Positions 1 to 64,000 of a DNA stretch of 64,000 nt are shown here, one piece after another (the first letter of the stretch is position 1; each line of letters begins with the position of its first letter). The notes under the pieces were generated by a model. That model was not told the origin of the DNA, searched no databases, and saw only the letters and a list, made by a program, of their open reading frames with translations. Where the stretch lies: assembly GCA_963821525.1 (NCBI GenBank), contig CAWGED010000005.1:608001-672000 (forward strand), read 5' to 3'. The DNA is from an uncultured Gemmatimonadales bacterium (GTDB lineage Bacteria > Gemmatimonadota > Gemmatimonadetes > Gemmatimonadales > GWC2-71-9). The translations under genes were made by a program, and so were the position numbers.

Positions 1-1
1 C

Positions 2-3000
2 AGCGGCGACCTCTCGATGCCCGCCGACTTGTTTCGGTCCGTAGGCGGCTTCGACGTCAATTTCCCGTGCCGGGAAGATTCCGAACTGGGCATTCGGTTG
101 ATCAGGGCCGGGGCCCGGGTGCTGTTCGCGCCGGGCGCCGGAGGAATGCATCACGAGCTCCGCGACTACCGTCGTCTCATTCGCCGCAAGCGCGCCGAGG
201 GAGAGGCGGATGTGCGGCTGGCGCGGCTGCATCCCGAAGTGTGGCCGGAGCTGCGCATTTCGTGGCCCGAAGCGCCGACCTGGAATCCCCTGGGGATTCT
301 CCGTCGGGCGGCGCTTATGACACCGTGGCTCGCGCACCTGATGGTCCGCGGGCTGGCCAGTACTCTTCCGTTGCTGGAAGGGCTGCACCTGCGGGGCACC
401 TGGCGGAAGGTGCAAGCCGGCGTGATGTACGGCTGGTACTGGCTCGGCGTCCACGACGGGGTGCGCAGCCGGCGCGGACTCCGGGCACTCGAGAAGAAGT
501 GCGAGTCGCCTATTCTGCCATCTGCTGAGCTCTTCGAAATCGATCTGGCACTAGGCCTGGACGAGGCGGAACAGCTGGTTGAGCAGACCCGGCCGACTGC
601 TATCCGCGTCCGGTTTGGGCCGCTCGTGGTCGGGACTCTGGGAGCCAAACCTGGGGTCGAGCCCTTCCGAGGTAAGCATCTGCGTCCGGCGCTCGCCGAG
701 GAGCTGCCCCAGGCGCTCCTCGCGGCGATGACGACGAGCGCCGCCGCGGGGCACCCCAGGGCCCCGAGGCTCAGGAAGCCCGCCTCCAAGCCGTTGCGGC
801 CCGTGGTGTCGGTCGTCATCCCGGCGTACAACGCGGCGGGCACCATCCGCGAGGCCCTCGAATCCCTTTCCGCTCAAACCCACGGCGAATGGGAAGCCAT
901 TGTCGTGGATGACGGCTCCGACGACGCCACCGCCACCATCGTCGAGGAGTTCGCCGCGCACGACTCGAGAGTCCGCCTCCTGCGCCAGCAGCAGTACGGA
1001 CCGGGACCAGCGCGGAACAGGGGCATGGCGGCGGCTCGCCATCATTGGCTTTTGTTTCTCGATGCCGATGACTGGCTCCTGCCGAAGGCCCTGGAGCAGC
1101 TCGGCGACGCGACGTTGTCCGGCACGGTTGACGCGGTGCATGGCGGCTGGGCCCGGGTGGCACGGGACGGCCGTGTGATGGAGACCCACTTCGCACCTTC
1201 CATGACCGATCTCTTCCCGGTTTTTGCCGAGTATTGTGCCTTCCCGATCAATACCTGTCTGCTCCGTCGGGATCTTACGGCAAAGGCTGGAGGATTCGAT
1301 CCTGCATTGCGAAACTGTCAGGACTGGGACTTCTGGCAGCGCATTGCCCGATCGGGAGCCCGCTTCTGGCGCCTCTCAGAGAAAGTCGCCCACTATCGCA
1401 TCCAGGCCCGATCGGGTGCCACCGCGACAGAGCATCTGCTTCCTAATGGTCTGACGATCATAACCCGGGGGCACGGGAGCGACCTTCGGATGCCCGGTTC
1501 CAGGCATGAGAAGGGTGCCCCTGCGGGAGAAGCTGCCGGGCCGAGGCTCCGGTTCGGCGCTTGGGTGGCGGGAATTCTCATCGGGCGCGGAGAATCGTTC
1601 GAGCCGGTGATGCAGGCCCTGAAGGGTGACGCAGCCCCTGGTCTCAACCCTGCCGAGGTCGCCGATAATCTTTTCAGCGCCGTCCCGCTTGGCCTCGGTC
1701 AAACCGCCGACGCGTGGGACGACTTGTGGCCCAGGGTGATTGGGGATCTCTCAGCGTTCCTCACGGTGCTGGAGCGGCAATCGGGCTCCTGGCAGCTTGC
1801 GCGCCGGAGTCTCCTCGCGCTCGAGCGGCTGACGCTGGATACCTCGCGATCGCAGCGTCCCTTCACCCGAGGCCGCACCCACGCCGTTGCCGTAGAGGTC
1901 ACCCGACCGATCGAACAGATTCAGGTGTCCGAGCATGTCGAAAGAGTCCACTGTGCGGTGACGGTGGATGGTGAACGGATCGGGACCGTTCTACTTCCAG
2001 CCTGCGATGGTGTTGTCTCCGCCCGGGTACTGGAGGACGCCATCGCAGCCCGGTTCGTCTGGCCCATCCTTGGCCGGTTCTTCGACGCGACCCTCTATCG
2101 CGAGCTCGAGTTCCGCCGCACCCCTGGTGGGATTCTGATTTGCCGAGACGGGGCGCCACTCGCCGCTCCGATCAGGGACGAGGCGGCGGTCGTGCGGGAG
2201 CGACTCCACGACCATATCGGCTGGACCCTGTTTCTTCAGGAGCTGTGGGGTCTGTCACCGCAGGCAGCGGCGGAGATCGACCAGGAAGGGGGGAGTGGGG
2301 AACAGTCGCCGCGACACCAGGCGGGTTGGAAGGTCGTTGAAGTGAGCGACGAGCTGCCAACGTTCCAGACGCCGGACTCGGCAGTCACCATCGAACCGCG
2401 GGTCGGGGGAATGGGGATGGGACTCATCTCGGTGCCCAGCGAAGGCGGTCGAGTCACCGCCAGCCGTCTGAGATCGGTAATCACGACCGAGACCGGACTC
2501 GAGTTGTGTCGGGTCGCGGTGCGCGAGGGGATCCTCGGTCGGCCCTTCGAAGGCGGAAGGCTGCGGCAGCGACTGGCAGAAGCAGCGAAGGCCCAGGTCC
2601 CGACTGGGCCATCGTACGCGGAAGTCATCCCGCCCGAAGCGGCTGACCTTTTGACACTCGATTGGACCAGCATAATTGGCCGCGCTGTCCGTTCCGATGA
2701 GACCCTGTGCGTATCGCGGTACCGGACCTCGCATCCCGATGTGCCTGCCGATCGGCGTGCCGACCTGCCGCGGGCCGTGATTCCCGAGCTGCTCGCGGCG
2801 GCAGCGATGGGTTCTCCCCCGGCGGTCCGCTCCTCGAGTGAAGGTTCGCCGCAAAGAGTGGCCTACCTTCCCGAACTGGTGTCACGCTCGGTGCCAGACC
2901 CCGATCAGCACGTTCGAGCAAGCGCTGGGTGTGGCCGTCCGGCGCCGACCTACACCGCCGCTCCAGGTCCGCTCACGCTTCCGATTCTCATGTACCACAG

Positions 3001-3664
3001 CATCTCGGCCGAGGGGCCGGCCGCGACCGCGCGCTACGGGGTGAGGCCTGGCGCGTTCGAGGCCCAGCTTCGCTACCTTCGCGACGCCGGTTTCACCACA
3101 GTCACCCTCCGTCAATGGCTCACCGCCGTCCCGCGTCGCCGGCCTCTGCCGGCGAGGCCTGTCGTGCTCACCTTCGACGATGGGTATCGGGACTTCGAAG
3201 CGAACGCCTGGCCGCTGCTGCAGCGCTACGGGTTCGGGGCGCTGGTCTTCCTCGTGGCCGATCTGATCGGTGAAGCGGCTCGCTTGGATGCCGACCTCGG
3301 TGAGCCCCTTCCGCTCATGGGCTGGGATGAGATTCGGCGCCTGGCTTCACAGGGAGTCGAGTTCGGCGCCCATTCCGCCAGTCATCGTCCAATGACGGGT
3401 CTCACTCCCGCCGAGATCGCCCGGGAGGCGATTCGGTCTCGCGTGGTCATCGAACGGAACCTGGGTCGCGGCGTCGATGCCTTTGCCTATCCTCACGGCG
3501 ACACGGATCCCGTTGTAGAGCACCTGGTGGGCGCATCCGGGTTTCAGGTCGGTCTGACCCGCCGGCCCGGACCGGCCGGCCCGCGGGATTCGGCGCTCGC
3601 GCTCCCCCGCATCGAGGTGAGCGGGGATGACGATCTGGCTTCCTTCATCAGCAAACTGGGCTGA
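2..3664 (+). CDS. Multidomain glycosyltransferase family 2 / polysaccharide deacetylase (5'-truncated by window edge)
   Basis: Frame open from base 2. GT2 C-terminal motif GGFD..F...ED.ELG.RL, second GT2 domain ([29 protein letters not shown]), C-terminal NodB/CE4 domain (ILMYH, LTFDDGY, HSASH, FAYPHG). Confidence 0.85.
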
Positions 3665-3672
3665 GCCATCTG

Positions 3673-4912
3673 ATGCCGTCGCCCTTTCCCGAATTGCCCC
3701 TGCCGATTCGAGTCGCCGATCTGGAGATCGCCGGCGGCGTTCCCGACCTCCACCGGTGCCATGGATACGGCGGTGTCTTCCTTCTGCTCCGGCGGCACGG
3801 TTATCCCCTGGGATCGGTCACCCTCTCGGTCTCGGACGACAGGGTACACGCGGGAGCGATCGCAGCGGCGATGCATCGCAGGTTGTCCCCCCAGAACAAA
3901 CGTGCGCTGCTGCTCGATAACCATGCCGTGGTATCCCGCCACACGCCGTCGATCAGTGTCGTGGTGTGCACCCGGGACCGGCCCCGATCGCTGGAGCGCT
4001 GTCTCAAATCGCTCGCCCGCCTCGAGTACCCGACGTACGAGGTCATCGTGGTGGACAATGCCTCAATTTCTGAAGCCGACCCGGCAGGCTGCCAACACCG
4101 CCGGCGTTCGCTACGTGCGAGAAGAGCGCCCCGGACTCGACTGGGCCCGAAACTGCGGCTACAAAGCGGCTCGCTATGACATCGTGGCTTACACGGACGA
4201 CGATACCGAGGTCGATCCCAAGTGGCTGGCAGGGTTTGGCGCGGCCTTCGAGGATCCCGCCGTTCGCGCGGTAAGCGGCCTCGTGCTCCCTGCTGCGATG
4301 GACACCGAGGCCGAAGTGCTCTTCGAGCTCTGTTCCGGCGGGATGGGGAAGGGGACAATCCCGCGCGAGTTCGATCCGGCTGCTCTCCCGGCATGGCAGC
4401 GGATCGGCGCCCACCACGTCGGCGTCGGCGCCAACATGGCCTTCCGGCAGGACCTGCTCCAGGAGCTCGGAGGATTCGACACCGCTCTCGATGTCGGGAC
4501 GCCCTCACATGGTGGTGGAGACCTGGACATCTTCCACCGGAGCCTGATGGCCGGCGCCGTGATCCGTTATCAGCCGGCGGCGCTCGTGCGCCATCATCAT
4601 CGGCGGGATCTACCCGGCCTCCGCCGCCAGTTCACCGACAACGGTCGCGCCTTCGGGGTCTACCTCCTTACGATCTTCAAACGTGGCGCCATCCCACGGC
4701 ACACCACGGCGTGGTACTCGATCCGGATATGGCTCGCCTGGCTCATCGGGCGCGTCGTGAAGCGATTTGCCCGGCGGGAATTGCTCCCGCTCCCGTTGCT
4801 GCTCGCGGAGCTTTGGGGAGCGGTGCAGTCCCCCTTCGCCTTCTTGGCGACCTATCGCGAGGATAGCAGGCGACGCGGTCTCTACTCGACCCCGCCACGC
4901 GGGCGGACCTGA
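3673..4912 (+). CDS. Glycosyltransferase family 2 (frameshift near 4070)
   Basis: ORF 3673-4179 gives ISVVVCTRDRP...YEVIVVDNAS. ORF 3761-4912 continues with GLDWARNCG, YTDDD, GANMAF, GGFD, GGGDLD. Confidence 0.85.
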
Positions 4913-5016
4913 CCGGCGGTCGGCATGTCCGGGGACGTCCCCAGGCTACGCATCACTTGTTACGAGAGATTTTGCCTGGACCCGGCTGAACCGACCTGGA
5001 CCGCTCGAGGTGCTAC

Positions 5017-5994
5017 ATGGCTCGATATCGCAACGCCTTGCCCCAGCTCAAGGGCGACCTGTTCCTCACTGATGGTGGCATTGAGACCACCCTGATTTTC
5101 CTCGATGGGCTGGATCTGCCCGATTTCGCGGCCTTCGACCTGCTCAAGCGGCCCGAGGGCGAGACGGCTCTCCGGAAGTATTTCCGCACTTATGCCGCGC
5201 TGGCGAAGAAGTTCGGCACCGGCCTGATCCTCGAAGCCGCGACCTGGCGGGCCAATCCCGACTGGGCTGCCCGCCTCGGCTACAAGCGCGACGGCCTCGC
5301 CAACGCCAATCTCAAGGCGATCCGTCTACTGGAGCGGATTCGTGACGAGTTCGAGGACTCGCGCACCCAGGTGGTCATCAGCGGGTGCGTCGGTCCGCGG
5401 GGAGATGGGTACAACCCGGCCTTCCAGATGTCCGAGGCCGAGGCCGAGTCGTATCACGGCGAGCAGATCGGAACCTTCGCGGACAGTGCGGCCGATATGG
5501 TCACCGCCATCACGATGAACTACGTGGAGGAGGCCGTGGGTGTCGCCCGCGCGGCGAAATCCGCAGGCATGCCGGTCGTCATCTCCTTCACCGTCGAAAC
5601 GGACGGGAAGCTGGTGACCGGCCAGTCGCTCAAGGACGCGATCGCCACGGTAGACGCGGCTACCTCGGCCTATCCCGCGTACTACATGATCAACTGCGCC
5701 CACCCGACCCACTTCGAGTCGGTGCTCACGCCGGGCGAGCCATGGTTGGCGCGGATTCGGGGCCTGCGGACCAACGCGTCGCACAAGAGCCACGCCGAGC
5801 TAAACGAGTCTCCGGCGCTGGACAGCGGCAATCCGGTCGAGCTCGGTCAGGAACACGCCCGGCTGCTGGATCGGCTTCCCCAGTTGAACGTCATCGGCGG
5901 TTGTTGCGGCACCGATCATCGCCACGTGGAGCAGATCGCGATGGCCTGCTCGCCGCTGTTCCCCGCGCACGGAAAATCGTCTATCTCCGCGTAG
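5017..5994 (+). CDS. Homocysteine S-methyltransferase family protein
   Basis: LTDGGIET, GCVGPRGDGY, INCAHP and GGCCGT zinc-binding motifs; GAGG RBS upstream. Confidence 0.9.
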   Translation: MARYRNALPQLKGDLFLTDGGIETTLIFLDGLDLPDFAAFDLLKRPEGETALRKYFRTYAALAKKFGTGLILEAATWRANPDWAARLGYKRDGLANANLKAIRLLERIRDEFEDSRTQVVISGCVGPRGDGYNPAFQMSEAEAESYHGEQIGTFADSAADMVTAITMNYVEEAVGVARAAKSAGMPVVISFTVETDGKLVTGQSLKDAIATVDAATSAYPAYYMINCAHPTHFESVLTPGEPWLARIRGLRTNASHKSHAELNESPALDSGNPVELGQEHARLLDRLPQLNVIGGCCGTDHRHVEQIAMACSPLFPAHGKSSISA

Positions 5995-6022
5995 TCGGGA
6001 TGACGTCGGTCTGCCAAACCTG

Positions 6023-6203
6023 CGAGATATTTGAAAGGGGGGGCCCCCACCCAGGTGGCCCCTTCTCGAATTTTGGGGAGGGGGGCTCCCCCCAGGGGTC
6101 GGAGCGCGGACGATCCAGGCGATTCCGATTGCCTTTGCGTATTTCCGATGAGGTTTTGGACGAGGATCCCCTCGAAATTTGAAAGGGGGGGCCCCCACCA
6201 GGG
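6023..6203. repeat. Three copies of a ~33-nt G/C-run direct repeat
   Basis: ATTTGAAAGGGGGGGCCCCCACC is identical at 6029-6051 and 6177-6199; a degenerate copy lies at 6065-6098. Confidence 0.75.
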
Positions 6204-6630
6204 TGAGATGGCTCCTGCCGTCGCGACGACCCAGCCGATGCCCTTCACGTGGCCTCCCATCCTTGTCCCCTTCTTCCCGACCCCAGAGGGACCCACCATT
6301 CATTCTCTCGCTTCAATACCTGCCGCCCCGGTTCTCCCCGCCGCAGTCGCCAACCGCCTGAAGAGGCAATACATTAGAAAGCACTGGGACTCCGTGACGG
6401 TCTAGTCGGAGTCCCTGCAGCCATACAGCCGCAGGACGGTACCATGTACCAAGCGCCTGGTCGCACAATCGGCAGTCGCTTCTCCTCGTCTTATGGCTCC
6501 CGCAAGCCTGTTCCGCGGGCGTGCCTCTTCAGCTCCACCGTCACTCGACATCTCTCGCCAGGCCGGTCGGCTTGAAGCTGCTCCCCGACCCGACCGTCTC
6601 TCGGCCGCAATTTCTCCGGAGAACCCCATC

Positions 6631-12907
<6,277 letters not shown>

Positions 12908-12916
12908 GAGACGAGC

Positions 12917-14173
12917 GTGGAAACTGCCGAGAAGGTCAACATCCTTCTGGTCGATGATCAGCCGGGCAAGCTGCTCAGCTATCAGGCCATGCTGAGCGAG
13001 CTCGGCGAGAACCTGATCACCGCAACCTCGGGACGCGAAGCCCTCGAGCTTCTCCTCAAGAACGACATTACCATCGTCCTGATGGACGTCAGCATGCCGG
13101 AGGTGGACGGCTTCGAGCTGGCGGAGATCATTCGGCAGCACCCCCGCTATCAGAAGACGGCGATCATCTTCGTCTCGGCGGTTCACCTGACCGACATGGA
13201 CCAGCTCAAGGGCTACGAGTCCGGGGCGGTGGACTATGTCTCAGTCCCGGTGGTACCGGGACTGCTGCGCGCCAAGGTTCGGGTCTTTGCCGAGCTCTCC
13301 CGCAAGTCGCGGGAACTGGAGCGACTGAACCGGGAGCTCGAGAAGAGAGTCGCGCAGCGGACCGAAGAGCTGGAAGCGGCCGTCGCGAAACAGATGGAGT
13401 TGACGCAGCATCTGCGACAGGCCGATCGCCGCAAAGACGAGTTCCTCGCCCAGCTGGCCCACGAGCTGCGCAACCCGTTGGCGCCGATGCGGAATGCTAC
13501 CAGCATCCTGAAGTACAAGGTCGCGCACGACCCCGAGCTGGTCTGGTGTCATGACGTGATCGAACGCCAGGCCAGGCAGCTCACTCGGCTGGTGGACGAC
13601 CTGCTCGATGTGTCGCGCATTACTCGTGGCAAGATTACCCTCCGGCTCGAAACGGTGGATCTCAGTACCATCGTGGCGGAGGCGGTCGAGACCAGCCAGC
13701 CGCTCATCGATTCTCGCCGCCACCAGCTCAATATCAGTCTCCCCGACTCCCCGGTCGTGATCCACGCCGACGCGGCTCGGCTTACCCAGGTCGTGTCCAA
13801 CCTCCTGAACAACGCGGCCAAGTTCCAGAAAGAAAGCGGGCGCATCGATCTCCGGGCTCGCCGCGAGGGGAACGATGCCGTCATCACGGTGAGAGATCAC
13901 GGCTTCGGCATGACGGAGGAGGTGGTGGCGCAGGTCTTCGAGCTCTTCTTCCAGGGCGAGCGGGAGCGCCACCACCCTCACGATGGATTGGGGATCGGTC
14001 TCTCGCTGGTGAAGCAACTGGTCGAACTCCAGGGCGGCACCGTTTCAGCCTCGAGCCCGGGGGTTGGGGAGGGCAGCGAGTTCACCGTCAGGCTTCCCTG
14101 CAATAACGGGGCGGGTGTGGCTCGCCAGGATGAAGCGCCCGGCAGTACGGCCCAAGTCGGACGAAAAGGCTGA
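12917..14173 (+). CDS. Hybrid response regulator / sensor histidine kinase (REC-HisKA-HATPase)
   Basis: N-terminal ILLVDD...LMDVSMPEVDG, LAHELRNPL, NLLNNAAKF, GLGIGL. Confidence 0.9.
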   Translation: METAEKVNILLVDDQPGKLLSYQAMLSELGENLITATSGREALELLLKNDITIVLMDVSMPEVDGFELAEIIRQHPRYQKTAIIFVSAVHLTDMDQLKGYESGAVDYVSVPVVPGLLRAKVRVFAELSRKSRELERLNRELEKRVAQRTEELEAAVAKQMELTQHLRQADRRKDEFLAQLAHELRNPLAPMRNATSILKYKVAHDPELVWCHDVIERQARQLTRLVDDLLDVSRITRGKITLRLETVDLSTIVAEAVETSQPLIDSRRHQLNISLPDSPVVIHADAARLTQVVSNLLNNAAKFQKESGRIDLRARREGNDAVITVRDHGFGMTEEVVAQVFELFFQGERERHHPHDGLGIGLSLVKQLVELQGGTVSASSPGVGEGSEFTVRLPCNNGAGVARQDEAPGSTAQVGRKG

Positions 14174-14323
14174 GGTCTTCTCACCCACCCCGCCAGCTCC
14201 TCCAAGCCGCTGGCGCGGACAGGGCGTTCTCTAAAGACTTAGCGCTGTCAGGAATCGGCGGCGCTATGCGCATCAATCGGTAGGATCCCGTCGATCCTTG
14301 CCCTCGGACCCTGGAGGACTCCC

Positions 14324-15949
14324 ATGTCGTTGCCCTTCCTGATCCTGGCCGCCGCCTTTGGCGCGGTCGCCCGACCCGTCCCCGATTCTGTCCCCGGCGA
14401 CTCCGTCCCCCTCTACGATGACCTCGGCAGCTATCACTTCGCGGTCACCACGAAGGTGTCGGCGGCCCAGTCGTACTTCGATCAGGGACTTCGACTGGTG
14501 TACGGCTTCAACCATGGTGAGGCGATTCGCGCCTTCACCGAGGCCACCCGGCTCGATCCCAACTGCGCGATGTGCTATTGGGGGATCGCCTACGCGCACG
14601 GACCCCACGTCAATGCGGGAATGGATTCCGCCGGTGGAGTCGCAGCGTACGCCGCGATCCAGAAGGCCAGCCAGGTTTCATCGAAGGCCTCGGCCCGAGA
14701 AAAGGATTACATCAAGGCGCTGGCCGCCCGGTATGCCGCCGTGCCGCCAGCCGACCGGGCCTCTCTCGATTCTGCCTACTCCAAGGCCATGGGCAAACTG
14801 GTCGCCAAGTATCCGGACGACCTCGACGCGGCGACGCTGTACGCCGAATCGCTGATGGATCTCTCGCCGTGGAATTACTGGAACAAGGACCGGTCTCCCC
14901 GTCCCGACACTCCGACCATCATTGCGCAGCTGGAACGGGTGGTGGCGAAGAATCCCAACCATCCCGGCGCCTGCCACTACTACATCCACGCCGTCGAAGC
15001 GACGGAGCCCAGCAAGGCCGTGGCGTGCGCGGAGCGGCTGGCAGCCCTGATGCCCGGCGCGGGACACATGGTCCACATGCCCGGCCACATCTACATCCGG
15101 GTCGGGCGGTACAACGACGCCATCATGGCCAACGAGCACGCGGTCCACACCGACATGACGTACATGGCCGCGGAGAACCCCGGGCCCGGGGTGTATACCA
15201 TCGGCTACGTCCCGCACAACTACCATTTCCTCGCCTTTGCCGCGACATTGGCTGGCCGCAGCAAGGAGGCGATCGAGGCGGCGAAGAAGACTTCGGAGAC
15301 GACACCCTTCGACGTGGCTCGGGCGGTGCCGCTTGCCGAGCCGTATCTGCCCTATCAGTTCCTGGCCCTCACTACCTTCGGGCACTGGGACGAGATTTTG
15401 GCTCTGCCCATTCCGCCAGCCGACCTCAGTTACTCCTACGGCCTCGCTCAGTACGCGCGTGGCGTGGCCTACGCGGCGACGGGGCGCGCCGCCGAGGCTC
15501 AGGCATCACTCGATTCGCTGGTGAAGACGAGGGCGAACGTCAAGCCGGAGTACGCGACGGCCGGATGGTCCACTCCCGCATCGGTGCTGGAGATCGCGGA
15601 GCACTCGCTGCGGGGCGAGATGGCGTTCCGAAGCGGCGACGCCTCCTCGGCAGTTGACCACTTCAAGGCCGCCGCAGCCATCGAGGACGGGCTGCTCTAC
15701 ATCGAACCGCCCGATTGGTACTATCCGGTACGCCATTCACTGGGCCTGGCGCTCCTCAAGGCAAATCGTGCCGCGGAAGCCGAAGCGGTCTATCGCGAAG
15801 ACCTGGTTCGCTTCCCCAACAACGGATGGGCACTCTTCGGCCTCGTCCAGACTCTCAAGGCCCAGGGCAAGGACACGACCGAAGCGTCCAAGCAGTTCCA
15901 GACGGCGTGGGGCTCCGCGGATATTCAGCTCACAGCCTCGAGGTTTTAG
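14324..15949 (+). CDS. Exported TPR-repeat protein
   Basis: Signal peptide, GGAGG RBS, AQSYFDQGLRLVYGFNHGEA, HPGACHYYIH, GHMVHMPGHIY. Confidence 0.8.
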   Translation: MSLPFLILAAAFGAVARPVPDSVPGDSVPLYDDLGSYHFAVTTKVSAAQSYFDQGLRLVYGFNHGEAIRAFTEATRLDPNCAMCYWGIAYAHGPHVNAGMDSAGGVAAYAAIQKASQVSSKASAREKDYIKALAARYAAVPPADRASLDSAYSKAMGKLVAKYPDDLDAATLYAESLMDLSPWNYWNKDRSPRPDTPTIIAQLERVVAKNPNHPGACHYYIHAVEATEPSKAVACAERLAALMPGAGHMVHMPGHIYIRVGRYNDAIMANEHAVHTDMTYMAAENPGPGVYTIGYVPHNYHFLAFAATLAGRSKEAIEAAKKTSETTPFDVARAVPLAEPYLPYQFLALTTFGHWDEILALPIPPADLSYSYGLAQYARGVAYAATGRAAEAQASLDSLVKTRANVKPEYATAGWSTPASVLEIAEHSLRGEMAFRSGDASSAVDHFKAAAAIEDGLLYIEPPDWYYPVRHSLGLALLKANRAAEAEAVYREDLVRFPNNGWALFGLVQTLKAQGKDTTEASKQFQTAWGSADIQLTASRF

Positions 15950-15955
15950 AACTAC

Positions 15956-16054
15956 AGTACCTAGTATCGAGTACCGAGTACCGAGAGGCTCCCCACGTGA
16001 GGCCTGATACTCGGTACTCGGTACTCGGTACTCGGTACTCGGTACTAGGTACTA
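15956..16054. repeat. Inverted heptamer tandem-repeat hairpin (AGTACCG / GGTACTC)
   Basis: 4 units at 15956-15985 and 7 reverse-complement units at 16006-16054. Confidence 0.9.
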
Positions 16055-16138
16055 AGTGCCTACTAGCCCTCCCCGTCCGATCGCGCTAGCTTCGCCACTC
16101 TGTCTCCGGCAATTCTCCCTCCAGGCAAGGGTCCAATC

Positions 16139-16414
16139 ATGACAGCCGAGCAGCCCGGCGGTTCCGAACTCAAGCCGATCACGCCGGCCCGAGTTGCCCA
16201 GGAACTTTCCAAGCTCAGTGCCGACAAAAAGGCGGGACGCGTTCAACCCGATGCTTATGACATGCGGTTCGCCAAGATCATCCATGAGCTTCGCGAGCGC
16301 CGGATCGATGGCGGCCGTCCCGAGGTCGTCGCGGCGCTGAAACCGCTTGTCGACAACGGCGACATCACGGCGCAGGAGTACGATCGGCTGCTGAAGCAGC
16401 TGGGAATGAGTTGA
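16139..16414 (+). CDS. Hypothetical helical protein, 91 aa
   Basis: Codon usage typical of this genome, AAGG RBS, fills the gap between two hairpins. Confidence 0.75.
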   Translation: MTAEQPGGSELKPITPARVAQELSKLSADKKAGRVQPDAYDMRFAKIIHELRERRIDGGRPEVVAALKPLVDNGDITAQEYDRLLKQLGMS

Positions 16415-16424
16415 GGCAATGATC

Positions 16425-16536
16425 GAATGCCGGAGTGGCGGAATGGAGGAATGAGGTCCGGCTCCTGACCTCTCCTCCCCCTGTCACCCAATTCGAGCAT
16501 TCCGCCATTCTTCCATTCCGCCATTCACCCATTCCC
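16425..16536. repeat. Inverted octamer tandem-repeat hairpin (GAATGGCG / CATTCCGC)
   Basis: 4 units at 16425-16456; 5 complementary units at 16498-16536 abutting the next ATG. Confidence 0.88.
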
Positions 16537-17292
16537 ATGTCCGCCGCCCCACCCCTCTCCCCCCTCGAAATGACGGTTCAGGCCGTAGATGGCCTGATCC
16601 TGAAGGGCCTGCTGGCGTATCCTGAGATCGGGCCGGGTAAGGGGTTTCCGCTGGCCGTCCTCGCGCATCAGTATCCCGCCACCGCGGACAGCTACGCACC
16701 CCTGCTGGAAGACCTGCTCGATCTGGGGATTGCGACGCTCGCCTTCGATCTCCGGGGTCACGGCGCTTCCATCGAGGGAACCCATGGCCGTCTGGTGATC
16801 GACAGCCCGGTGGGCTTCACGATGGACGCCTTCGGATTGGCCTTCGTGGGCAGTGCAGGCAAGGTGGGGTTCAAGCACATCAATGACGACATCATTCGCG
16901 TGGCGAGCTGGGGTGCGGTGCAGAACTTCATCGATGCCGGCCGTCTCATCCTGGTCGGCTCCAGCGTCGCTGGGACCGGTGCGGTGCTCGCTGCCCCCAA
17001 GGTGCCGGGGCTCGCGGCGCTGATAACCTTCTGCGCGGCGGGCGAGCCGGTCTGGGGTGATGACGGCCGCGCCCAGGCGCGGAAGGCGATGGAGCTGCAC
17101 CAGGCGCCGAGTCTCCTCGCGACGTCGGAAAAGGATCCCTTCGATGGAGCCGGCAACGTGAAGGCCTGGAGCGAAGGCCTGCGCCACGTGAAGCCGCTTC
17201 TCGTACCGGGCGCAGCCCACGGGATGGCGATCTACTATGATGTACGCGATGAGGTCCTGGAGTTTGTGAAACAATTGAAGATTGCTGATTGA
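16537..17292 (+). CDS. Alpha/beta-fold hydrolase
   Basis: FDLRGHGAS, LVGSSVAG nucleophile elbow, EKD, GAAHG. The start is placed at the ATG after the repeat. Confidence 0.82.
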   Translation: MSAAPPLSPLEMTVQAVDGLILKGLLAYPEIGPGKGFPLAVLAHQYPATADSYAPLLEDLLDLGIATLAFDLRGHGASIEGTHGRLVIDSPVGFTMDAFGLAFVGSAGKVGFKHINDDIIRVASWGAVQNFIDAGRLILVGSSVAGTGAVLAAPKVPGLAALITFCAAGEPVWGDDGRAQARKAMELHQAPSLLATSEKDPFDGAGNVKAWSEGLRHVKPLLVPGAAHGMAIYYDVRDEVLEFVKQLKIAD

Positions 17293-17397
17293 TGATTGCT
17301 GATTGAAAAGCGCTGATGCTCGATGCTGAACCCTGATTGGACTTGAAGTGAAAGCAGTTCAATCGGCAATCGGCAATCGACAATCATCAATCTGCAG
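17273..17397. repeat. Inverted heptamer tandem-repeat hairpin (GATTGCT / GGCAATC)
   Basis: 5 units at 17273-17307 overlapping the stop codon and 5 complementary units at 17358-17392. Confidence 0.88.
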
Positions 17398-17403
17398 CTC
17401 CCC

Positions 17404-18279
17404 ATGCTCACCCGACCACTAGGCCCCAACCTCCCCGCCGTCACCATCGTCGGCTACGGTGGCATGCACCTTTCCCTCGACAGCCGCCCTCCCGACGATA
17501 TCGGCGTCAAGGTGATTCACGCCGCCCTCGATACCGGCGAGACGCTGATCGATACCGCCGACGTGTACTGTCTCGACCAGAATGACGTTGGACACAACGA
17601 ACGGCTCATTGCCCGGGCGCTCCGCGAATGGAGCGGCAACCGGGAGAACATCCTGGTCGCGACCAAAGGCGGACTGATAAGACCGACCGGGCGCTGGGAT
17701 CGGGACGCGCGTCCTCAGCAGCTGCGCCAGGCCTGCGACCGGTCGCTCAAGGCGCTCGGCGTCGAGCAGATCGCACTCTACCAGCTCCACGCGGTGGATC
17801 CCAACGTGCCGCTCGAAGAGAGCCTCGGCGCGATGGTCGATCTCCAGAAGGCAGGAAAGATCCGAGCGATCGGCCTGTCCAACGTCTCCGTCGATGAGAT
17901 CAAGCGCGGTGAAAGGGTTACGACCATCTCCACCGTGCAGAACCGCCTCAACCCCTTCTTCCGGGAAGCGATTCGTGAAGGCGTCATCGACTACTGTGCG
18001 ACGCGGGGGATCGGGTTCCTCGCCTACAGCCCAACCGGTGGCGCACGACTCACCAGGAAACTGCCCAGTCACCCGGTGTTGCAGCAGGTCGCCCGTCGGC
18101 TCAACAGCACGCCCCATCAGGTCACCATCGCCTGGGACATTGCCCAGGCATCGACGGTGTTTGCCATCCCGAGTTCGAGAACCGTCGAGCATGCACTGGA
18201 CGGCGCCAAGGCCGGCGACCTGACGCTCTCCCCGGAAGACATCAGCGCTATTGACCAAGCCGAATTCGATAGGTCGTAG
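17404..18279 (+). CDS. Aldo/keto reductase
   Basis: IDTADVY, ATKGG, LYQLH, GKIRAIGLSN, LAYSP. Confidence 0.92.
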   Translation: MLTRPLGPNLPAVTIVGYGGMHLSLDSRPPDDIGVKVIHAALDTGETLIDTADVYCLDQNDVGHNERLIARALREWSGNRENILVATKGGLIRPTGRWDRDARPQQLRQACDRSLKALGVEQIALYQLHAVDPNVPLEESLGAMVDLQKAGKIRAIGLSNVSVDEIKRGERVTTISTVQNRLNPFFREAIREGVIDYCATRGIGFLAYSPTGGARLTRKLPSHPVLQQVARRLNSTPHQVTIAWDIAQASTVFAIPSSRTVEHALDGAKAGDLTLSPEDISAIDQAEFDRS

Positions 18280-18280
18280 C

Positions 18281-18440
18281 GGAAGACGGAAGACGGGAAG
18301 GGGGCAATTGAAGATTGATGATTTCAGATTGAAGATTTAGGGCCATATCGAGCGAAAAACCCAATCTGAAATCTGAAATCTGCAATCTGCAATTTCCGTC
18401 TCCCGTCTCCCGTCTCCCGTCTCCTTTCTCCCGTCTTCCC
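18281..18440. repeat. Nested double heptamer hairpin (outer GGAAGAC/GTCTCCC, inner GATTGAA/TGAAATC)
   Basis: Outer arms at 18281-18301 and 18395-18440; inner arms at 18306-18340 and 18360-18394. Confidence 0.9.
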
Positions 18441-18455
18441 CTTATCTTCCCCCCC

Positions 18456-19931
18456 ATGCCAGCGACAGCTCGACGCCAGACCGTAACCACCTGGGTGGGG
18501 AGGGTGGCTCTGGGTTCCGGTTACCCGGTCGTGGTCCAGTCCATGACCAATACCGACACGGCGGACGTCGAGGGGACGATCGCGCAGGTCGCGGCTCTCG
18601 CTCTGGCGGGAAGCGAGCTGGTGCGCGTCACAGTGAACAACGACGAGGCGGCGGCCGCGGTGCCTGCCATCGTCGAAGGCCTGGATCGGATCGGCGTCTC
18701 GGTCCCTGTCATTGGGGACTTTCACTACAACGGCCACCTGCTTCTCACCAAGTACCCCGCCTGCGCCCAGGCCCTCGCGAAGTACCGCATCAATCCCGGT
18801 AACGTGGGCGGCAAGCGCGCGGACCAGAACTTCCGCGCGATCATCGAGGTTGCGCTGCAGAACGGAAAGCCGGTTCGGATCGGCGTGAACTGGGGTTCGC
18901 TCGATCAGACCCTGCTGACCGAGATGATGGATCACAACCATCGGCTCGCCGAACCTCGTGATGCGCGCGATGTCACCATGAGCGCCATGGTCGAGAGCGC
19001 GCTTCGCTCGGCGCGGCTGGCCGAGTCGTATGGCATGCCGCATGAGCGAATCATCCTGAGTGCCAAGGTTTCCGGAGTACAGGATCTGGTGGACGTCTAT
19101 CGCGCGCTCGCTCAGGGCGGAGACTACCCGCTGCACCTGGGCCTGACCGAGGCGGGGATGGGGATGAAGGGCATGGTCGGGAGCGCCGCCGGTCTCGCGA
19201 TCCTGCTGCAGGAAGGGATCGGCGATACCATCCGTGTCTCTCTCACGCCCAGGCCCGGCGGCGACCGCACCGAAGAAGTCGCCGTCGCACAGCAGGTGCT
19301 CCAGTCCCTCGGATTGCGGAGCTTCACCCCGCAGGTCACCGCCTGTCCCGGCTGCGGCCGCACCACCAGCACCTTCTTCCAGCAGATGGCCGAGGATATT
19401 CAGGGCTACCTGCGGCAGCAGATGCCGGTGTGGCGAGCCCGTTATCCCGGTGTCGAGGAGCTGAGGGTCGCCGTCATGGGATGTGTCGTGAACGGTCCGG
19501 GAGAATCGAAGCACGCCAACATCGGGATTTCACTCCCGGGGACCTTCGAAGAACCCAAGGCGCCGGTCTACGTGGATGGCCGGCTTCTCGTCACTCTCAA
19601 GGGAGACGGCATTGTCTCCGAGTTCCTCGGGATCCTGAATCAGTATGTGGAAAGCCGGTATGGGGGGGAAATGGCGGAATGGCGGAATGGCGGAATGGCA
19701 GAAATGGCGGCGAGCCCAGCGCCGGACGGACAATTCCGCCTAGTAGCCGCGAGCCCTAGGTCATCACCATCCATTCCGCCATTCATCATTCCAGCCATTC
19801 ATCATTCCGCCATTCCCCTAATGCCCGTCCCCCTCGACCAGGCCCTCCGCGATCATCCGCTGCTGGCGATTCCGGCGCTCTTCGGCGGCAGGCGTCGCTC
19901 ACCAGTCTCACTCCCTGCGTCTACCCGATGA
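18456..19931 (+). CDS. ispG: (E)-4-hydroxy-3-methylbut-2-enyl-diphosphate synthase; homology ends near 19665 and the 3' end is uncertain
   Basis: [60 protein letters not shown]. The ORF runs on through a repeat. Confidence 0.95.
19669..19818. repeat. Inverted octamer tandem-repeat hairpin (GAATGGCG / CATTCCGC)
   Basis: 5 units at 19669-19709 and complementary units at 19768-19818; same class as 16425-16536. Confidence 0.88.
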
Positions 19932-20520
19932 TTCCGATCACCGCCGGCCTGCTCGGCGGAGCAAGTGCTGCGGAGCGGTCCCGATCTCGCACTCTTCTTT
20001 ACTCTGTCCTCTACGCTCTGGGTCTCGCCCTGGTGTACGCGACCCTGGGTCTACTCGCCGGCCTGAGCGGATCGATTTTCGGCACGGTGAGCTCCAATCC
20101 GTGGGCCTACTTCATCATGGGGAACCTGCTCCTCGTGTTCGGGCTCGCGATGTTTGACGTGTTTTCAGTCACTGCACCGTCCGGGCTCCTGCAATGGGCT
20201 TCGAATCTCACTGGCCGGTCCGCCGGTGGTGCGTTTCTGATGGGTGCGACTTCCGGCCTGGTCGCTGCGCCATGCGGTGCGCCCGCCTTCGCCGCGGTTC
20301 TGACCTTCGTAGCCGCAACCCGTAGCGCGGTGTTAGGATTCGTCTACCTGTTCGTCTTTTCAGTCGGCATGACGGCGCTGCTCATCGGGATCGGGCTCTC
20401 CTCCGGCGTGCTCGCCGCGATGCCACGTAGCGGTCCGTGGATGATATGGATCAAGCGGGCCGCCGGTGTCGTGCTCCTCGGCATGGCCGAGTACTACTTC
20501 ATTCAGATGGGAAAGGTCTC

Positions 20521-20524
<4 letters not shown>
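19821..20524 (+). CDS. ccdA: CcdA/DsbD-type transmembrane electron transporter (frameshift near 19890)
   Basis: [15 protein letters not shown] and APCGAP redox cysteine motifs; multiple TM helices. Confidence 0.85.
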
Positions 20525-21030
<506 letters not shown>

Positions 21031-21033
21031 GGG

Positions 21034-21613
21034 ATGTTCATGCGGAAATTCTCACTCTTGCTGGGGTGCCTCGTCGCTCTCACCTCGGGCGCGGCCGCCC
21101 AAGGCGCGGGCGCCGGCATCGGCCTTCCTCGCTTCAGGTCCCACTCAGGGTGACCGGGCGCCGGATTTCTCGCTTCCCTGGGCGTCGAAGGACGGTGTCG
21201 GGGACGAGCAGTGGTTCAGCCTCACCGCACAGCGGGGGAAGACGATCGTGCTCGCCTTTTTCCCTGCCGCTTTCACCAAGGGCTGCACCTCCGAGATGCA
21301 GACCTTCACCGAGCGCTATGACGAGCTGTTCGGGCCTGACGTTGTCGTGGCGGCCATCAGCTACGACAGTGTGGAGACGCAAGCTCGTTTCGCCTCGAGC
21401 CTCGGCGTTCCCTTCAAGCTTCTGAGTGATCCCGACCTCGCCGTCGCCAAGAAGTACGGGAGTGCCAACTCCGATGGCAGGGCCAGGCGGACAGTGTACG
21501 TGATCGACAAGGGCGGCCGGGTCGCCTATCGAGACCTCCGCTTCAACGCGGTCGATCCTTCCTCCTACAGCGACTTGAAGCAGGCCGTTCAGGCCGCCCT
21601 CAAGGCCAAGTAG
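21034..21613 (+). CDS. Exported peroxiredoxin, BCP/PrxQ-like (frameshifted N-terminus)
   Basis: FFPAAFTKGCT (PxxxTxxC), LLSD, RTVYVID; signal peptide MRKFSLLLGCLVALTSGAAA in an upstream frame. Confidence 0.82.
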
Positions 21614-22452
21614 TGGCCGGTCAGTTGGGCCGGCGCCGCAGGGCGAGGGTTACCCTCGCCCTGGCCCTTTTCTGGGGTGCCGCGGCCAACCTCCGAGCTC
21701 AGAGCGGACCCAAGACCGACGCCCAGCTGATCTGGAAGCTTGAGGAGACGTCGAGCGGCTGGTGCCTCCAGTTCCTGATCGATCCCACCAAGGCGGGGGA
21801 GGACCTGCCCGACAAGGCCATGCCGGTCTCGGCCATGGATGCCGGGGAGCTCCACCCCGCCATCAGTCGCCTCATCTCGGACGAGCCGCAGTACGCTCGG
21901 TGGGTGCCCTCGGTCGTCTGCTCCTATTTCTTCGGAGCGGTAACCGTAGACGGCCACCGGGTCGAAAAGGGGAAGAAATCCATGCCCGCGATCGCCTGGT
22001 GGGGGGTCCTCGCGCGCTCACCCAGCGATACGGCCCCCGTTTTTGCCCTCCGCTTCCTCGCCACGAACAACTATCGGGTCCAGAAGCCCACCGAAGCGGC
22101 GAAGGTCAACATGGAGGCGCTCGATCTCACGATCGAGCAGGTACCCGAGACCGGGGATGACCGATATACCCTCAAATACGGGAAGACACTGGTCGTCTTC
22201 GACGGCCATGCTGCTCCGGACACAACCCTCCGGTCGGGCGCGGTTAGCCAGATCTGGTGGGCCGAGGGCGACGCCTCCACCGTCTGGCGGGCCTCGGCCG
22301 ATCTCCGCCCTTCAGCGACGCACGGGCTCGTGGGCGCGCTCCGGATACAAGGGAAGGGGGACTTGGCCGACCTCCTCAAGGCCTCTCCCATCCGCCTCGT
22401 AGGGCCGATTCACTCCGGAGGAGACGGAGAGGTTAACTTCTTCCGCCGGTAA
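21613..22452 (+). CDS. Hypothetical exported protein
   Basis: 279-aa ORF coupled to the upstream gene, with a signal-peptide-like N-terminus. Confidence 0.7.
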   Translation: MAGQLGRRRRARVTLALALFWGAAANLRAQSGPKTDAQLIWKLEETSSGWCLQFLIDPTKAGEDLPDKAMPVSAMDAGELHPAISRLISDEPQYARWVPSVVCSYFFGAVTVDGHRVEKGKKSMPAIAWWGVLARSPSDTAPVFALRFLATNNYRVQKPTEAAKVNMEALDLTIEQVPETGDDRYTLKYGKTLVVFDGHAAPDTTLRSGAVSQIWWAEGDASTVWRASADLRPSATHGLVGALRIQGKGDLADLLKASPIRLVGPIHSGGDGEVNFFRR

Positions 22453-22510
22453 GGCCCCCCTCTGGATCGAAGGTTGCGGGACGCCCGCCGACTCATTTCA
22501 CCGGTTTGAG

Positions 22511-23071
22511 ATGCCGACGATCGCACATCTGGCCGTAGGTTTTGCGGCCGGCCGTTACATGGCCCGAAATGGCCAGGAGGCCCCCCGCGCCATGGTCTTT
22601 GGGGCCGCCCTCGCCACCCTGCCCGACTGGGACCTGATCTCCCACGCCTTTGCCGGGGTCCAGGACACGATGGCCGGCCATCGGGGGGCTTCCCATTCCC
22701 TCATTGCCGCAGTCACCGTTGGCGCCGTGGTCGGCCTTGCCCTTGGTTCCCGATGGTGGGGCAGGTGGCAGACCGCCCTGTGGGCTATCCTGACCATCGC
22801 GAGCCATGCCCTTCTTGACCTGTTCAACGTCCAGGGAAAGGTCGGGCTGTTCTGGCCCTGGACCGACCAGTTCTCCACCGTCCCTATGCAGTTCCAGTTC
22901 ATTCCTGGTGTCCTCAGCACGGCGGAGCTGCTGACTCCGAAGGTGATCCCCGTGTTGATGTGGGAGGCGGTCATTTTCTCGCCGTTTTTTGTCTACGCCT
23001 TCTGGCGCCCAGTCAGGGTATGGCGGGGACAACAAAATCGTGAAATTCAGGGGACTGCAACGGATCGGTAG
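22511..23071 (+). CDS. YdjM-like membrane metal-dependent hydrolase
   Basis: AH, LPDWD, HRGASHS, SHALLD motifs. Confidence 0.85.
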   Translation: MPTIAHLAVGFAAGRYMARNGQEAPRAMVFGAALATLPDWDLISHAFAGVQDTMAGHRGASHSLIAAVTVGAVVGLALGSRWWGRWQTALWAILTIASHALLDLFNVQGKVGLFWPWTDQFSTVPMQFQFIPGVLSTAELLTPKVIPVLMWEAVIFSPFFVYAFWRPVRVWRGQQNREIQGTATDR

Positions 23072-23074
23072 CCG

Positions 23075-23364
23075 GAATATTCACATCCGTTGCATATTAT
23101 TTACGCCGATAGCGACACTGTCGCCAGTGGGGTTTTCCACATTTGATGTCTCTCTTTATTCATTGTGGAATATCGGGTTAGCTCGTTCACTTCAAGTGGA
23201 TAATTAGGTAACGCTCTAGTTTGCTATCCGGCAACGGGTTTGTTGGGCTTGTCCACTACGTTTCACGGATTCTGATGTGGATAAATCTCATTTTCCACAG
23301 CCGTGTCTTACCTCGGCGCAGGTCTGCCCAAGCGTGAAGCCGCCTCCAATGCGGATGTGGAAAA
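23075..23364. promoter_or_regulatory. AT-rich cluster of DnaA boxes (candidate oriC or datA/DARS-like locus)
   Basis: TGTGGATAA 23276-23284 (perfect); TTTTCCACA 23133 and 23291; TGTGGAAAA 23356; near-matches at 23164, 23195, 23249. Confidence 0.7.
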
Positions 23365-23390
23365 TGACCATCGACGCGCTTCCCTGACCC

Positions 23391-24965
23391 GTGGTCAACG
23401 ACCCCCTCTCAAGCAATAGCGGGTTCCTCCTCGCCCGCCGGATCCTGACCCTGGTCCCAGGCCTGATTGGGGACGCCCTCTGGTGGCATGCAGGCCGAAT
23501 CCGGGCGGTGGGGCGGGCGGCCGACTTGGAGCCAAAGGTGCCTTCCCGGGTGCCCCGGTTTGACCTGAGGGACTGCGTGGTGACCCCGGGGTTCACTGAC
23601 GGTCATACCCACTTTGCCAGCTGGGCGGTAGGGCGGAACCGGGTCCACCTGGCCGGTGCCGCGACTCGCGCCGAGGCACTCGAACGCGTCGCCAACGGAT
23701 CAGCCTTCCGGGGCTGGGTAATGGGCCACGGCTGGGACGCCAATTCGTGGTCAGAGGGCCCGGAGCGCTGGAGCCTGGACCGGGTCCAGACCCTGCCGGT
23801 CTATCTGGACTCCCTCGACGTTCACGCGGCCTGGGTCAACAGCGCCGCCCTGCTGATGGCGGGAATCACCCGGGACACGCCCGATCCGTACGGCGGCAAG
23901 GTCGTCCGAGATGGCAACGGAGATCCCACCGGCCTCCTGCTGGAGCGGGCGGTCGAGCTGATGACGCCTCACCTCCCCCAGCCGTCGCCCGAGGACTTGC
24001 TTACCGCCGTCCAGGAGGCCCAGACCGAGGCGCATCGGCTGGGCGTCACCGGAATCCACAACGTCGAGGGTCCTGACGCCCTGGCTGCGTTTAGAGCGTT
24101 GGAGACGGAAAACACCCTCCGGTTGCGGGTGCTGTTCCACCCTCCGGTGCAGAAGCTACCTGACCTCGTGAGGATGAAAGCGACCAGCGGATCGGGAACT
24201 GACTGGCTGCGTCTCGGCGGGGTGAAGATGTTCCTCGATGGCAGCCTCGGGAGCCGGACCGCCTGGATGCTCGAGCCCTATGAGGACGGTCGGGATCGGG
24301 GCATGCCCATCACCGCCGAAGACGTCGCCCGAGAGGCGATGACGACGGCGGCTCAGGCTGGTCTGGCCTGCACCGTTCACGCGATCGGGGATGCCGCTGT
24401 CCGGCGCGCATTGGACTTGATGAGCGCCCTCCAACCAGCCGCGATTCCCCATCGGATCGAACATTTCCAGTGCGTCAACCCGGCCGACCTGAACCGGGCG
24501 GCCGCAGCGGGAATCGTCGTCTCGATGCAGCCGGCCCATCTTCTGGTAGACATCCCGCTGGCCGACCGGCAATGGGGGGCTCGAAGCCGCGGTGCCTATG
24601 CCTTCAAGAGCCTGCTCCAGCGAGGAACCGTGGTCGCGTTTGGCAGCGACGTGCCGGTTGCGACCCTGGATCCGCGGCAGGGCGTGTACGCCGCCATGGA
24701 GCGTCGCATGCTGGACGGCGGTCCGATGCCGGGCTGGTACCCCGAGGAACGGCTGAGCTTCGAAGAGGTCGTCTCTGCCTACACTCTGGCCAACGCCAGA
24801 GCCGCCGGTGTCGCCGATCGGAGGGGAACCCTGGGGATCGGGATGGACGCCGACCTCGTGGCCTGGCAAGCTGACCCGGTTCTCGATCGAGGCGATGGAG
24901 AAGCGTTCCTAAATGGGCGTGCGGCCCTGACTGTCGTCGGCGGTGAGGTGATGATGCAGGCGTGA
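23391..24965 (+). CDS. Amidohydrolase family 3 (YtcJ-like)
   Basis: PGFTDGHTH, KMFLDGSLGSRTA, HAIGDAA, RIEHFQ, FGSDVP. Confidence 0.9.
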   Translation: MVNDPLSSNSGFLLARRILTLVPGLIGDALWWHAGRIRAVGRAADLEPKVPSRVPRFDLRDCVVTPGFTDGHTHFASWAVGRNRVHLAGAATRAEALERVANGSAFRGWVMGHGWDANSWSEGPERWSLDRVQTLPVYLDSLDVHAAWVNSAALLMAGITRDTPDPYGGKVVRDGNGDPTGLLLERAVELMTPHLPQPSPEDLLTAVQEAQTEAHRLGVTGIHNVEGPDALAAFRALETENTLRLRVLFHPPVQKLPDLVRMKATSGSGTDWLRLGGVKMFLDGSLGSRTAWMLEPYEDGRDRGMPITAEDVAREAMTTAAQAGLACTVHAIGDAAVRRALDLMSALQPAAIPHRIEHFQCVNPADLNRAAAAGIVVSMQPAHLLVDIPLADRQWGARSRGAYAFKSLLQRGTVVAFGSDVPVATLDPRQGVYAAMERRMLDGGPMPGWYPEERLSFEEVVSAYTLANARAAGVADRRGTLGIGMDADLVAWQADPVLDRGDGEAFLNGRAALTVVGGEVMMQA

Positions 24966-25026
24966 CCCGCCACGATTAGACTGCACCATTCTCTTCCGTT
25001 CCCGTCGCCAGGCATTCGAGGTACCG

Positions 25027-26490
25027 TTGCCGCCTTCTCCCATTCGTCGCACGAAGATCGTTGCCACCCTCGGTCCTTCCTGGTCCAGCCCGGAGAAGGT
25101 CGCCGCGATGCTTCAGGCCGGAGTCAACGTCGTCCGGGTGAACGCCTCACACGGCACTCCCGAGCTGCGCCGCGAGTGGATCAGCACCGTCAAGCAGGTG
25201 CGAGCGGAACGGGGACTACCCGCGGCCCTGCTCTACGATCTCCAAGGCCCCCGGATCCGGGTCGGCGATTTGACCGACCCGCTCCGGCTCGAGCCCGGCT
25301 CCCGCGTTGTGTTCGCTCCGGAAGAGAGCACGAAGGCCGGAGAAATCCCGACCACCTATGCGGCCCTCGCCAAGGACATTCGGGTGGGGGCCAGGATCCT
25401 GCTCGACGACGGGCTGCTGTCCGTGGACGTGCTCGCGATCGATGGAGACCGGGTCGTCGGCACGGTGCGCTACGGCGGGGTACTCAAGTCTCACAAGGGC
25501 ATGAACCTGCCGGGCATCGAGGTCAGCGCCCCCGCCCTCACTGAGAAGGACCGCGAGGATGTCGAAGAGGCGGTGGCGCTTGGCGTCGAATACATCGCCC
25601 TTTCGTTCGTGCGGAAAGCTGGCGATCTGGACGACCTGCGCCGGCTGGTTCCCAAGCGGGTGCGCATCGTGGCCAAGATCGAGAAGGACACCGCCCTGAC
25701 TGACCTGTGCGGGATTCTCGAGGCATCCGACGCCATCATGGTGGCTCGAGGCGATCTGGGCGTGGAGCTACCGTTCGAGGAAGTCCCGCTGGCTCAAAAG
25801 CGGATCATCCGGGAGGCCAATCTCCACGGGAAACCCGTGATCACGGCAACCCAGATGCTGGAATCCATGATTCACGCGCCGATCCCGACTCGAGCCGAGG
25901 CGTCGGATGTGGCCAACGCGATTCTCGATGGGACCGACGCGGTGATGCTCTCTGCGGAGACGGCGGTCGGTGACTACCCGCTCGAGGCGGTGATGGCGAT
26001 GGATCGCATCGCGCGAGAGATGGAGAGCCACCGCGGCGGCCGGAGTCCCGCCCTCGACGCCGCGGTCGGGCGGCGGTCCCGGGACGACCTGGACCCGGTG
26101 CACGCCCACCCTGGTGCCGGCAAACCAGCGCGCACCGAGGACGCGATCGGCGTCGCGGTCGTTGCCGCGGCGGAGCTGTTGCACTGCCCGCTCATCGTCT
26201 GTTTCACCAGCAGCGGCTTCACCGCGCGGAAGGTCGCGACTTACCGCCCGACCGTGCCGATCTTCGCCGCCACTCCGGAGCCGGAAACCTTCCAGCAGCT
26301 TGCCCTGGTCTGGGGCACCATCCCCGCCCTCACCGCCCACTACACCGATTACGACTCGCTGCTGCGCGAGGCTCGGCAGGCAATTCTCCCCCGCGGCCTC
26401 GCCAAGCCGGGAGAGCGGCTGGTCGTTACGGCCGGCGTGCCGTTCGACGTGCCGGGGACGACAAACCTGCTGAAGATTGAAGCCTTATAG
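25027..26490 (+). CDS. pyk: Pyruvate kinase
   Basis: RRTKIVATLGP, DLQGPRIR, AKIE, MVARGDLGVE, ATQMLESM, MLSAETA. Confidence 0.97.
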   Translation: MPPSPIRRTKIVATLGPSWSSPEKVAAMLQAGVNVVRVNASHGTPELRREWISTVKQVRAERGLPAALLYDLQGPRIRVGDLTDPLRLEPGSRVVFAPEESTKAGEIPTTYAALAKDIRVGARILLDDGLLSVDVLAIDGDRVVGTVRYGGVLKSHKGMNLPGIEVSAPALTEKDREDVEEAVALGVEYIALSFVRKAGDLDDLRRLVPKRVRIVAKIEKDTALTDLCGILEASDAIMVARGDLGVELPFEEVPLAQKRIIREANLHGKPVITATQMLESMIHAPIPTRAEASDVANAILDGTDAVMLSAETAVGDYPLEAVMAMDRIAREMESHRGGRSPALDAAVGRRSRDDLDPVHAHPGAGKPARTEDAIGVAVVAAAELLHCPLIVCFTSSGFTARKVATYRPTVPIFAATPEPETFQQLALVWGTIPALTAHYTDYDSLLREARQAILPRGLAKPGERLVVTAGVPFDVPGTTNLLKIEAL

Positions 26491-26493
26491 GAA

Positions 26494-26623
26494 TTGAGCG
26501 GTAGGCGGTAAGCGGGAAGGCTACCAACTCTCGCCGTCAGGATATTGAAGAAGGTATTTCACCTCACCGGCTCGCTCACCGCTCACACGCTCACCGCTTA
26601 CCGCTCACCGCTTACCGCTTACC
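26494..26623. repeat. Inverted heptamer tandem-repeat hairpin (GTAAGCG / CGCTTAC-CGCTCAC)
   Basis: Units at 26494-26520; complementary units at 26563-26623. Confidence 0.88.
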
Positions 26624-26632
26624 TTTTTGGGC

Positions 26633-27412
26633 ATGCGCCTGACTTTCCTCGGAACCGGAACCTCGTTCGGAGTCCCTCAGATTGGCTGCGACTGCGCAGT
26701 CTGCCGGTCTGAGGATCCCCGCGATCGGCGCAGCCGCTCCGGTGCGCTGCTCGAGGCCGGTGGCAACGTCATCCTGATCGACACTCCGCCGGAACTGCGG
26801 TTGCAGATGCTCGGTGCTGGCTTGAGCCGGGTGGATGCCGTGCTCTACACCCACGAGCACGCCGATCACGTCAACGGGATCGATGATCTCCGCATCTTCT
26901 CGGTGCGGCAGCGGCGTCCCATCCCCTGTCACGGCCCGGCGGAGACGCTGGAGCGGGTGCGCTCCGGGTTCCCCTACATTTTCGACGATGCGGTCCGGCC
27001 CTACGAAGGGACCTCCAAACCCCAGCTCGATCTGCAGCCCCTCGAGCCTGGACGGGAAGTCACGATCGCCGGAATCCGGGTTCTGCCCCTGGCGTTCCGG
27101 CACGGTCACCTTCGCGTCTTCGGGTACCGGTTCGGCCCCCTGGCGTATATCACCGACGTGAAAGCCGTGGCGGAGGCTGAACGGGGGCACCTCGCTCAGC
27201 TCAAGGTCCTGGTCTTGAACGCGCTCTGGTGGCGGCCTCATCCGACCCACATGAGTATCGGCGAGGCGATCGATACCGCCCGTGCGGTTGGGGCCGAGCG
27301 TACTTATCTCACCCATCTCACGCATGAGACCGGGCACGCCCTACTGGCGCAACAACTCCCTGAAGGCATCTTCCCGGCATACGACGGACTCACGGTCGAG
27401 GTAGGGGAATGA
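26633..27412 (+). CDS. MBL-fold metallo-hydrolase (PhnP-like)
   Basis: LGTGTSFGVPQIGCDCAVC, THEHADH, YITD, THLTH, AYDG. Confidence 0.92.
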   Translation: MRLTFLGTGTSFGVPQIGCDCAVCRSEDPRDRRSRSGALLEAGGNVILIDTPPELRLQMLGAGLSRVDAVLYTHEHADHVNGIDDLRIFSVRQRRPIPCHGPAETLERVRSGFPYIFDDAVRPYEGTSKPQLDLQPLEPGREVTIAGIRVLPLAFRHGHLRVFGYRFGPLAYITDVKAVAEAERGHLAQLKVLVLNALWWRPHPTHMSIGEAIDTARAVGAERTYLTHLTHETGHALLAQQLPEGIFPAYDGLTVEVGE

Positions 27413-28791
27413 GACTGCGGTATGCCCGATTCTTTCAGGATCGTCTCGACGGCGAGCATGGTCTCCATCGTGACCGGCTCGCCGATCTGCGTCGGCGGTT
27501 CCCCGAAATACGTTCCGAAGTTCAGCGTCGGCGCAGCTCGGGGGAGTACGGCTTCTATGGCCTGGCGGATCAGGCGTCGGCCGTGCGCAACATTCGCGGC
27601 TTCGCGGAGGGCTTGGGCCAGGCCTTTGATCACGTTCTGGTACTGGGAATCGGCGGGTCCGCGCTCGGGGTGAAAGCGCTGCTCAATGCGCTGCGCGAGC
27701 CGGGCTGGAATGAGCTGAGCGACGAGGGGCGGGAGTTCTATCCCCGGCTCACCGTGCTGGACAACGTGGACCCCTCGACGGTTGCCGCGGCCTTGCGGCG
27801 GATCGACCCACGACGGGTCCTGGTCAACGTGGTGAGCAAATCGGGCGGCACCGCCGAAACGATGGCCCAGTACCTCGTGGTGCGGGCCTGGCTCGAGGAA
27901 GTGCTGGGACAGGCGGTGAACCGCCATCTGGTCTTCACTACCGATCCAGCCCGTGGGGCGCTGCGTGAAATCGCCAACCGGGATGGGATCGCGGCCCTGG
28001 AAGTTCCACCCGAGGTTGGCGGGCGATTCAGTGTTTTGTCGCCCGTGGGGCTTCTCCCCGCGGCACTCGTGGGCATCGACATCGAGCAGTTGTTGGCCGG
28101 CGCCCGGCAGGCGCTGGATGCGGCGCAGCCCGACGAGCTGCTGAAGAATCGTCCCGCCCTCTACAGCGCCCTCCTCTGGTCCGCCGATGCGACCCTGGGC
28201 GCCAAGCTCCATGTGCTCATGCCTTACAGTGACCGGCTCCGGGAGTTCGCGGAATGGTACCGTCAGCTCTGGGCCGAGAGTCTGGGCAAGGCTCAGGATC
28301 GGCGCGGCTCCCTGGTGAACCGGGGACCCACTCCGATTGCCGCGGTGGGCGCCACCGACCAGCACAGCCAGGTGCAGCTCTTCATGGAGGGCCCGTTCGA
28401 CAAAGTCGTCTCGTTCCTCACCGTGGAGAATTTCGGAAACGACGTGGCGATCCCCCAGCGGTCGGACCAGCCGCCGGACCTTGCCTATTTGCCGGGTCAC
28501 ACGCTCGGTGAACTGCTCCGGGCCGAGCAGGGGGCAACTGCCGCGGCCCTCTCCCGCATGGGCCGCATGAACTGCACGCTCGAGTTACCCGACCTCTCGG
28601 CGCGAAGCCTGGGTGAAGCGATCATGTTCTTCCAGATCGCCACGGGGTACGCCGGCGTCTGGTACGGAGTGAATCCCTTCGATCAGCCCGGGGTCGAGCT
28701 GGGCAAGAAGTTGACCTATGCCGCGATGGGACGCCCGGGATTTACCGCCGACTCGGACAGCTCGCCATCCGACGATGGAGACGTGGTCTAA
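27409..28791 (+). CDS. pgi: Glucose-6-phosphate isomerase
   Basis: GIGGSALG, SKSGGTAET, VGGRFSV, QLWAESLGK, DQHS, NPFDQPGVELGK. Confidence 0.96.
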   Translation: MRLRYARFFQDRLDGEHGLHRDRLADLRRRFPEIRSEVQRRRSSGEYGFYGLADQASAVRNIRGFAEGLGQAFDHVLVLGIGGSALGVKALLNALREPGWNELSDEGREFYPRLTVLDNVDPSTVAAALRRIDPRRVLVNVVSKSGGTAETMAQYLVVRAWLEEVLGQAVNRHLVFTTDPARGALREIANRDGIAALEVPPEVGGRFSVLSPVGLLPAALVGIDIEQLLAGARQALDAAQPDELLKNRPALYSALLWSADATLGAKLHVLMPYSDRLREFAEWYRQLWAESLGKAQDRRGSLVNRGPTPIAAVGATDQHSQVQLFMEGPFDKVVSFLTVENFGNDVAIPQRSDQPPDLAYLPGHTLGELLRAEQGATAAALSRMGRMNCTLELPDLSARSLGEAIMFFQIATGYAGVWYGVNPFDQPGVELGKKLTYAAMGRPGFTADSDSSPSDDGDVV

Positions 28792-28797
28792 CCTCTC

Positions 28798-29235
28798 ATG
28801 GTTGCCGCCCTCCTCCTCGCGCTCCTGGCTGGGCTCCTGCTTCCGCTGCAGGCTGGCATCAACAGCCAGCTTCGATCCAGTCTCGGTCATCCTCTCGTCG
28901 CAACGCTCGTCTCATTCCTGGTGGGAAGCGTCGCCATCGCGGTCGTGATGCTCGGCTTGCGGGTGTCGATCCCCGCTGCGGGGTTCCGGACCGCCCCCTT
29001 GTGGCACTGGACCGGTGGGATCCTGGGCGCTGTCTATGTGCTGGTGACGGTAGTGGTCGCTCCACGACTCGGCGCCGCCACAATGATCGCGACGATCATC
29101 GCCGGCCAGATGCTCGCCTCATTGCTGCTGGACCATTACGGCGTCGCCGGCTATGCCCCGCATTCGGTCAATGCGTGGCGCATCGCAGGCGCGCTGTTGA
29201 TCATTGCCGGGGTGGTCGTGATCCAGCGTAATTGA
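28798..29235 (+). CDS. DMT family transporter (YdcZ-like)
   Basis: LQAGINSQL, WTGGILGA, GQMLASLLLDHYG. Confidence 0.9.
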   Translation: MVAALLLALLAGLLLPLQAGINSQLRSSLGHPLVATLVSFLVGSVAIAVVMLGLRVSIPAAGFRTAPLWHWTGGILGAVYVLVTVVVAPRLGAATMIATIIAGQMLASLLLDHYGVAGYAPHSVNAWRIAGALLIIAGVVVIQRN

Positions 29236-29247
29236 CCACTTTGAGGT

Positions 29248-29276
29248 TTGACGCTCCCGGGCCCTTCCGGTAGCTT
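29248..29276 (+). promoter_or_regulatory. Putative sigma70 promoter
   Basis: TTGACG-17 nt-TAGCTT upstream of the GAGGAG RBS of the 29325 ORF. Confidence 0.55.
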
Positions 29277-29324
29277 TTTCGGCGTACTCGATGGTTACCT
29301 CGATCGCTGTGAGGAGTAAAAACG

Positions 29325-29696
29325 ATGGCTGATATTGATCTCGATGAGCGCGGCGTGGTCTACGTCGAACGCGAGAGCGGCTCGGTCAAGCCGGTGCTGC
29401 TTGGACTCTTGCTGGGGTTGGGATTGGGCCTGTTGTTCGCGCCGCAGAGCGGGGAACAGACCCGCCGAGGGCTCAATCGCCGGCTGCGGAAATTTCGCGC
29501 CCTCGCCGAGGAGACGGTGGACGAGCTGAGCGAGCGATTCACCGGATCCCACCGGGTCGCCGGAGGTGGCGACGACGAGCCGGAAGAAGAGCCGGTCGAG
29601 CGGGAGACCAGCGTGCGCGACGATCTTGAACGGCGGCTGTCGGCCGCCCGCGCCCGGCGCCGTGCAACGGCGGAAGACGAGGAGCAGCACGCCTGA
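29325..29696 (+). CDS. YtxH-domain protein
   Basis: GLLLGLGLGLLFAPQSGEQTRR motif. Confidence 0.85.
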   Translation: MADIDLDERGVVYVERESGSVKPVLLGLLLGLGLGLLFAPQSGEQTRRGLNRRLRKFRALAEETVDELSERFTGSHRVAGGGDDEPEEEPVERETSVRDDLERRLSAARARRRATAEDEEQHA

Positions 29697-29728
29697 GCAT
29701 CAGCCAGCGCCGGACCTGGCATGGGAGC

Positions 29729-30631
29729 GTGGGCGGTTTCATCCAGCGCACCCTTCAGATCGCCGACGAAAACCACATTCCCTTCCTCGCGAGCGCGCTC
29801 ACATTTGACGCGCTGCTCGCCGCGATCCCGTTCATCCTGCTGTTGCTGGTCGGACTGACCCATGCGGCACGGCTCAGTTCCGCGGCCCCCCCCGGCGAGC
29901 TGAACTCGATCCTCGAGCACTTTCTACCGGGGCATGACACCACACCCGGCCACGATCCCTTCGCGGTGATCGAGGCCTTGCTGGTCCGGGTGACCCAGCA
30001 CCGCGGGACCATCTCGTTGTACTCGATCCCGCTCTTCATCTGGTTCAGCACCCGGCTCTTCAGCGCGATCCGCACCGCACTGAACGAGATCTTCGACGTG
30101 TCGGTCCACGCGCCCCGGCGGCACTTCGTCCTGGCCTACATTTTCGGCAAGCTGCGCGACGCGGGCATGGTGCTGACTGTACTGGTCCTCCTGCTGAGCA
30201 ACACGCTGCTAACCGCGGGCCTTGGAGTACTCCAGGCCAGAGGCAGTCGTGCTGTCGAGGCGATGCCATATATCGGGTTCTTCGTGACCAGCCTGGGCCA
30301 GGCGCTCACCCAGTTCCTGACCTTCCTGTTGGCGGTGAGCCTGTTCTATGTGGTCTACAAGTACGCCAGCATCCGGCGGCTGCCCTGGCGGGCCGCGTTG
30401 CTCGCCTCGGGGATCACCGCGGTACTTTTCGAGGTGGCCAAGCGCCTCTTCGGCTGGTACCTCCGCTTCGCCCTGGTCAACTCGGTTTCGGTAGACGCGA
30501 ACGTCGGCGCCCTGATTCTTTTCGTCGTCTGGCTCTACTACACCGCTCTCGTCTTCCTCCTCGGCGGCGTCATCGCTGAAACCTGGGACCTGCGAGTCCG
30601 TCAGCGTCGGCAGGAAGCGGTTCTTGCGTAA
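29729..30631 (+). CDS. YihY/BrkB family membrane protein
   Basis: LASALTF..LLAAIPF, RTALNEIF, VWLYYTALVFLLGG. Confidence 0.88.
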   Translation: MGGFIQRTLQIADENHIPFLASALTFDALLAAIPFILLLLVGLTHAARLSSAAPPGELNSILEHFLPGHDTTPGHDPFAVIEALLVRVTQHRGTISLYSIPLFIWFSTRLFSAIRTALNEIFDVSVHAPRRHFVLAYIFGKLRDAGMVLTVLVLLLSNTLLTAGLGVLQARGSRAVEAMPYIGFFVTSLGQALTQFLTFLLAVSLFYVVYKYASIRRLPWRAALLASGITAVLFEVAKRLFGWYLRFALVNSVSVDANVGALILFVVWLYYTALVFLLGGVIAETWDLRVRQRRQEAVLA

Positions 30632-30640
30632 TGTTTGAGA

Positions 30641-30765
30641 GGGAGTAGGGAGTAGGTGGTCGGGAGTAGGGGATGCGGCCATAAGCTATAGCCGCCGATC
30701 CCGACTCCTAGTCACCCTCCCGGACGATCTTACACCCCACTCCCTACACCCTACTCCCTACAACC
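30641..30765. repeat. Inverted heptamer tandem-repeat hairpin (GGGAGTA / TACTCCC)
   Basis: Units at 30641-30675; complementary units at 30701-30765. Confidence 0.85.
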
Positions 30766-30770
30766 TATTC

Positions 30771-33470
30771 ATGCGTCTACTCCTGCTCCTCCTGTTGTTG
30801 CCCGCTACTGCCCGCGCCCAGGACTTCGACTTCTACGCCCGCGGCCCCTACCGGAGCCAGGTCCCTCGTCCCGATACGCTCCTGGGATATCGCGTCGGCT
30901 CTCAGCAGACGATGTACTACCAGCAGCAGCAGGTGTTCGACCGCATGATCGCGGCGGCATCCGATCGGGTCCGGACCGAGGTGATCGGACGCTCGGTGGA
31001 AGGGAAGGTGATGCGGCTCCTGATCATTTCGTCGCCGGAGAACATCGCGCGGCTGGATCAGATCCGGGCCGATCTGGCGAAACTGGCCGATCCGCGGAAG
31101 ACGACGGCGGAGGAGGCGGCGGCGATCGCCCAGCGCACGCCGGTCACCGTGTTGCTGACACACTCGGTACATGGCAACGAACCAGCCGGGTTCGAGGCCT
31201 CGATGCAGACGGCCTACCAGCTCCTGGCTTCAGATGAGCCGGCGACCCAGGCCATTCTCAAGAACTGTGTGGTGCTGATCAACCCGTCGCAGAATCCCGA
31301 TGGCCACGAGCGCTTCGCGGCGTGGTACAACTCGGTAGCGGTGGGAACCGACGAGCCCGCGGCGCTCGAGCAGACCGAGCCCTGGGCCATCTGGGGTCGC
31401 TACAATCACTACCGGTTCGACATGAACCGGGATCAGTTGGCGCAGTCGCAACCGGAGAGCCAGGCCCTGGGAAGTGTCTACGTCCGCTGGCGGCCCCAGG
31501 TGATCGCCGATCTGCACAGCACCACGTCGCAGTACTTCTTCCCGCCGGTGGCCGAGGCGCACAACAAGAATCTCCCCTCGACCACGTATCAATGGTTCGA
31601 GCGTTTCGGCCGGAACAATGGCCGCGCCTTCGACGGCTACGGGTGGCAGTATTACGTGCGGGACATCTTCGACTTCTTCTATCCCGGCTACATCGACATG
31701 TGGCCCACGATGCGCGGCGGACTCGGCATGACGTTCGAGACCGACGGGGGGCCGGAGCTCAAGAAGCGGAAGGACGATGGGACCTGGACCACGTTCGAAA
31801 TGGCGATTGCGCACCACTACATCGCCTCGTTGACGACTCTCGCCACCGCCGCCGACAGCAGGGCCGAGCTGCTCCAGGACTTCTACCAGTTCCACTCGAC
31901 CGGCATGAACGAGGTGAAGAACCGGCCGATGAAGCGGGTCGTGTTCCTCGCCTCACCCGATCCCGCGCGGGCGCGCTGGCTGGCCCGCCGCCTCGCGCGG
32001 GAGGAGATCCAGGTGGTCCAGACCACCAAGCCGTTCACGGCGCTCAAGGCGAACTCCTACCTGGGAGGTGCCGCGGCGCAGCACACGTTCCCCGCGGGGA
32101 GTTATGTGGTCGATCTCGCTCAACCCGAGGCGCGTCTCGCCACCAGCATCCTCGAGCCCAAGGCCGTGTTCGATTCCGGTTTCGTCCGGAAGGAGCTGGA
32201 CAAGTACGATCGTAACCAGGTGCGCGGACGCCGGGCCGGCAGCGAGGGCTACGACTTCTACGACATTACCGCCTGGTCACTGCCACTCACGCTGGGCCTC
32301 GACGCCTGGTGGACCGAGGACACGCCTTCGATCGCCGGCGATACGGTCACGGTTGACGGCAAGTTGCCCGAGGTTGCCGCCCCGCTCAGGGCCCAGTCGG
32401 CATACGTGTTCACCGACGAGGCACAGGCCGGAACCAGCCTCGCCTACCGGCTGCTCGATGAAGGATTCCGGGTCGGCGTGGCCTCGCAGCAGCTGAGAGC
32501 CGACGGCAAGGCTTATCCGCGCGGGACATTCGTCGTTCGGGTCCAGCGCAATCCGGCCTCGGTGCACGAGCGGATCGCTGCCCTGTCCCGGGAGCTCGGC
32601 GTGCCGGTTACCGCCGTCGGCTCGGCGTTCCCCGACAGCGGCGATGCCGGTGTCGGCAGCGAGAGCGTCGAGGCGCTGAATCGCCCGAAGATCCTGCTCG
32701 CCGCCGGAGACGGCATCGATCAGACCGCCTTCGGTGCCGTCTGGTTCTATCTCGAGAAGGAAGTCGGCATGCGGGTCGTGCCGGTCAATCTCTCCAGCCT
32801 CCGCCGGATCAACCTGGCCGACTATAACTGCCTCATCCTGGCCGGGGGCGACGGCGACGACCAGTGGAACGAGTTGGGCAGCGAAGGCGGCGAGAAGCTC
32901 AAGGCGTGGGTCGAATCCGGTGCGGCGGTGATTGCGATCGGAGACGCGGCGACCCTCCTCTCCCGGAAAGAACTCAAGCTGACCGGACTTCGAATCGTGG
33001 GCGAGGAGGATTCGACCGCCAAGGTCGCGAAGGACACGACCGCGAAGGACACGCTGGTGAGCGAGCGGGCCAAGCCGGCGCCGCCTCTGGTCTCTCCCAG
33101 CGCTGCCGCTGGAAGCCGGCCCGAGTTCATTCCCGGCGCCATCTTCCGCGCGACCCTCGACCGCACCCACTGGCTCACCTACGGCTACGAGCGAGATCAG
33201 TTGCCGGTCTTCATCGAGTCGAGTCGCTTGCTCAAGCCTTCCGAGCGCGGCGCCAATCCGGTGGTGTTCGTCGGGAAGGACCTGACACTCGCCGGCTTCA
33301 CCTGGCCCGACAACACCGAGAAGTATCTCAGGAACGCGGTGTGGGCCACGGTGGAGAACTCGGGCAGCGGGCGAGTCATCGTGTTCGCGGACAATCCGGT
33401 CTACCGCGGATTCTGGCGCGGAACGGCGAAGCTCCTGACTAACGCGATTCTGCTGGGACCGCAGCGCTGA
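30771..33470 (+). CDS. Exported M14-family zinc carboxypeptidase
   Basis: Signal peptide, SVHGNE, NPDG, DMNRD, DLH motifs; C-terminal GATase-like domain. Confidence 0.9.
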   Translation: MRLLLLLLLLPATARAQDFDFYARGPYRSQVPRPDTLLGYRVGSQQTMYYQQQQVFDRMIAAASDRVRTEVIGRSVEGKVMRLLIISSPENIARLDQIRADLAKLADPRKTTAEEAAAIAQRTPVTVLLTHSVHGNEPAGFEASMQTAYQLLASDEPATQAILKNCVVLINPSQNPDGHERFAAWYNSVAVGTDEPAALEQTEPWAIWGRYNHYRFDMNRDQLAQSQPESQALGSVYVRWRPQVIADLHSTTSQYFFPPVAEAHNKNLPSTTYQWFERFGRNNGRAFDGYGWQYYVRDIFDFFYPGYIDMWPTMRGGLGMTFETDGGPELKKRKDDGTWTTFEMAIAHHYIASLTTLATAADSRAELLQDFYQFHSTGMNEVKNRPMKRVVFLASPDPARARWLARRLAREEIQVVQTTKPFTALKANSYLGGAAAQHTFPAGSYVVDLAQPEARLATSILEPKAVFDSGFVRKELDKYDRNQVRGRRAGSEGYDFYDITAWSLPLTLGLDAWWTEDTPSIAGDTVTVDGKLPEVAAPLRAQSAYVFTDEAQAGTSLAYRLLDEGFRVGVASQQLRADGKAYPRGTFVVRVQRNPASVHERIAALSRELGVPVTAVGSAFPDSGDAGVGSESVEALNRPKILLAAGDGIDQTAFGAVWFYLEKEVGMRVVPVNLSSLRRINLADYNCLILAGGDGDDQWNELGSEGGEKLKAWVESGAAVIAIGDAATLLSRKELKLTGLRIVGEEDSTAKVAKDTTAKDTLVSERAKPAPPLVSPSAAAGSRPEFIPGAIFRATLDRTHWLTYGYERDQLPVFIESSRLLKPSERGANPVVFVGKDLTLAGFTWPDNTEKYLRNAVWATVENSGSGRVIVFADNPVYRGFWRGTAKLLTNAILLGPQR

Positions 33471-33475
33471 ATCTC

Positions 33476-34354
33476 GTGATCCTGGCCGCCGGCGCCGGAA
33501 GCCGGTATGGTGGCGCCAAGCAGCTGGAAGCGGTTGGCCCGGGTGGTGCGACCCTGATGGAGTATTCCATCTACGACGCCATCCGGGCTTCGGTTGAGTG
33601 CCTGATCTTCGTGGTTCGGCCCGGAACCGATCCGGGTCTGCTCGACCGCTGGTCCCGCAGATATTCCCCTCACGCCGAAGTGAAGTTCGCCTTTCAGGGC
33701 GACGACGTTCCCTCACCCGGGGCGCCGCGAAACCGTCCCTGGGGAACGGTCCATGCGTTGCTCAGCGCTCGAACAGCGGTCACGGGACCGTTCGTCGTGC
33801 TCAACGCCGACGATTTCTACGGCCGCGACGCACTGGAGGTGGCTTTCGGATTTCTTGGCCCGCTCACTGGCGATACCCCCCGGTGGGCAGTGCTTGGCTA
33901 TCGGCTGGAAAACACGGTGAGTAGTACGCTGGGCGTGAACCGCGCGTTGCTGCGGATAAACGCGGGTGGGAGACTTCGCTCAATCGCCGAAGTGAGCCAG
34001 CTCCGTCCGGGAGCGGAGGGCAAGTTCATCGGGCTCCTGTCCGGCTCGATCCGGGAATTTTCCGGCGATCTCCTGGTCTCGATGAACCTCTGGGCCTTCA
34101 CCCCCGCGATCTTCCCCTTGCTGGAACAGACTTTCGCGGAATTCGTCGCCTCGAGCCCGGGCCCTGACCAGGAATTGGTGCTGCCCGAGGCAATTGATTC
34201 TCTGCTGCGCGCGGGCGGGATCGAGGTACAAGTCCTTCCCACCCGCGGTATCGGCTTCGGTCTCACCCATCCCGAGGACAAGCCTCAGGTCGCGGCCACA
34301 CTGCGCGGCCTGGTCCAGGCCGGCCATTACCCTCAGGCACTTTGGGAGGCCTGA
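33476..34354 (+). CDS. Sugar-phosphate nucleotidyltransferase family protein
   Basis: ILAAGAGSRYGGAKQL, PWGTVHA, NADDFYG, SMNLWAF. Confidence 0.88.
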   Translation: MILAAGAGSRYGGAKQLEAVGPGGATLMEYSIYDAIRASVECLIFVVRPGTDPGLLDRWSRRYSPHAEVKFAFQGDDVPSPGAPRNRPWGTVHALLSARTAVTGPFVVLNADDFYGRDALEVAFGFLGPLTGDTPRWAVLGYRLENTVSSTLGVNRALLRINAGGRLRSIAEVSQLRPGAEGKFIGLLSGSIREFSGDLLVSMNLWAFTPAIFPLLEQTFAEFVASSPGPDQELVLPEAIDSLLRAGGIEVQVLPTRGIGFGLTHPEDKPQVAATLRGLVQAGHYPQALWEA

Positions 34355-36121
34355 GGAACTCGCCACATCCCAGGCACTACCCGCCATAGCCCGATTCCGC
34401 TTACCACGAAAATCACCAGCCAGAACAGAGCCGAGAGTGCTGCGGCCGTAGAGAAAACTCCCGGTACCGAACAGCGCCGAGTAGACAAAGGCGACTCCCA
34501 GCACCCAGCCCAGCAGCGCCTGCGGCAGGCTGTCGGGGGAGGGGCCCACCCCGGCTTCCGCGCGCACCTCGTTCCATCCCGGGCCGGCGGGCCGGACCAG
34601 ACGATAGAAGTCGAGCAACCGGCGTCGCTCGGTTGGCTCGGTCAGAAACGTGGTCGCGATCCAGACGACCGTCGTAATCGCGACGCTTAGCAGCAGCATG
34701 ATGTGGGATGGACCGGATGGCCGGCTCGGCCCAGGAAGTGGAATCCGATCGCGACCAGGAAGCTCGATACCATCGCCGCGATCTCGCTCCAGGCGTTCAC
34801 CCGCCACCAGAACCAGCGCAACAGATACATCAGGCCGGTGCCGGCGCCGATCGAGAGGATCAGGTCGAACGCATCCTTGGCGGTGCTCAGCGCGAGGTGC
34901 GTGAGCGCGGCGCAGACCATGAGCCCGCCGTGGTCAGCCGGCCCACCAGCACGTAGTGTCGCTCGTCCTTGTCGGGCCGCAGGAACCGGCGGTAGAAATC
35001 GTGCACCAGGTACGAAGTGCCCCAGTTGAGGTGGGTCTCGATGGTGGAGCGATACGCCGCGAGCGTTCCCGCCACGCACCAGGCCGAGGAACCCAGCCGG
35101 CAGGAAGCGCAGCATGGCGGGGTAGGCCATGTCGTGCCCGATGAGCTTCGGGTCCACGTAGGGGAAGGCGCGTCGCGATGTCGGAGAGCTGGGGATAGAC
35201 CAGGGTCGAGCACAGCGCCACGATGATCCAGGGCCAGGGGCGGAGCGCGTAGTGCATCACGTTGAAGAGCAGCGTGCCGGTCACCGCGTCCTTCTCGGTC
35301 TTGGCCGCCAGCATCCGCTGCGCGATGTAGCTGCCGCCGCCCGGCTCGGCGCCCGGGTACCAGACCGACCACCACTGCACCGTGATCGGCATGATGAAGA
35401 CCGTGAGCGCCGCTGCCCCAGTCGCCGAAGTCGGGGAGGAGGATGCAGCGTGTCGGCAGGGACCTTGGCCGAAGAGACCGGCTCAGCCCGCCCACCTCCG
35501 GGCGTTGCAGCGCGAAGTAGGCGGCCGCGAATCGTCCCGGTCATCGTGATCGTGAACTGGATCGAATCGGTGACCAGCACGCCCCAAAGCCCGGAGACCG
35601 ACGCGAAGAAGATGGTGATGACGGAGCAGACGAGCAGCGTCCGCTCCATCGGCCAGCCGAGGACCACGTTCGCGATCTTGGCGGCGGCCAGGTTCACCGT
35701 CGCCATGATCACGCAATTGAAGAGGAGGCCGAGATAGATTGCGCGGAAGCCGCGGAGCAGCCGTGCCGGCCGGGCCGGAGTAGCGCAGCTCGTAGAACTC
35801 GAGGTCGGTGAGGACGCCGGAGCGCCGCCAGAGCCGGGCGTAGAAGAAGACCGTCATCATGCCGGTGAGCAGGAAGGACCACCAGACCCAGTTATCGGCC
35901 ACGCCGTGCTCCCGCACCAGGTTGGTGACGAGGTTCGGCGTGTCGGTGCTGAAGGTGGTCGCCACCATCGAGACGCCGACCAGCCACCACGGCGCCGCGC
36001 GACCGGAGGTGAAGAACTCGCCGGTACTCGAGCTGGCCCGCCGCCAGAAGAAGAGGGCCGGCAGGAAGGAGATGAGAATGGATGCCGCGACAATCGCCCA
36101 ATCGAGCGAAGTGAGCTGCAT
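34333..36121 (-). CDS. Sodium:solute symporter family protein (multiple frameshifts)
   Basis: EFFTSGRAAPWWL.GVSMVATTFSTDTP, WWSVWYPGAEPGGGSYIAQRM, STIETHLNWG, RWFWWRVNAWSE spread over successive frames. Confidence 0.85.
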
Positions 36122-36166
36122 GCAATGGCTCCGAGGGAGGCAGGCCGAACGTTAGAGAGGGCGGGG

Positions 36167-36473
36167 GAAAGACGGTAGGTGGGGAGACGGGACAGCGTGA
36201 GAAGTAAGAGGTGAGATGTGAGAAGGCGGAGTTGTCAGCGTCGCTCCGTCGTGCTCATCCTTCTCACTTCTCACTTCTTGCTTCTCACGCTTTTCCTGTC
36301 CCCCTCCCTCGGCTATATTGGGCTGCCCCAGGTCCGAAGGGCGCTGGCGCGCGAACCGCGTCAGGACCTCGCCGGTAGCAGCGCTAAGCGATGTCCGGTG
36401 TCGCTTCGGGGTGCCTGGGGCATTTTTCTTTCTCTCCATCTCCCGTCTCCCGTCTCCCGTCTCACGTCCGTCC
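36167..36473. repeat. Nested heptamer hairpin (outer GGGAGAC/GTCTCCC, inner GTGAGAA/TTCTCAC); outer arms enclose ffs
   Basis: Inner arms at 36197-36224 and 36261-36288; outer arms at 36167-36195 (degenerate) and 36438-36473. Confidence 0.8.
36324..36422 (+). ncRNA. ffs: Signal recognition particle small RNA (4.5S)
   Basis: Terminal stem TGCCCCAGG/CCTGGGGCA, helix-8 core GAACCGCG-TCAGG-ACC..GGT-AGCA-GC, TATATT -10 box at 36314, T-tract after the stem, position upstream of dnaX. Confidence 0.88.
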
Positions 36474-36496
36474 GCCCCTTCCCGTTATTCTTGCCC

Positions 36497-38194
36497 ATGG
36501 CACTGGCTCTCGCTCGAAGATACCGCCCCCGACGCTTCAGCGATCTGCTGGTTCAGGACCACGTCGCCGCCGCGCTGCGCGGCGCGGTGGTGAAGAACCG
36601 GGTCGGTCACGGCTACCTGCTGACCGGCCCGCGCGGGGTCGGGAAGACCACGGCCGCCCGCATCCTCGCGATGGCGCTCAACTGCGAGCGGAAGGGCACG
36701 GCGAAGCCGCGAGGGCGAGCCCTGCGGCGAGTGCGAGAGCTGCCTCCGGATCTGGAACGGCTCCGCCAATCTCGACGTGGTGGAGATCGACGCGGCGAGC
36801 AACCGCGGGGTGGACGACGCGCGGGATCTCCGGGAGCGGGCGATGTATGCCGCCTCCCAGGCGGGGCACCACAAGGTCTACATCGTGGACGAAGCCCACA
36901 TGCTCACCCGCGAGGCGTGGAACGCGCTGCTCAAGATCCTGGAGGAGCCGCCGCCGGGCGTGGTGTTCGTCTTCGCCACGACCGAGCCGCCAGAAGATCG
37001 CGCAACAGGCGGCGCCGGTGCTCTCGCGACTGCAGCGATTCGATTTCCGGCGGATCGGTCCCGCGGCGATCCGCGAGCGGCTCCGCGCCGGTTCTCGCCG
37101 CCGAGAAGATCGCAGGCCGACGAGGACGCCCTTACCCTGATCGCCCGTCAGGCCGACGGCGGCATGCGGGACGCGCTCTCCGTGCTCGATCAGTGCCTGA
37201 GCTTCGGCGAAGGCGCCATTACCGCCGCGCGGGTCCGCGAGGTTCTGGGCCTGGTGACCGACGAGGCCTACGCCGACTTGCTCGCGTTGATCGCCGCTCG
37301 AAATCCCGCCGGCGTTTTCCCGCTGGTCGATCGCCTGGCCGACGGCGGGGCCGACCTCATCGAGTTCATGGGTGGGGCCGCGGAAGTGCTTCGTGCGGTG
37401 CTCCTGACCCAGCTGGGCGGGCGATCCGGAGGGGATCACCGAGGGCATGCGGCACGCGGTGCACAGCGGTGCGCGATCGGCTCCCCGCCGGAGACTGCTC
37501 CGGATGCTGAGGCTGTTCGCCGAGATCGAGCCGTCACTCGCTCGGAGCGGAACTCCGCGGCTCGTCGTGGAGACGGTGCTGCTTCGCTGGGCGCTGATGG
37601 ATCGGACGGTGGAGCTGGAGGCAGTACTCGGTGGCGGACAGGGCGATCGGGGCGGACAGGGCGATCGAGGCGGACAGGCGTCGGGCGGACGCGCAGCAAG
37701 CGCGGACGCCGAAGTCCGGCCTCAGCGCGACCGCGGTCGCTCGTCGCGCCGCCCGCCCGTCCGCCCCGTCCGCCTCGTCCGTCGCCGATCGCCCTGTCAG
37801 ATCTCTCCGCCGAATTCACCCTCGCCGGTCTCACCGACGCCTGGCCTCACCTCATGGCTGCCGCACGGCAGCAGAGCCGCTTTCTCGGCGAGGCGCTCGC
37901 CACGGCGACGATCACCGAGGTGGCACCTCCGGTGGTCTGGTTGGCGGCCGAGGGCAATCCGACGCTCGCCGAAGGGCTGCAGCACCAGTTGAAGGCCGTT
38001 GAAGGGTTGATTGGCAAGCTGCGTCGGGGCTTCCGTGCAGGTCCGTATGGCGGCCGAAAAAGAGACGGTCGAGCCCCGCGCAAAGCGCCTGCTCGGAGGG
38101 GCAGGCCAGGGCAGAACGGCTCCGGATCCTGCGGACCAAGGACCCTACCCTCGAAGCCGCCGCCGAGGGCTTAGATTTGGAGGCCCTCGAATAA
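36497..38194 (+). CDS. dnaX: DNA polymerase III subunit gamma/tau (multiple frameshifts)
   Basis: LARRYRP, GPRGVGKTT, EIDAASNRGVDD, IVDEAHML, LLKILEEPP, GGMRDALS; C-terminal ...DPTLEAAAEGLDLEALE*. Confidence 0.93.
37633..37798. repeat. In-frame inverted tandem-repeat hairpin (9/18-nt units) in the dnaX linker
   Basis: (GGCGGACAGGGCGATCGR)x2 at 37633-37668; GTCCGCCCC-type 9-mers at 37759-37785; 37637-37650 is the exact reverse complement of 37785-37798. Confidence 0.75.
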
Positions 38195-38269
38195 CCGGAG
38201 GGCTCCGGCGGGTTGCGGGGCGGTGGGGGGGACCCGTACTTTCCTCAAGCGTTGCAGGGACTTAGCGTA

Positions 38270-38578
38270 ATGGCCGATTTTCAGCAGCTTCTCCAGCTGG
38301 GCCAGCAGGTGCAGGGCCGGCTGCAGCAATTGCAACGGGATCTGGCGGATCAGACGATCGAAGTCCAGGTCGGTGGTGGGATGGTCCGGGTCACGCTGGA
38401 TGGGCGAGGCACCATCCGGGGCCTGACGATCGATCGCGCCGCGTTCGAAGGACGGGACGAGGAGCTGCTGGCCGACCTCATCCTGTCTGCCATCGCCGAG
38501 GGCCAACGCCGGGCAGCAGAGTCGCTCCAGGCCGAGATGCGGAAGATGCCGTCGCTTCCGCTGTCTCTGCCGCTCTGA
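38270..38578 (+). CDS. ybaB: YbaB/EbfC nucleoid-associated protein
   Basis: GGGMVRVTLDG...DEELLADLILSA; located between dnaX and recR. Confidence 0.92.
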   Translation: MADFQQLLQLGQQVQGRLQQLQRDLADQTIEVQVGGGMVRVTLDGRGTIRGLTIDRAAFEGRDEELLADLILSAIAEGQRRAAESLQAEMRKMPSLPLSLPL

Positions 38579-38581
38579 GCC

Positions 38582-39172
38582 GTGAGCGCCGTCGACGATC
38601 TCATAACCGAATTCGCGAAGCTACCAGGCATCGGGAGAAAAACCGCCCAGCGCCTGACCTTTCACCTGCTGCAGCAGCCGGCGGAGCGCTTGACTCGACT
38701 GGCCGCGGCACTGGTGGGGGTCGCGGAACGGGTGCGGCCCTGTACCGAGTGCGGCAATCTCGCCGAGGAAGAGCTTTGCGAGATCTGCCGCGATCCGCGC
38801 CGGGATGCCGGTACCCTCTGTGTCGTGGAGGAGCCGTCGGCGGTCGCGGTGGTGGAGCGGGCCGGTGAATTTCGGGGCCGCTACCACGTCCTGGGCGGCC
38901 ATCTCGATCCTCTGGCAGGGGTGGGGCCCGAATCGCTGCGGATCGACCTCCTCCTCCGGCGGGTTTCCGGGGGTCAGGTGCGGGAAGTGATTCTGGCGAC
39001 CAACCCCTCGATGGAGGGTGAAGTCACCGCCACGTACGTCCAGCAGCTGCTCGAAGGCCAGCCCGTCCGGGTGACTCGGCTGGCCCGCGGTTTGCCGATG
39101 GGGGGCGATTTGGAGTACGTGGACGGCGTCACCCTGGCCCACGCTCTGATCGCACGACAGGAAGTGCGGTAA
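38582..39172 (+). CDS. recR: Recombination mediator RecR
   Basis: LPGIGRKTAQRL, C4 zinc finger, YHVLGG, EVILATNPSMEGE, GLPMGGDLEYVD. Confidence 0.97.
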   Translation: MSAVDDLITEFAKLPGIGRKTAQRLTFHLLQQPAERLTRLAAALVGVAERVRPCTECGNLAEEELCEICRDPRRDAGTLCVVEEPSAVAVVERAGEFRGRYHVLGGHLDPLAGVGPESLRIDLLLRRVSGGQVREVILATNPSMEGEVTATYVQQLLEGQPVRVTRLARGLPMGGDLEYVDGVTLAHALIARQEVR

Positions 39173-39441
39173 TGCGGGCCCGGGCACTCGCGGTGGCGCT
39201 GGGAGTCGCCGGGGGCGCGGCCATGGGATGGCTGCTGGCCCAACGGCACATGCGGGAACACCAGGAAGATCTGTTCAGTCCGCGGCCGCTGCGCCGCCAC
39301 GCGGCGCTGGGGCACCTGGCCGCCAGCGAAGGCGTCGAGACTGTTCGCCTGCTGCGGGATTATCTGGAGTGGGAATCGCAGCCCATGCTTCGCCGCCGGG
39401 CGGAAGGAATTCTCCGCCGGCTCGAAGCCGCCCTCGGGTAA
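39172..39441 (+). CDS. Small membrane-anchored hypothetical protein (HEAT-like helices)
   Basis: TAATG coupling to recR; N-terminal TM helix; 89 aa. Confidence 0.75.
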   Translation: MRARALAVALGVAGGAAMGWLLAQRHMREHQEDLFSPRPLRRHAALGHLAASEGVETVRLLRDYLEWESQPMLRRRAEGILRRLEAALG

Positions 39442-39455
39442 CCACAGGGGAATCG

Positions 39456-39947
39456 ATGTCCGGAGCTTCCAGCTGGTCATTCCGGGAAGAGGACTCGACC
39501 CGCATCCACGGGTTGCTGGGCCAATTCCTCCGGGAATCCAACGCGCGCACGGCGATGATCGTCGATCGCGCGGGCCAGATGGTGGCCGTGGTCGGCGAGG
39601 AGCCGGTCTTCGACCCCACCGCTTTCGCCTCCCTTACCGCGGCCGATTTCAGCGCCAACGATCAGCTGGCCCGGATGATCGGCGAGCCCGAGTTCGGCGC
39701 GCTGTTCCACCAGGGCGAGAAGGAATCGATGTACCTCGCCGACATCGCGCGGCGAGTCATCCTCGTGGTGCTGTTCGACAACCGGACGACGCTCGGGCTG
39801 GTCAAGCTCCGGGTGAAGCAGACCGTCCTGGACCTCACCCAGGTCTTCCACGAAATGTTCACACGGGGCACCGCGTCCACCAGCCAGGTGGAAACGGCGT
39901 TCCTCGGCGAGGCGGAAGATGAGATTGACAAGCTCTTCGGGGCGTGA
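39456..39947 (+). CDS. mglB: Roadblock/LC7 MglB GTPase-activating protein
   Basis: FASLTAADFSANDQLARMIGE.EF..LFHQGE, TTLGLVKLRVK, EIDKLF. Confidence 0.92.
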   Translation: MSGASSWSFREEDSTRIHGLLGQFLRESNARTAMIVDRAGQMVAVVGEEPVFDPTAFASLTAADFSANDQLARMIGEPEFGALFHQGEKESMYLADIARRVILVVLFDNRTTLGLVKLRVKQTVLDLTQVFHEMFTRGTASTSQVETAFLGEAEDEIDKLFGA

Positions 39948-39963
39948 GGCGGAGTATTAGCGC

Positions 39964-40638
39964 ATGTCGATGATCAACTACGCGTCCCGCGAGATCAACT
40001 GCAAGCTGGTCTACTACGGGCCCGGCCTCGGCGGCAAGACGACGAATCTCGAGTACGTCTACAACAAGGTCTCGCCCAATTCCCGCGGCAAGCTGATCTC
40101 CCTCGCCACCGAAACCGAGCGGACCCTGTTCTTCGACTTCCTCCCCGTGGACCTGGGCACCATCCGCGGGTTCAAGACCCGCTTCCACCTCTACACCGTT
40201 CCGGGCCAGGTCTACTACAACGCGTCCCGCAAGCTGATCCTCAAGGGCGTGGACGGGGTGGTATTCGTGGCCGACAGCCAGATCGAGCGGATGGAAGCCA
40301 ACATCGAGTCGATGCAGAACCTGTACGACAACATGGCGCAGCACGGCTATAACTTGACGACGATCCCGTTCGTGGTCCAGTACAACAAGCGGGATCTCCC
40401 CAACGCGGCGACCATCGGCGAGCTGCAGGCGGCGCTGAATCCGGGCTGGCCGGTCGAGGATCCCGCCAGGCAACGCGCCGCCGCGGACCCGTACCACGAG
40501 GGTCAGCACCTGGTGGAGCTGGTGGATGGACAATGGATCGAACGGGCGCCGTACTTTGAAGCGGTCGCCATGAACGGCGACGGCGTCTTCGACACCCTCA
40601 AGGCGGTCAGCAAGTTGGTGCTCAAGACCCTGGGGTAA
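39964..40638 (+). CDS. mglA: Small Ras-like GTPase MglA
   Basis: [46 protein letters not shown]. Confidence 0.96.
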
Positions 40639-40648
40639 GTGGCCCGAC

Positions 40649-41284
40649 ATGTGGAACCCTCCCCAACATCCTCACCCTGGTCCGGATCGGGCTCACCCCG
40701 GTCATCGCACTCCTGCCGTTCATCGATGGTTACTGGCCCAAGCTGATCTGCTTCACGATTTTCATCTTCGCCGCCGTCACCGACGTCATCGACGGCTATC
40801 TCGCCCGCAGCCGCAACCATGGTCACCGACCTGGGCAAGCTGCTGGATCCGATCGCCGACAAGCTGCTGCTCTTCGCGACCCTCATCCCGATCTACTGGA
40901 TCTCCCGCACCCGGCATGACCTGTACGACATCCCGGTCTGGGGCAGCATCCCGCTCTGGGTCTGCGTGCTGCTGATCGGCCGCGAGATCGCGATGACCGG
41001 GTTCCGCTGGTGGGCCAAGCGGCAGGGCGTCGTGATTCCCGCCGGCACCGCCGGGAAGCTCAAGGCCACGATCCAGAACATCTTCATCGGCGCCACGTTT
41101 CTCTGGTTCACCTTCCGCGACGCGCGCAAGCCGATGGGTTGGGAACACAACCGGATCGCCGAGTACTGGAACGAATTCCACGGTGGCGTAGTGGCTCTCA
41201 CGCTGGCTCTCGCCACGCGTGCTGACCATCTATTCGTTCGTGGACTACATGTTCCAGTACCGGACCCTGTTCAAGAGCCGTTAG
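40649..41284 (+). CDS. pgsA: CDP-alcohol phosphatidyltransferase, PgsA-like (frameshifts)
   Basis: NLPNILTLVRI, TDVIDGYLAR, VTDLGKLLDPIADKLL, GRE, GKLKA across frames; upstream of cinA. Confidence 0.88.
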
Positions 41285-41310
41285 CCATCAGCCCTCAGCC
41301 GTCGGCGATC

Positions 41311-42567
41311 GTGTCATCCATCGAACTCCTCACCGTCGGCACCGAGCTCCTCCTCGGCTTCACCGTGGACACCAACTCGGCGGAGATTGGTCGTACTCTC
41401 GCCGCGGCTGGAGTCAGCGTGGCCCGTCGTACCACGGTGGGAGACGATGCCGCGGCAATCCGGGACGCCGTATCAGCCGCCCTCGCGCGATCTGGAATCG
41501 TGTTGGTCACTGGTGGCCTCGGTCCCACCGCTGATGATGTCACCAAGAAGGCGGTGGCCGAGCTGTTTCAGGCTCCGCTCGAATTCCAGCAATCCGTCTG
41601 GGATGCGCTCGTCGCGCGATTCGCGCGCATGGGCAGGGTGCCTTCGCCGGCCAATCGCTGTCAGGCCGAAGTGCCCCGTGGCGCAACTGTCCTTCCCAAT
41701 CGGTGGGGAACCGCTCCCGGACTGTGGCTGGAGGGATCGCCTGGAATCGTGATCATGCTCCCGGGTGTCCCCCATGAGATGCGCAACCTGCTCACCCACG
41801 AAGTACTGCCCCGGCTCGCGTCGCGGGCAGGCAGCGGAGTGGTGCGCTCGCGGGCGGTACGGACGTGGGGTGTTCCCGAGTCCAGTCTCGCCGAGAAGTT
41901 GGACGGCGTCGAGGGTGATATTGCTCCCCTCTCGCTCGCCTACCTGCCCGGAATCAACGGCGTTGATCTGAGACTCACTGCGTGGGACCTTCCCGCGGCG
42001 GAAGCGGATGAGCGACTCGGGGCAGGGATCAAGCGGTTGCATGGCAGGATCGGTGATCCGGTCTATGGAGAGGACGAGGATGACCTCGCGGCATTGCTGC
42101 TCGACCAGGCCCGACGGCTCGGCCTCTCGATCGCGACCGCCGAGTCATGCACCGGTGGGCTGGTGGGGGCGCGGCTCACGGAGGTGCCCGGCAGCTCGGA
42201 GGTGTATCTCGGCGGAATCGTGGCCTATAGCAATGCGGCGAAGGTGGCGGAATTGAACGTCTCCGCGCAGCTTATCGTCGAGCATGGTGCGGTGAGCGAA
42301 CAGGTGGCACGCGCGATGGCTCACGGTGCGACACAGGTATTCGGCGCTGATGCCGCCATGAGCGTCACTGGTATTGCGGGGCCGGGCGGCGGAACCGCGG
42401 AGAAACCGGTCGGATTGGTTTTTGTAGCATCCGCGTTCGGCGGTGAGACTACCTGCACTCGCTACATGTTCCCCGGCAGCCGGGATGATGTCCGCGGGCG
42501 GGCGGCTCAAGCCGCGTTGTTCCAGCTCTGGCGACTCCTGGAAGGAGTGAGCCCGTCACCAGGGTGA
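41311..42567 (+). CDS. cinA: Competence/damage-inducible protein CinA (MocF + PncC domains)
   Basis: VGTELLLG..VDTN, GGLGPTADDVT, LPGVPHEM, AESCTGG, GAVS, TGIAGPGGG. Confidence 0.95.
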   Translation: MSSIELLTVGTELLLGFTVDTNSAEIGRTLAAAGVSVARRTTVGDDAAAIRDAVSAALARSGIVLVTGGLGPTADDVTKKAVAELFQAPLEFQQSVWDALVARFARMGRVPSPANRCQAEVPRGATVLPNRWGTAPGLWLEGSPGIVIMLPGVPHEMRNLLTHEVLPRLASRAGSGVVRSRAVRTWGVPESSLAEKLDGVEGDIAPLSLAYLPGINGVDLRLTAWDLPAAEADERLGAGIKRLHGRIGDPVYGEDEDDLAALLLDQARRLGLSIATAESCTGGLVGARLTEVPGSSEVYLGGIVAYSNAAKVAELNVSAQLIVEHGAVSEQVARAMAHGATQVFGADAAMSVTGIAGPGGGTAEKPVGLVFVASAFGGETTCTRYMFPGSRDDVRGRAAQAALFQLWRLLEGVSPSPG

Positions 42568-42676
42568 CGGTCAGCCCGCGCTCGAAGGTTGCCATTCCCG
42601 ATGGTGAGATCCTACTTACCGACACGAGATCCCATGGTCCACGTGCACCCGCACGACCCGCATCGCTTCGGAAGCA

Positions 42677-43303
42677 TTGCTCGATCCGGCAGACCGGATC
42701 TCGGAGGTGCTCTTCGGGGTCATCATGGTACTTACGTTTACCGGATCACTCAGTGTCGCCGAGGCGGGACAGGCTGACGTGCAGGAGATGCTGCGCGGCG
42801 CGCTGGGTTGCAATATCGCGTGGGGAATCGTCGACGGCTTCATCCTCGTAATGTTCCGGGTGGCCGAACGGCGCCGGACATACCTCGTCGGGCGGGCGGT
42901 CCGCGAGTCCGGCGACGGAGCCGCCGCCATCCAGGCCTTGAGGAACTGGCTGCCAAGCGAGGCGGTGGCGTTAATGGAGCCGGCCCATCTCGACCACATG
43001 ATCCGGAAGGTGCGCACCCTGCCGCAACCGCCGGCTCCCCACGTCAATTGGAGTGATCTCGGTGCAGCTGGCGTCGTGTTCCTGCTGGTTTTTCTCTCGA
43101 CCCTCCCGCTGATCGCACCCTTCGTGTTCATGACCGAGATTCACCGGGCGCTGCGCCTCTCCCACGCCATCGCCCTCGTGATGCTCTTCGTGCTCGGAGC
43201 CGCCTATGGGCGAACTACCGGCCAACCAGGCCTGCGGGCCGGCATCTTTATGGCAGGTTTCGGCGTCGTGCTGGCGGTGGTGACTCTCCTGCTCGGGGGT
43301 TGA
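42677..43303 (+). CDS. VIT1/CCC1-like membrane protein
   Basis: LDPADRISEVLFGVIMVLTFTG, GCNIAWGIVDG, 5 TM segments. The true start may be ATG 42634 via a frameshift. Confidence 0.72.
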   Translation: MLDPADRISEVLFGVIMVLTFTGSLSVAEAGQADVQEMLRGALGCNIAWGIVDGFILVMFRVAERRRTYLVGRAVRESGDGAAAIQALRNWLPSEAVALMEPAHLDHMIRKVRTLPQPPAPHVNWSDLGAAGVVFLLVFLSTLPLIAPFVFMTEIHRALRLSHAIALVMLFVLGAAYGRTTGQPGLRAGIFMAGFGVVLAVVTLLLGG

Positions 43304-43309
43304 ACTCGG

Positions 43310-44398
43310 TCATCCGACCCCTGGGGTCGCGGCCGGCTCCTTCGCCGGACTCGTTTGCTCCGGGTCCTCGGTTACCCACCACACGAGCAGAGTGTAGGTA
43401 ACCGCGAGAACCACCGGGCCCACGAAGATCCCAATCAGTCCGAAACCAATCAATCCACCGATCACACCCAGGAAGACGAGCGGGAGGGGCAGGTCGGCTC
43501 CCCGCTTGATGAGGATGGGCCGAAGGATGTTGTCCATGGTGACGCATACCAGGGTCCAGAGAAGGAACAGCGTGGCCTTTCCCGTTTGGCCGGTGGAGTA
43601 CATCCAGAAGACGGCGGGGAACATGACGAGGGCCGGTCCCACCTGAGCAACACAGAGCAGAAAGATGACGGCGGTGAGAAACGCCGCTTGTGGAATACCG
43701 AACAGCCACAGGCCGAGCCCGCTCAGCGCTGTCTGCAAGATCGCGGTGACTACCACTCCGAATGCCACACCACGGATAGCCTGTCCCGCCAGGACGACCA
43801 CCCGGTCTCCTCGCTCGCCGGCCAGGCGCTCGGCGAATCGTCGAACCCCGTAGGCCGCGATCTCTCCATTGGCGTAGAGGATTCCCGCGGCTATCACGAT
43901 CACGATCAGTTGGACTACCAGTGCCAGGAAGCTGCCGGCCTTGCGGCCCAGCCAGGCGGCGATGGGCTGGAGGTAAGGCTGAATCTTGGTGCTAAGGTCC
44001 ACCTGGCCCGAGGAAACCTCTCGCCACGCCGCATCGATCTTGGTGCCAACCATTGGCACCTTTTGCACCCAGGCCGGCGGAGGAGGTACCGTAATGTTGT
44101 TGAGCTGTCCCGATTGCAACTCTCCCACACGGCCGGCGACGGAACCAACGGCCAGCCCGATCGGGACCGCAAACAGCAAGAACAAGGCGAGCGTCATGCC
44201 GGTAACGGCGAGTGCCCGCTTCCCCCAAAGGCGTCGCTGAAGACTGATGAGCACTGGCCAGGTCGCGACCACGATCATCGTTGCCCAGATCACCGCGCCC
44301 AGCAGCGGCTGCACGATGAAAAGGGACGAAATCAACAGGAAGAGGATCGCGACGACCGCGATCGTCGTGCGGGGAAGTTCGCGGTTGGGCGCTGTCAT
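43310..44398 (-). CDS. ydiK: AI-2E family transporter (YdiK-like)
   Basis: WATMIVVATWP, IRGVAFGVVVTA, DNILRPILI..GADLP, GLIGIFVGP. Confidence 0.88.
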   Translation of the reverse strand: MTAPNRELPRTTIAVVAILFLLISSLFIVQPLLGAVIWATMIVVATWPVLISLQRRLWGKRALAVTGMTLALFLLFAVPIGLAVGSVAGRVGELQSGQLNNITVPPPPAWVQKVPMVGTKIDAAWREVSSGQVDLSTKIQPYLQPIAAWLGRKAGSFLALVVQLIVIVIAAGILYANGEIAAYGVRRFAERLAGERGDRVVVLAGQAIRGVAFGVVVTAILQTALSGLGLWLFGIPQAAFLTAVIFLLCVAQVGPALVMFPAVFWMYSTGQTGKATLFLLWTLVCVTMDNILRPILIKRGADLPLPLVFLGVIGGLIGFGLIGIFVGPVVLAVTYTLLVWWVTEDPEQTSPAKEPAATPGVG

Positions 44399-44618
44399 GA
44401 TCGCTCCGTGTGGATCCCGGGGTTAACTACCTGGCGAAGTGTCCGCGGGCCAAGTCGCGAGAGGCGGCTGCCCACTACACATACAGTCCGAAGGATGCCC
44501 GCGCCAGCAGCCCTCTAGGGCAACGCTTGCCCCCTGTGCCAGCTTGGCCTACTTCTCGGCACCTTCCGCGCGCTGCTATCTTTCGGTGCAAAGTGGGACT
44601 ACCTCGAGAGTGTAACTG

Positions 44619-45197
44619 ATGAAGAAACCAGATGTTAGGAATCAGGAAGCGGAGGCCGATCCTCCCCCCGCCGAGGCGGAGAATCCGCCCGAGACTGCCG
44701 TAGGGGCGGTTGGGCTTCCCGCTGAATTGAGTGAAGAGGCCGTCAAGCGGCTGGAAGACCAACTCGCCGAATTGCGCGACCGGCATGTTCGCCTCGCCGC
44801 CGAGTACGACAATTTCCGCAAGCGCGCCGCCAAGGAGCGGATCGAACTCACCGATCGGGCCCAGGCTGCGCTGGCAGGGAAGCTGCTCGACGTGCTCGAT
44901 GACCTGGACCGGGTCGAGAGCGGCGGCCAACTAAGTGAGAACGACGTAGTGCAACAGGCCCTCATTCTGATCGAGAGAAAACTCCGGAAGGAACTCGAGG
45001 CCGCGGGTCTCGAGCGGCTCGACCCTGTCGGTATGCCGTTCGATCCGAGCCTGCACGAGGCGGTCTCTGTCGTTCCCGCGCCCGATCCTTCTAAGGATCA
45101 CACGGTAAGCGCCACCTTTCAGGCTGGGTATCGCTTCAAGGGATCGCTGCTCCGTCCGGCGCGAGTCCAGGTCTTCTCCAGCGAAGGACACGTCTAA
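44619..45197 (+). CDS. grpE: Nucleotide exchange factor GrpE
   Basis: RLAAEYDNFRKR, FDPSLHEAV, GYRFKGSLLRPARV. Confidence 0.95.
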   Translation: MKKPDVRNQEAEADPPPAEAENPPETAVGAVGLPAELSEEAVKRLEDQLAELRDRHVRLAAEYDNFRKRAAKERIELTDRAQAALAGKLLDVLDDLDRVESGGQLSENDVVQQALILIERKLRKELEAAGLERLDPVGMPFDPSLHEAVSVVPAPDPSKDHTVSATFQAGYRFKGSLLRPARVQVFSSEGHV

Positions 45198-45199
45198 AC

Positions 45200-46294
45200 G
45201 TGGCGAAGGACTTCTATCAGGTCCTCGGCGTCCCGGACACGGCGACTCCCGAGGACATCAAGAAGGCCTATCGGCGACTCGCCAAGCAGTATCACCCCGA
45301 CGCCAATCCCAGCAACCCGTCGGCGGCTGACCGCTTCAAGGAGGTTTCCGAAGCGCACACCGTTCTTTCGGATGCGGAAAAGCGCAAGCAGTACGATGCG
45401 ATGCGACGGTATGGCGCATTCGAGCCGCGCGCTCCGGGTGGCGCCGGTCGCAGAAGCGGTGCGCCCGGCGCAGGACCCAGCGTTGAAGAGTTCGATATCA
45501 ATGACCTCGGCGGTCTCGGTGGTCTGGGGGACATTTTCTCCTCGATCTTCGGCCGGAGCCGCCGCGATGAGCCGGTCACTGAAACGCTCGAGACGGTAGT
45601 TGAAATTCCGTTCCGGGTCGCGGCTCTCGGTGGGAAGGTCCCGGTGACGCTGCCGGTCAATGAGACTTGTTCCGAGTGCGGCGGGAGTGGCGCCGCGAAG
45701 GGCGCCAGGCTGCAGACCTGCCCGGAGTGCAACGGCCGAGGCACCGTGACTTTCGGTCAGGGAAGCTTCGCGGTCAGCCGGCCGTGTCCCAAGTGCCGGG
45801 GCCGCGGCAAGATCCCCAGTACGCCATGCCCGGTCTGTCATGGCGCCGGGGAAACTCGAGTAGAGCGTCAGGTCGTCATCACGGTTCCTCCCGGCACCGA
45901 AACTGGAACGCGCATCCGTCTCAAAGGTCAGGGTGGCTCACCTCGTCCGGGCGAACCTCCGGGAGACTTGCTCGTCACGTTCCAGGTTCAACCCGATCGC
46001 TTCTTTCACCGCGACGGGCTCGATCTGGTCTGCGAGGTTCCGATCAATGTCGCCCAGGCAGCGCTGGGAACCCGGCTACGGGTGCGGACCCTCGATGGGA
46101 AGAAAGTCGTCCTGAAGGTTCCGGCCGGCACTCAGCCCGGCAGGAAATTCCGGATCAAGGGTCTGGGCTTGGAGAAGGGTGGCCGCCGGGGGGATCAATT
46201 GGTGCAGGTGCAGGTCGAGGTACCCGAGCGCCTGACCGCGGAGCAGGAAGAGCTGTTCAAGAAGTTCGCCGAGGCGACAGACCTCAAGTACTAG
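45200..46294 (+). CDS. dnaJ: Molecular chaperone DnaJ
   Basis: J domain with HPD, four CxxCxGxG motifs, C-terminal domain. Confidence 0.95.
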   Translation: MAKDFYQVLGVPDTATPEDIKKAYRRLAKQYHPDANPSNPSAADRFKEVSEAHTVLSDAEKRKQYDAMRRYGAFEPRAPGGAGRRSGAPGAGPSVEEFDINDLGGLGGLGDIFSSIFGRSRRDEPVTETLETVVEIPFRVAALGGKVPVTLPVNETCSECGGSGAAKGARLQTCPECNGRGTVTFGQGSFAVSRPCPKCRGRGKIPSTPCPVCHGAGETRVERQVVITVPPGTETGTRIRLKGQGGSPRPGEPPGDLLVTFQVQPDRFFHRDGLDLVCEVPINVAQAALGTRLRVRTLDGKKVVLKVPAGTQPGRKFRIKGLGLEKGGRRGDQLVQVQVEVPERLTAEQEELFKKFAEATDLKY

Positions 46295-46300
46295 CCGCTC

Positions 46301-48451
46301 TCAGCGTCGAGGCGAACTCGCCGCTCGCAGGACGGTTTCCATCGCGGCACGCATCGGCCAGCACCCGATGGGTGCCGCGTTCGTCCTCAACGGATGAAGG
46401 CTGACGCTGGGTATAGGCTGCCATCCGGACCCAGCACCCAGGCTTGCCGGTTGTCTGCCCACATCAGGGAAAGCAGGTCCCTGAATCGTCGCCGCGATGG
46501 GTCGGATCTTCCACCGGCACCACCGCCTCGATACGCCGGTCGAGGTTGCGCGGCATCCAGTCCGCCGAGCCGATGTAGACCTCCTCACTGCCGCCGTTGA
46601 GGAAGCAAAAGGCGCGAGAGTGCTCGAGGAACCGCCCAATGATGCTGATCACCCGGATCCGGTCGCTCACACCGGGCGTGCCCGGCCGGAGACAGCAGAT
46701 CCCCCGCACGATCAGATCCACCTGGACGCCCGCCACGTGACGCCTCATACAGCGGCGGTGATGATCTCCGGGTCGGTCAACGCGTTCATCTTGGCGAGAA
46801 TCCGCGCCGGAGCGCCGCTCCGTGCGTGCTGGATCTCCCGGTGGATCATCATCAGGAAGCTGTCCCGCATGCCCTTCGGCGCCACGATGAGCTTGCGGTA
46901 CTGGGTGGGCGATGCGAAACCGGTGAGCACATTGAACAGGTCGGTCAGGTCGGCGCCCAGCTCGGGATTGCAGGAGAACAGCCCGAAGTCGGTATAGAGG
47001 CGTGAGGTCTTCGGGTGGTAGTTGCCGGTCCCGATATGCACGTAGCGGCGCATGCCGTCTCCTTCGCGGCGCACCACCAGCATCACCTTGGTGTGGGTCT
47101 TGAGTCCGGCCACACCGTAGCTCACATGGACTCCCACATCTTCAAGCCGCTTCGCCCAGCTGATGTTGTTCTCCTCGTCGAACCGGGCCTGCAACTCGAT
47201 AAGTACCGCGACCTGCTTGCCTCGTTCCGCCGCCTGGGACAGCATCCGCGCGATGTTGGAATCACCGCCGGTGCGATAAAGCGTGAGCTTGATGGCCACG
47301 ACGTCGGGATCGTCCACCGCGGCCTGAATGAACCGCTCGACCGAGCTCGCGAAGCTGTCGTAGGGATGGTGGACCAGCAGGTCTCCCTCGCGAATCACCT
47401 CGAAGATGTTGCGGCCCGAAGCGAGGCGCGGTTGGGTTGCCGGATGGAAGCTTTGGTCCCGGAGGGCCGGCATGTCGGCAGATGCCAGACCGAGCAGATC
47501 CGCCGTGTCCAGCAAGCCGGCTACCTCGAAAACGTCGTCCTGAGAGAGCGGCGAACCGGCCGATTCCTGGTCGTCGTTGAATTCCGAGAGCAGCACTTCG
47601 CGGACCGAGTGGGGAAGATCCGGAGCCACCTCGAGGCGGACCACCGCGCCGAAGCGCCGGTTCCGCAGGTTCTCCTGGATCGTGCTGAGGAGATCCTCGG
47701 CCTCGTCGTGATCCACCTCGAAGTCGGTGTTCCGGGTGATGCGAAATGGAGAACAACCCAGAATTTCGACCCCCGGGAACAGCGACTCGATATTGGCGCT
47801 GATTAGCTGCTCGAGCGGCACGTAGCGCTGTGGCGAATCCAGCGGGACCCAGCGCGGGAGGATCTTCGGGACCTTGACCCGCGCGAATCGCTCTTCTCCG
47901 TCCTGTCCTCGCAGGATGACCGCGAGGGAAAGACTCAAATTCGAGATGTACGGGAAGGGGTGGGCGGGATCGACGACCAGCGGAGTCAGCACCGGGAAGA
48001 CGTTCGCCTGGAAATAGCGATCCATGGCGCGCCGCTCTTCGGGCACCAGGTCGCCGATGTTGAGGAGTGCCAGCCCCTGCCGGGCGAGGGACGGCAATAG
48101 GACGTCGTGCAGGCACCTGGAGTGCTCCCGCTGCATATCCCGCACGACGCCGCGGATCGCCTTCAGCTGCTGTTCCGGCGTCAGGCCGTCGGGGGTGCGC
48201 TCACTGTAGCCGGCTGCCAGCTGTTCCTTGAGTCCCGCCACCCTGATCTGGAAGAACTCGTCAAGGTTCGAGCTGAAGATTCCCAGGAACTTGAGCCGCT
48301 CCAGTAGCGGCGTGCGGGGGTCCAGGGCCTCGTGCAGAACCCGGCGGTTGAACTCCAGCCATGACAATTCGCGGTTGAGAAATAGCGAAGGATGGCGGAA
48401 ATCGCCCAGAGGGGCTTCGCCAGCAGGGGCGGTCAGGTGGAGGTCGGTCAC
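46301..48451 (-). CDS. ppk1: Polyphosphate kinase 1 (frameshifts near 46745 and 46490)
   Basis: [74 protein letters not shown]. Confidence 0.95.
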
Positions 48452-48515
48452 AAGAAAAAATCTACGTTAGCCCGTCATGGGGGGCGAATCGGCGTGTAAC
48501 GGACAGGTAACGGGG

Positions 48516-48896
48516 TCACCGCTTCTCGCCGTGGACCTCCTTTTCCCCAACCGCAAGCGACAGGAACACGCTTACCAGCCCGATCAGGAGCCCGGCCCAG
48601 AAGGCAGGCCAGAAACCGTCGACTCGGAAGCCCAGATCGAACTGCGCCGAGAGCCACGCGGTGATCATCAGCAGCACCGCGTTGATCACCAGGGTGAACA
48701 GTCCCAGCGTGAGCAGCACGAGAGGGCAGGTCAGGACGGTGAGAATCGGCCGCAGGGTGCTGTTGACCAGCCCGAAAATGGCGGCAACGATCAGCAGCCC
48801 GACCGGTCCCTTGTCGTAGTGCAGCCCGTCCACGACCTGCACCGCGACGTAGAGCGCCAGGGTGTTGATCAGCCAGCGAATGAAGAGGGATCGCAT
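48516..48896 (-). CDS. 4-TM holin-like membrane protein (YvlD family)
   Basis: FGLVNSTLRPIL..LTCPL..LTLGLFTLVINA, F.VDGFWPAF. Confidence 0.88.
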   Translation of the reverse strand: MRSLFIRWLINTLALYVAVQVVDGLHYDKGPVGLLIVAAIFGLVNSTLRPILTVLTCPLVLLTLGLFTLVINAVLLMITAWLSAQFDLGFRVDGFWPAFWAGLLIGLVSVFLSLAVGEKEVHGEKR

Positions 48897-48917
48897 CGCA
48901 GGGAATTCTCCGGCCCG

Positions 48918-50951
48918 CTATGAGCTGGGCCGGTCCTGGCGCAGGTACTGGTCCATCCAGTCGAGCACCGTGCTCCACCAGAGGCGCCGGTTTCGGAGAC
49001 CAAGGACCCAATGGCCTTCATCGGGGAAGTATAGAAACTTCGAGGGGACGTGCCGCAGTTTCAGCGCGGTGAAGGCCTGCAGTCCCTCGGAGAGATCCAC
49101 CCGGTAGTCGAGCTGGCCGTGGACTACCAGCATCGGGGTCTTCCATTTGTCGAGATAGTTGGCGGGAGACCATTTCTCCATGGTAGCCCGTCCCACCGAC
49201 GACAATTGGGTCCCACCAAACTCCCATGCCGGGAACCAGAGTTCTTCGGTGGTCCCCGTCATGCTGAGCGGATTGAGGATTCCGTCGTGCGCGACGAGCA
49301 CCTTGAACCGGTCGGTCTGGCCCGCCATCCAGTAGATCATGTACCCGCCGTAGGAGGCGCCGGCCGCTCCGATCCGGTCCTTGTCCACGTACGGAAGCGA
49401 TGAGACGACATCCACTCCCTTCATCAGGTCTTCGTAAGGCTGGCCGCCCCAGTTTCGCGAGATACTGTTGGTGAAGGCCTGGCCGTAGCCGGTCGAGCCG
49501 TGGAAGTTGACCGCCGCGACGACGTATCCCCGCGAGGCAAAGAGGGCGTAGTTCCAGCGCGCGTGCCACTGGTCGAGCCACGCCGACTGAGGGCCGCCGT
49601 GGATCAGGTAGATCAGGGGATACTGCCTGGTGGAGTCGAACGCGGGCGGCTTGATCAGCCAGCCAAACACAGAATCGCCCTGGGCGCCGACGAACCGGAG
49701 CGTATCCATCGGAGGCAAGTCCAGCTCCTCCAGGGCTGCATCGTGCACCTTCGTGAGCTGCCTCATCCGCTTCCCGTCCAGCCCGGCGATGAAAACCTCC
49801 TTGGGATGCGTCGCGGACTCGCGGAGGAACACCATGGACTCGCCGCGGACCGGGATCTGCACCGCGCTGTTGAGTCCGCCGGTGACCAGCCGAGTGCGTA
49901 CGGCCTGCCGGGACTTCGATCCGGTACAGATTGTGGCCGCCACGCTCCTCGACCTCGGCGATCACGGCACGGGAATCCGGCAGCCACTGGAAGGCCTGGA
50001 TGCTGAGATCCCACTTCGCCGTGACCGTTGCTCGACGCCCGGTTGCGCGCTCGTAGACCATGAGCTGCTGCCGGTCGGCCTCGAAGCCGGGGGTGGTCAT
50101 CGCGAGGTACGCCGATGTAGCGGCTGTCGGGCGAGTACAGCGGACTGTTGTCGTTGGCGGGGCTGTTCGTGATGCCCTGACGGCCTGCCCATCCGGCCCC
50201 ATCACGAAAATGTCGTTGTTGGTGGTCGAGGCGACGATTGGAGTCGGGATTGAAGACCACCGCCACTTCCGTCGCCACCGGAGAAATCGCCACGTCGGCG
50301 CCGCCGAGTGCGAGGGTCGGCACATCCCGGTCGATCGGCGTCAGGTCGGTGACCGTGCCGTCGGGAAGGGATACCCGGAACACGTGCTGGCGAAGTCCGA
50401 CTCGCCACTCGTCCCAGTGGCGATAGAACAGATCGGTCCAGATCTTCGCCTCGGTCGGATACTTCCCGCCGCGCTTCTCCGCCTCGGTCGAATCCGGCCA
50501 GTTCACACTGGTCCAGAAGAGCAACGCCTTGCCGTCCGGCGACCCAGAGAAATCGCCCACTCCGTCCGCGAAGCGTGGTGAGCTTGGTCGGCTCCCCTCC
50601 GCGCGACCGGCAGGCGCCAGATCTGCGAGACCGCCCTCCCGGGTGGAAATGAATGCCAGGGTCCGCCCGTCGGGGGACCAGCGCGGCGCCCGGTCGCTGC
50701 CGCCGCCGGTCGTCGCCTGCCAGGTCTCGCCGGTGGCGGCATCCGCCAGCCAGATGCGCGAGGTGGAACGATTATCCTCGAGCGACGGGGTCGTGACGGT
50801 GAACGCCACCAGCTTCCCGTCCGGCGACAGCTGCGGGTCGCCAACGGTGGGCATGGAGACGAACTGATCGATGGTAAGGGGCGTCTTGCTCTGCGCGATG
50901 GAGCTGGCCAGGCAGGACCGCCGCGAGCAGCAGGAGGGAGCGTAGTCTCAA
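48918..50951 (-). CDS. S9 family prolyl oligopeptidase (multiple frameshifts)
   Basis: PD40-like repeats (SPDG), IHGGPQ, GASYGG, HGQLDYRV, FPDEGHW. Confidence 0.9.
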
Positions 50952-52027
50952 ACGATCACCCCCCCGCCGAGCACTCGGCCCTCGGGGGAATACAGGACCC
51001 CTGACTGTCCCGGCGTGATGGCCCGAATCGGGAGTCTCCAGAGACGAGCCGGATTCGGTCATCGCTCGCGGGCGGTCACGGTCGCTGGCACCGCGCGGGA
51101 ACGATAGCGCAGCTGGACCTGGCAGCTTTCGCCGACGGGCAGCGGCTCGGACAACCAATTCAACTCGGATAGTTCGACTGTGTGGCCGAGCAGCTCATCG
51201 GCCGACCCGACTACGACCTCGCGGGTCGCAGGACGAATGGCCACCACGTACCTCGGCTCCGAGCTCCCGCCTGGCAATCCCTTCCGCTGCCCGATGGTGA
51301 ATCGGGCGAATCCCTGATGCTCGCCGAGCATTTCGCCGCTGGTGCTGACCAGCGGTCCCGGACTCAGAGCTGGGGCCTCTTCCGGCAGATTGCGCTCCAG
51401 AACCGACACGTAATCGTCGTCCGGCACGAAGCAGATCTCGACCGATTCCGGCTTGTCCGCAGTCCGCAGTCGAAGCTTCCGGGCAATGGCACGGGTTTCC
51501 GGCTTGGTGAGGCCGCCGACCGGCGTAAGCATGCGGGCCACGACGGCGCGATCGATCCCCCACAGGAAATAGCTCTGGTCCTTCGCCGGATCGGCTCCGC
51601 GGTACAGCGCGCCCTCCCGGGCGATCGCGTAATGTCCGGTCGCGATGTGCCCGCAGTCGAGCGCGTCCGCGTGGGCAAGCAGGTCGCGGAACTTGGTGAA
51701 CGAGTTGCAGCGGACGCACGGAATGGGAGTCCGGCCCTGGCTGTACTCCTGCACGAAGTTCTGAATCACGTGGAGATTGAAGCGGTCCTCCAGATTCAGC
51801 ACGTAGTGCGGGATGCCCAGCTTGTGGGCGACGTCCTTGGCGTCGTTGATCGAGTCGAGCGAGCAGCAGGGACGGTCGGGCACCGAATCGCCGTAACAGA
51901 ACAGCTTCATCGTGGCGCCCACCACGTCGTAGCCCTGCTCGACGAGAGCGGCCGCCGCGACAGAGCTGTCCACCCCGCCCGACATCGCGACGAGCACTCG
52001 GTTGTCCCTGCGAATGCGATTATGCAC
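50948..52027 (-). CDS. mnmA: tRNA 2-thiouridylase MnmA (frameshift near the 3' end)
   Basis: [50 protein letters not shown]...RVLGGG. Confidence 0.95.
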
Positions 52028-53198
52028 GACCGAGCGCCTCCGAAAGCTTGCGGACCTTGCGAACCACGGTCGGGAACACCTCGGCGGCACGATCAACTTC
52101 GGCTTCGGTGGTTTCGTGTCCAAGACTGAACCGCAGCGCGCCCAGAGCGAGTTCTCGGGGGACCCCCATCGCGGTCAGGACGTGGGACGGTTCGACTGCT
52201 CCCGTCGAGCAGGCCGATCCCCCCGAAGCGGCTACACCGGCGAGGTCCAGGTGCATGAGCAGCGCCTCGCTGTCGGCTCCAGACACCAGAACATTCAAAA
52301 TGTGAGGAGCACGCTCGGCCGAATCGCCGCAGACGTGCAAATCGGGAACGCCCTCCCGCAGCTTGCCGAGCAGGCGGTCACGCAGAGCTTGCATACGAGC
52401 GACGGTCGAGTCGAGTTCCGCCACCGCGAGGGCAGCGGCGCGGCCCAGGCCAACGGCACCGGCGACATTTTCGGTGCCGGGCCGGATGCCAAACTGCTGG
52501 CCGCCGCCATGGATGATTGCTTCGAGGGCCTTCCGCTCCCGGACGACCAGCGCACCCACGCCCTTGGGCGCTCCGATCTTGTGTCCGGAAATCGTCAGCA
52601 TGGTGCAGGGGAGTTCGGCAAATCGGATGGGGATCTTCCCGAATGCCTGGACGGCATCGGTGTGCATGAGTGCGCCGGCTTCGGAACATCGTGCCGCAAT
52701 CGACGGGACCGGCTGTACCGTCCCGACCTCGTTATTCACCCACATTACGGAAACCACCGCCGGATGCTCGCGCAGCGTCTGGCTCAACGCGTCCGGTTCG
52801 ACCCGCCCCCCGTTGTCCACCGGCAGGATGCGCTCTTCTCCTCCCAGCTCCTTCACTGCATGGGCGGCGGCCAGTACCGCCTTGTGTTCGGTCGCGCAGA
52901 CCGCGGCGATCATCGGCTGTCCCCGGTGGCGGGCCGCCAGACAGGCGCCGATCACCGCCAGATTGTCCGCCTCGGTGCCGCCGGAAGTGAATACGACCTG
53001 CCCCGGGTCCGCTCCGAGCGCCTCGGCAACCTCCCGCCGGGCCTGTTCCAGTCCCGCCCGGGCGATGCGACCAAAGCGGTGCGAGCTCGAAGGATTCCCG
53101 AAAGCCCCCGCTCCCAGGTATGGCAACATCGCCTCCAGGACCTCCGGCCGAACCGGGGTCGTGGCGGCGTGATCGAGGTAAATGGGGCTGTGCGACAT
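52020..53198 (-). CDS. iscS: Cysteine desulfurase (IscS/NifS type)
   Basis: [48 protein letters not shown]. Confidence 0.93.
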
Positions 53199-53224
53199 GG
53201 GGAGGGAAAATAGCCGTGAACCAT

Positions 53225-53380
53225 GGGAGACGGGAGACAGGAGACGGGAGACGGGAGAGGCGAAGCTGTCATTCCGAGCAAAGCGAGGAATCCCGATGCC
53301 AAGATCGCCCTTGGGATTCCTCGGTCGCTTCGCTCCCTCGGAATGACAGCCCTCTTCCCGTCTCCCTTCTCCCGTCTCCC
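53225..53380. repeat. Heptamer hairpin (GGGAGAC/GTCTCCC) enclosing a REP/MITE-like palindrome
   Basis: 5 units at 53225-53259; complementary units at 53353-53380. Confidence 0.9.
53265..53350. repeat. 86-bp REP/MITE-like palindromic element
   Basis: Perfect 14-bp terminal IR GCTGTCATTCCGAG/CTCGGAATGACAGC; inner 11-bp IR CGAGGAATCCC/GGGATTCCTCG. Confidence 0.85.
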
Positions 53381-54097
53381 CTACAGGCTCTGGACCTCGA
53401 GTTTCACCACGTCATCCACCCGCATGGTTTCCTGGGTGAAAAACGGCTCTCCATACCGGGTACGAATCAGGGACCCGTAGTGGGCATTCTGGGTTTCGAT
53501 GAGGGAATAGAGATCCTGACCAGTAGGAAAGATTTCGCCCGCGTTCTTGACGCCATCGAATTGGCTGGAATAGCACTTGATGGCGGCCAGTTTCCGGTCA
53601 AACTGGGCCGAAATGTCGACCACGAATGTGGGCTTCACCGGGTCTTCGCGGTACGCGAGGGAATACAGCAGCTTGTGAGGGCGGTGAGGTTCCCCGCCAG
53701 CATCGTACTTGGCCAGACCGGCGAGGAAGCAGGCGTCGCGCCCAAGCTCCGAAGCGATTCTGTGATCCGGGTGTCTGCCGATGGGGAAGGGCAGGATCAC
53801 GACTCGGGGAGCGAAGTGCCGAATCTGTTCGACGACGATTCGGCGCGCCTCCTCGCTGTTTTGCAAGTGCGCGTCAGGCAGTCCGGCGTTCCGGCGTTCG
53901 GCCACTCCCAGGATCTTCGCGGCCCGCTCCGCCTCATCCCCCCGCAGCTTCGCGCTTCCATGGGTTCCGCTTTCTCCCGCCGAGAGATCCAGAATTCCCG
54001 TTCGGTGGCCTTGATCGACGGCCTTGAGCAAGGTGCCGGCACAGGTCAGTTCGACGTCGTCGCGGTGGGCGGCGATGGCGAGGAGATGGACGGACAT
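53381..54097 (-). CDS. bshB1: Bacillithiol biosynthesis deacetylase (PIG-L family)
   Basis: AHRDDVEL.CAGT, GESGTHG, RHPDH, KPTFVVDIS, YSSQF, YGEPF. Confidence 0.85.
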   Translation of the reverse strand: MSVHLLAIAAHRDDVELTCAGTLLKAVDQGHRTGILDLSAGESGTHGSAKLRGDEAERAAKILGVAERRNAGLPDAHLQNSEEARRIVVEQIRHFAPRVVILPFPIGRHPDHRIASELGRDACFLAGLAKYDAGGEPHRPHKLLYSLAYREDPVKPTFVVDISAQFDRKLAAIKCYSSQFDGVKNAGEIFPTGQDLYSLIETQNAHYGSLIRTRYGEPFFTQETMRVDDVVKLEVQSL

Positions 54098-54100
54098 GAG

Positions 54101-54191
54101 GGGTCAGTGGCCAGGGGTCAGGATAGCAGGTGTCAGGGAAACGGATTGCAAGATACTCTTCAACCTGATCCCTGACACCTGACCCCTGGTA
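54101..54191. repeat. Inverted heptamer hairpin (GTCAGG(T/G) / CCTGAC(A/C))
   Basis: Arms at 54101-54138 and 54164-54191. Confidence 0.85.
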
Positions 54192-54211
54192 TCACGCCCG
54201 CACGCGAAGGA

Positions 54212-54793
54212 ATGCTGATGTCCCCCGACCTTCATTCGAAAGCGCGTTCCTCAAGAGTCCTCCAGCGCCATGTCACGCTGGCCTTGGGGCTGTGCCTGGG
54301 CTGTGCTACCAGCGGGGTTGCTCCGGTGGAGTACCCTGCTGTCAGGGTCTATCACGCCGATACGGGTTCGGTCTCCGCGGCCGTCCGCCAGGTGGCAGAG
54401 TCGCTCGACGTGAAGCTGACGCCTGATTCTCCCTGGAAGAAGACAACCGCCCTTTACTTTGAAGGACATTGGAACGAGCAACCCAAGTCGGGTCAAGAAC
54501 ATAAGACTTGGCACACCAAAGACTACATGACGTGCCCCCGCGATCCTGCTGGAATGCAGCTCAGTCTGAAGACCGGGGAGACCCAGAACACCGCGTCGCT
54601 GAGCTTGCGGATACAATTGCGGCCGGTTGTTCCCGACAGCGTCGCACTCCAAATGGGAGTCCGGGCTGCCCAATCAGAGATGGACGAAGGGCAAGTGACC
54701 TGGATGGACTGCGAGAGCAAGGGGAAGTTCGAGGGGATTTTTCTTGCGGCGATGGATTCGGTGTTGGGGGTGAGTCAGAGTGAGCGGCAGTAG
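54212..54793 (+). CDS. Orphan putative lipoprotein
   Basis: GAAGG RBS, hydrophobic stretch ending LCLGC-ATS (lipobox-like), opposite strand to neighbours, visibly lower GC. Confidence 0.7.
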   Translation: MLMSPDLHSKARSSRVLQRHVTLALGLCLGCATSGVAPVEYPAVRVYHADTGSVSAAVRQVAESLDVKLTPDSPWKKTTALYFEGHWNEQPKSGQEHKTWHTKDYMTCPRDPAGMQLSLKTGETQNTASLSLRIQLRPVVPDSVALQMGVRAAQSEMDEGQVTWMDCESKGKFEGIFLAAMDSVLGVSQSERQ

Positions 54794-54857
54794 GTGTCAG
54801 GTTACAGATGTCAGGGAAGAGAGCCTCCCTGACACCTGACCCCTGACACCTGGCACC
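54793..54857. repeat. Inverted heptamer hairpin (GGTGTCA / TGACACC) between convergent stop codons
   Basis: Arms at 54793-54817 and 54826-54857. Confidence 0.87.
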
Positions 54858-55748
54858 TAGCTCGCTACCGCCAAACCCCGCCGCCGCCACCACCGGCGGA
54901 CGGTCAGGATCCCAGCCATTCCTACTAGGCCCAGTGGAACCACCACGCCGAGCGATGCAATGATTGTAGCGTTCAGGTTCACGAAGTTGCGCCAGGCCCG
55001 CTGGAAAGCCTCGGCGATGACGGGCGAGCCCCGATACGGTCCCTGAATCGGCAGGGGTTCGTGGATCGAAATTGTAAGGCTGCTCATCGAGGCGTGCGCG
55101 GACAGGTAGCGCAGCCGGCCCTCGTAACGCTCGATCTCCTCCCGTACCCGCGCCAGCTCCCGCTCAACCTCCAGCACGTCCTGAAGCTTGCCAGTGCGCT
55201 TCGCGAGCAGCTCGATCAGCCGGTCTTCGAGCCGCTTGCCATTGATGATCCGGGCCGCGACGTCGGCATACTCCTCGCCCACGTCCTGGGCCGTGATATT
55301 GACGTATTCCACCTTGCCCAGCGGCGACATCCCGTTGACCAGTTCGTCGAAGCGCTCCGAGGGAACCCGGAGCTCGATGGACGCGGAGCGGTATTGCGCC
55401 GATCCGGCCTGATAGGAACTGTTGGCGAGATAGCCTCCGAGGCGGCCGGCAAGCTGGCGCAACTGAGCGACTGAGTTTTCCAAAGAATCGACTTCGACAC
55501 TGGCTTGTCCCGTCCGAATCACCATTACCCCGGGCAGCGAGGGGCGGGCGATCGGCTGGGCGTAATTCACCTGTCCTTCAGCAACCTTCCCGCCGGCCAC
55601 GGCATCGGCGGGTGCCGGTGCCGCGAGCTGCCTGCAGTGCATCACGTCTTTCGTTCGCTTCATCCTTGCTTTTGGCATCGAAGGCGGCACCCTCAGCCAG
55701 GCATGCGGCCACGGTGAGGGTTAGGGCGGCTGCCATCCAGGAACGCAT
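54857..55748 (-). CDS. DUF4349 domain membrane protein (frameshifted N-terminus)
   Basis: VIRTG...EVD, ELRVP, QDVGEEYAD, VLEVERELARVREEIERYEGRLRYL, C-terminal TM; GAGG RBS and ATG at 55748. Confidence 0.82.
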
Positions 55749-55821
55749 CTTGTCCTCGGGTCAGGGGTTGCGAGGGGATGCGCCAGACACCGAGAGTTGC
55801 ACAGAACTGTGGGGAAACGGG

Positions 55822-55906
55822 AAAAAGCGTGAGAGGTTAGAGGTAAGAAGGGAGAGGGAAGCTCAGTGCCCGTCTCACTTCTCACTTCTCACCTCTGACG
55901 CTCTTT
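55822..55906. repeat. Inverted heptamer hairpin (GTGAGAG / TTCTCAC)
   Basis: Arms at 55829-55856 and 55872-55899. Confidence 0.85.
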
Positions 55907-55911
55907 GGATA

Positions 55912-57150
55912 TTATTCGTGTCTGAGAGCTTCGACGGGGTCCATCGCCGCCGCCCTATTGGCCGGATAGAGCCCGAACACGAGCCCGATCATGATGCTGA
56001 CCAGGGTGGCCACGACGGCGCTCCACAACGGGACGCCGGATTGGAGGTTCAGCACTTCCTTCAGGACATGACCGGTGGCGAGGCCGAAGGCGATGCCGAG
56101 GAGCCCGCCGATGAAGGTCAGCGTCGCCGACTCGACGAGGAACTGCCAGAGGATCTCCTGACGGGTGGCGCCGAGTGCCTTGCGCAGTCCGATCTCGTGG
56201 GTCCGGTCGGTGACCGAAACCATCATGATGGCCATGACGCCGATCCCGCCGACCAGCAGAGCCACGCTCGAGAGGGCAACCATGACCCCGAAGAACGCGG
56301 TGGTCAGGTTGCTGATGGTATCGAGGATCTGGTCCTGGGTGATCACGTCGAACGTGTTCGGCATGCCAGGCCGAAGCCGCCGTTCCCGCCGAAGCGCCGC
56401 AATGGTGAGGTCCTTCGCGATGGGGACCGAGACCCGCGGCCATCCCTTCACCGAGAGAAAGAGCCCATTGGTCTCGTCATAGTGGTAGTTCCGCTTGGCG
56501 GTGACGAAGGGCATGATGGCGCCGATCTGCTGTCCCGGCGGTTCGAAGATGTTGGCCGGCCGCTGATAAATGCCGATCACGGTGAGCGCGACGCCGCCAA
56601 CCCGGATCCGCCGGCCCATTGGGTCGATCTCGCCGAACAACCGGTCCGCCGACTCTTCTTCCAGAACCACGACGGGCTCGCCATCCAGTTCCGAGGGAGC
56701 GAAGAAGCGGCCCCGGAGCAGGGTGCCGCCCAGGATCTCCATGTAGTGCTCGTCCGCTCCGTAGACCGTGACCGTCTGGGTCGAGACTCCCTGGTACTCC
56801 ATGCGGAGGAACATCTGGACCCAGATCCCGGCGTATTCAATCTCGGGGACGTCGCGGACAGCGATCGCGTCCTCTTCGGTGAGAACCGGACGGATCCTGA
56901 CCTCATACGGCAGATGGTCGGGATTGAGCGGGGTCTGGCTGAAGAACCGCATCACGTAGAACGCGCTCGGCCCCGCCGTGTTCATGGCGTTGAAGATCTG
57001 GCCGCGAATGCCCTCCACGATCGATGCCATCGCCATCACGGTAGAGACGCCGATCACGACGCCCAGAATCGTCAGTGCGGAGCGGAGCTTGTTGGAGCGC
57101 AGGGCGTCCAGTGCGATCCCGATTCCTTCGTCGAGGTTCCGAAGGATCAT
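55912..57150 (-). CDS. MacB/FtsX-family ABC permease
   Basis: NKLRSALTILGVVIGV, VGGIGVMAIMMVSVTDRTHEIGLRKALGA, DPVEALRHE. Confidence 0.93.
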   Translation of the reverse strand: MILRNLDEGIGIALDALRSNKLRSALTILGVVIGVSTVMAMASIVEGIRGQIFNAMNTAGPSAFYVMRFFSQTPLNPDHLPYEVRIRPVLTEEDAIAVRDVPEIEYAGIWVQMFLRMEYQGVSTQTVTVYGADEHYMEILGGTLLRGRFFAPSELDGEPVVVLEEESADRLFGEIDPMGRRIRVGGVALTVIGIYQRPANIFEPPGQQIGAIMPFVTAKRNYHYDETNGLFLSVKGWPRVSVPIAKDLTIAALRRERRLRPGMPNTFDVITQDQILDTISNLTTAFFGVMVALSSVALLVGGIGVMAIMMVSVTDRTHEIGLRKALGATRQEILWQFLVESATLTFIGGLLGIAFGLATGHVLKEVLNLQSGVPLWSAVVATLVSIMIGLVFGLYPANRAAAMDPVEALRHE

Positions 57151-57151
57151 G

Positions 57152-58396
57152 TCATTCGGCGCGGAGGGCGGTGATCGGATCGAGCCGGGCCGCTCGCGTG
57201 GCGGGATACACCCCGAAGATGATGCCGGTCCCGGTGCCCAGCAGGAGAGCGACACCAATTGACCACATCGTCACCCGGGCGGGGAGCGGCGTGAAGGCTG
57301 AGACTGCGAGCGAGAGGAGGTACCCGCCCAGCACTCCCTGGATGCCGCCGAGGGTGGAAAGCACCATCGCCTCGATGAGAAACTGGCGGCGGATGTCCGC
57401 CCGAGTGGCGCCGAGCGACTTCCGGATGCCGATCTCCCGAGTGCGCTCGTTCACCGTCATGAGCATGATGTTCATGATGACAATACCGCCCACTACGATC
57501 CCGATGCAGACCACCGCGGGGACTACGGTAAAAAGCACCTGGGTAAGGCTACGCCAGAACGCGACCAGCGCGTCTGCTTTGTCAACCGTGAAATCGTTGG
57601 GCTCATTGGGACGCAGCTTATGAGCGACGCGCATCGCCTCCTCGGCCCGCTCCATGGCGGAGGGGAGGAGATCGGAGCTGGCCATCTTGACCGAGACGGT
57701 AGTGGTCTTGCGTCGGCCGTAGATCGCCTCGAAGGTCGAAATGGGCACCAGGGCGAAGCCGTCGAAGGACTGGCCGAGGACCCGGCCCTTTTTCGCGGTG
57801 ACTGCCTTGACCGTCATTTCGCGCCCAGCCAGGCGGATCCTCCGGCCGATGGCCTGGTCTGCTCCCCCGAACAACTTGTCCGCCACGTCGTATCCCAAGA
57901 CCACCACATAGCGCCGCTCCCGGACGTCGGGATCGGCGAGTGGCTCCCCCGCCACGAAGCGATAGTCCTGCACCACCTGGTAGGGGGGAGTGACTCCGAA
58001 GATCAGCACATCGCCGACCGTGCGGTTCCGGTAGGTCACGTCGGTCGTCGGAGTAGGCCATCCGGACTGGAGGGAGACGGCCTGGGCGTCCGGGATGGCG
58101 CGATGAACGACGGCTGCGTCTTCCCGGGAGAGCCGTGGGCGCTTCGCGATCTCTCGCAATTCGTCATCGCTCAGGAGACCGACGGCGATCGGGGTGCGGC
58201 GGACCTGAAACGCGTTGGTCCCGATGACGGCCCCGGTGATGTTCTCCTTCACGTACGCGTTCATGCCCTGGATCACCGCGACCACGGTGACCAGGAACCC
58301 GACTGACACGATGATGCCCAGGAGGGTGAAGAAGGAACGAAGCTTGGCGCCGAGAATGGACTGCACCGCCAGCTTAAAGGCTTCGTAGAAAGGCAT
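57152..58396 (-). CDS. MacB/FtsX-family ABC permease
   Basis: KLRSFFTLLGII, VGGIVIMNIMLMTVNERTREIGIRKSLGA, DPITALRAE. Confidence 0.93.
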   Translation of the reverse strand: MPFYEAFKLAVQSILGAKLRSFFTLLGIIVSVGFLVTVVAVIQGMNAYVKENITGAVIGTNAFQVRRTPIAVGLLSDDELREIAKRPRLSREDAAVVHRAIPDAQAVSLQSGWPTPTTDVTYRNRTVGDVLIFGVTPPYQVVQDYRFVAGEPLADPDVRERRYVVVLGYDVADKLFGGADQAIGRRIRLAGREMTVKAVTAKKGRVLGQSFDGFALVPISTFEAIYGRRKTTTVSVKMASSDLLPSAMERAEEAMRVAHKLRPNEPNDFTVDKADALVAFWRSLTQVLFTVVPAVVCIGIVVGGIVIMNIMLMTVNERTREIGIRKSLGATRADIRRQFLIEAMVLSTLGGIQGVLGGYLLSLAVSAFTPLPARVTMWSIGVALLLGTGTGIIFGVYPATRAARLDPITALRAE

Positions 58397-58411
58397 GCTG
58401 GAAAATACCAA

Positions 58412-58556
58412 GGGAGACGGAAGACGGGAGACGGGAAAAGTATGAGAACATGAAGCGAAAATGAAGAAGTGAGAAGTGCGCTCAACGACGCCCCTCTCAC
58501 CTCTCACTTCTTACATCTCACGTGTTTTCTCTTCCCGTCTTCCGTCTCCCGTCTCC
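58412..58556. repeat. Nested double heptamer hairpin (outer GGGAGAC/GTCTCCC, inner GTGAGAA/CTCTCAC)
   Basis: Outer arms at 58412-58440 and 58530-58556; inner arms at ~58462-58480 and 58494-58521. Confidence 0.88.
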
Positions 58557-58557
58557 G

Positions 58558-59799
58558 CTACTCGTACCTCAAGGCCTCCACTGGATCGAGCTTACTGGCT
58601 TTGTTGGCGGGATAGAGTCCGAAAATGATCCCGGTAAGAATGGACATCAGCACCGCGGCGACGACAGACAGCAGCGGTACGACGGCGGGAATCGAAGTGA
58701 AGGAGCGAATCCCCCAGGCGATGAGGCCACCCAGCGTCATCCCGACGATGCAGCCGACCAGGGTGAGGGTCGCCGCCTCCACAAGGAACTGGAACATGAT
58801 TTCCCGCCGGGTGGCACCAAGCGCCTTGCGCACGCCGATTTCCCGGGTGCGCTCGGTGACCGAAATCATCATGATGGCGACGACCCCGACCCCGCCCACC
58901 ATGAGCCCGACGCCCGACAGCGCGAGCATCACCAGGAAGAAGCCGCTGGTGATCTTGTTCCAGGTATCGAGGATCTTGTCCTGGCTCACCAGGGCAAAAT
59001 TGTTTTCCTGCGCCGGCTTGAGACTCCGCGACGCCCGGATCGCGGCGGTGACCTCGTCCATCGACTGATCCACCGAGGCCCAGGGCTGGGGGCTCACGGC
59101 GATCTCCATCCACCCCTTCCAGTAATCGCAGACCTTGGTGAAGGTCGAATGGGGAATGGTGACGGAGGGAGAGTCGTTGTCGCCGAAGAGGCTCTGCGGC
59201 TCGGTGTACAACCCCACCACTTCGAACGGCTCTCCCGAGATCTTGATCCGCTTCCCGATCGGGTCGCGGCCGGGGAAGAGCTGCTCCGCGAGCTTGTTGT
59301 TGATCACCGCCACCCGTGCGCTCGCCGCTTCTTCGAGATCGGTGTAGTTACGGCCCTGCGTGATGGTTCCTCCTACCGAACGGACCCAGCTCGGGCTGAA
59401 TCCGGTGGTCTGCACACTGCTCAGGTTCACGTCGCCGTAGGAGACGGGTCCGCTGGTCCCCTCTCTCCACGTGACTTCCCGCACGGTGCGCAACTTCTGC
59501 AGCATCTTGGCTTCATCGACCGTCAGCCAGGGATTCCGCCGCCAGGGGGACAATTCATCGGAGCCGTCGCTTATGGTGAGGCCACCCTGGAAAAACCGCT
59601 CCACGAAGAAGGTCTTGGGGCCCAGGGTCTCAAGCATCGTCGAGACGCTGCGGTTGATCCCGGTGATGGCGGAAGCCATTGCGATGACCACCATGACGCC
59701 AATGGCCACACCCAGAATCGTCAGCGCGGCGCGCACCTTGTTGGCCCGAAGCGAATCGAGCGCAATGACCACGCCCTCGAAAATCCGGCCGATGTTCAC
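58558..59799 (-). CDS. MacB/FtsX-family ABC permease
   Basis: NKVRAALTILGVAIGV, VGGVGVVAIMMISVTERTREIGVRKALGA, DPVEALRYE. Confidence 0.93.
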   Translation of the reverse strand: MNIGRIFEGVVIALDSLRANKVRAALTILGVAIGVMVVIAMASAITGINRSVSTMLETLGPKTFFVERFFQGGLTISDGSDELSPWRRNPWLTVDEAKMLQKLRTVREVTWREGTSGPVSYGDVNLSSVQTTGFSPSWVRSVGGTITQGRNYTDLEEAASARVAVINNKLAEQLFPGRDPIGKRIKISGEPFEVVGLYTEPQSLFGDNDSPSVTIPHSTFTKVCDYWKGWMEIAVSPQPWASVDQSMDEVTAAIRASRSLKPAQENNFALVSQDKILDTWNKITSGFFLVMLALSGVGLMVGGVGVVAIMMISVTERTREIGVRKALGATRREIMFQFLVEAATLTLVGCIVGMTLGGLIAWGIRSFTSIPAVVPLLSVVAAVLMSILTGIIFGLYPANKASKLDPVEALRYE

Positions 59800-59809
59800 A
59801 GGATCTCCA

Positions 59810-61051
59810 CTATTCGGCGCGGAGCGCGACAATGGGGTCGAGCCGGGACGCCCGGCTCGCGGGGTACACCCCGGCGAGAATCCCCACCGTCATGCCGAGA
59901 ATAACGCCGACCGCGATCGACCAGGGGGCCACCGCGGCTGGCAAGGGGGTAAGTCCCCGGACCAGGAACGCCAGTCCGATCCCGGTCCCGACTCCCAAGG
60001 CTGCCCCCACCGTCGCCAGCGTGGCGCTTTCCACGACGAACTGGGCCAGGATGTCCCGCCGCTTGGCGCCGAGGGCCTTCCGGATCCCGATCTCGCGAGT
60101 GCGTTCGGCCACCGCCATCAGCATGATATTCATGATTACGATTCCACCGACCACGAGCGAGATGGCAACCAGCATCGGCAGGGCGGTGATCAGGACTTTG
60201 GAAATGCTCCTCCACCCCTCCAGTGCACCCTCTGCATTCTGTAGAGCGAAGTTGTTCTGCTGGCCGGGGCGGAGGTGGCGCTTGTTGCGCATCAGCGACT
60301 CGGTCTCCCCCATCGCCACCAGCATCGTGGTGGAGTTTGACGTCTTGATCTGGAGCTCATCCAGAACGTTCATCGGGCAGATGTAGCGCCGAGCCGGTGC
60401 CTTGAACGGCATCACCGCGAACTTGTCCAGCGAGAGCCCGAACAGCGTGCCGCGCTTGGCCGCCACACCGATCACTCGGTAGGGCAGCCCCGCGATCTTC
60501 ACCTCCTTGTCCAGCGGATCCAATCCTTCGAAGAGCTTTTCCGCCAGCAGGTCGCCGATTACGAGGACCGGCGCCCCCACGCGGACTTCCTGCGGGGTGA
60601 AGATGCGGCCGGAGGCGAGTCCGATGTTCTTGATGTCGAAATAGGTGGGCTCGGTCCCCATCAGCTCGATGTCCTTCGCCTGCTTGGTGCCGTAGGTGAT
60701 CAGCATCCGGTCGGAGCAGAAGCGGGCGAAGGTAGCGGGGGTCTTCAAACGCTCGGCGACGTAGTCCGCGTCGTCATAGGTGATCCGGGGCCGGCGCTGC
60801 CATTCCCGCCACTCGTCGTCGGTGACGTTGCCGGTGTTGATGCCCGGTGAGCGGCGCAGAGTGAAGGTGTTCAGGCCGATCAGCTGGTTGGCGAACTGAT
60901 CCTCCATGTACACGTTCATGCCCTGCACGATCGAAACGACCGCGATCAGGAAGGTGACGCCGATCAGGACCCCGATCAGCGAGAAGAAGCTCTTGAGCTT
61001 CTGGGCGACGATGGTGCGGAGCGCCATCCGCACCGCCTCGAACAACGGCAT
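59810..61051 (-). CDS. MacB/FtsX-family ABC permease
   Basis: KLKSFFSLIGVLIGV, VGGIVIMNIMLMAVAERTREIGIRKALGA, DPIVALRAE. Confidence 0.93.
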   Translation of the reverse strand: MPLFEAVRMALRTIVAQKLKSFFSLIGVLIGVTFLIAVVSIVQGMNVYMEDQFANQLIGLNTFTLRRSPGINTGNVTDDEWREWQRRPRITYDDADYVAERLKTPATFARFCSDRMLITYGTKQAKDIELMGTEPTYFDIKNIGLASGRIFTPQEVRVGAPVLVIGDLLAEKLFEGLDPLDKEVKIAGLPYRVIGVAAKRGTLFGLSLDKFAVMPFKAPARRYICPMNVLDELQIKTSNSTTMLVAMGETESLMRNKRHLRPGQQNNFALQNAEGALEGWRSISKVLITALPMLVAISLVVGGIVIMNIMLMAVAERTREIGIRKALGAKRRDILAQFVVESATLATVGAALGVGTGIGLAFLVRGLTPLPAAVAPWSIAVGVILGMTVGILAGVYPASRASRLDPIVALRAE

Positions 61052-61754
61052 CTAGGCTGCGGCTTTCGTGTTCCTGGTATCGGTGTCGAGGCGCCCGTCG
61101 CGCAACACGATCACCCGTTCGGCGTACTGGGCGATCGAAGGCTCATGGGTCACGACGACAATGGTCTGTCCCTGGCTGTGCAGCTCACCGAAGACCGCCA
61201 TGATCTCCTCGCTCGTGGTGCTGTCGAGGTTCCCGGTGGGCTCGTCCGCGAGGAGCAGGGAAGGGCTGTTGACCAAGGCCCGGGCGATTGCCACCCGCTG
61301 CCGCTGGCCGCCGGACAGCTCATTGGGACGATGTCCCATACGGTCGCCCAGGCCGACGCGTTCCAAGCGCCTGGCGAGCCCGCCGCCGGCGCTCTCCCGC
61401 GGATACCCCTGCATACACCAGAGGCAACTCGACGTTGTGCAGGGCGGTGGCCCGGGGGAGCAGATTGAACGTTTGAAACACGAACCCGATCTCCCGGTTT
61501 CGGACCCGGGCCAGGGCATCGTCCGACATGCGGGATACCTCCTGGCCGTTGAGCCAGTAGGCGCCGCCATTCGGGGTGTCGAGACAGCCAATCAGGTTCA
61601 TGAAAGTGGATTTACCGGAACCCGAGGGTCCCATGATGGCGACGTACTCGTTGCGGCGGATTCCCAGGGTCAGACCCCGGAGTGCCAGGACCTTCTCCGC
61701 GCCCATATCGTACTCGCGGACGAGGTCCTCAACCTGGATCACGAGGTCGCTCAT
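61052..61754 (-). CDS. ABC transporter ATP-binding protein, LolD/MacB-like (frameshift near 61375)
   Basis: [39 protein letters not shown]. Confidence 0.93.
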
Positions 61755-63034
61755 GACTTCTTCTCTTCCTTCTTCCCGGAATCGCTGACGGCCTTCTTGA
61801 CCTTGGTGCCGTCCTTGAGGTCCCGGATGGCCTGGTAGCTGCCGGAGACAATGGTCTCACCCGACTTCACCCCTTCGAGGACCTCGAAGTATTCCTCTCC
61901 CGCGATCCCGACCTTTACCGGCCGGAAGGTGGCGACGCCATTGTTCACCACGAACACGCCCTCGGTCTCCTTCTTCTTCCCGACGGTGGGCTTGATCGTC
62001 GTGTCGCGCGGAGCCGACTCGTTGGGTACCGGCTCGTTCTCTCGCACCGTCAGGGCGATGATGGGCACGCTCAGGACACCTTTGCGAACGTCGGTGATCA
62101 CCCGCGCGGTGGTGCTCAGGTCGGGCCGGATGTCTCCCGGCGGCTTGCTCAGGGTGACCTCGACATCGAAATCCACCGCCCGGTCGTTGGAACCCGAGGC
62201 GGTCTGCGTCGAGGTCAGCTTGGCGCTGTTGCTGATCTTGGTCACCCGGCCCAGGAACGTGGTGTCGGGGAAGGCATCGATGCTCACTTCCACCGAGTCT
62301 CCCTCCTGGAGACGGACCACGTCGGTTTCGTCCACCTGGACCTTGGCCAAAATGACCGACATGTCCGCGATGGTCATGAGCAGGCCCACGTCACGCGAAA
62401 ACGTGCCCGGAACCGCTACTTCACCTTCTTCGACCGCGAGCCGGGTTACCCGGCCCGAGATTGGAGCCACCAGCCTCGTCTTGCGCAGGTTGTCCTGGGC
62501 CTCCTGCATGCCGGCCTTGGCTTGATCCACCTGGGCCTGGCTGGACTTGAGGTTCGCCTCGGCCACATCGCGTGCGGTCTCCGCCTGCTCCACGGCTTCT
62601 TCGGAGATCAGGCTGGTGTTGGATGCCTGAAGGTCCTTGGCTCGTTTGAGGGCCCGCTCTGCCTGATCAAGGTTGGCGCGGCTTCTGATCAGGTCGCTCT
62701 GAGCGGAAGCGAGCAACGCCTCGGACCGGGAGACGGCGGCCTGGTAGAGCGCGGCGTCGATCTGGAGCAGGAACTGCCCCTTCTTCACCATGTCGCCCTC
62801 TTTCACGGCGATCTCGGTGATCCGCCCCTGGATGTCACTCAGGATGTCGACCTTGGTCTCCGGCTCGATCGTCCCGCTGGCAGTGACGGTCGAGACCAGG
62901 TCCCGCGTCCCCACCTCTTCCATCCGGACCTCGACCGCCTTCTTGTTCTTCTTCGCGGCGGTGAGGGCGACGACGCTGCCGATGCTCACCAGCAACACCA
63001 TCAGGACGAGACTGAGCTTCATGCGACGCGACAT
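61751..63034 (-). CDS. MacA/HlyD-family periplasmic adaptor subunit
   Basis: N-terminal TM, lipoyl halves ([25 protein letters not shown]), coiled-coil hairpin. Confidence 0.92.
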
Positions 63035-63051
63035 TTCACACCCTCGTTTGG

Positions 63052-63999
63052 TTAGCGGAGCGGGCGACCAACTGCGGCCTCAAGGATCGCCACGGCCCGG
63101 TGATACGCATACGTAGCGGCGATGTAATCGCCTTCTGCCCGCTGCACCGCATTCTGTGCATCGGTTACCTCGAGTGAGCTGCCACTGCCCAGGCGGTAGC
63201 GATCCTGTGCCAGCCGGAGCTGGTCGCGGGCCGCGTCCCGGCTCTGCGCCTGCACTCCGATGGCCTTGTAGGAGGCGTTCAAGGCGAGGTAGCGAGTGTT
63301 CACCTCGGTCCGGATCCTGAGTGCCGCGGCCCGGACGTTTTCATCCGCGTCGTCCTCGAACTCCTGCGCCTGCGAGACCTGCAGAGAACGGCCAAATCCG
63401 GTGAAGATCGGCAAAGAGACGCCGACCGTCAGGTTGAACGGATTCTTGATGAAGTGCCAGGGAAAGGTCCCATTCGCGTCTTTGATTCGGCTTTGAGCAG
63501 TCGGAGTCAGTGCGGTTCCCGTCGAATTGAGACCGGCGCGCTGGAAGCAGGCCGCGGATCCGATCACCCCCGGGAAAGCCAGTGCGGAGCGTACCGAGTC
63601 CTCGAACACGCAGCCCTGGGCCTGGCCCTGTGCGCCGAGCGTCGCCTGTTGCAGCAACAAGCCCTCATCGGTTTGCTGGTTGGTGAATCCTCCCCAAACG
63701 GCGGATGCGAATACCGTCGGGAAGAACTGCGACCTGGCTATGCCAACTCCCTTCGACGCGGCGTCACGCCGGTAGCGCAACGCGCGGAGCGCTGGGTTTT
63801 CTTCCTCCGCCATTTTCAACAGATCATCCAGCTGGAACACTGGCTCCGTTACCGGGAAGGAGTCGGAGAGCGCAATGAGCTGGACGTCCACCGGAGGGAC
63901 CACGCCCATCTGACGGAAGAGCTCCAGCTTGGCCTCGTTCTCCGCTTGCTGGTCACGCAGCAGCTGGACATCGGCGGTCCCTTTTTGCACCTCGGCCTG
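63052..63999 (-). CDS. TolC-family outer membrane efflux protein (5'-truncated by window edge)
   Basis: ENPAL, SQFFPTV, VSLPIFTG, DRYRLGSGSSLEVTDAQ, LEAAVG. Confidence 0.88.
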   Translation of the reverse strand, partial: QAEVQKGTADVQLLRDQQAENEAKLELFRQMGVVPPVDVQLIALSDSFPVTEPVFQLDDLLKMAEEENPALRALRYRRDAASKGVGIARSQFFPTVFASAVWGGFTNQQTDEGLLLQQATLGAQGQAQGCVFEDSVRSALAFPGVIGSAACFQRAGLNSTGTALTPTAQSRIKDANGTFPWHFIKNPFNLTVGVSLPIFTGFGRSLQVSQAQEFEDDADENVRAAALRIRTEVNTRYLALNASYKAIGVQAQSRDAARDQLRLAQDRYRLGSGSSLEVTDAQNAVQRAEGDYIAATYAYHRAVAILEAAVGRPLR

Positions 64000-64000
64000 C

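What the first reader, a model, noticed from the sequence alone, without database searches (positions are those of the whole stretch)
15956..58556. Family of intergenic hairpins built from 7/8-nt tandem repeats, with a different unit at different loci
Seen: 13 loci (15956, 16425, 17273, 18281, 19669, 26494, 30641, 36167, 53225, 54101, 54793, 55822, 58412) share one architecture: a purine-rich arm of 3-5 degenerate units, a unique spacer, then a reverse-complement arm. At least 8 unit classes occur (AGTACCG, GAATGGCG, GATTGNN, GGGAGAC, GTAAGCG, GGGAGTA, GTGAGAA, GTCAGGT). The structure is conserved while the sequence is not. The arms often have unequal copy numbers and non-mirrored variants, so they are not simple inverted duplications. 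Established: cyanobacterial STRR heptamers are superficially similar, whereas classical REPs have one consensus per family. Inference: a dedicated process such as templated repeat synthesis or footprints of a mobile cassette, or an RNA-level processing signal. No candidate enzyme gene lies in this window.
Basis: partly seen in the sequence, partly recalled or inferred. Interest (0 to 1): 0.88.

Follow-up and report, generated by a model that had tools for sequence, protein, structure and literature searches.

The report
Heptamer hairpins paired with IVP genes
The hairpins of 7- or 8-base repeats between this bacterium's genes are gene-less versions of the repeat arms that bracket small four-helix-bundle (IVP) genes, and different protein lineages carry different repeats, which links two unexplained things: bacterial heptamer repeats and the IVP protein family.

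Summary
Real. All 13 loci exist; the genome holds 845 period-7/8 arrays and about 296 paired hairpins with fixed polarity, usually starting at a stop codon. Arms are not mirror copies and show no G·U bias, so the unit, not the stem, is conserved; 4-5 copies dominate.

Fourteen IVP (PF05635) places lie between such arms (9 by scanner, 5 by eye), as do 47 of 64 IVP loci in relatives and 51 of 80 across phyla. Seven junctions are gene-filled in congeners and IVP-less here. Unit type tracks IVP lineage, and 250 of 296 hairpins match a cassette unit. A blind scan with the published Xanthomonas repeat enclosed IVP genes in 13 of 24 hits.

Best reading: a REPIN/RAYT-like system in which a five-chain protein recognises its own repeat; the mobilising chemistry is unknown, and no reverse transcriptase was found. 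Gene-less hairpins are in print (Rehm 2015); the IVP link was not found in 10 searches. This scan noted IVP-arm cassettes 32 times before on other DNA.

The parts
15956..16054 (.). Hairpin, AGTACCG class; arms 15956-15985 and 16005-16054; starts 6 nt after the stop of a TPR gene (14324-15949 +)
   Evidence: same class, different spacer in G001, G003, G004
16425..16535 (.). Hairpin, 8-mer GAATGGCG class; right arm ends 1 nt before the ATG at 16537
   Evidence: GATTG-type classes at this junction in G003 and G004
17274..17396 (.). Hairpin, GATTGCT/GATTGCC class; left arm supplies the stop of the hydrolase gene (17292)
18280..18439 (.). Nested element: outer GGGAGAC arms (18280-18298, 18396-18439), inner GATTGAA hairpin (about 18305-18393); the inner hairpin recurs at other junctions in three congeners
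19670..19816 (.). Hairpin, 8-mer AATGGCGG class, at the end of ispG; the ispG frame reads through it
26497..26623 (.). Hairpin, GTAAGCG/GTGAGCG class after pyruvate kinase; GCCGTCA or GCTGTTA class at this junction in three congeners
30640..30770 (.). Hairpin, GGGAGTA class; right arm ends at the ATG at 30771
36167..36288 (.). Nested element: decayed outer GGGAGAC arm and inner GTGAGAA hairpin (36197-36288), upstream of the SRP RNA gene
36436..36468 (.). Right-type TCTCCCG array just after the SRP RNA gene (36325-36424)
53225..53380 (.). GGGAGAC arms around a REP-like doublet (about 53267-53348); begins directly after the TAG of a PIG-L gene on the minus strand; junction empty in G001
54099..54190 (.). 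Hairpin, GTCAGGT/GTCAGGG class, between divergent genes
   Evidence: z -6.2
54792..54858 (.). Hairpin, GTCAGGT class, between two stop codons of convergent genes
55822..55902 (.). Hairpin, GTGAGAA/GTGAGAG class after a MacB-like permease gene
   Evidence: (z -5.6)
58412..58556 (.). Nested element: outer GGGAGAC arms, inner GTGAGAA arms; inner GATTGAA-type hairpin instead in three congeners
   Evidence: (z -10.0)

Best explanation
A protein-plus-repeat system that works like RAYT/REPIN but uses the four-helix-bundle IVP family (PF05635/TIGR02436). The gene-bearing form is [left arm]-promoter-IVP gene-[right arm], about 14 per genome; the gene-less form is the hairpin, about 300 per genome. SHOWN: shared arms; fixed polarity; position at stop codons; unit type follows IVP lineage; filled, empty and re-occupied orthologous junctions; one whole inner hairpin copied between junctions. 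INFERRED: each IVP, as a five-subunit ring, binds 4-5 tandem units of its own class on single-stranded RNA or DNA, so selection acts on the unit and copy number rather than on base pairing; this recognition directs insertion and replacement of cassettes and hairpins at transcribed gene ends, with exchange between same-class arms and slippage reshaping them. NOT SHOWN: binding, and which enzyme cuts and joins (IVP itself or host recombination/repair).
For: IVP genes between inverted arms: 9 of 14 places in G000 by strict scanner against 0.28% of random windows, the other 5 by eye; 47 of 64 loci in relatives, permuted mean 2.1, max 8; 51 of 80 across phyla, permuted mean 2.8, and 0 of 73 with flanks shifted 700 bp. 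Blind scan with the Xanthomonas unit: 13 of 24 stretches enclose IVP. Unit follows protein: 9 of 10 8-mer cassettes have an 8-mer nearest protein, P = 0.0002; nearest-neighbour unit distance 2.48 against 3.34 permuted; tree clades. 250 of 296 hairpins match a congeneric cassette unit within one mismatch, shuffled units mean 111, max 178. Dominant arrays in G020 and G026 match an IVP arm of the same genome. 10 of 29 syntenic IVP loci (7 junctions) lack the gene in G000. Arms not mirrored, 371 of 591 arms hold 3.5-5.5 copies; both solved relatives have five chains. The same genome has RAYT-like, GIY-YIG and GxxExxY genes each inside its own repeat arms.
Against: No catalytic activity is known for IVP and the fold search gave only 2GSC, 2RLD, Avd and unrelated bundles. 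Spacers are mostly unique within G000 (19 of 135 share a 16-mer with another place), unlike REPIN copies. IVP genes are not sufficient: 7 of 18 IVP-bearing genomes had no array in 20-60 kb samples, and the IVP-less against IVP-bearing density test gave p = 0.11. The clade-unit signal is weak across genera (Mantel rho 0.09, within the permuted range; nearest-neighbour 2.89 against 3.33) and is also expected from plain co-inheritance of gene and arms. 46 of 296 hairpins (e.g. ACTGAGG, AATGGCGG) had no matching cassette among those fetched. No target-site duplication was seen at the one clean empty site.
Confidence: 0.55

Rival explanations
1. Footprint model: only the whole IVP cassette moves; every gene-less hairpin is the scar left after the interior was deleted. 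IVP acts in cis and hairpins are inert.
For: Unique spacers; spacer G+C 0.58 matches cassette interiors (0.55-0.59) better than intergenic DNA (0.63); nested arms of different classes suggest repeated visits; seven junctions filled in congeners and IVP-less here; different IVPs (51-58% identical) at one junction.
Against: No similarity of 135 spacers to the inner ends of 25 same-class or other cassettes (p = 0.33); no IVP remnant beyond the 14 places; a gene-less hairpin with the same variant order and spacer sits at three different junctions in four genomes; genomes with 7-13 IVP genes can be nearly free of hairpins.
Confidence: 0.2
2. Host regulatory elements: the arrays are RNA binding sites kept by the cell for termination, decay or translational coupling, IVP being a sequence-specific RNA-binding regulator that also controls its own transcript.
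For: Left arms start a median of 3 nt after stop codons; lone left-type arrays do too, median 3 nt; Rehm et al. report most Xanthomonas repeats transcribed (abstract); MacGregor proposes translational regulation (abstract); Avd, a structural relative, is part of an RNA-protein complex.
Against: Class and spacer at one junction differ among congeners and other genera have no array there; flanking genes are unrelated in function; the element reads the same on both strands; no G·U excess on the sense strand (107 against 140).
Confidence: 0.13
3. Ordinary microsatellites: 7-mers amplified by polymerase slippage or G-quadruplex tendency, with IVP genes as passengers.
For: Slippage is the published hypothesis (as reported in PMC4679880 and PMC4692102); copy numbers vary between congeners.
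Against: Slippage gives direct, not polar inverted arrays (347 against 3); many classes lack GGG runs; it does not predict IVP enclosure across phyla or unit length tracking protein lineage.
Confidence: 0.07
4. Templated synthesis: a reverse transcriptase, helped by an Avd-like IVP, writes the repeats onto DNA ends (telomerase- or DGR-like).
For: Independent arms with unit-level variation and fixed polarity would fit end extension; IVP resembles Avd (E 3e-8 to NF033474, below cut-off; TM 0.80 over Avd).
Against: No RVT_1 match in G000, G001, G012, G025, G026; no shared template motif seen in cassette interiors. Only one RT family model was searched.
Confidence: 0.05

Closest known systems
GGGAATC / GGGGA(C/T)T heptamer repeats of Xanthomonas and Nostoc (Rehm et al. 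2015, PMC4692102; read: abstract, passages, Discussion)
   Same: Intergenic heptamer arrays, preference for four units, 70-75 inverted pairs per Xanthomonas genome, G-rich arm within 50 bp after the stop on the sense strand, variation between close relatives.
   Different: One class per genome there, many here including 8-mers and classes without GGG; nested classes. The paper names no partner gene ('XCC0516', 'helix', 'intervening' occur 0 times) and reports no link to mobile elements; here their unit encloses IVP genes in 13 of 24 hits.
REPIN / RAYT systems (Bertels and Rainey 2011, PMC3116915; read: abstract and passages)
   Same: Many gene-less inverted doublets; each class lies beside its own single-copy gene; several classes per genome; insertion into existing elements.
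   Different: Arms are tandem 7/8-mers, not palindromic REPs; spacers are not conserved; the partner is a four-helix bundle, not an HUH tyrosine transposase; no excision intermediate shown.
TAACTGA repeats of Beggiatoaceae (MacGregor 2015, PMC4679880; read: abstract, Introduction, passages) and cyanobacterial STRR (recalled)
   Same: Intergenic heptamer arrays oriented to gene boundaries; Nostoc IVP genes carry GGGAGTA/GGGGAGT arms, the commonest paired class here.
   Different: Described as direct repeats with a proposed translational role; 'four helix bundle' occurs 0 times.
ORF-bearing 23S rRNA intervening sequences (S23p/IVP; recalled) and DGR Avd
   Same: Same protein family (PF05635; TIGR02436); gene looped out by a stem; fold shared with Avd.
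   Different: Here at protein-gene junctions, several antisense to the flanking operon, arms made of tandem units; no RT, no DGR template; excision from RNA not shown.

Membership tests
REPIN/RAYT | Inverted doublets over-represented in extragenic space | tested here: met
   431 of 845 arrays paired within 200 bp against 33-49 permuted; 698 of 845 outside my gene calls
REPIN/RAYT | Each repeat class flanks a distinct single-copy partner gene | tested here: met
   250 of 296 hairpins match a cassette unit
REPIN/RAYT | Partner is an HUH Y1 transposase | tested here: not met
   Partner is PF05635; none of 4 Y1_Tnp genes of G000 lies inside heptamer arms; array-rich G025 and G026 have no Y1_Tnp match
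REPIN/RAYT | Arms are palindromic REPs and doublets are conserved copies | tested here: not met
   Arms are tandem 7/8-mers; 19 of 135 spacers share a 16-mer elsewhere; one copied element found
REPIN/RAYT | Excision intermediates in population reads | not testable with these tools
   Only low-coverage metatranscriptome contigs were available
Rehm-type heptamer repeats | About four units, inverted pairs, G-rich arm just after the stop on the sense strand | tested here: met
Rehm-type heptamer repeats | G-quadruplex-forming unit (GGG run) | tested here: not met
   Met by some classes (GGGAGTA, GGGAGAC), not by GCCGTCA, GATTGAA, AGTACCG, GTGAGAA; folding not measured
23S rRNA intervening sequence with IVP | Encodes PF05635/TIGR02436 protein | tested here: met
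   Filled forms only; none lies in this window
23S rRNA intervening sequence with IVP | Inserted in rRNA | tested here: not met
   Flanks of the 14 places read as protein genes; rRNA loci were not searched separately
23S rRNA intervening sequence with IVP | Cut out of the RNA by RNase III | not testable with these tools
   No raw reads; no listed joint skips a hairpin but cover was sparse
Diversity-generating retroelement | Reverse transcriptase next to avd, with template and variable repeats | tested here: not met
   0 of 5 genomes with RVT_1; IVP scores 33.9 bits against an 80-bit cut-off for Avd
MITE | True terminal inverted repeats and target-site duplication | tested here: not met
   Arms no more alike within than between elements (0.873 against 0.874); no duplication at the one clean empty site

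The most novel reading that the evidence does not exclude
IVP pentamers are the sequence-specific engine of a transposase-free family of mobile DNA: each protein lineage reads its own 7- or 8-base unit, one unit per subunit, and installs or swaps repeat-armed segments at gene ends in trans. This would explain the excess of heptamer repeats across bacteria (STRR, Xanthomonas GGGAATC and others) and give a natural protein-to-repeat recognition code with dozens of specificities in one genus.
Probability: 0.3. Interest if true: 0.92.

Novelty: new variant of a known kind. Interest (0 to 1): 0.72.

Why it matters
Two old questions become one testable one: why many bacteria carry an excess of intergenic heptamer repeats (slippage is the standing guess) and what the widespread IVP/S23 four-helix-bundle proteins do. 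This genus offers a dozen protein-unit pairs in one genome, so specificity can be tested as a cross matrix. If IVP binds or mobilises its own unit, it adds a partner class to the RAYT/REPIN theme that is not a known nuclease, and a modular single-strand recognition scaffold.

Tried and rejected
RNA reads: four runs laid at 85% likeness were contigs with sparse cover; no listed joint skips a hairpin, no RNA ends could be mapped; inconclusive. Spacers as cassette remnants: no signal. Spacer families within G000: 168 of 233 spacers were singletons; clusters were REP doublets, nested arms, a terminator-like family or duplicated contig stretches. Array density against IVP count: rho 0.34, p = 0.22 with one genome per genus; p = 0.11 for IVP-less against IVP-bearing. 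Phage carriage: no match in 50,697 phage records or IMG/VR contigs with one IVP query; 22 of 72,556 plasmids match, mostly cyanobacterial. Finding a Xanthomonas-type genome by pattern: 0 of 401 sampled genomes; replaced by the metagenome scan. Long-spaced arm pairs around ordinary genes (sixA-like, CBS and others) were judged to be arms of neighbouring elements, not cargo. Other candidate mobilisers: small GIY-YIG, Y1_Tnp and GxxExxY genes have their own repeats and are missing from G026 or G025. Rfam gave only SRP RNA. Mrazek et al. 2007 is not held; it is cited as reported in PMC4679880. Literature searches returned nothing; others returned no listing that links IVP to heptamer arms (listings only, apart from the four papers opened). 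No complex prediction was run, since a pentamer would pass by likeness to 2GSC.
Full report
OBSERVATION. The 13 loci are in the sequence as described. In the 4.33-Mb genome G000 (81% complete) my scanner found 706 period-7 and 139 period-8 arrays against 14 and 8 at periods 10 and 11. Of 845 arrays, 431 have a reverse-complement arm within 200 bp; permuting units among loci gives 33-49. Each class has one polarity (347 against 3 arrays in classes of 4 or more). Merging arms gives 296 paired elements, median spacer 41 nt. Congeneric assemblies and one read-derived contig carry the arms, so this is not an artefact. Earlier scan notes call the organism a soil Gemmatimonadales; I did not test that.

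ANATOMY. Arms are not inverted duplications: in 153 elements of classes with 4 or more members, a left arm is 87.3% identical to its own right arm and 87.4% to that of another element (p = 0.79); deviations are mirrored in 104 of 365 cases against 300 of 1084. On the sense strand of co-directional junctions G·U pairs (107) do not exceed A·C mismatches (140). 371 of 591 arms hold 3.5-5.5 copies. Arms begin a median of 3 nt from a stop codon (353 cases); 210 of 296 elements touch a stop on at least one side. These distances rest on my own crude gene caller and are partly circular, since an arm can supply the stop. Arrays occupy 135 of 703 convergent, 334 of 3388 co-directional and 54 of 699 divergent junctions. 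What is conserved is the unit, its orientation and a copy number near 4-5, not the duplex.

THE PARTNER GENE. No candidate lies in the window (Pfam scan of 34 ORFs), but pairs spaced 440-600 bp apart enclose four-helix-bundle genes. G000 has 13 PF05635 matches plus one broken copy; tblastn finds no more than these 14 places (two appear to be one locus assembled twice, and frameshifts may be assembly errors). Nine of 14 have two arrays by the strict scanner, against 0.28% of random windows; the other five show arms by eye. In relatives I examined 70 listed IVP loci (of about 190 matches in 41 genomes); of the 64 with full flanks, 47 have matching inverted units (permuted mean 2.1, max 8; one unmatched row is from unpublished G018). 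Across phyla, 51 of the best 80 of 517 hits do (permuted 2.8; 0 of 73 with shifted flanks). Of 5 cyanobacterial plasmid loci opened (of 22 records), 3 have clear inverted arms, one a right arm only, one is unclear. A scan that used only the published Xanthomonas unit, as inverted arms 410-440 nt apart, returned 24 stretches, 13 enclosing an IVP gene (two are identical). The protein matches 2GSC (Xcc0516) and 2RLD, each with five chains, and folds like them and like DGR Avd. That these are pentameric rings and that Avd binds RNA is recalled.

UNIT FOLLOWS PROTEIN. In a tree of 80 IVP rows (122 columns, many forks unresolved, G018 left out) clades carry related units across junctions and genera: an ATT-type clade, a GGGAGAC/GTGAG clade, a TAGG/TCAGG clade and a clade of 8-mers. 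After dropping 26 rows with weak arms (54 kept) and near-duplicates (46 kept), 9 of 10 8-mer cassettes have an 8-mer nearest protein (P = 0.0002). Nearest-neighbour unit distance is 2.48 against 3.34 permuted; across genera only 2.89 against 3.33, and the Mantel correlation is weak (0.13; 0.09 across genera, within the permuted range). 162 of 296 hairpins match a G000 cassette unit within one mismatch and 250 a congeneric one (shuffled units: means 37 and 111). Co-inheritance alone could give the clade signal; the match between cassette units and distant gene-less hairpins is the stronger point.

TURNOVER. Of 36 IVP loci in four congeners, 29 could be placed in G000: 19 at junctions that also hold an IVP here, sometimes only 51-58% identical and with another unit, and 10 (7 junctions) where G000 has no IVP gene, mostly a hairpin of the same or another class. 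Of 43 comparisons of G000 hairpins with congeneric junctions, 27 kept the class, 11 had another class and 5 had none by my rule (several of these 5 show arrays by eye); spacers were homologous in 3 of 37 scored. The junction at 53225 is cleanly empty in G001, the insert starting right after TAG with no duplication. Other genera have no array at the window's junctions. The inner hairpin of 18280, with the same variant order and spacer, sits at the 53225 junction in G003 and the 58412 junction in G001 and G004, always inside GGGAGAC arms: a gene-less element has been copied between loci.

AGAINST. Spacers are mostly unique in G000 and do not resemble sampled cassette interiors. IVP is not sufficient: 7 of 18 IVP-bearing genomes had no array in 20-60 kb samples; five IVP-less genomes had 5 arrays in 425 kb against 82 in 1080 kb (p = 0.11 by genome), though all four array-rich samples were IVP-bearing. 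No enzyme is identified; no reverse transcriptase in 5 genomes; no phage carriage with one query. RNA data were uninformative.

MECHANISM. Most likely (0.55) a RAYT/REPIN-like pairing: IVP recognises 4-5 units of its class on a single strand, and this drives gain, nesting and replacement of armed segments at gene ends, with same-class recombination and slippage as modifiers. Recognition and chemistry are inferred. The genome has parallel pairings for Y1 transposases, small GIY-YIG genes (whose repeat fills the spacer at 53225) and GxxExxY genes. Rivals: deletion footprints (0.2), host RNA regulation (0.13), slippage (0.07), RT-templated synthesis (0.05).

WHAT IS KNOWN. Rehm et al. 2015 (PMC4692102; abstract, passages, Discussion) describe the gene-less form in Xanthomonas and Nostoc and leave function open. 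MacGregor 2015 (PMC4679880; abstract, Introduction, passages) describes TAACTGA arrays. Bertels and Rainey 2011 (PMC3116915; abstract, passages) define REPINs. PMC3733652 (passages) says CGTC-type REPs lack a dedicated transposase. STRR and rRNA intervening sequences are recalled. Ten searches of an open-access library found no paper joining IVP genes to heptamer arms; subscription papers and supplements were not seen. It is not a member of REPIN/RAYT, MITE, DGR or rRNA IVS by their defining features; it works like the first. Verdict: real; a new variant of the partner-gene-plus-hairpin kind; interest 0.72.

Noticed in passing
window 53267-53348; G000 C5:845162, C8:283051, C12:227017: A REP-like TCATTCCGAG/TCATCCCGAG doublet (139 motif hits in the genome, 28 inside heptamer hairpins) also brackets small stand-alone GIY-YIG genes; PMC3733652 says CGTC-type REPs lack a dedicated transposase, so GIY-YIG is a candidate partner.
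   Followed up: partly
G000 C5:948723, C4:251119, C8:120644; L255, L256: GxxExxY (PF13366) genes lie between their own inverted 8-9-base repeat arms; similar arrays are dispersed in G025.
   Followed up: partly
G000 C12:49440, C12:7145, C1:35924, C19:590173: Four Y1_Tnp (RAYT-like) genes flanked by palindromic REPs of at least two classes.
   Followed up: partly
G000 C4:318191, C5:550691, C5:202689, C19:413264 and others: A family of terminator-like palindromes (CCCTCCG...CGGAGGG) sits inside spacers of several arm classes; partner unknown.
   Followed up: no
window 19670-19931: The ispG reading frame runs through the hairpin and on into the next gene's start region (491 aa against about 403 in other genera); read-through extension or assembly error.
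   Followed up: no
window 36325-36424: Bacterial small SRP RNA (RF00169) with a nested hairpin upstream and a right-type array downstream.
   Followed up: partly
L268, L272-L275, L286 (metagenome): In Xanthomonas-type cassettes the left arm runs in frame into the IVP gene and holds a possible ATG, directly after the upstream stop codon.
   Followed up: no
L266 (Pseudanabaena plasmid): IVP gene with long AAAAGCT/AAAAGCC arrays between cas6 and cas4.
   Followed up: no
IVP cassette interiors, e.g. L075, L077, L082, L089: A short CGCGTTTT-like motif 15-35 nt inside the left arm, possibly part of the cassette's promoter.
   Followed up: no
G000 stop codons beside arms: TAG is 105 of 253 stops next to arms against 1129 of 4809 overall; may reflect target choice or stops supplied by the arm.
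   Followed up: no
window 6493-11841: Hybrid sensor gene with about 10.7 tandem 276-bp repeats (7096-10055); ordinary HAMP-type repeats by recall.
   Followed up: no
G000 C12/C13, C12/C1, C4/C9: Near-identical stretches on two contigs suggest duplicated assembly, which slightly inflates counts.
   Followed up: no
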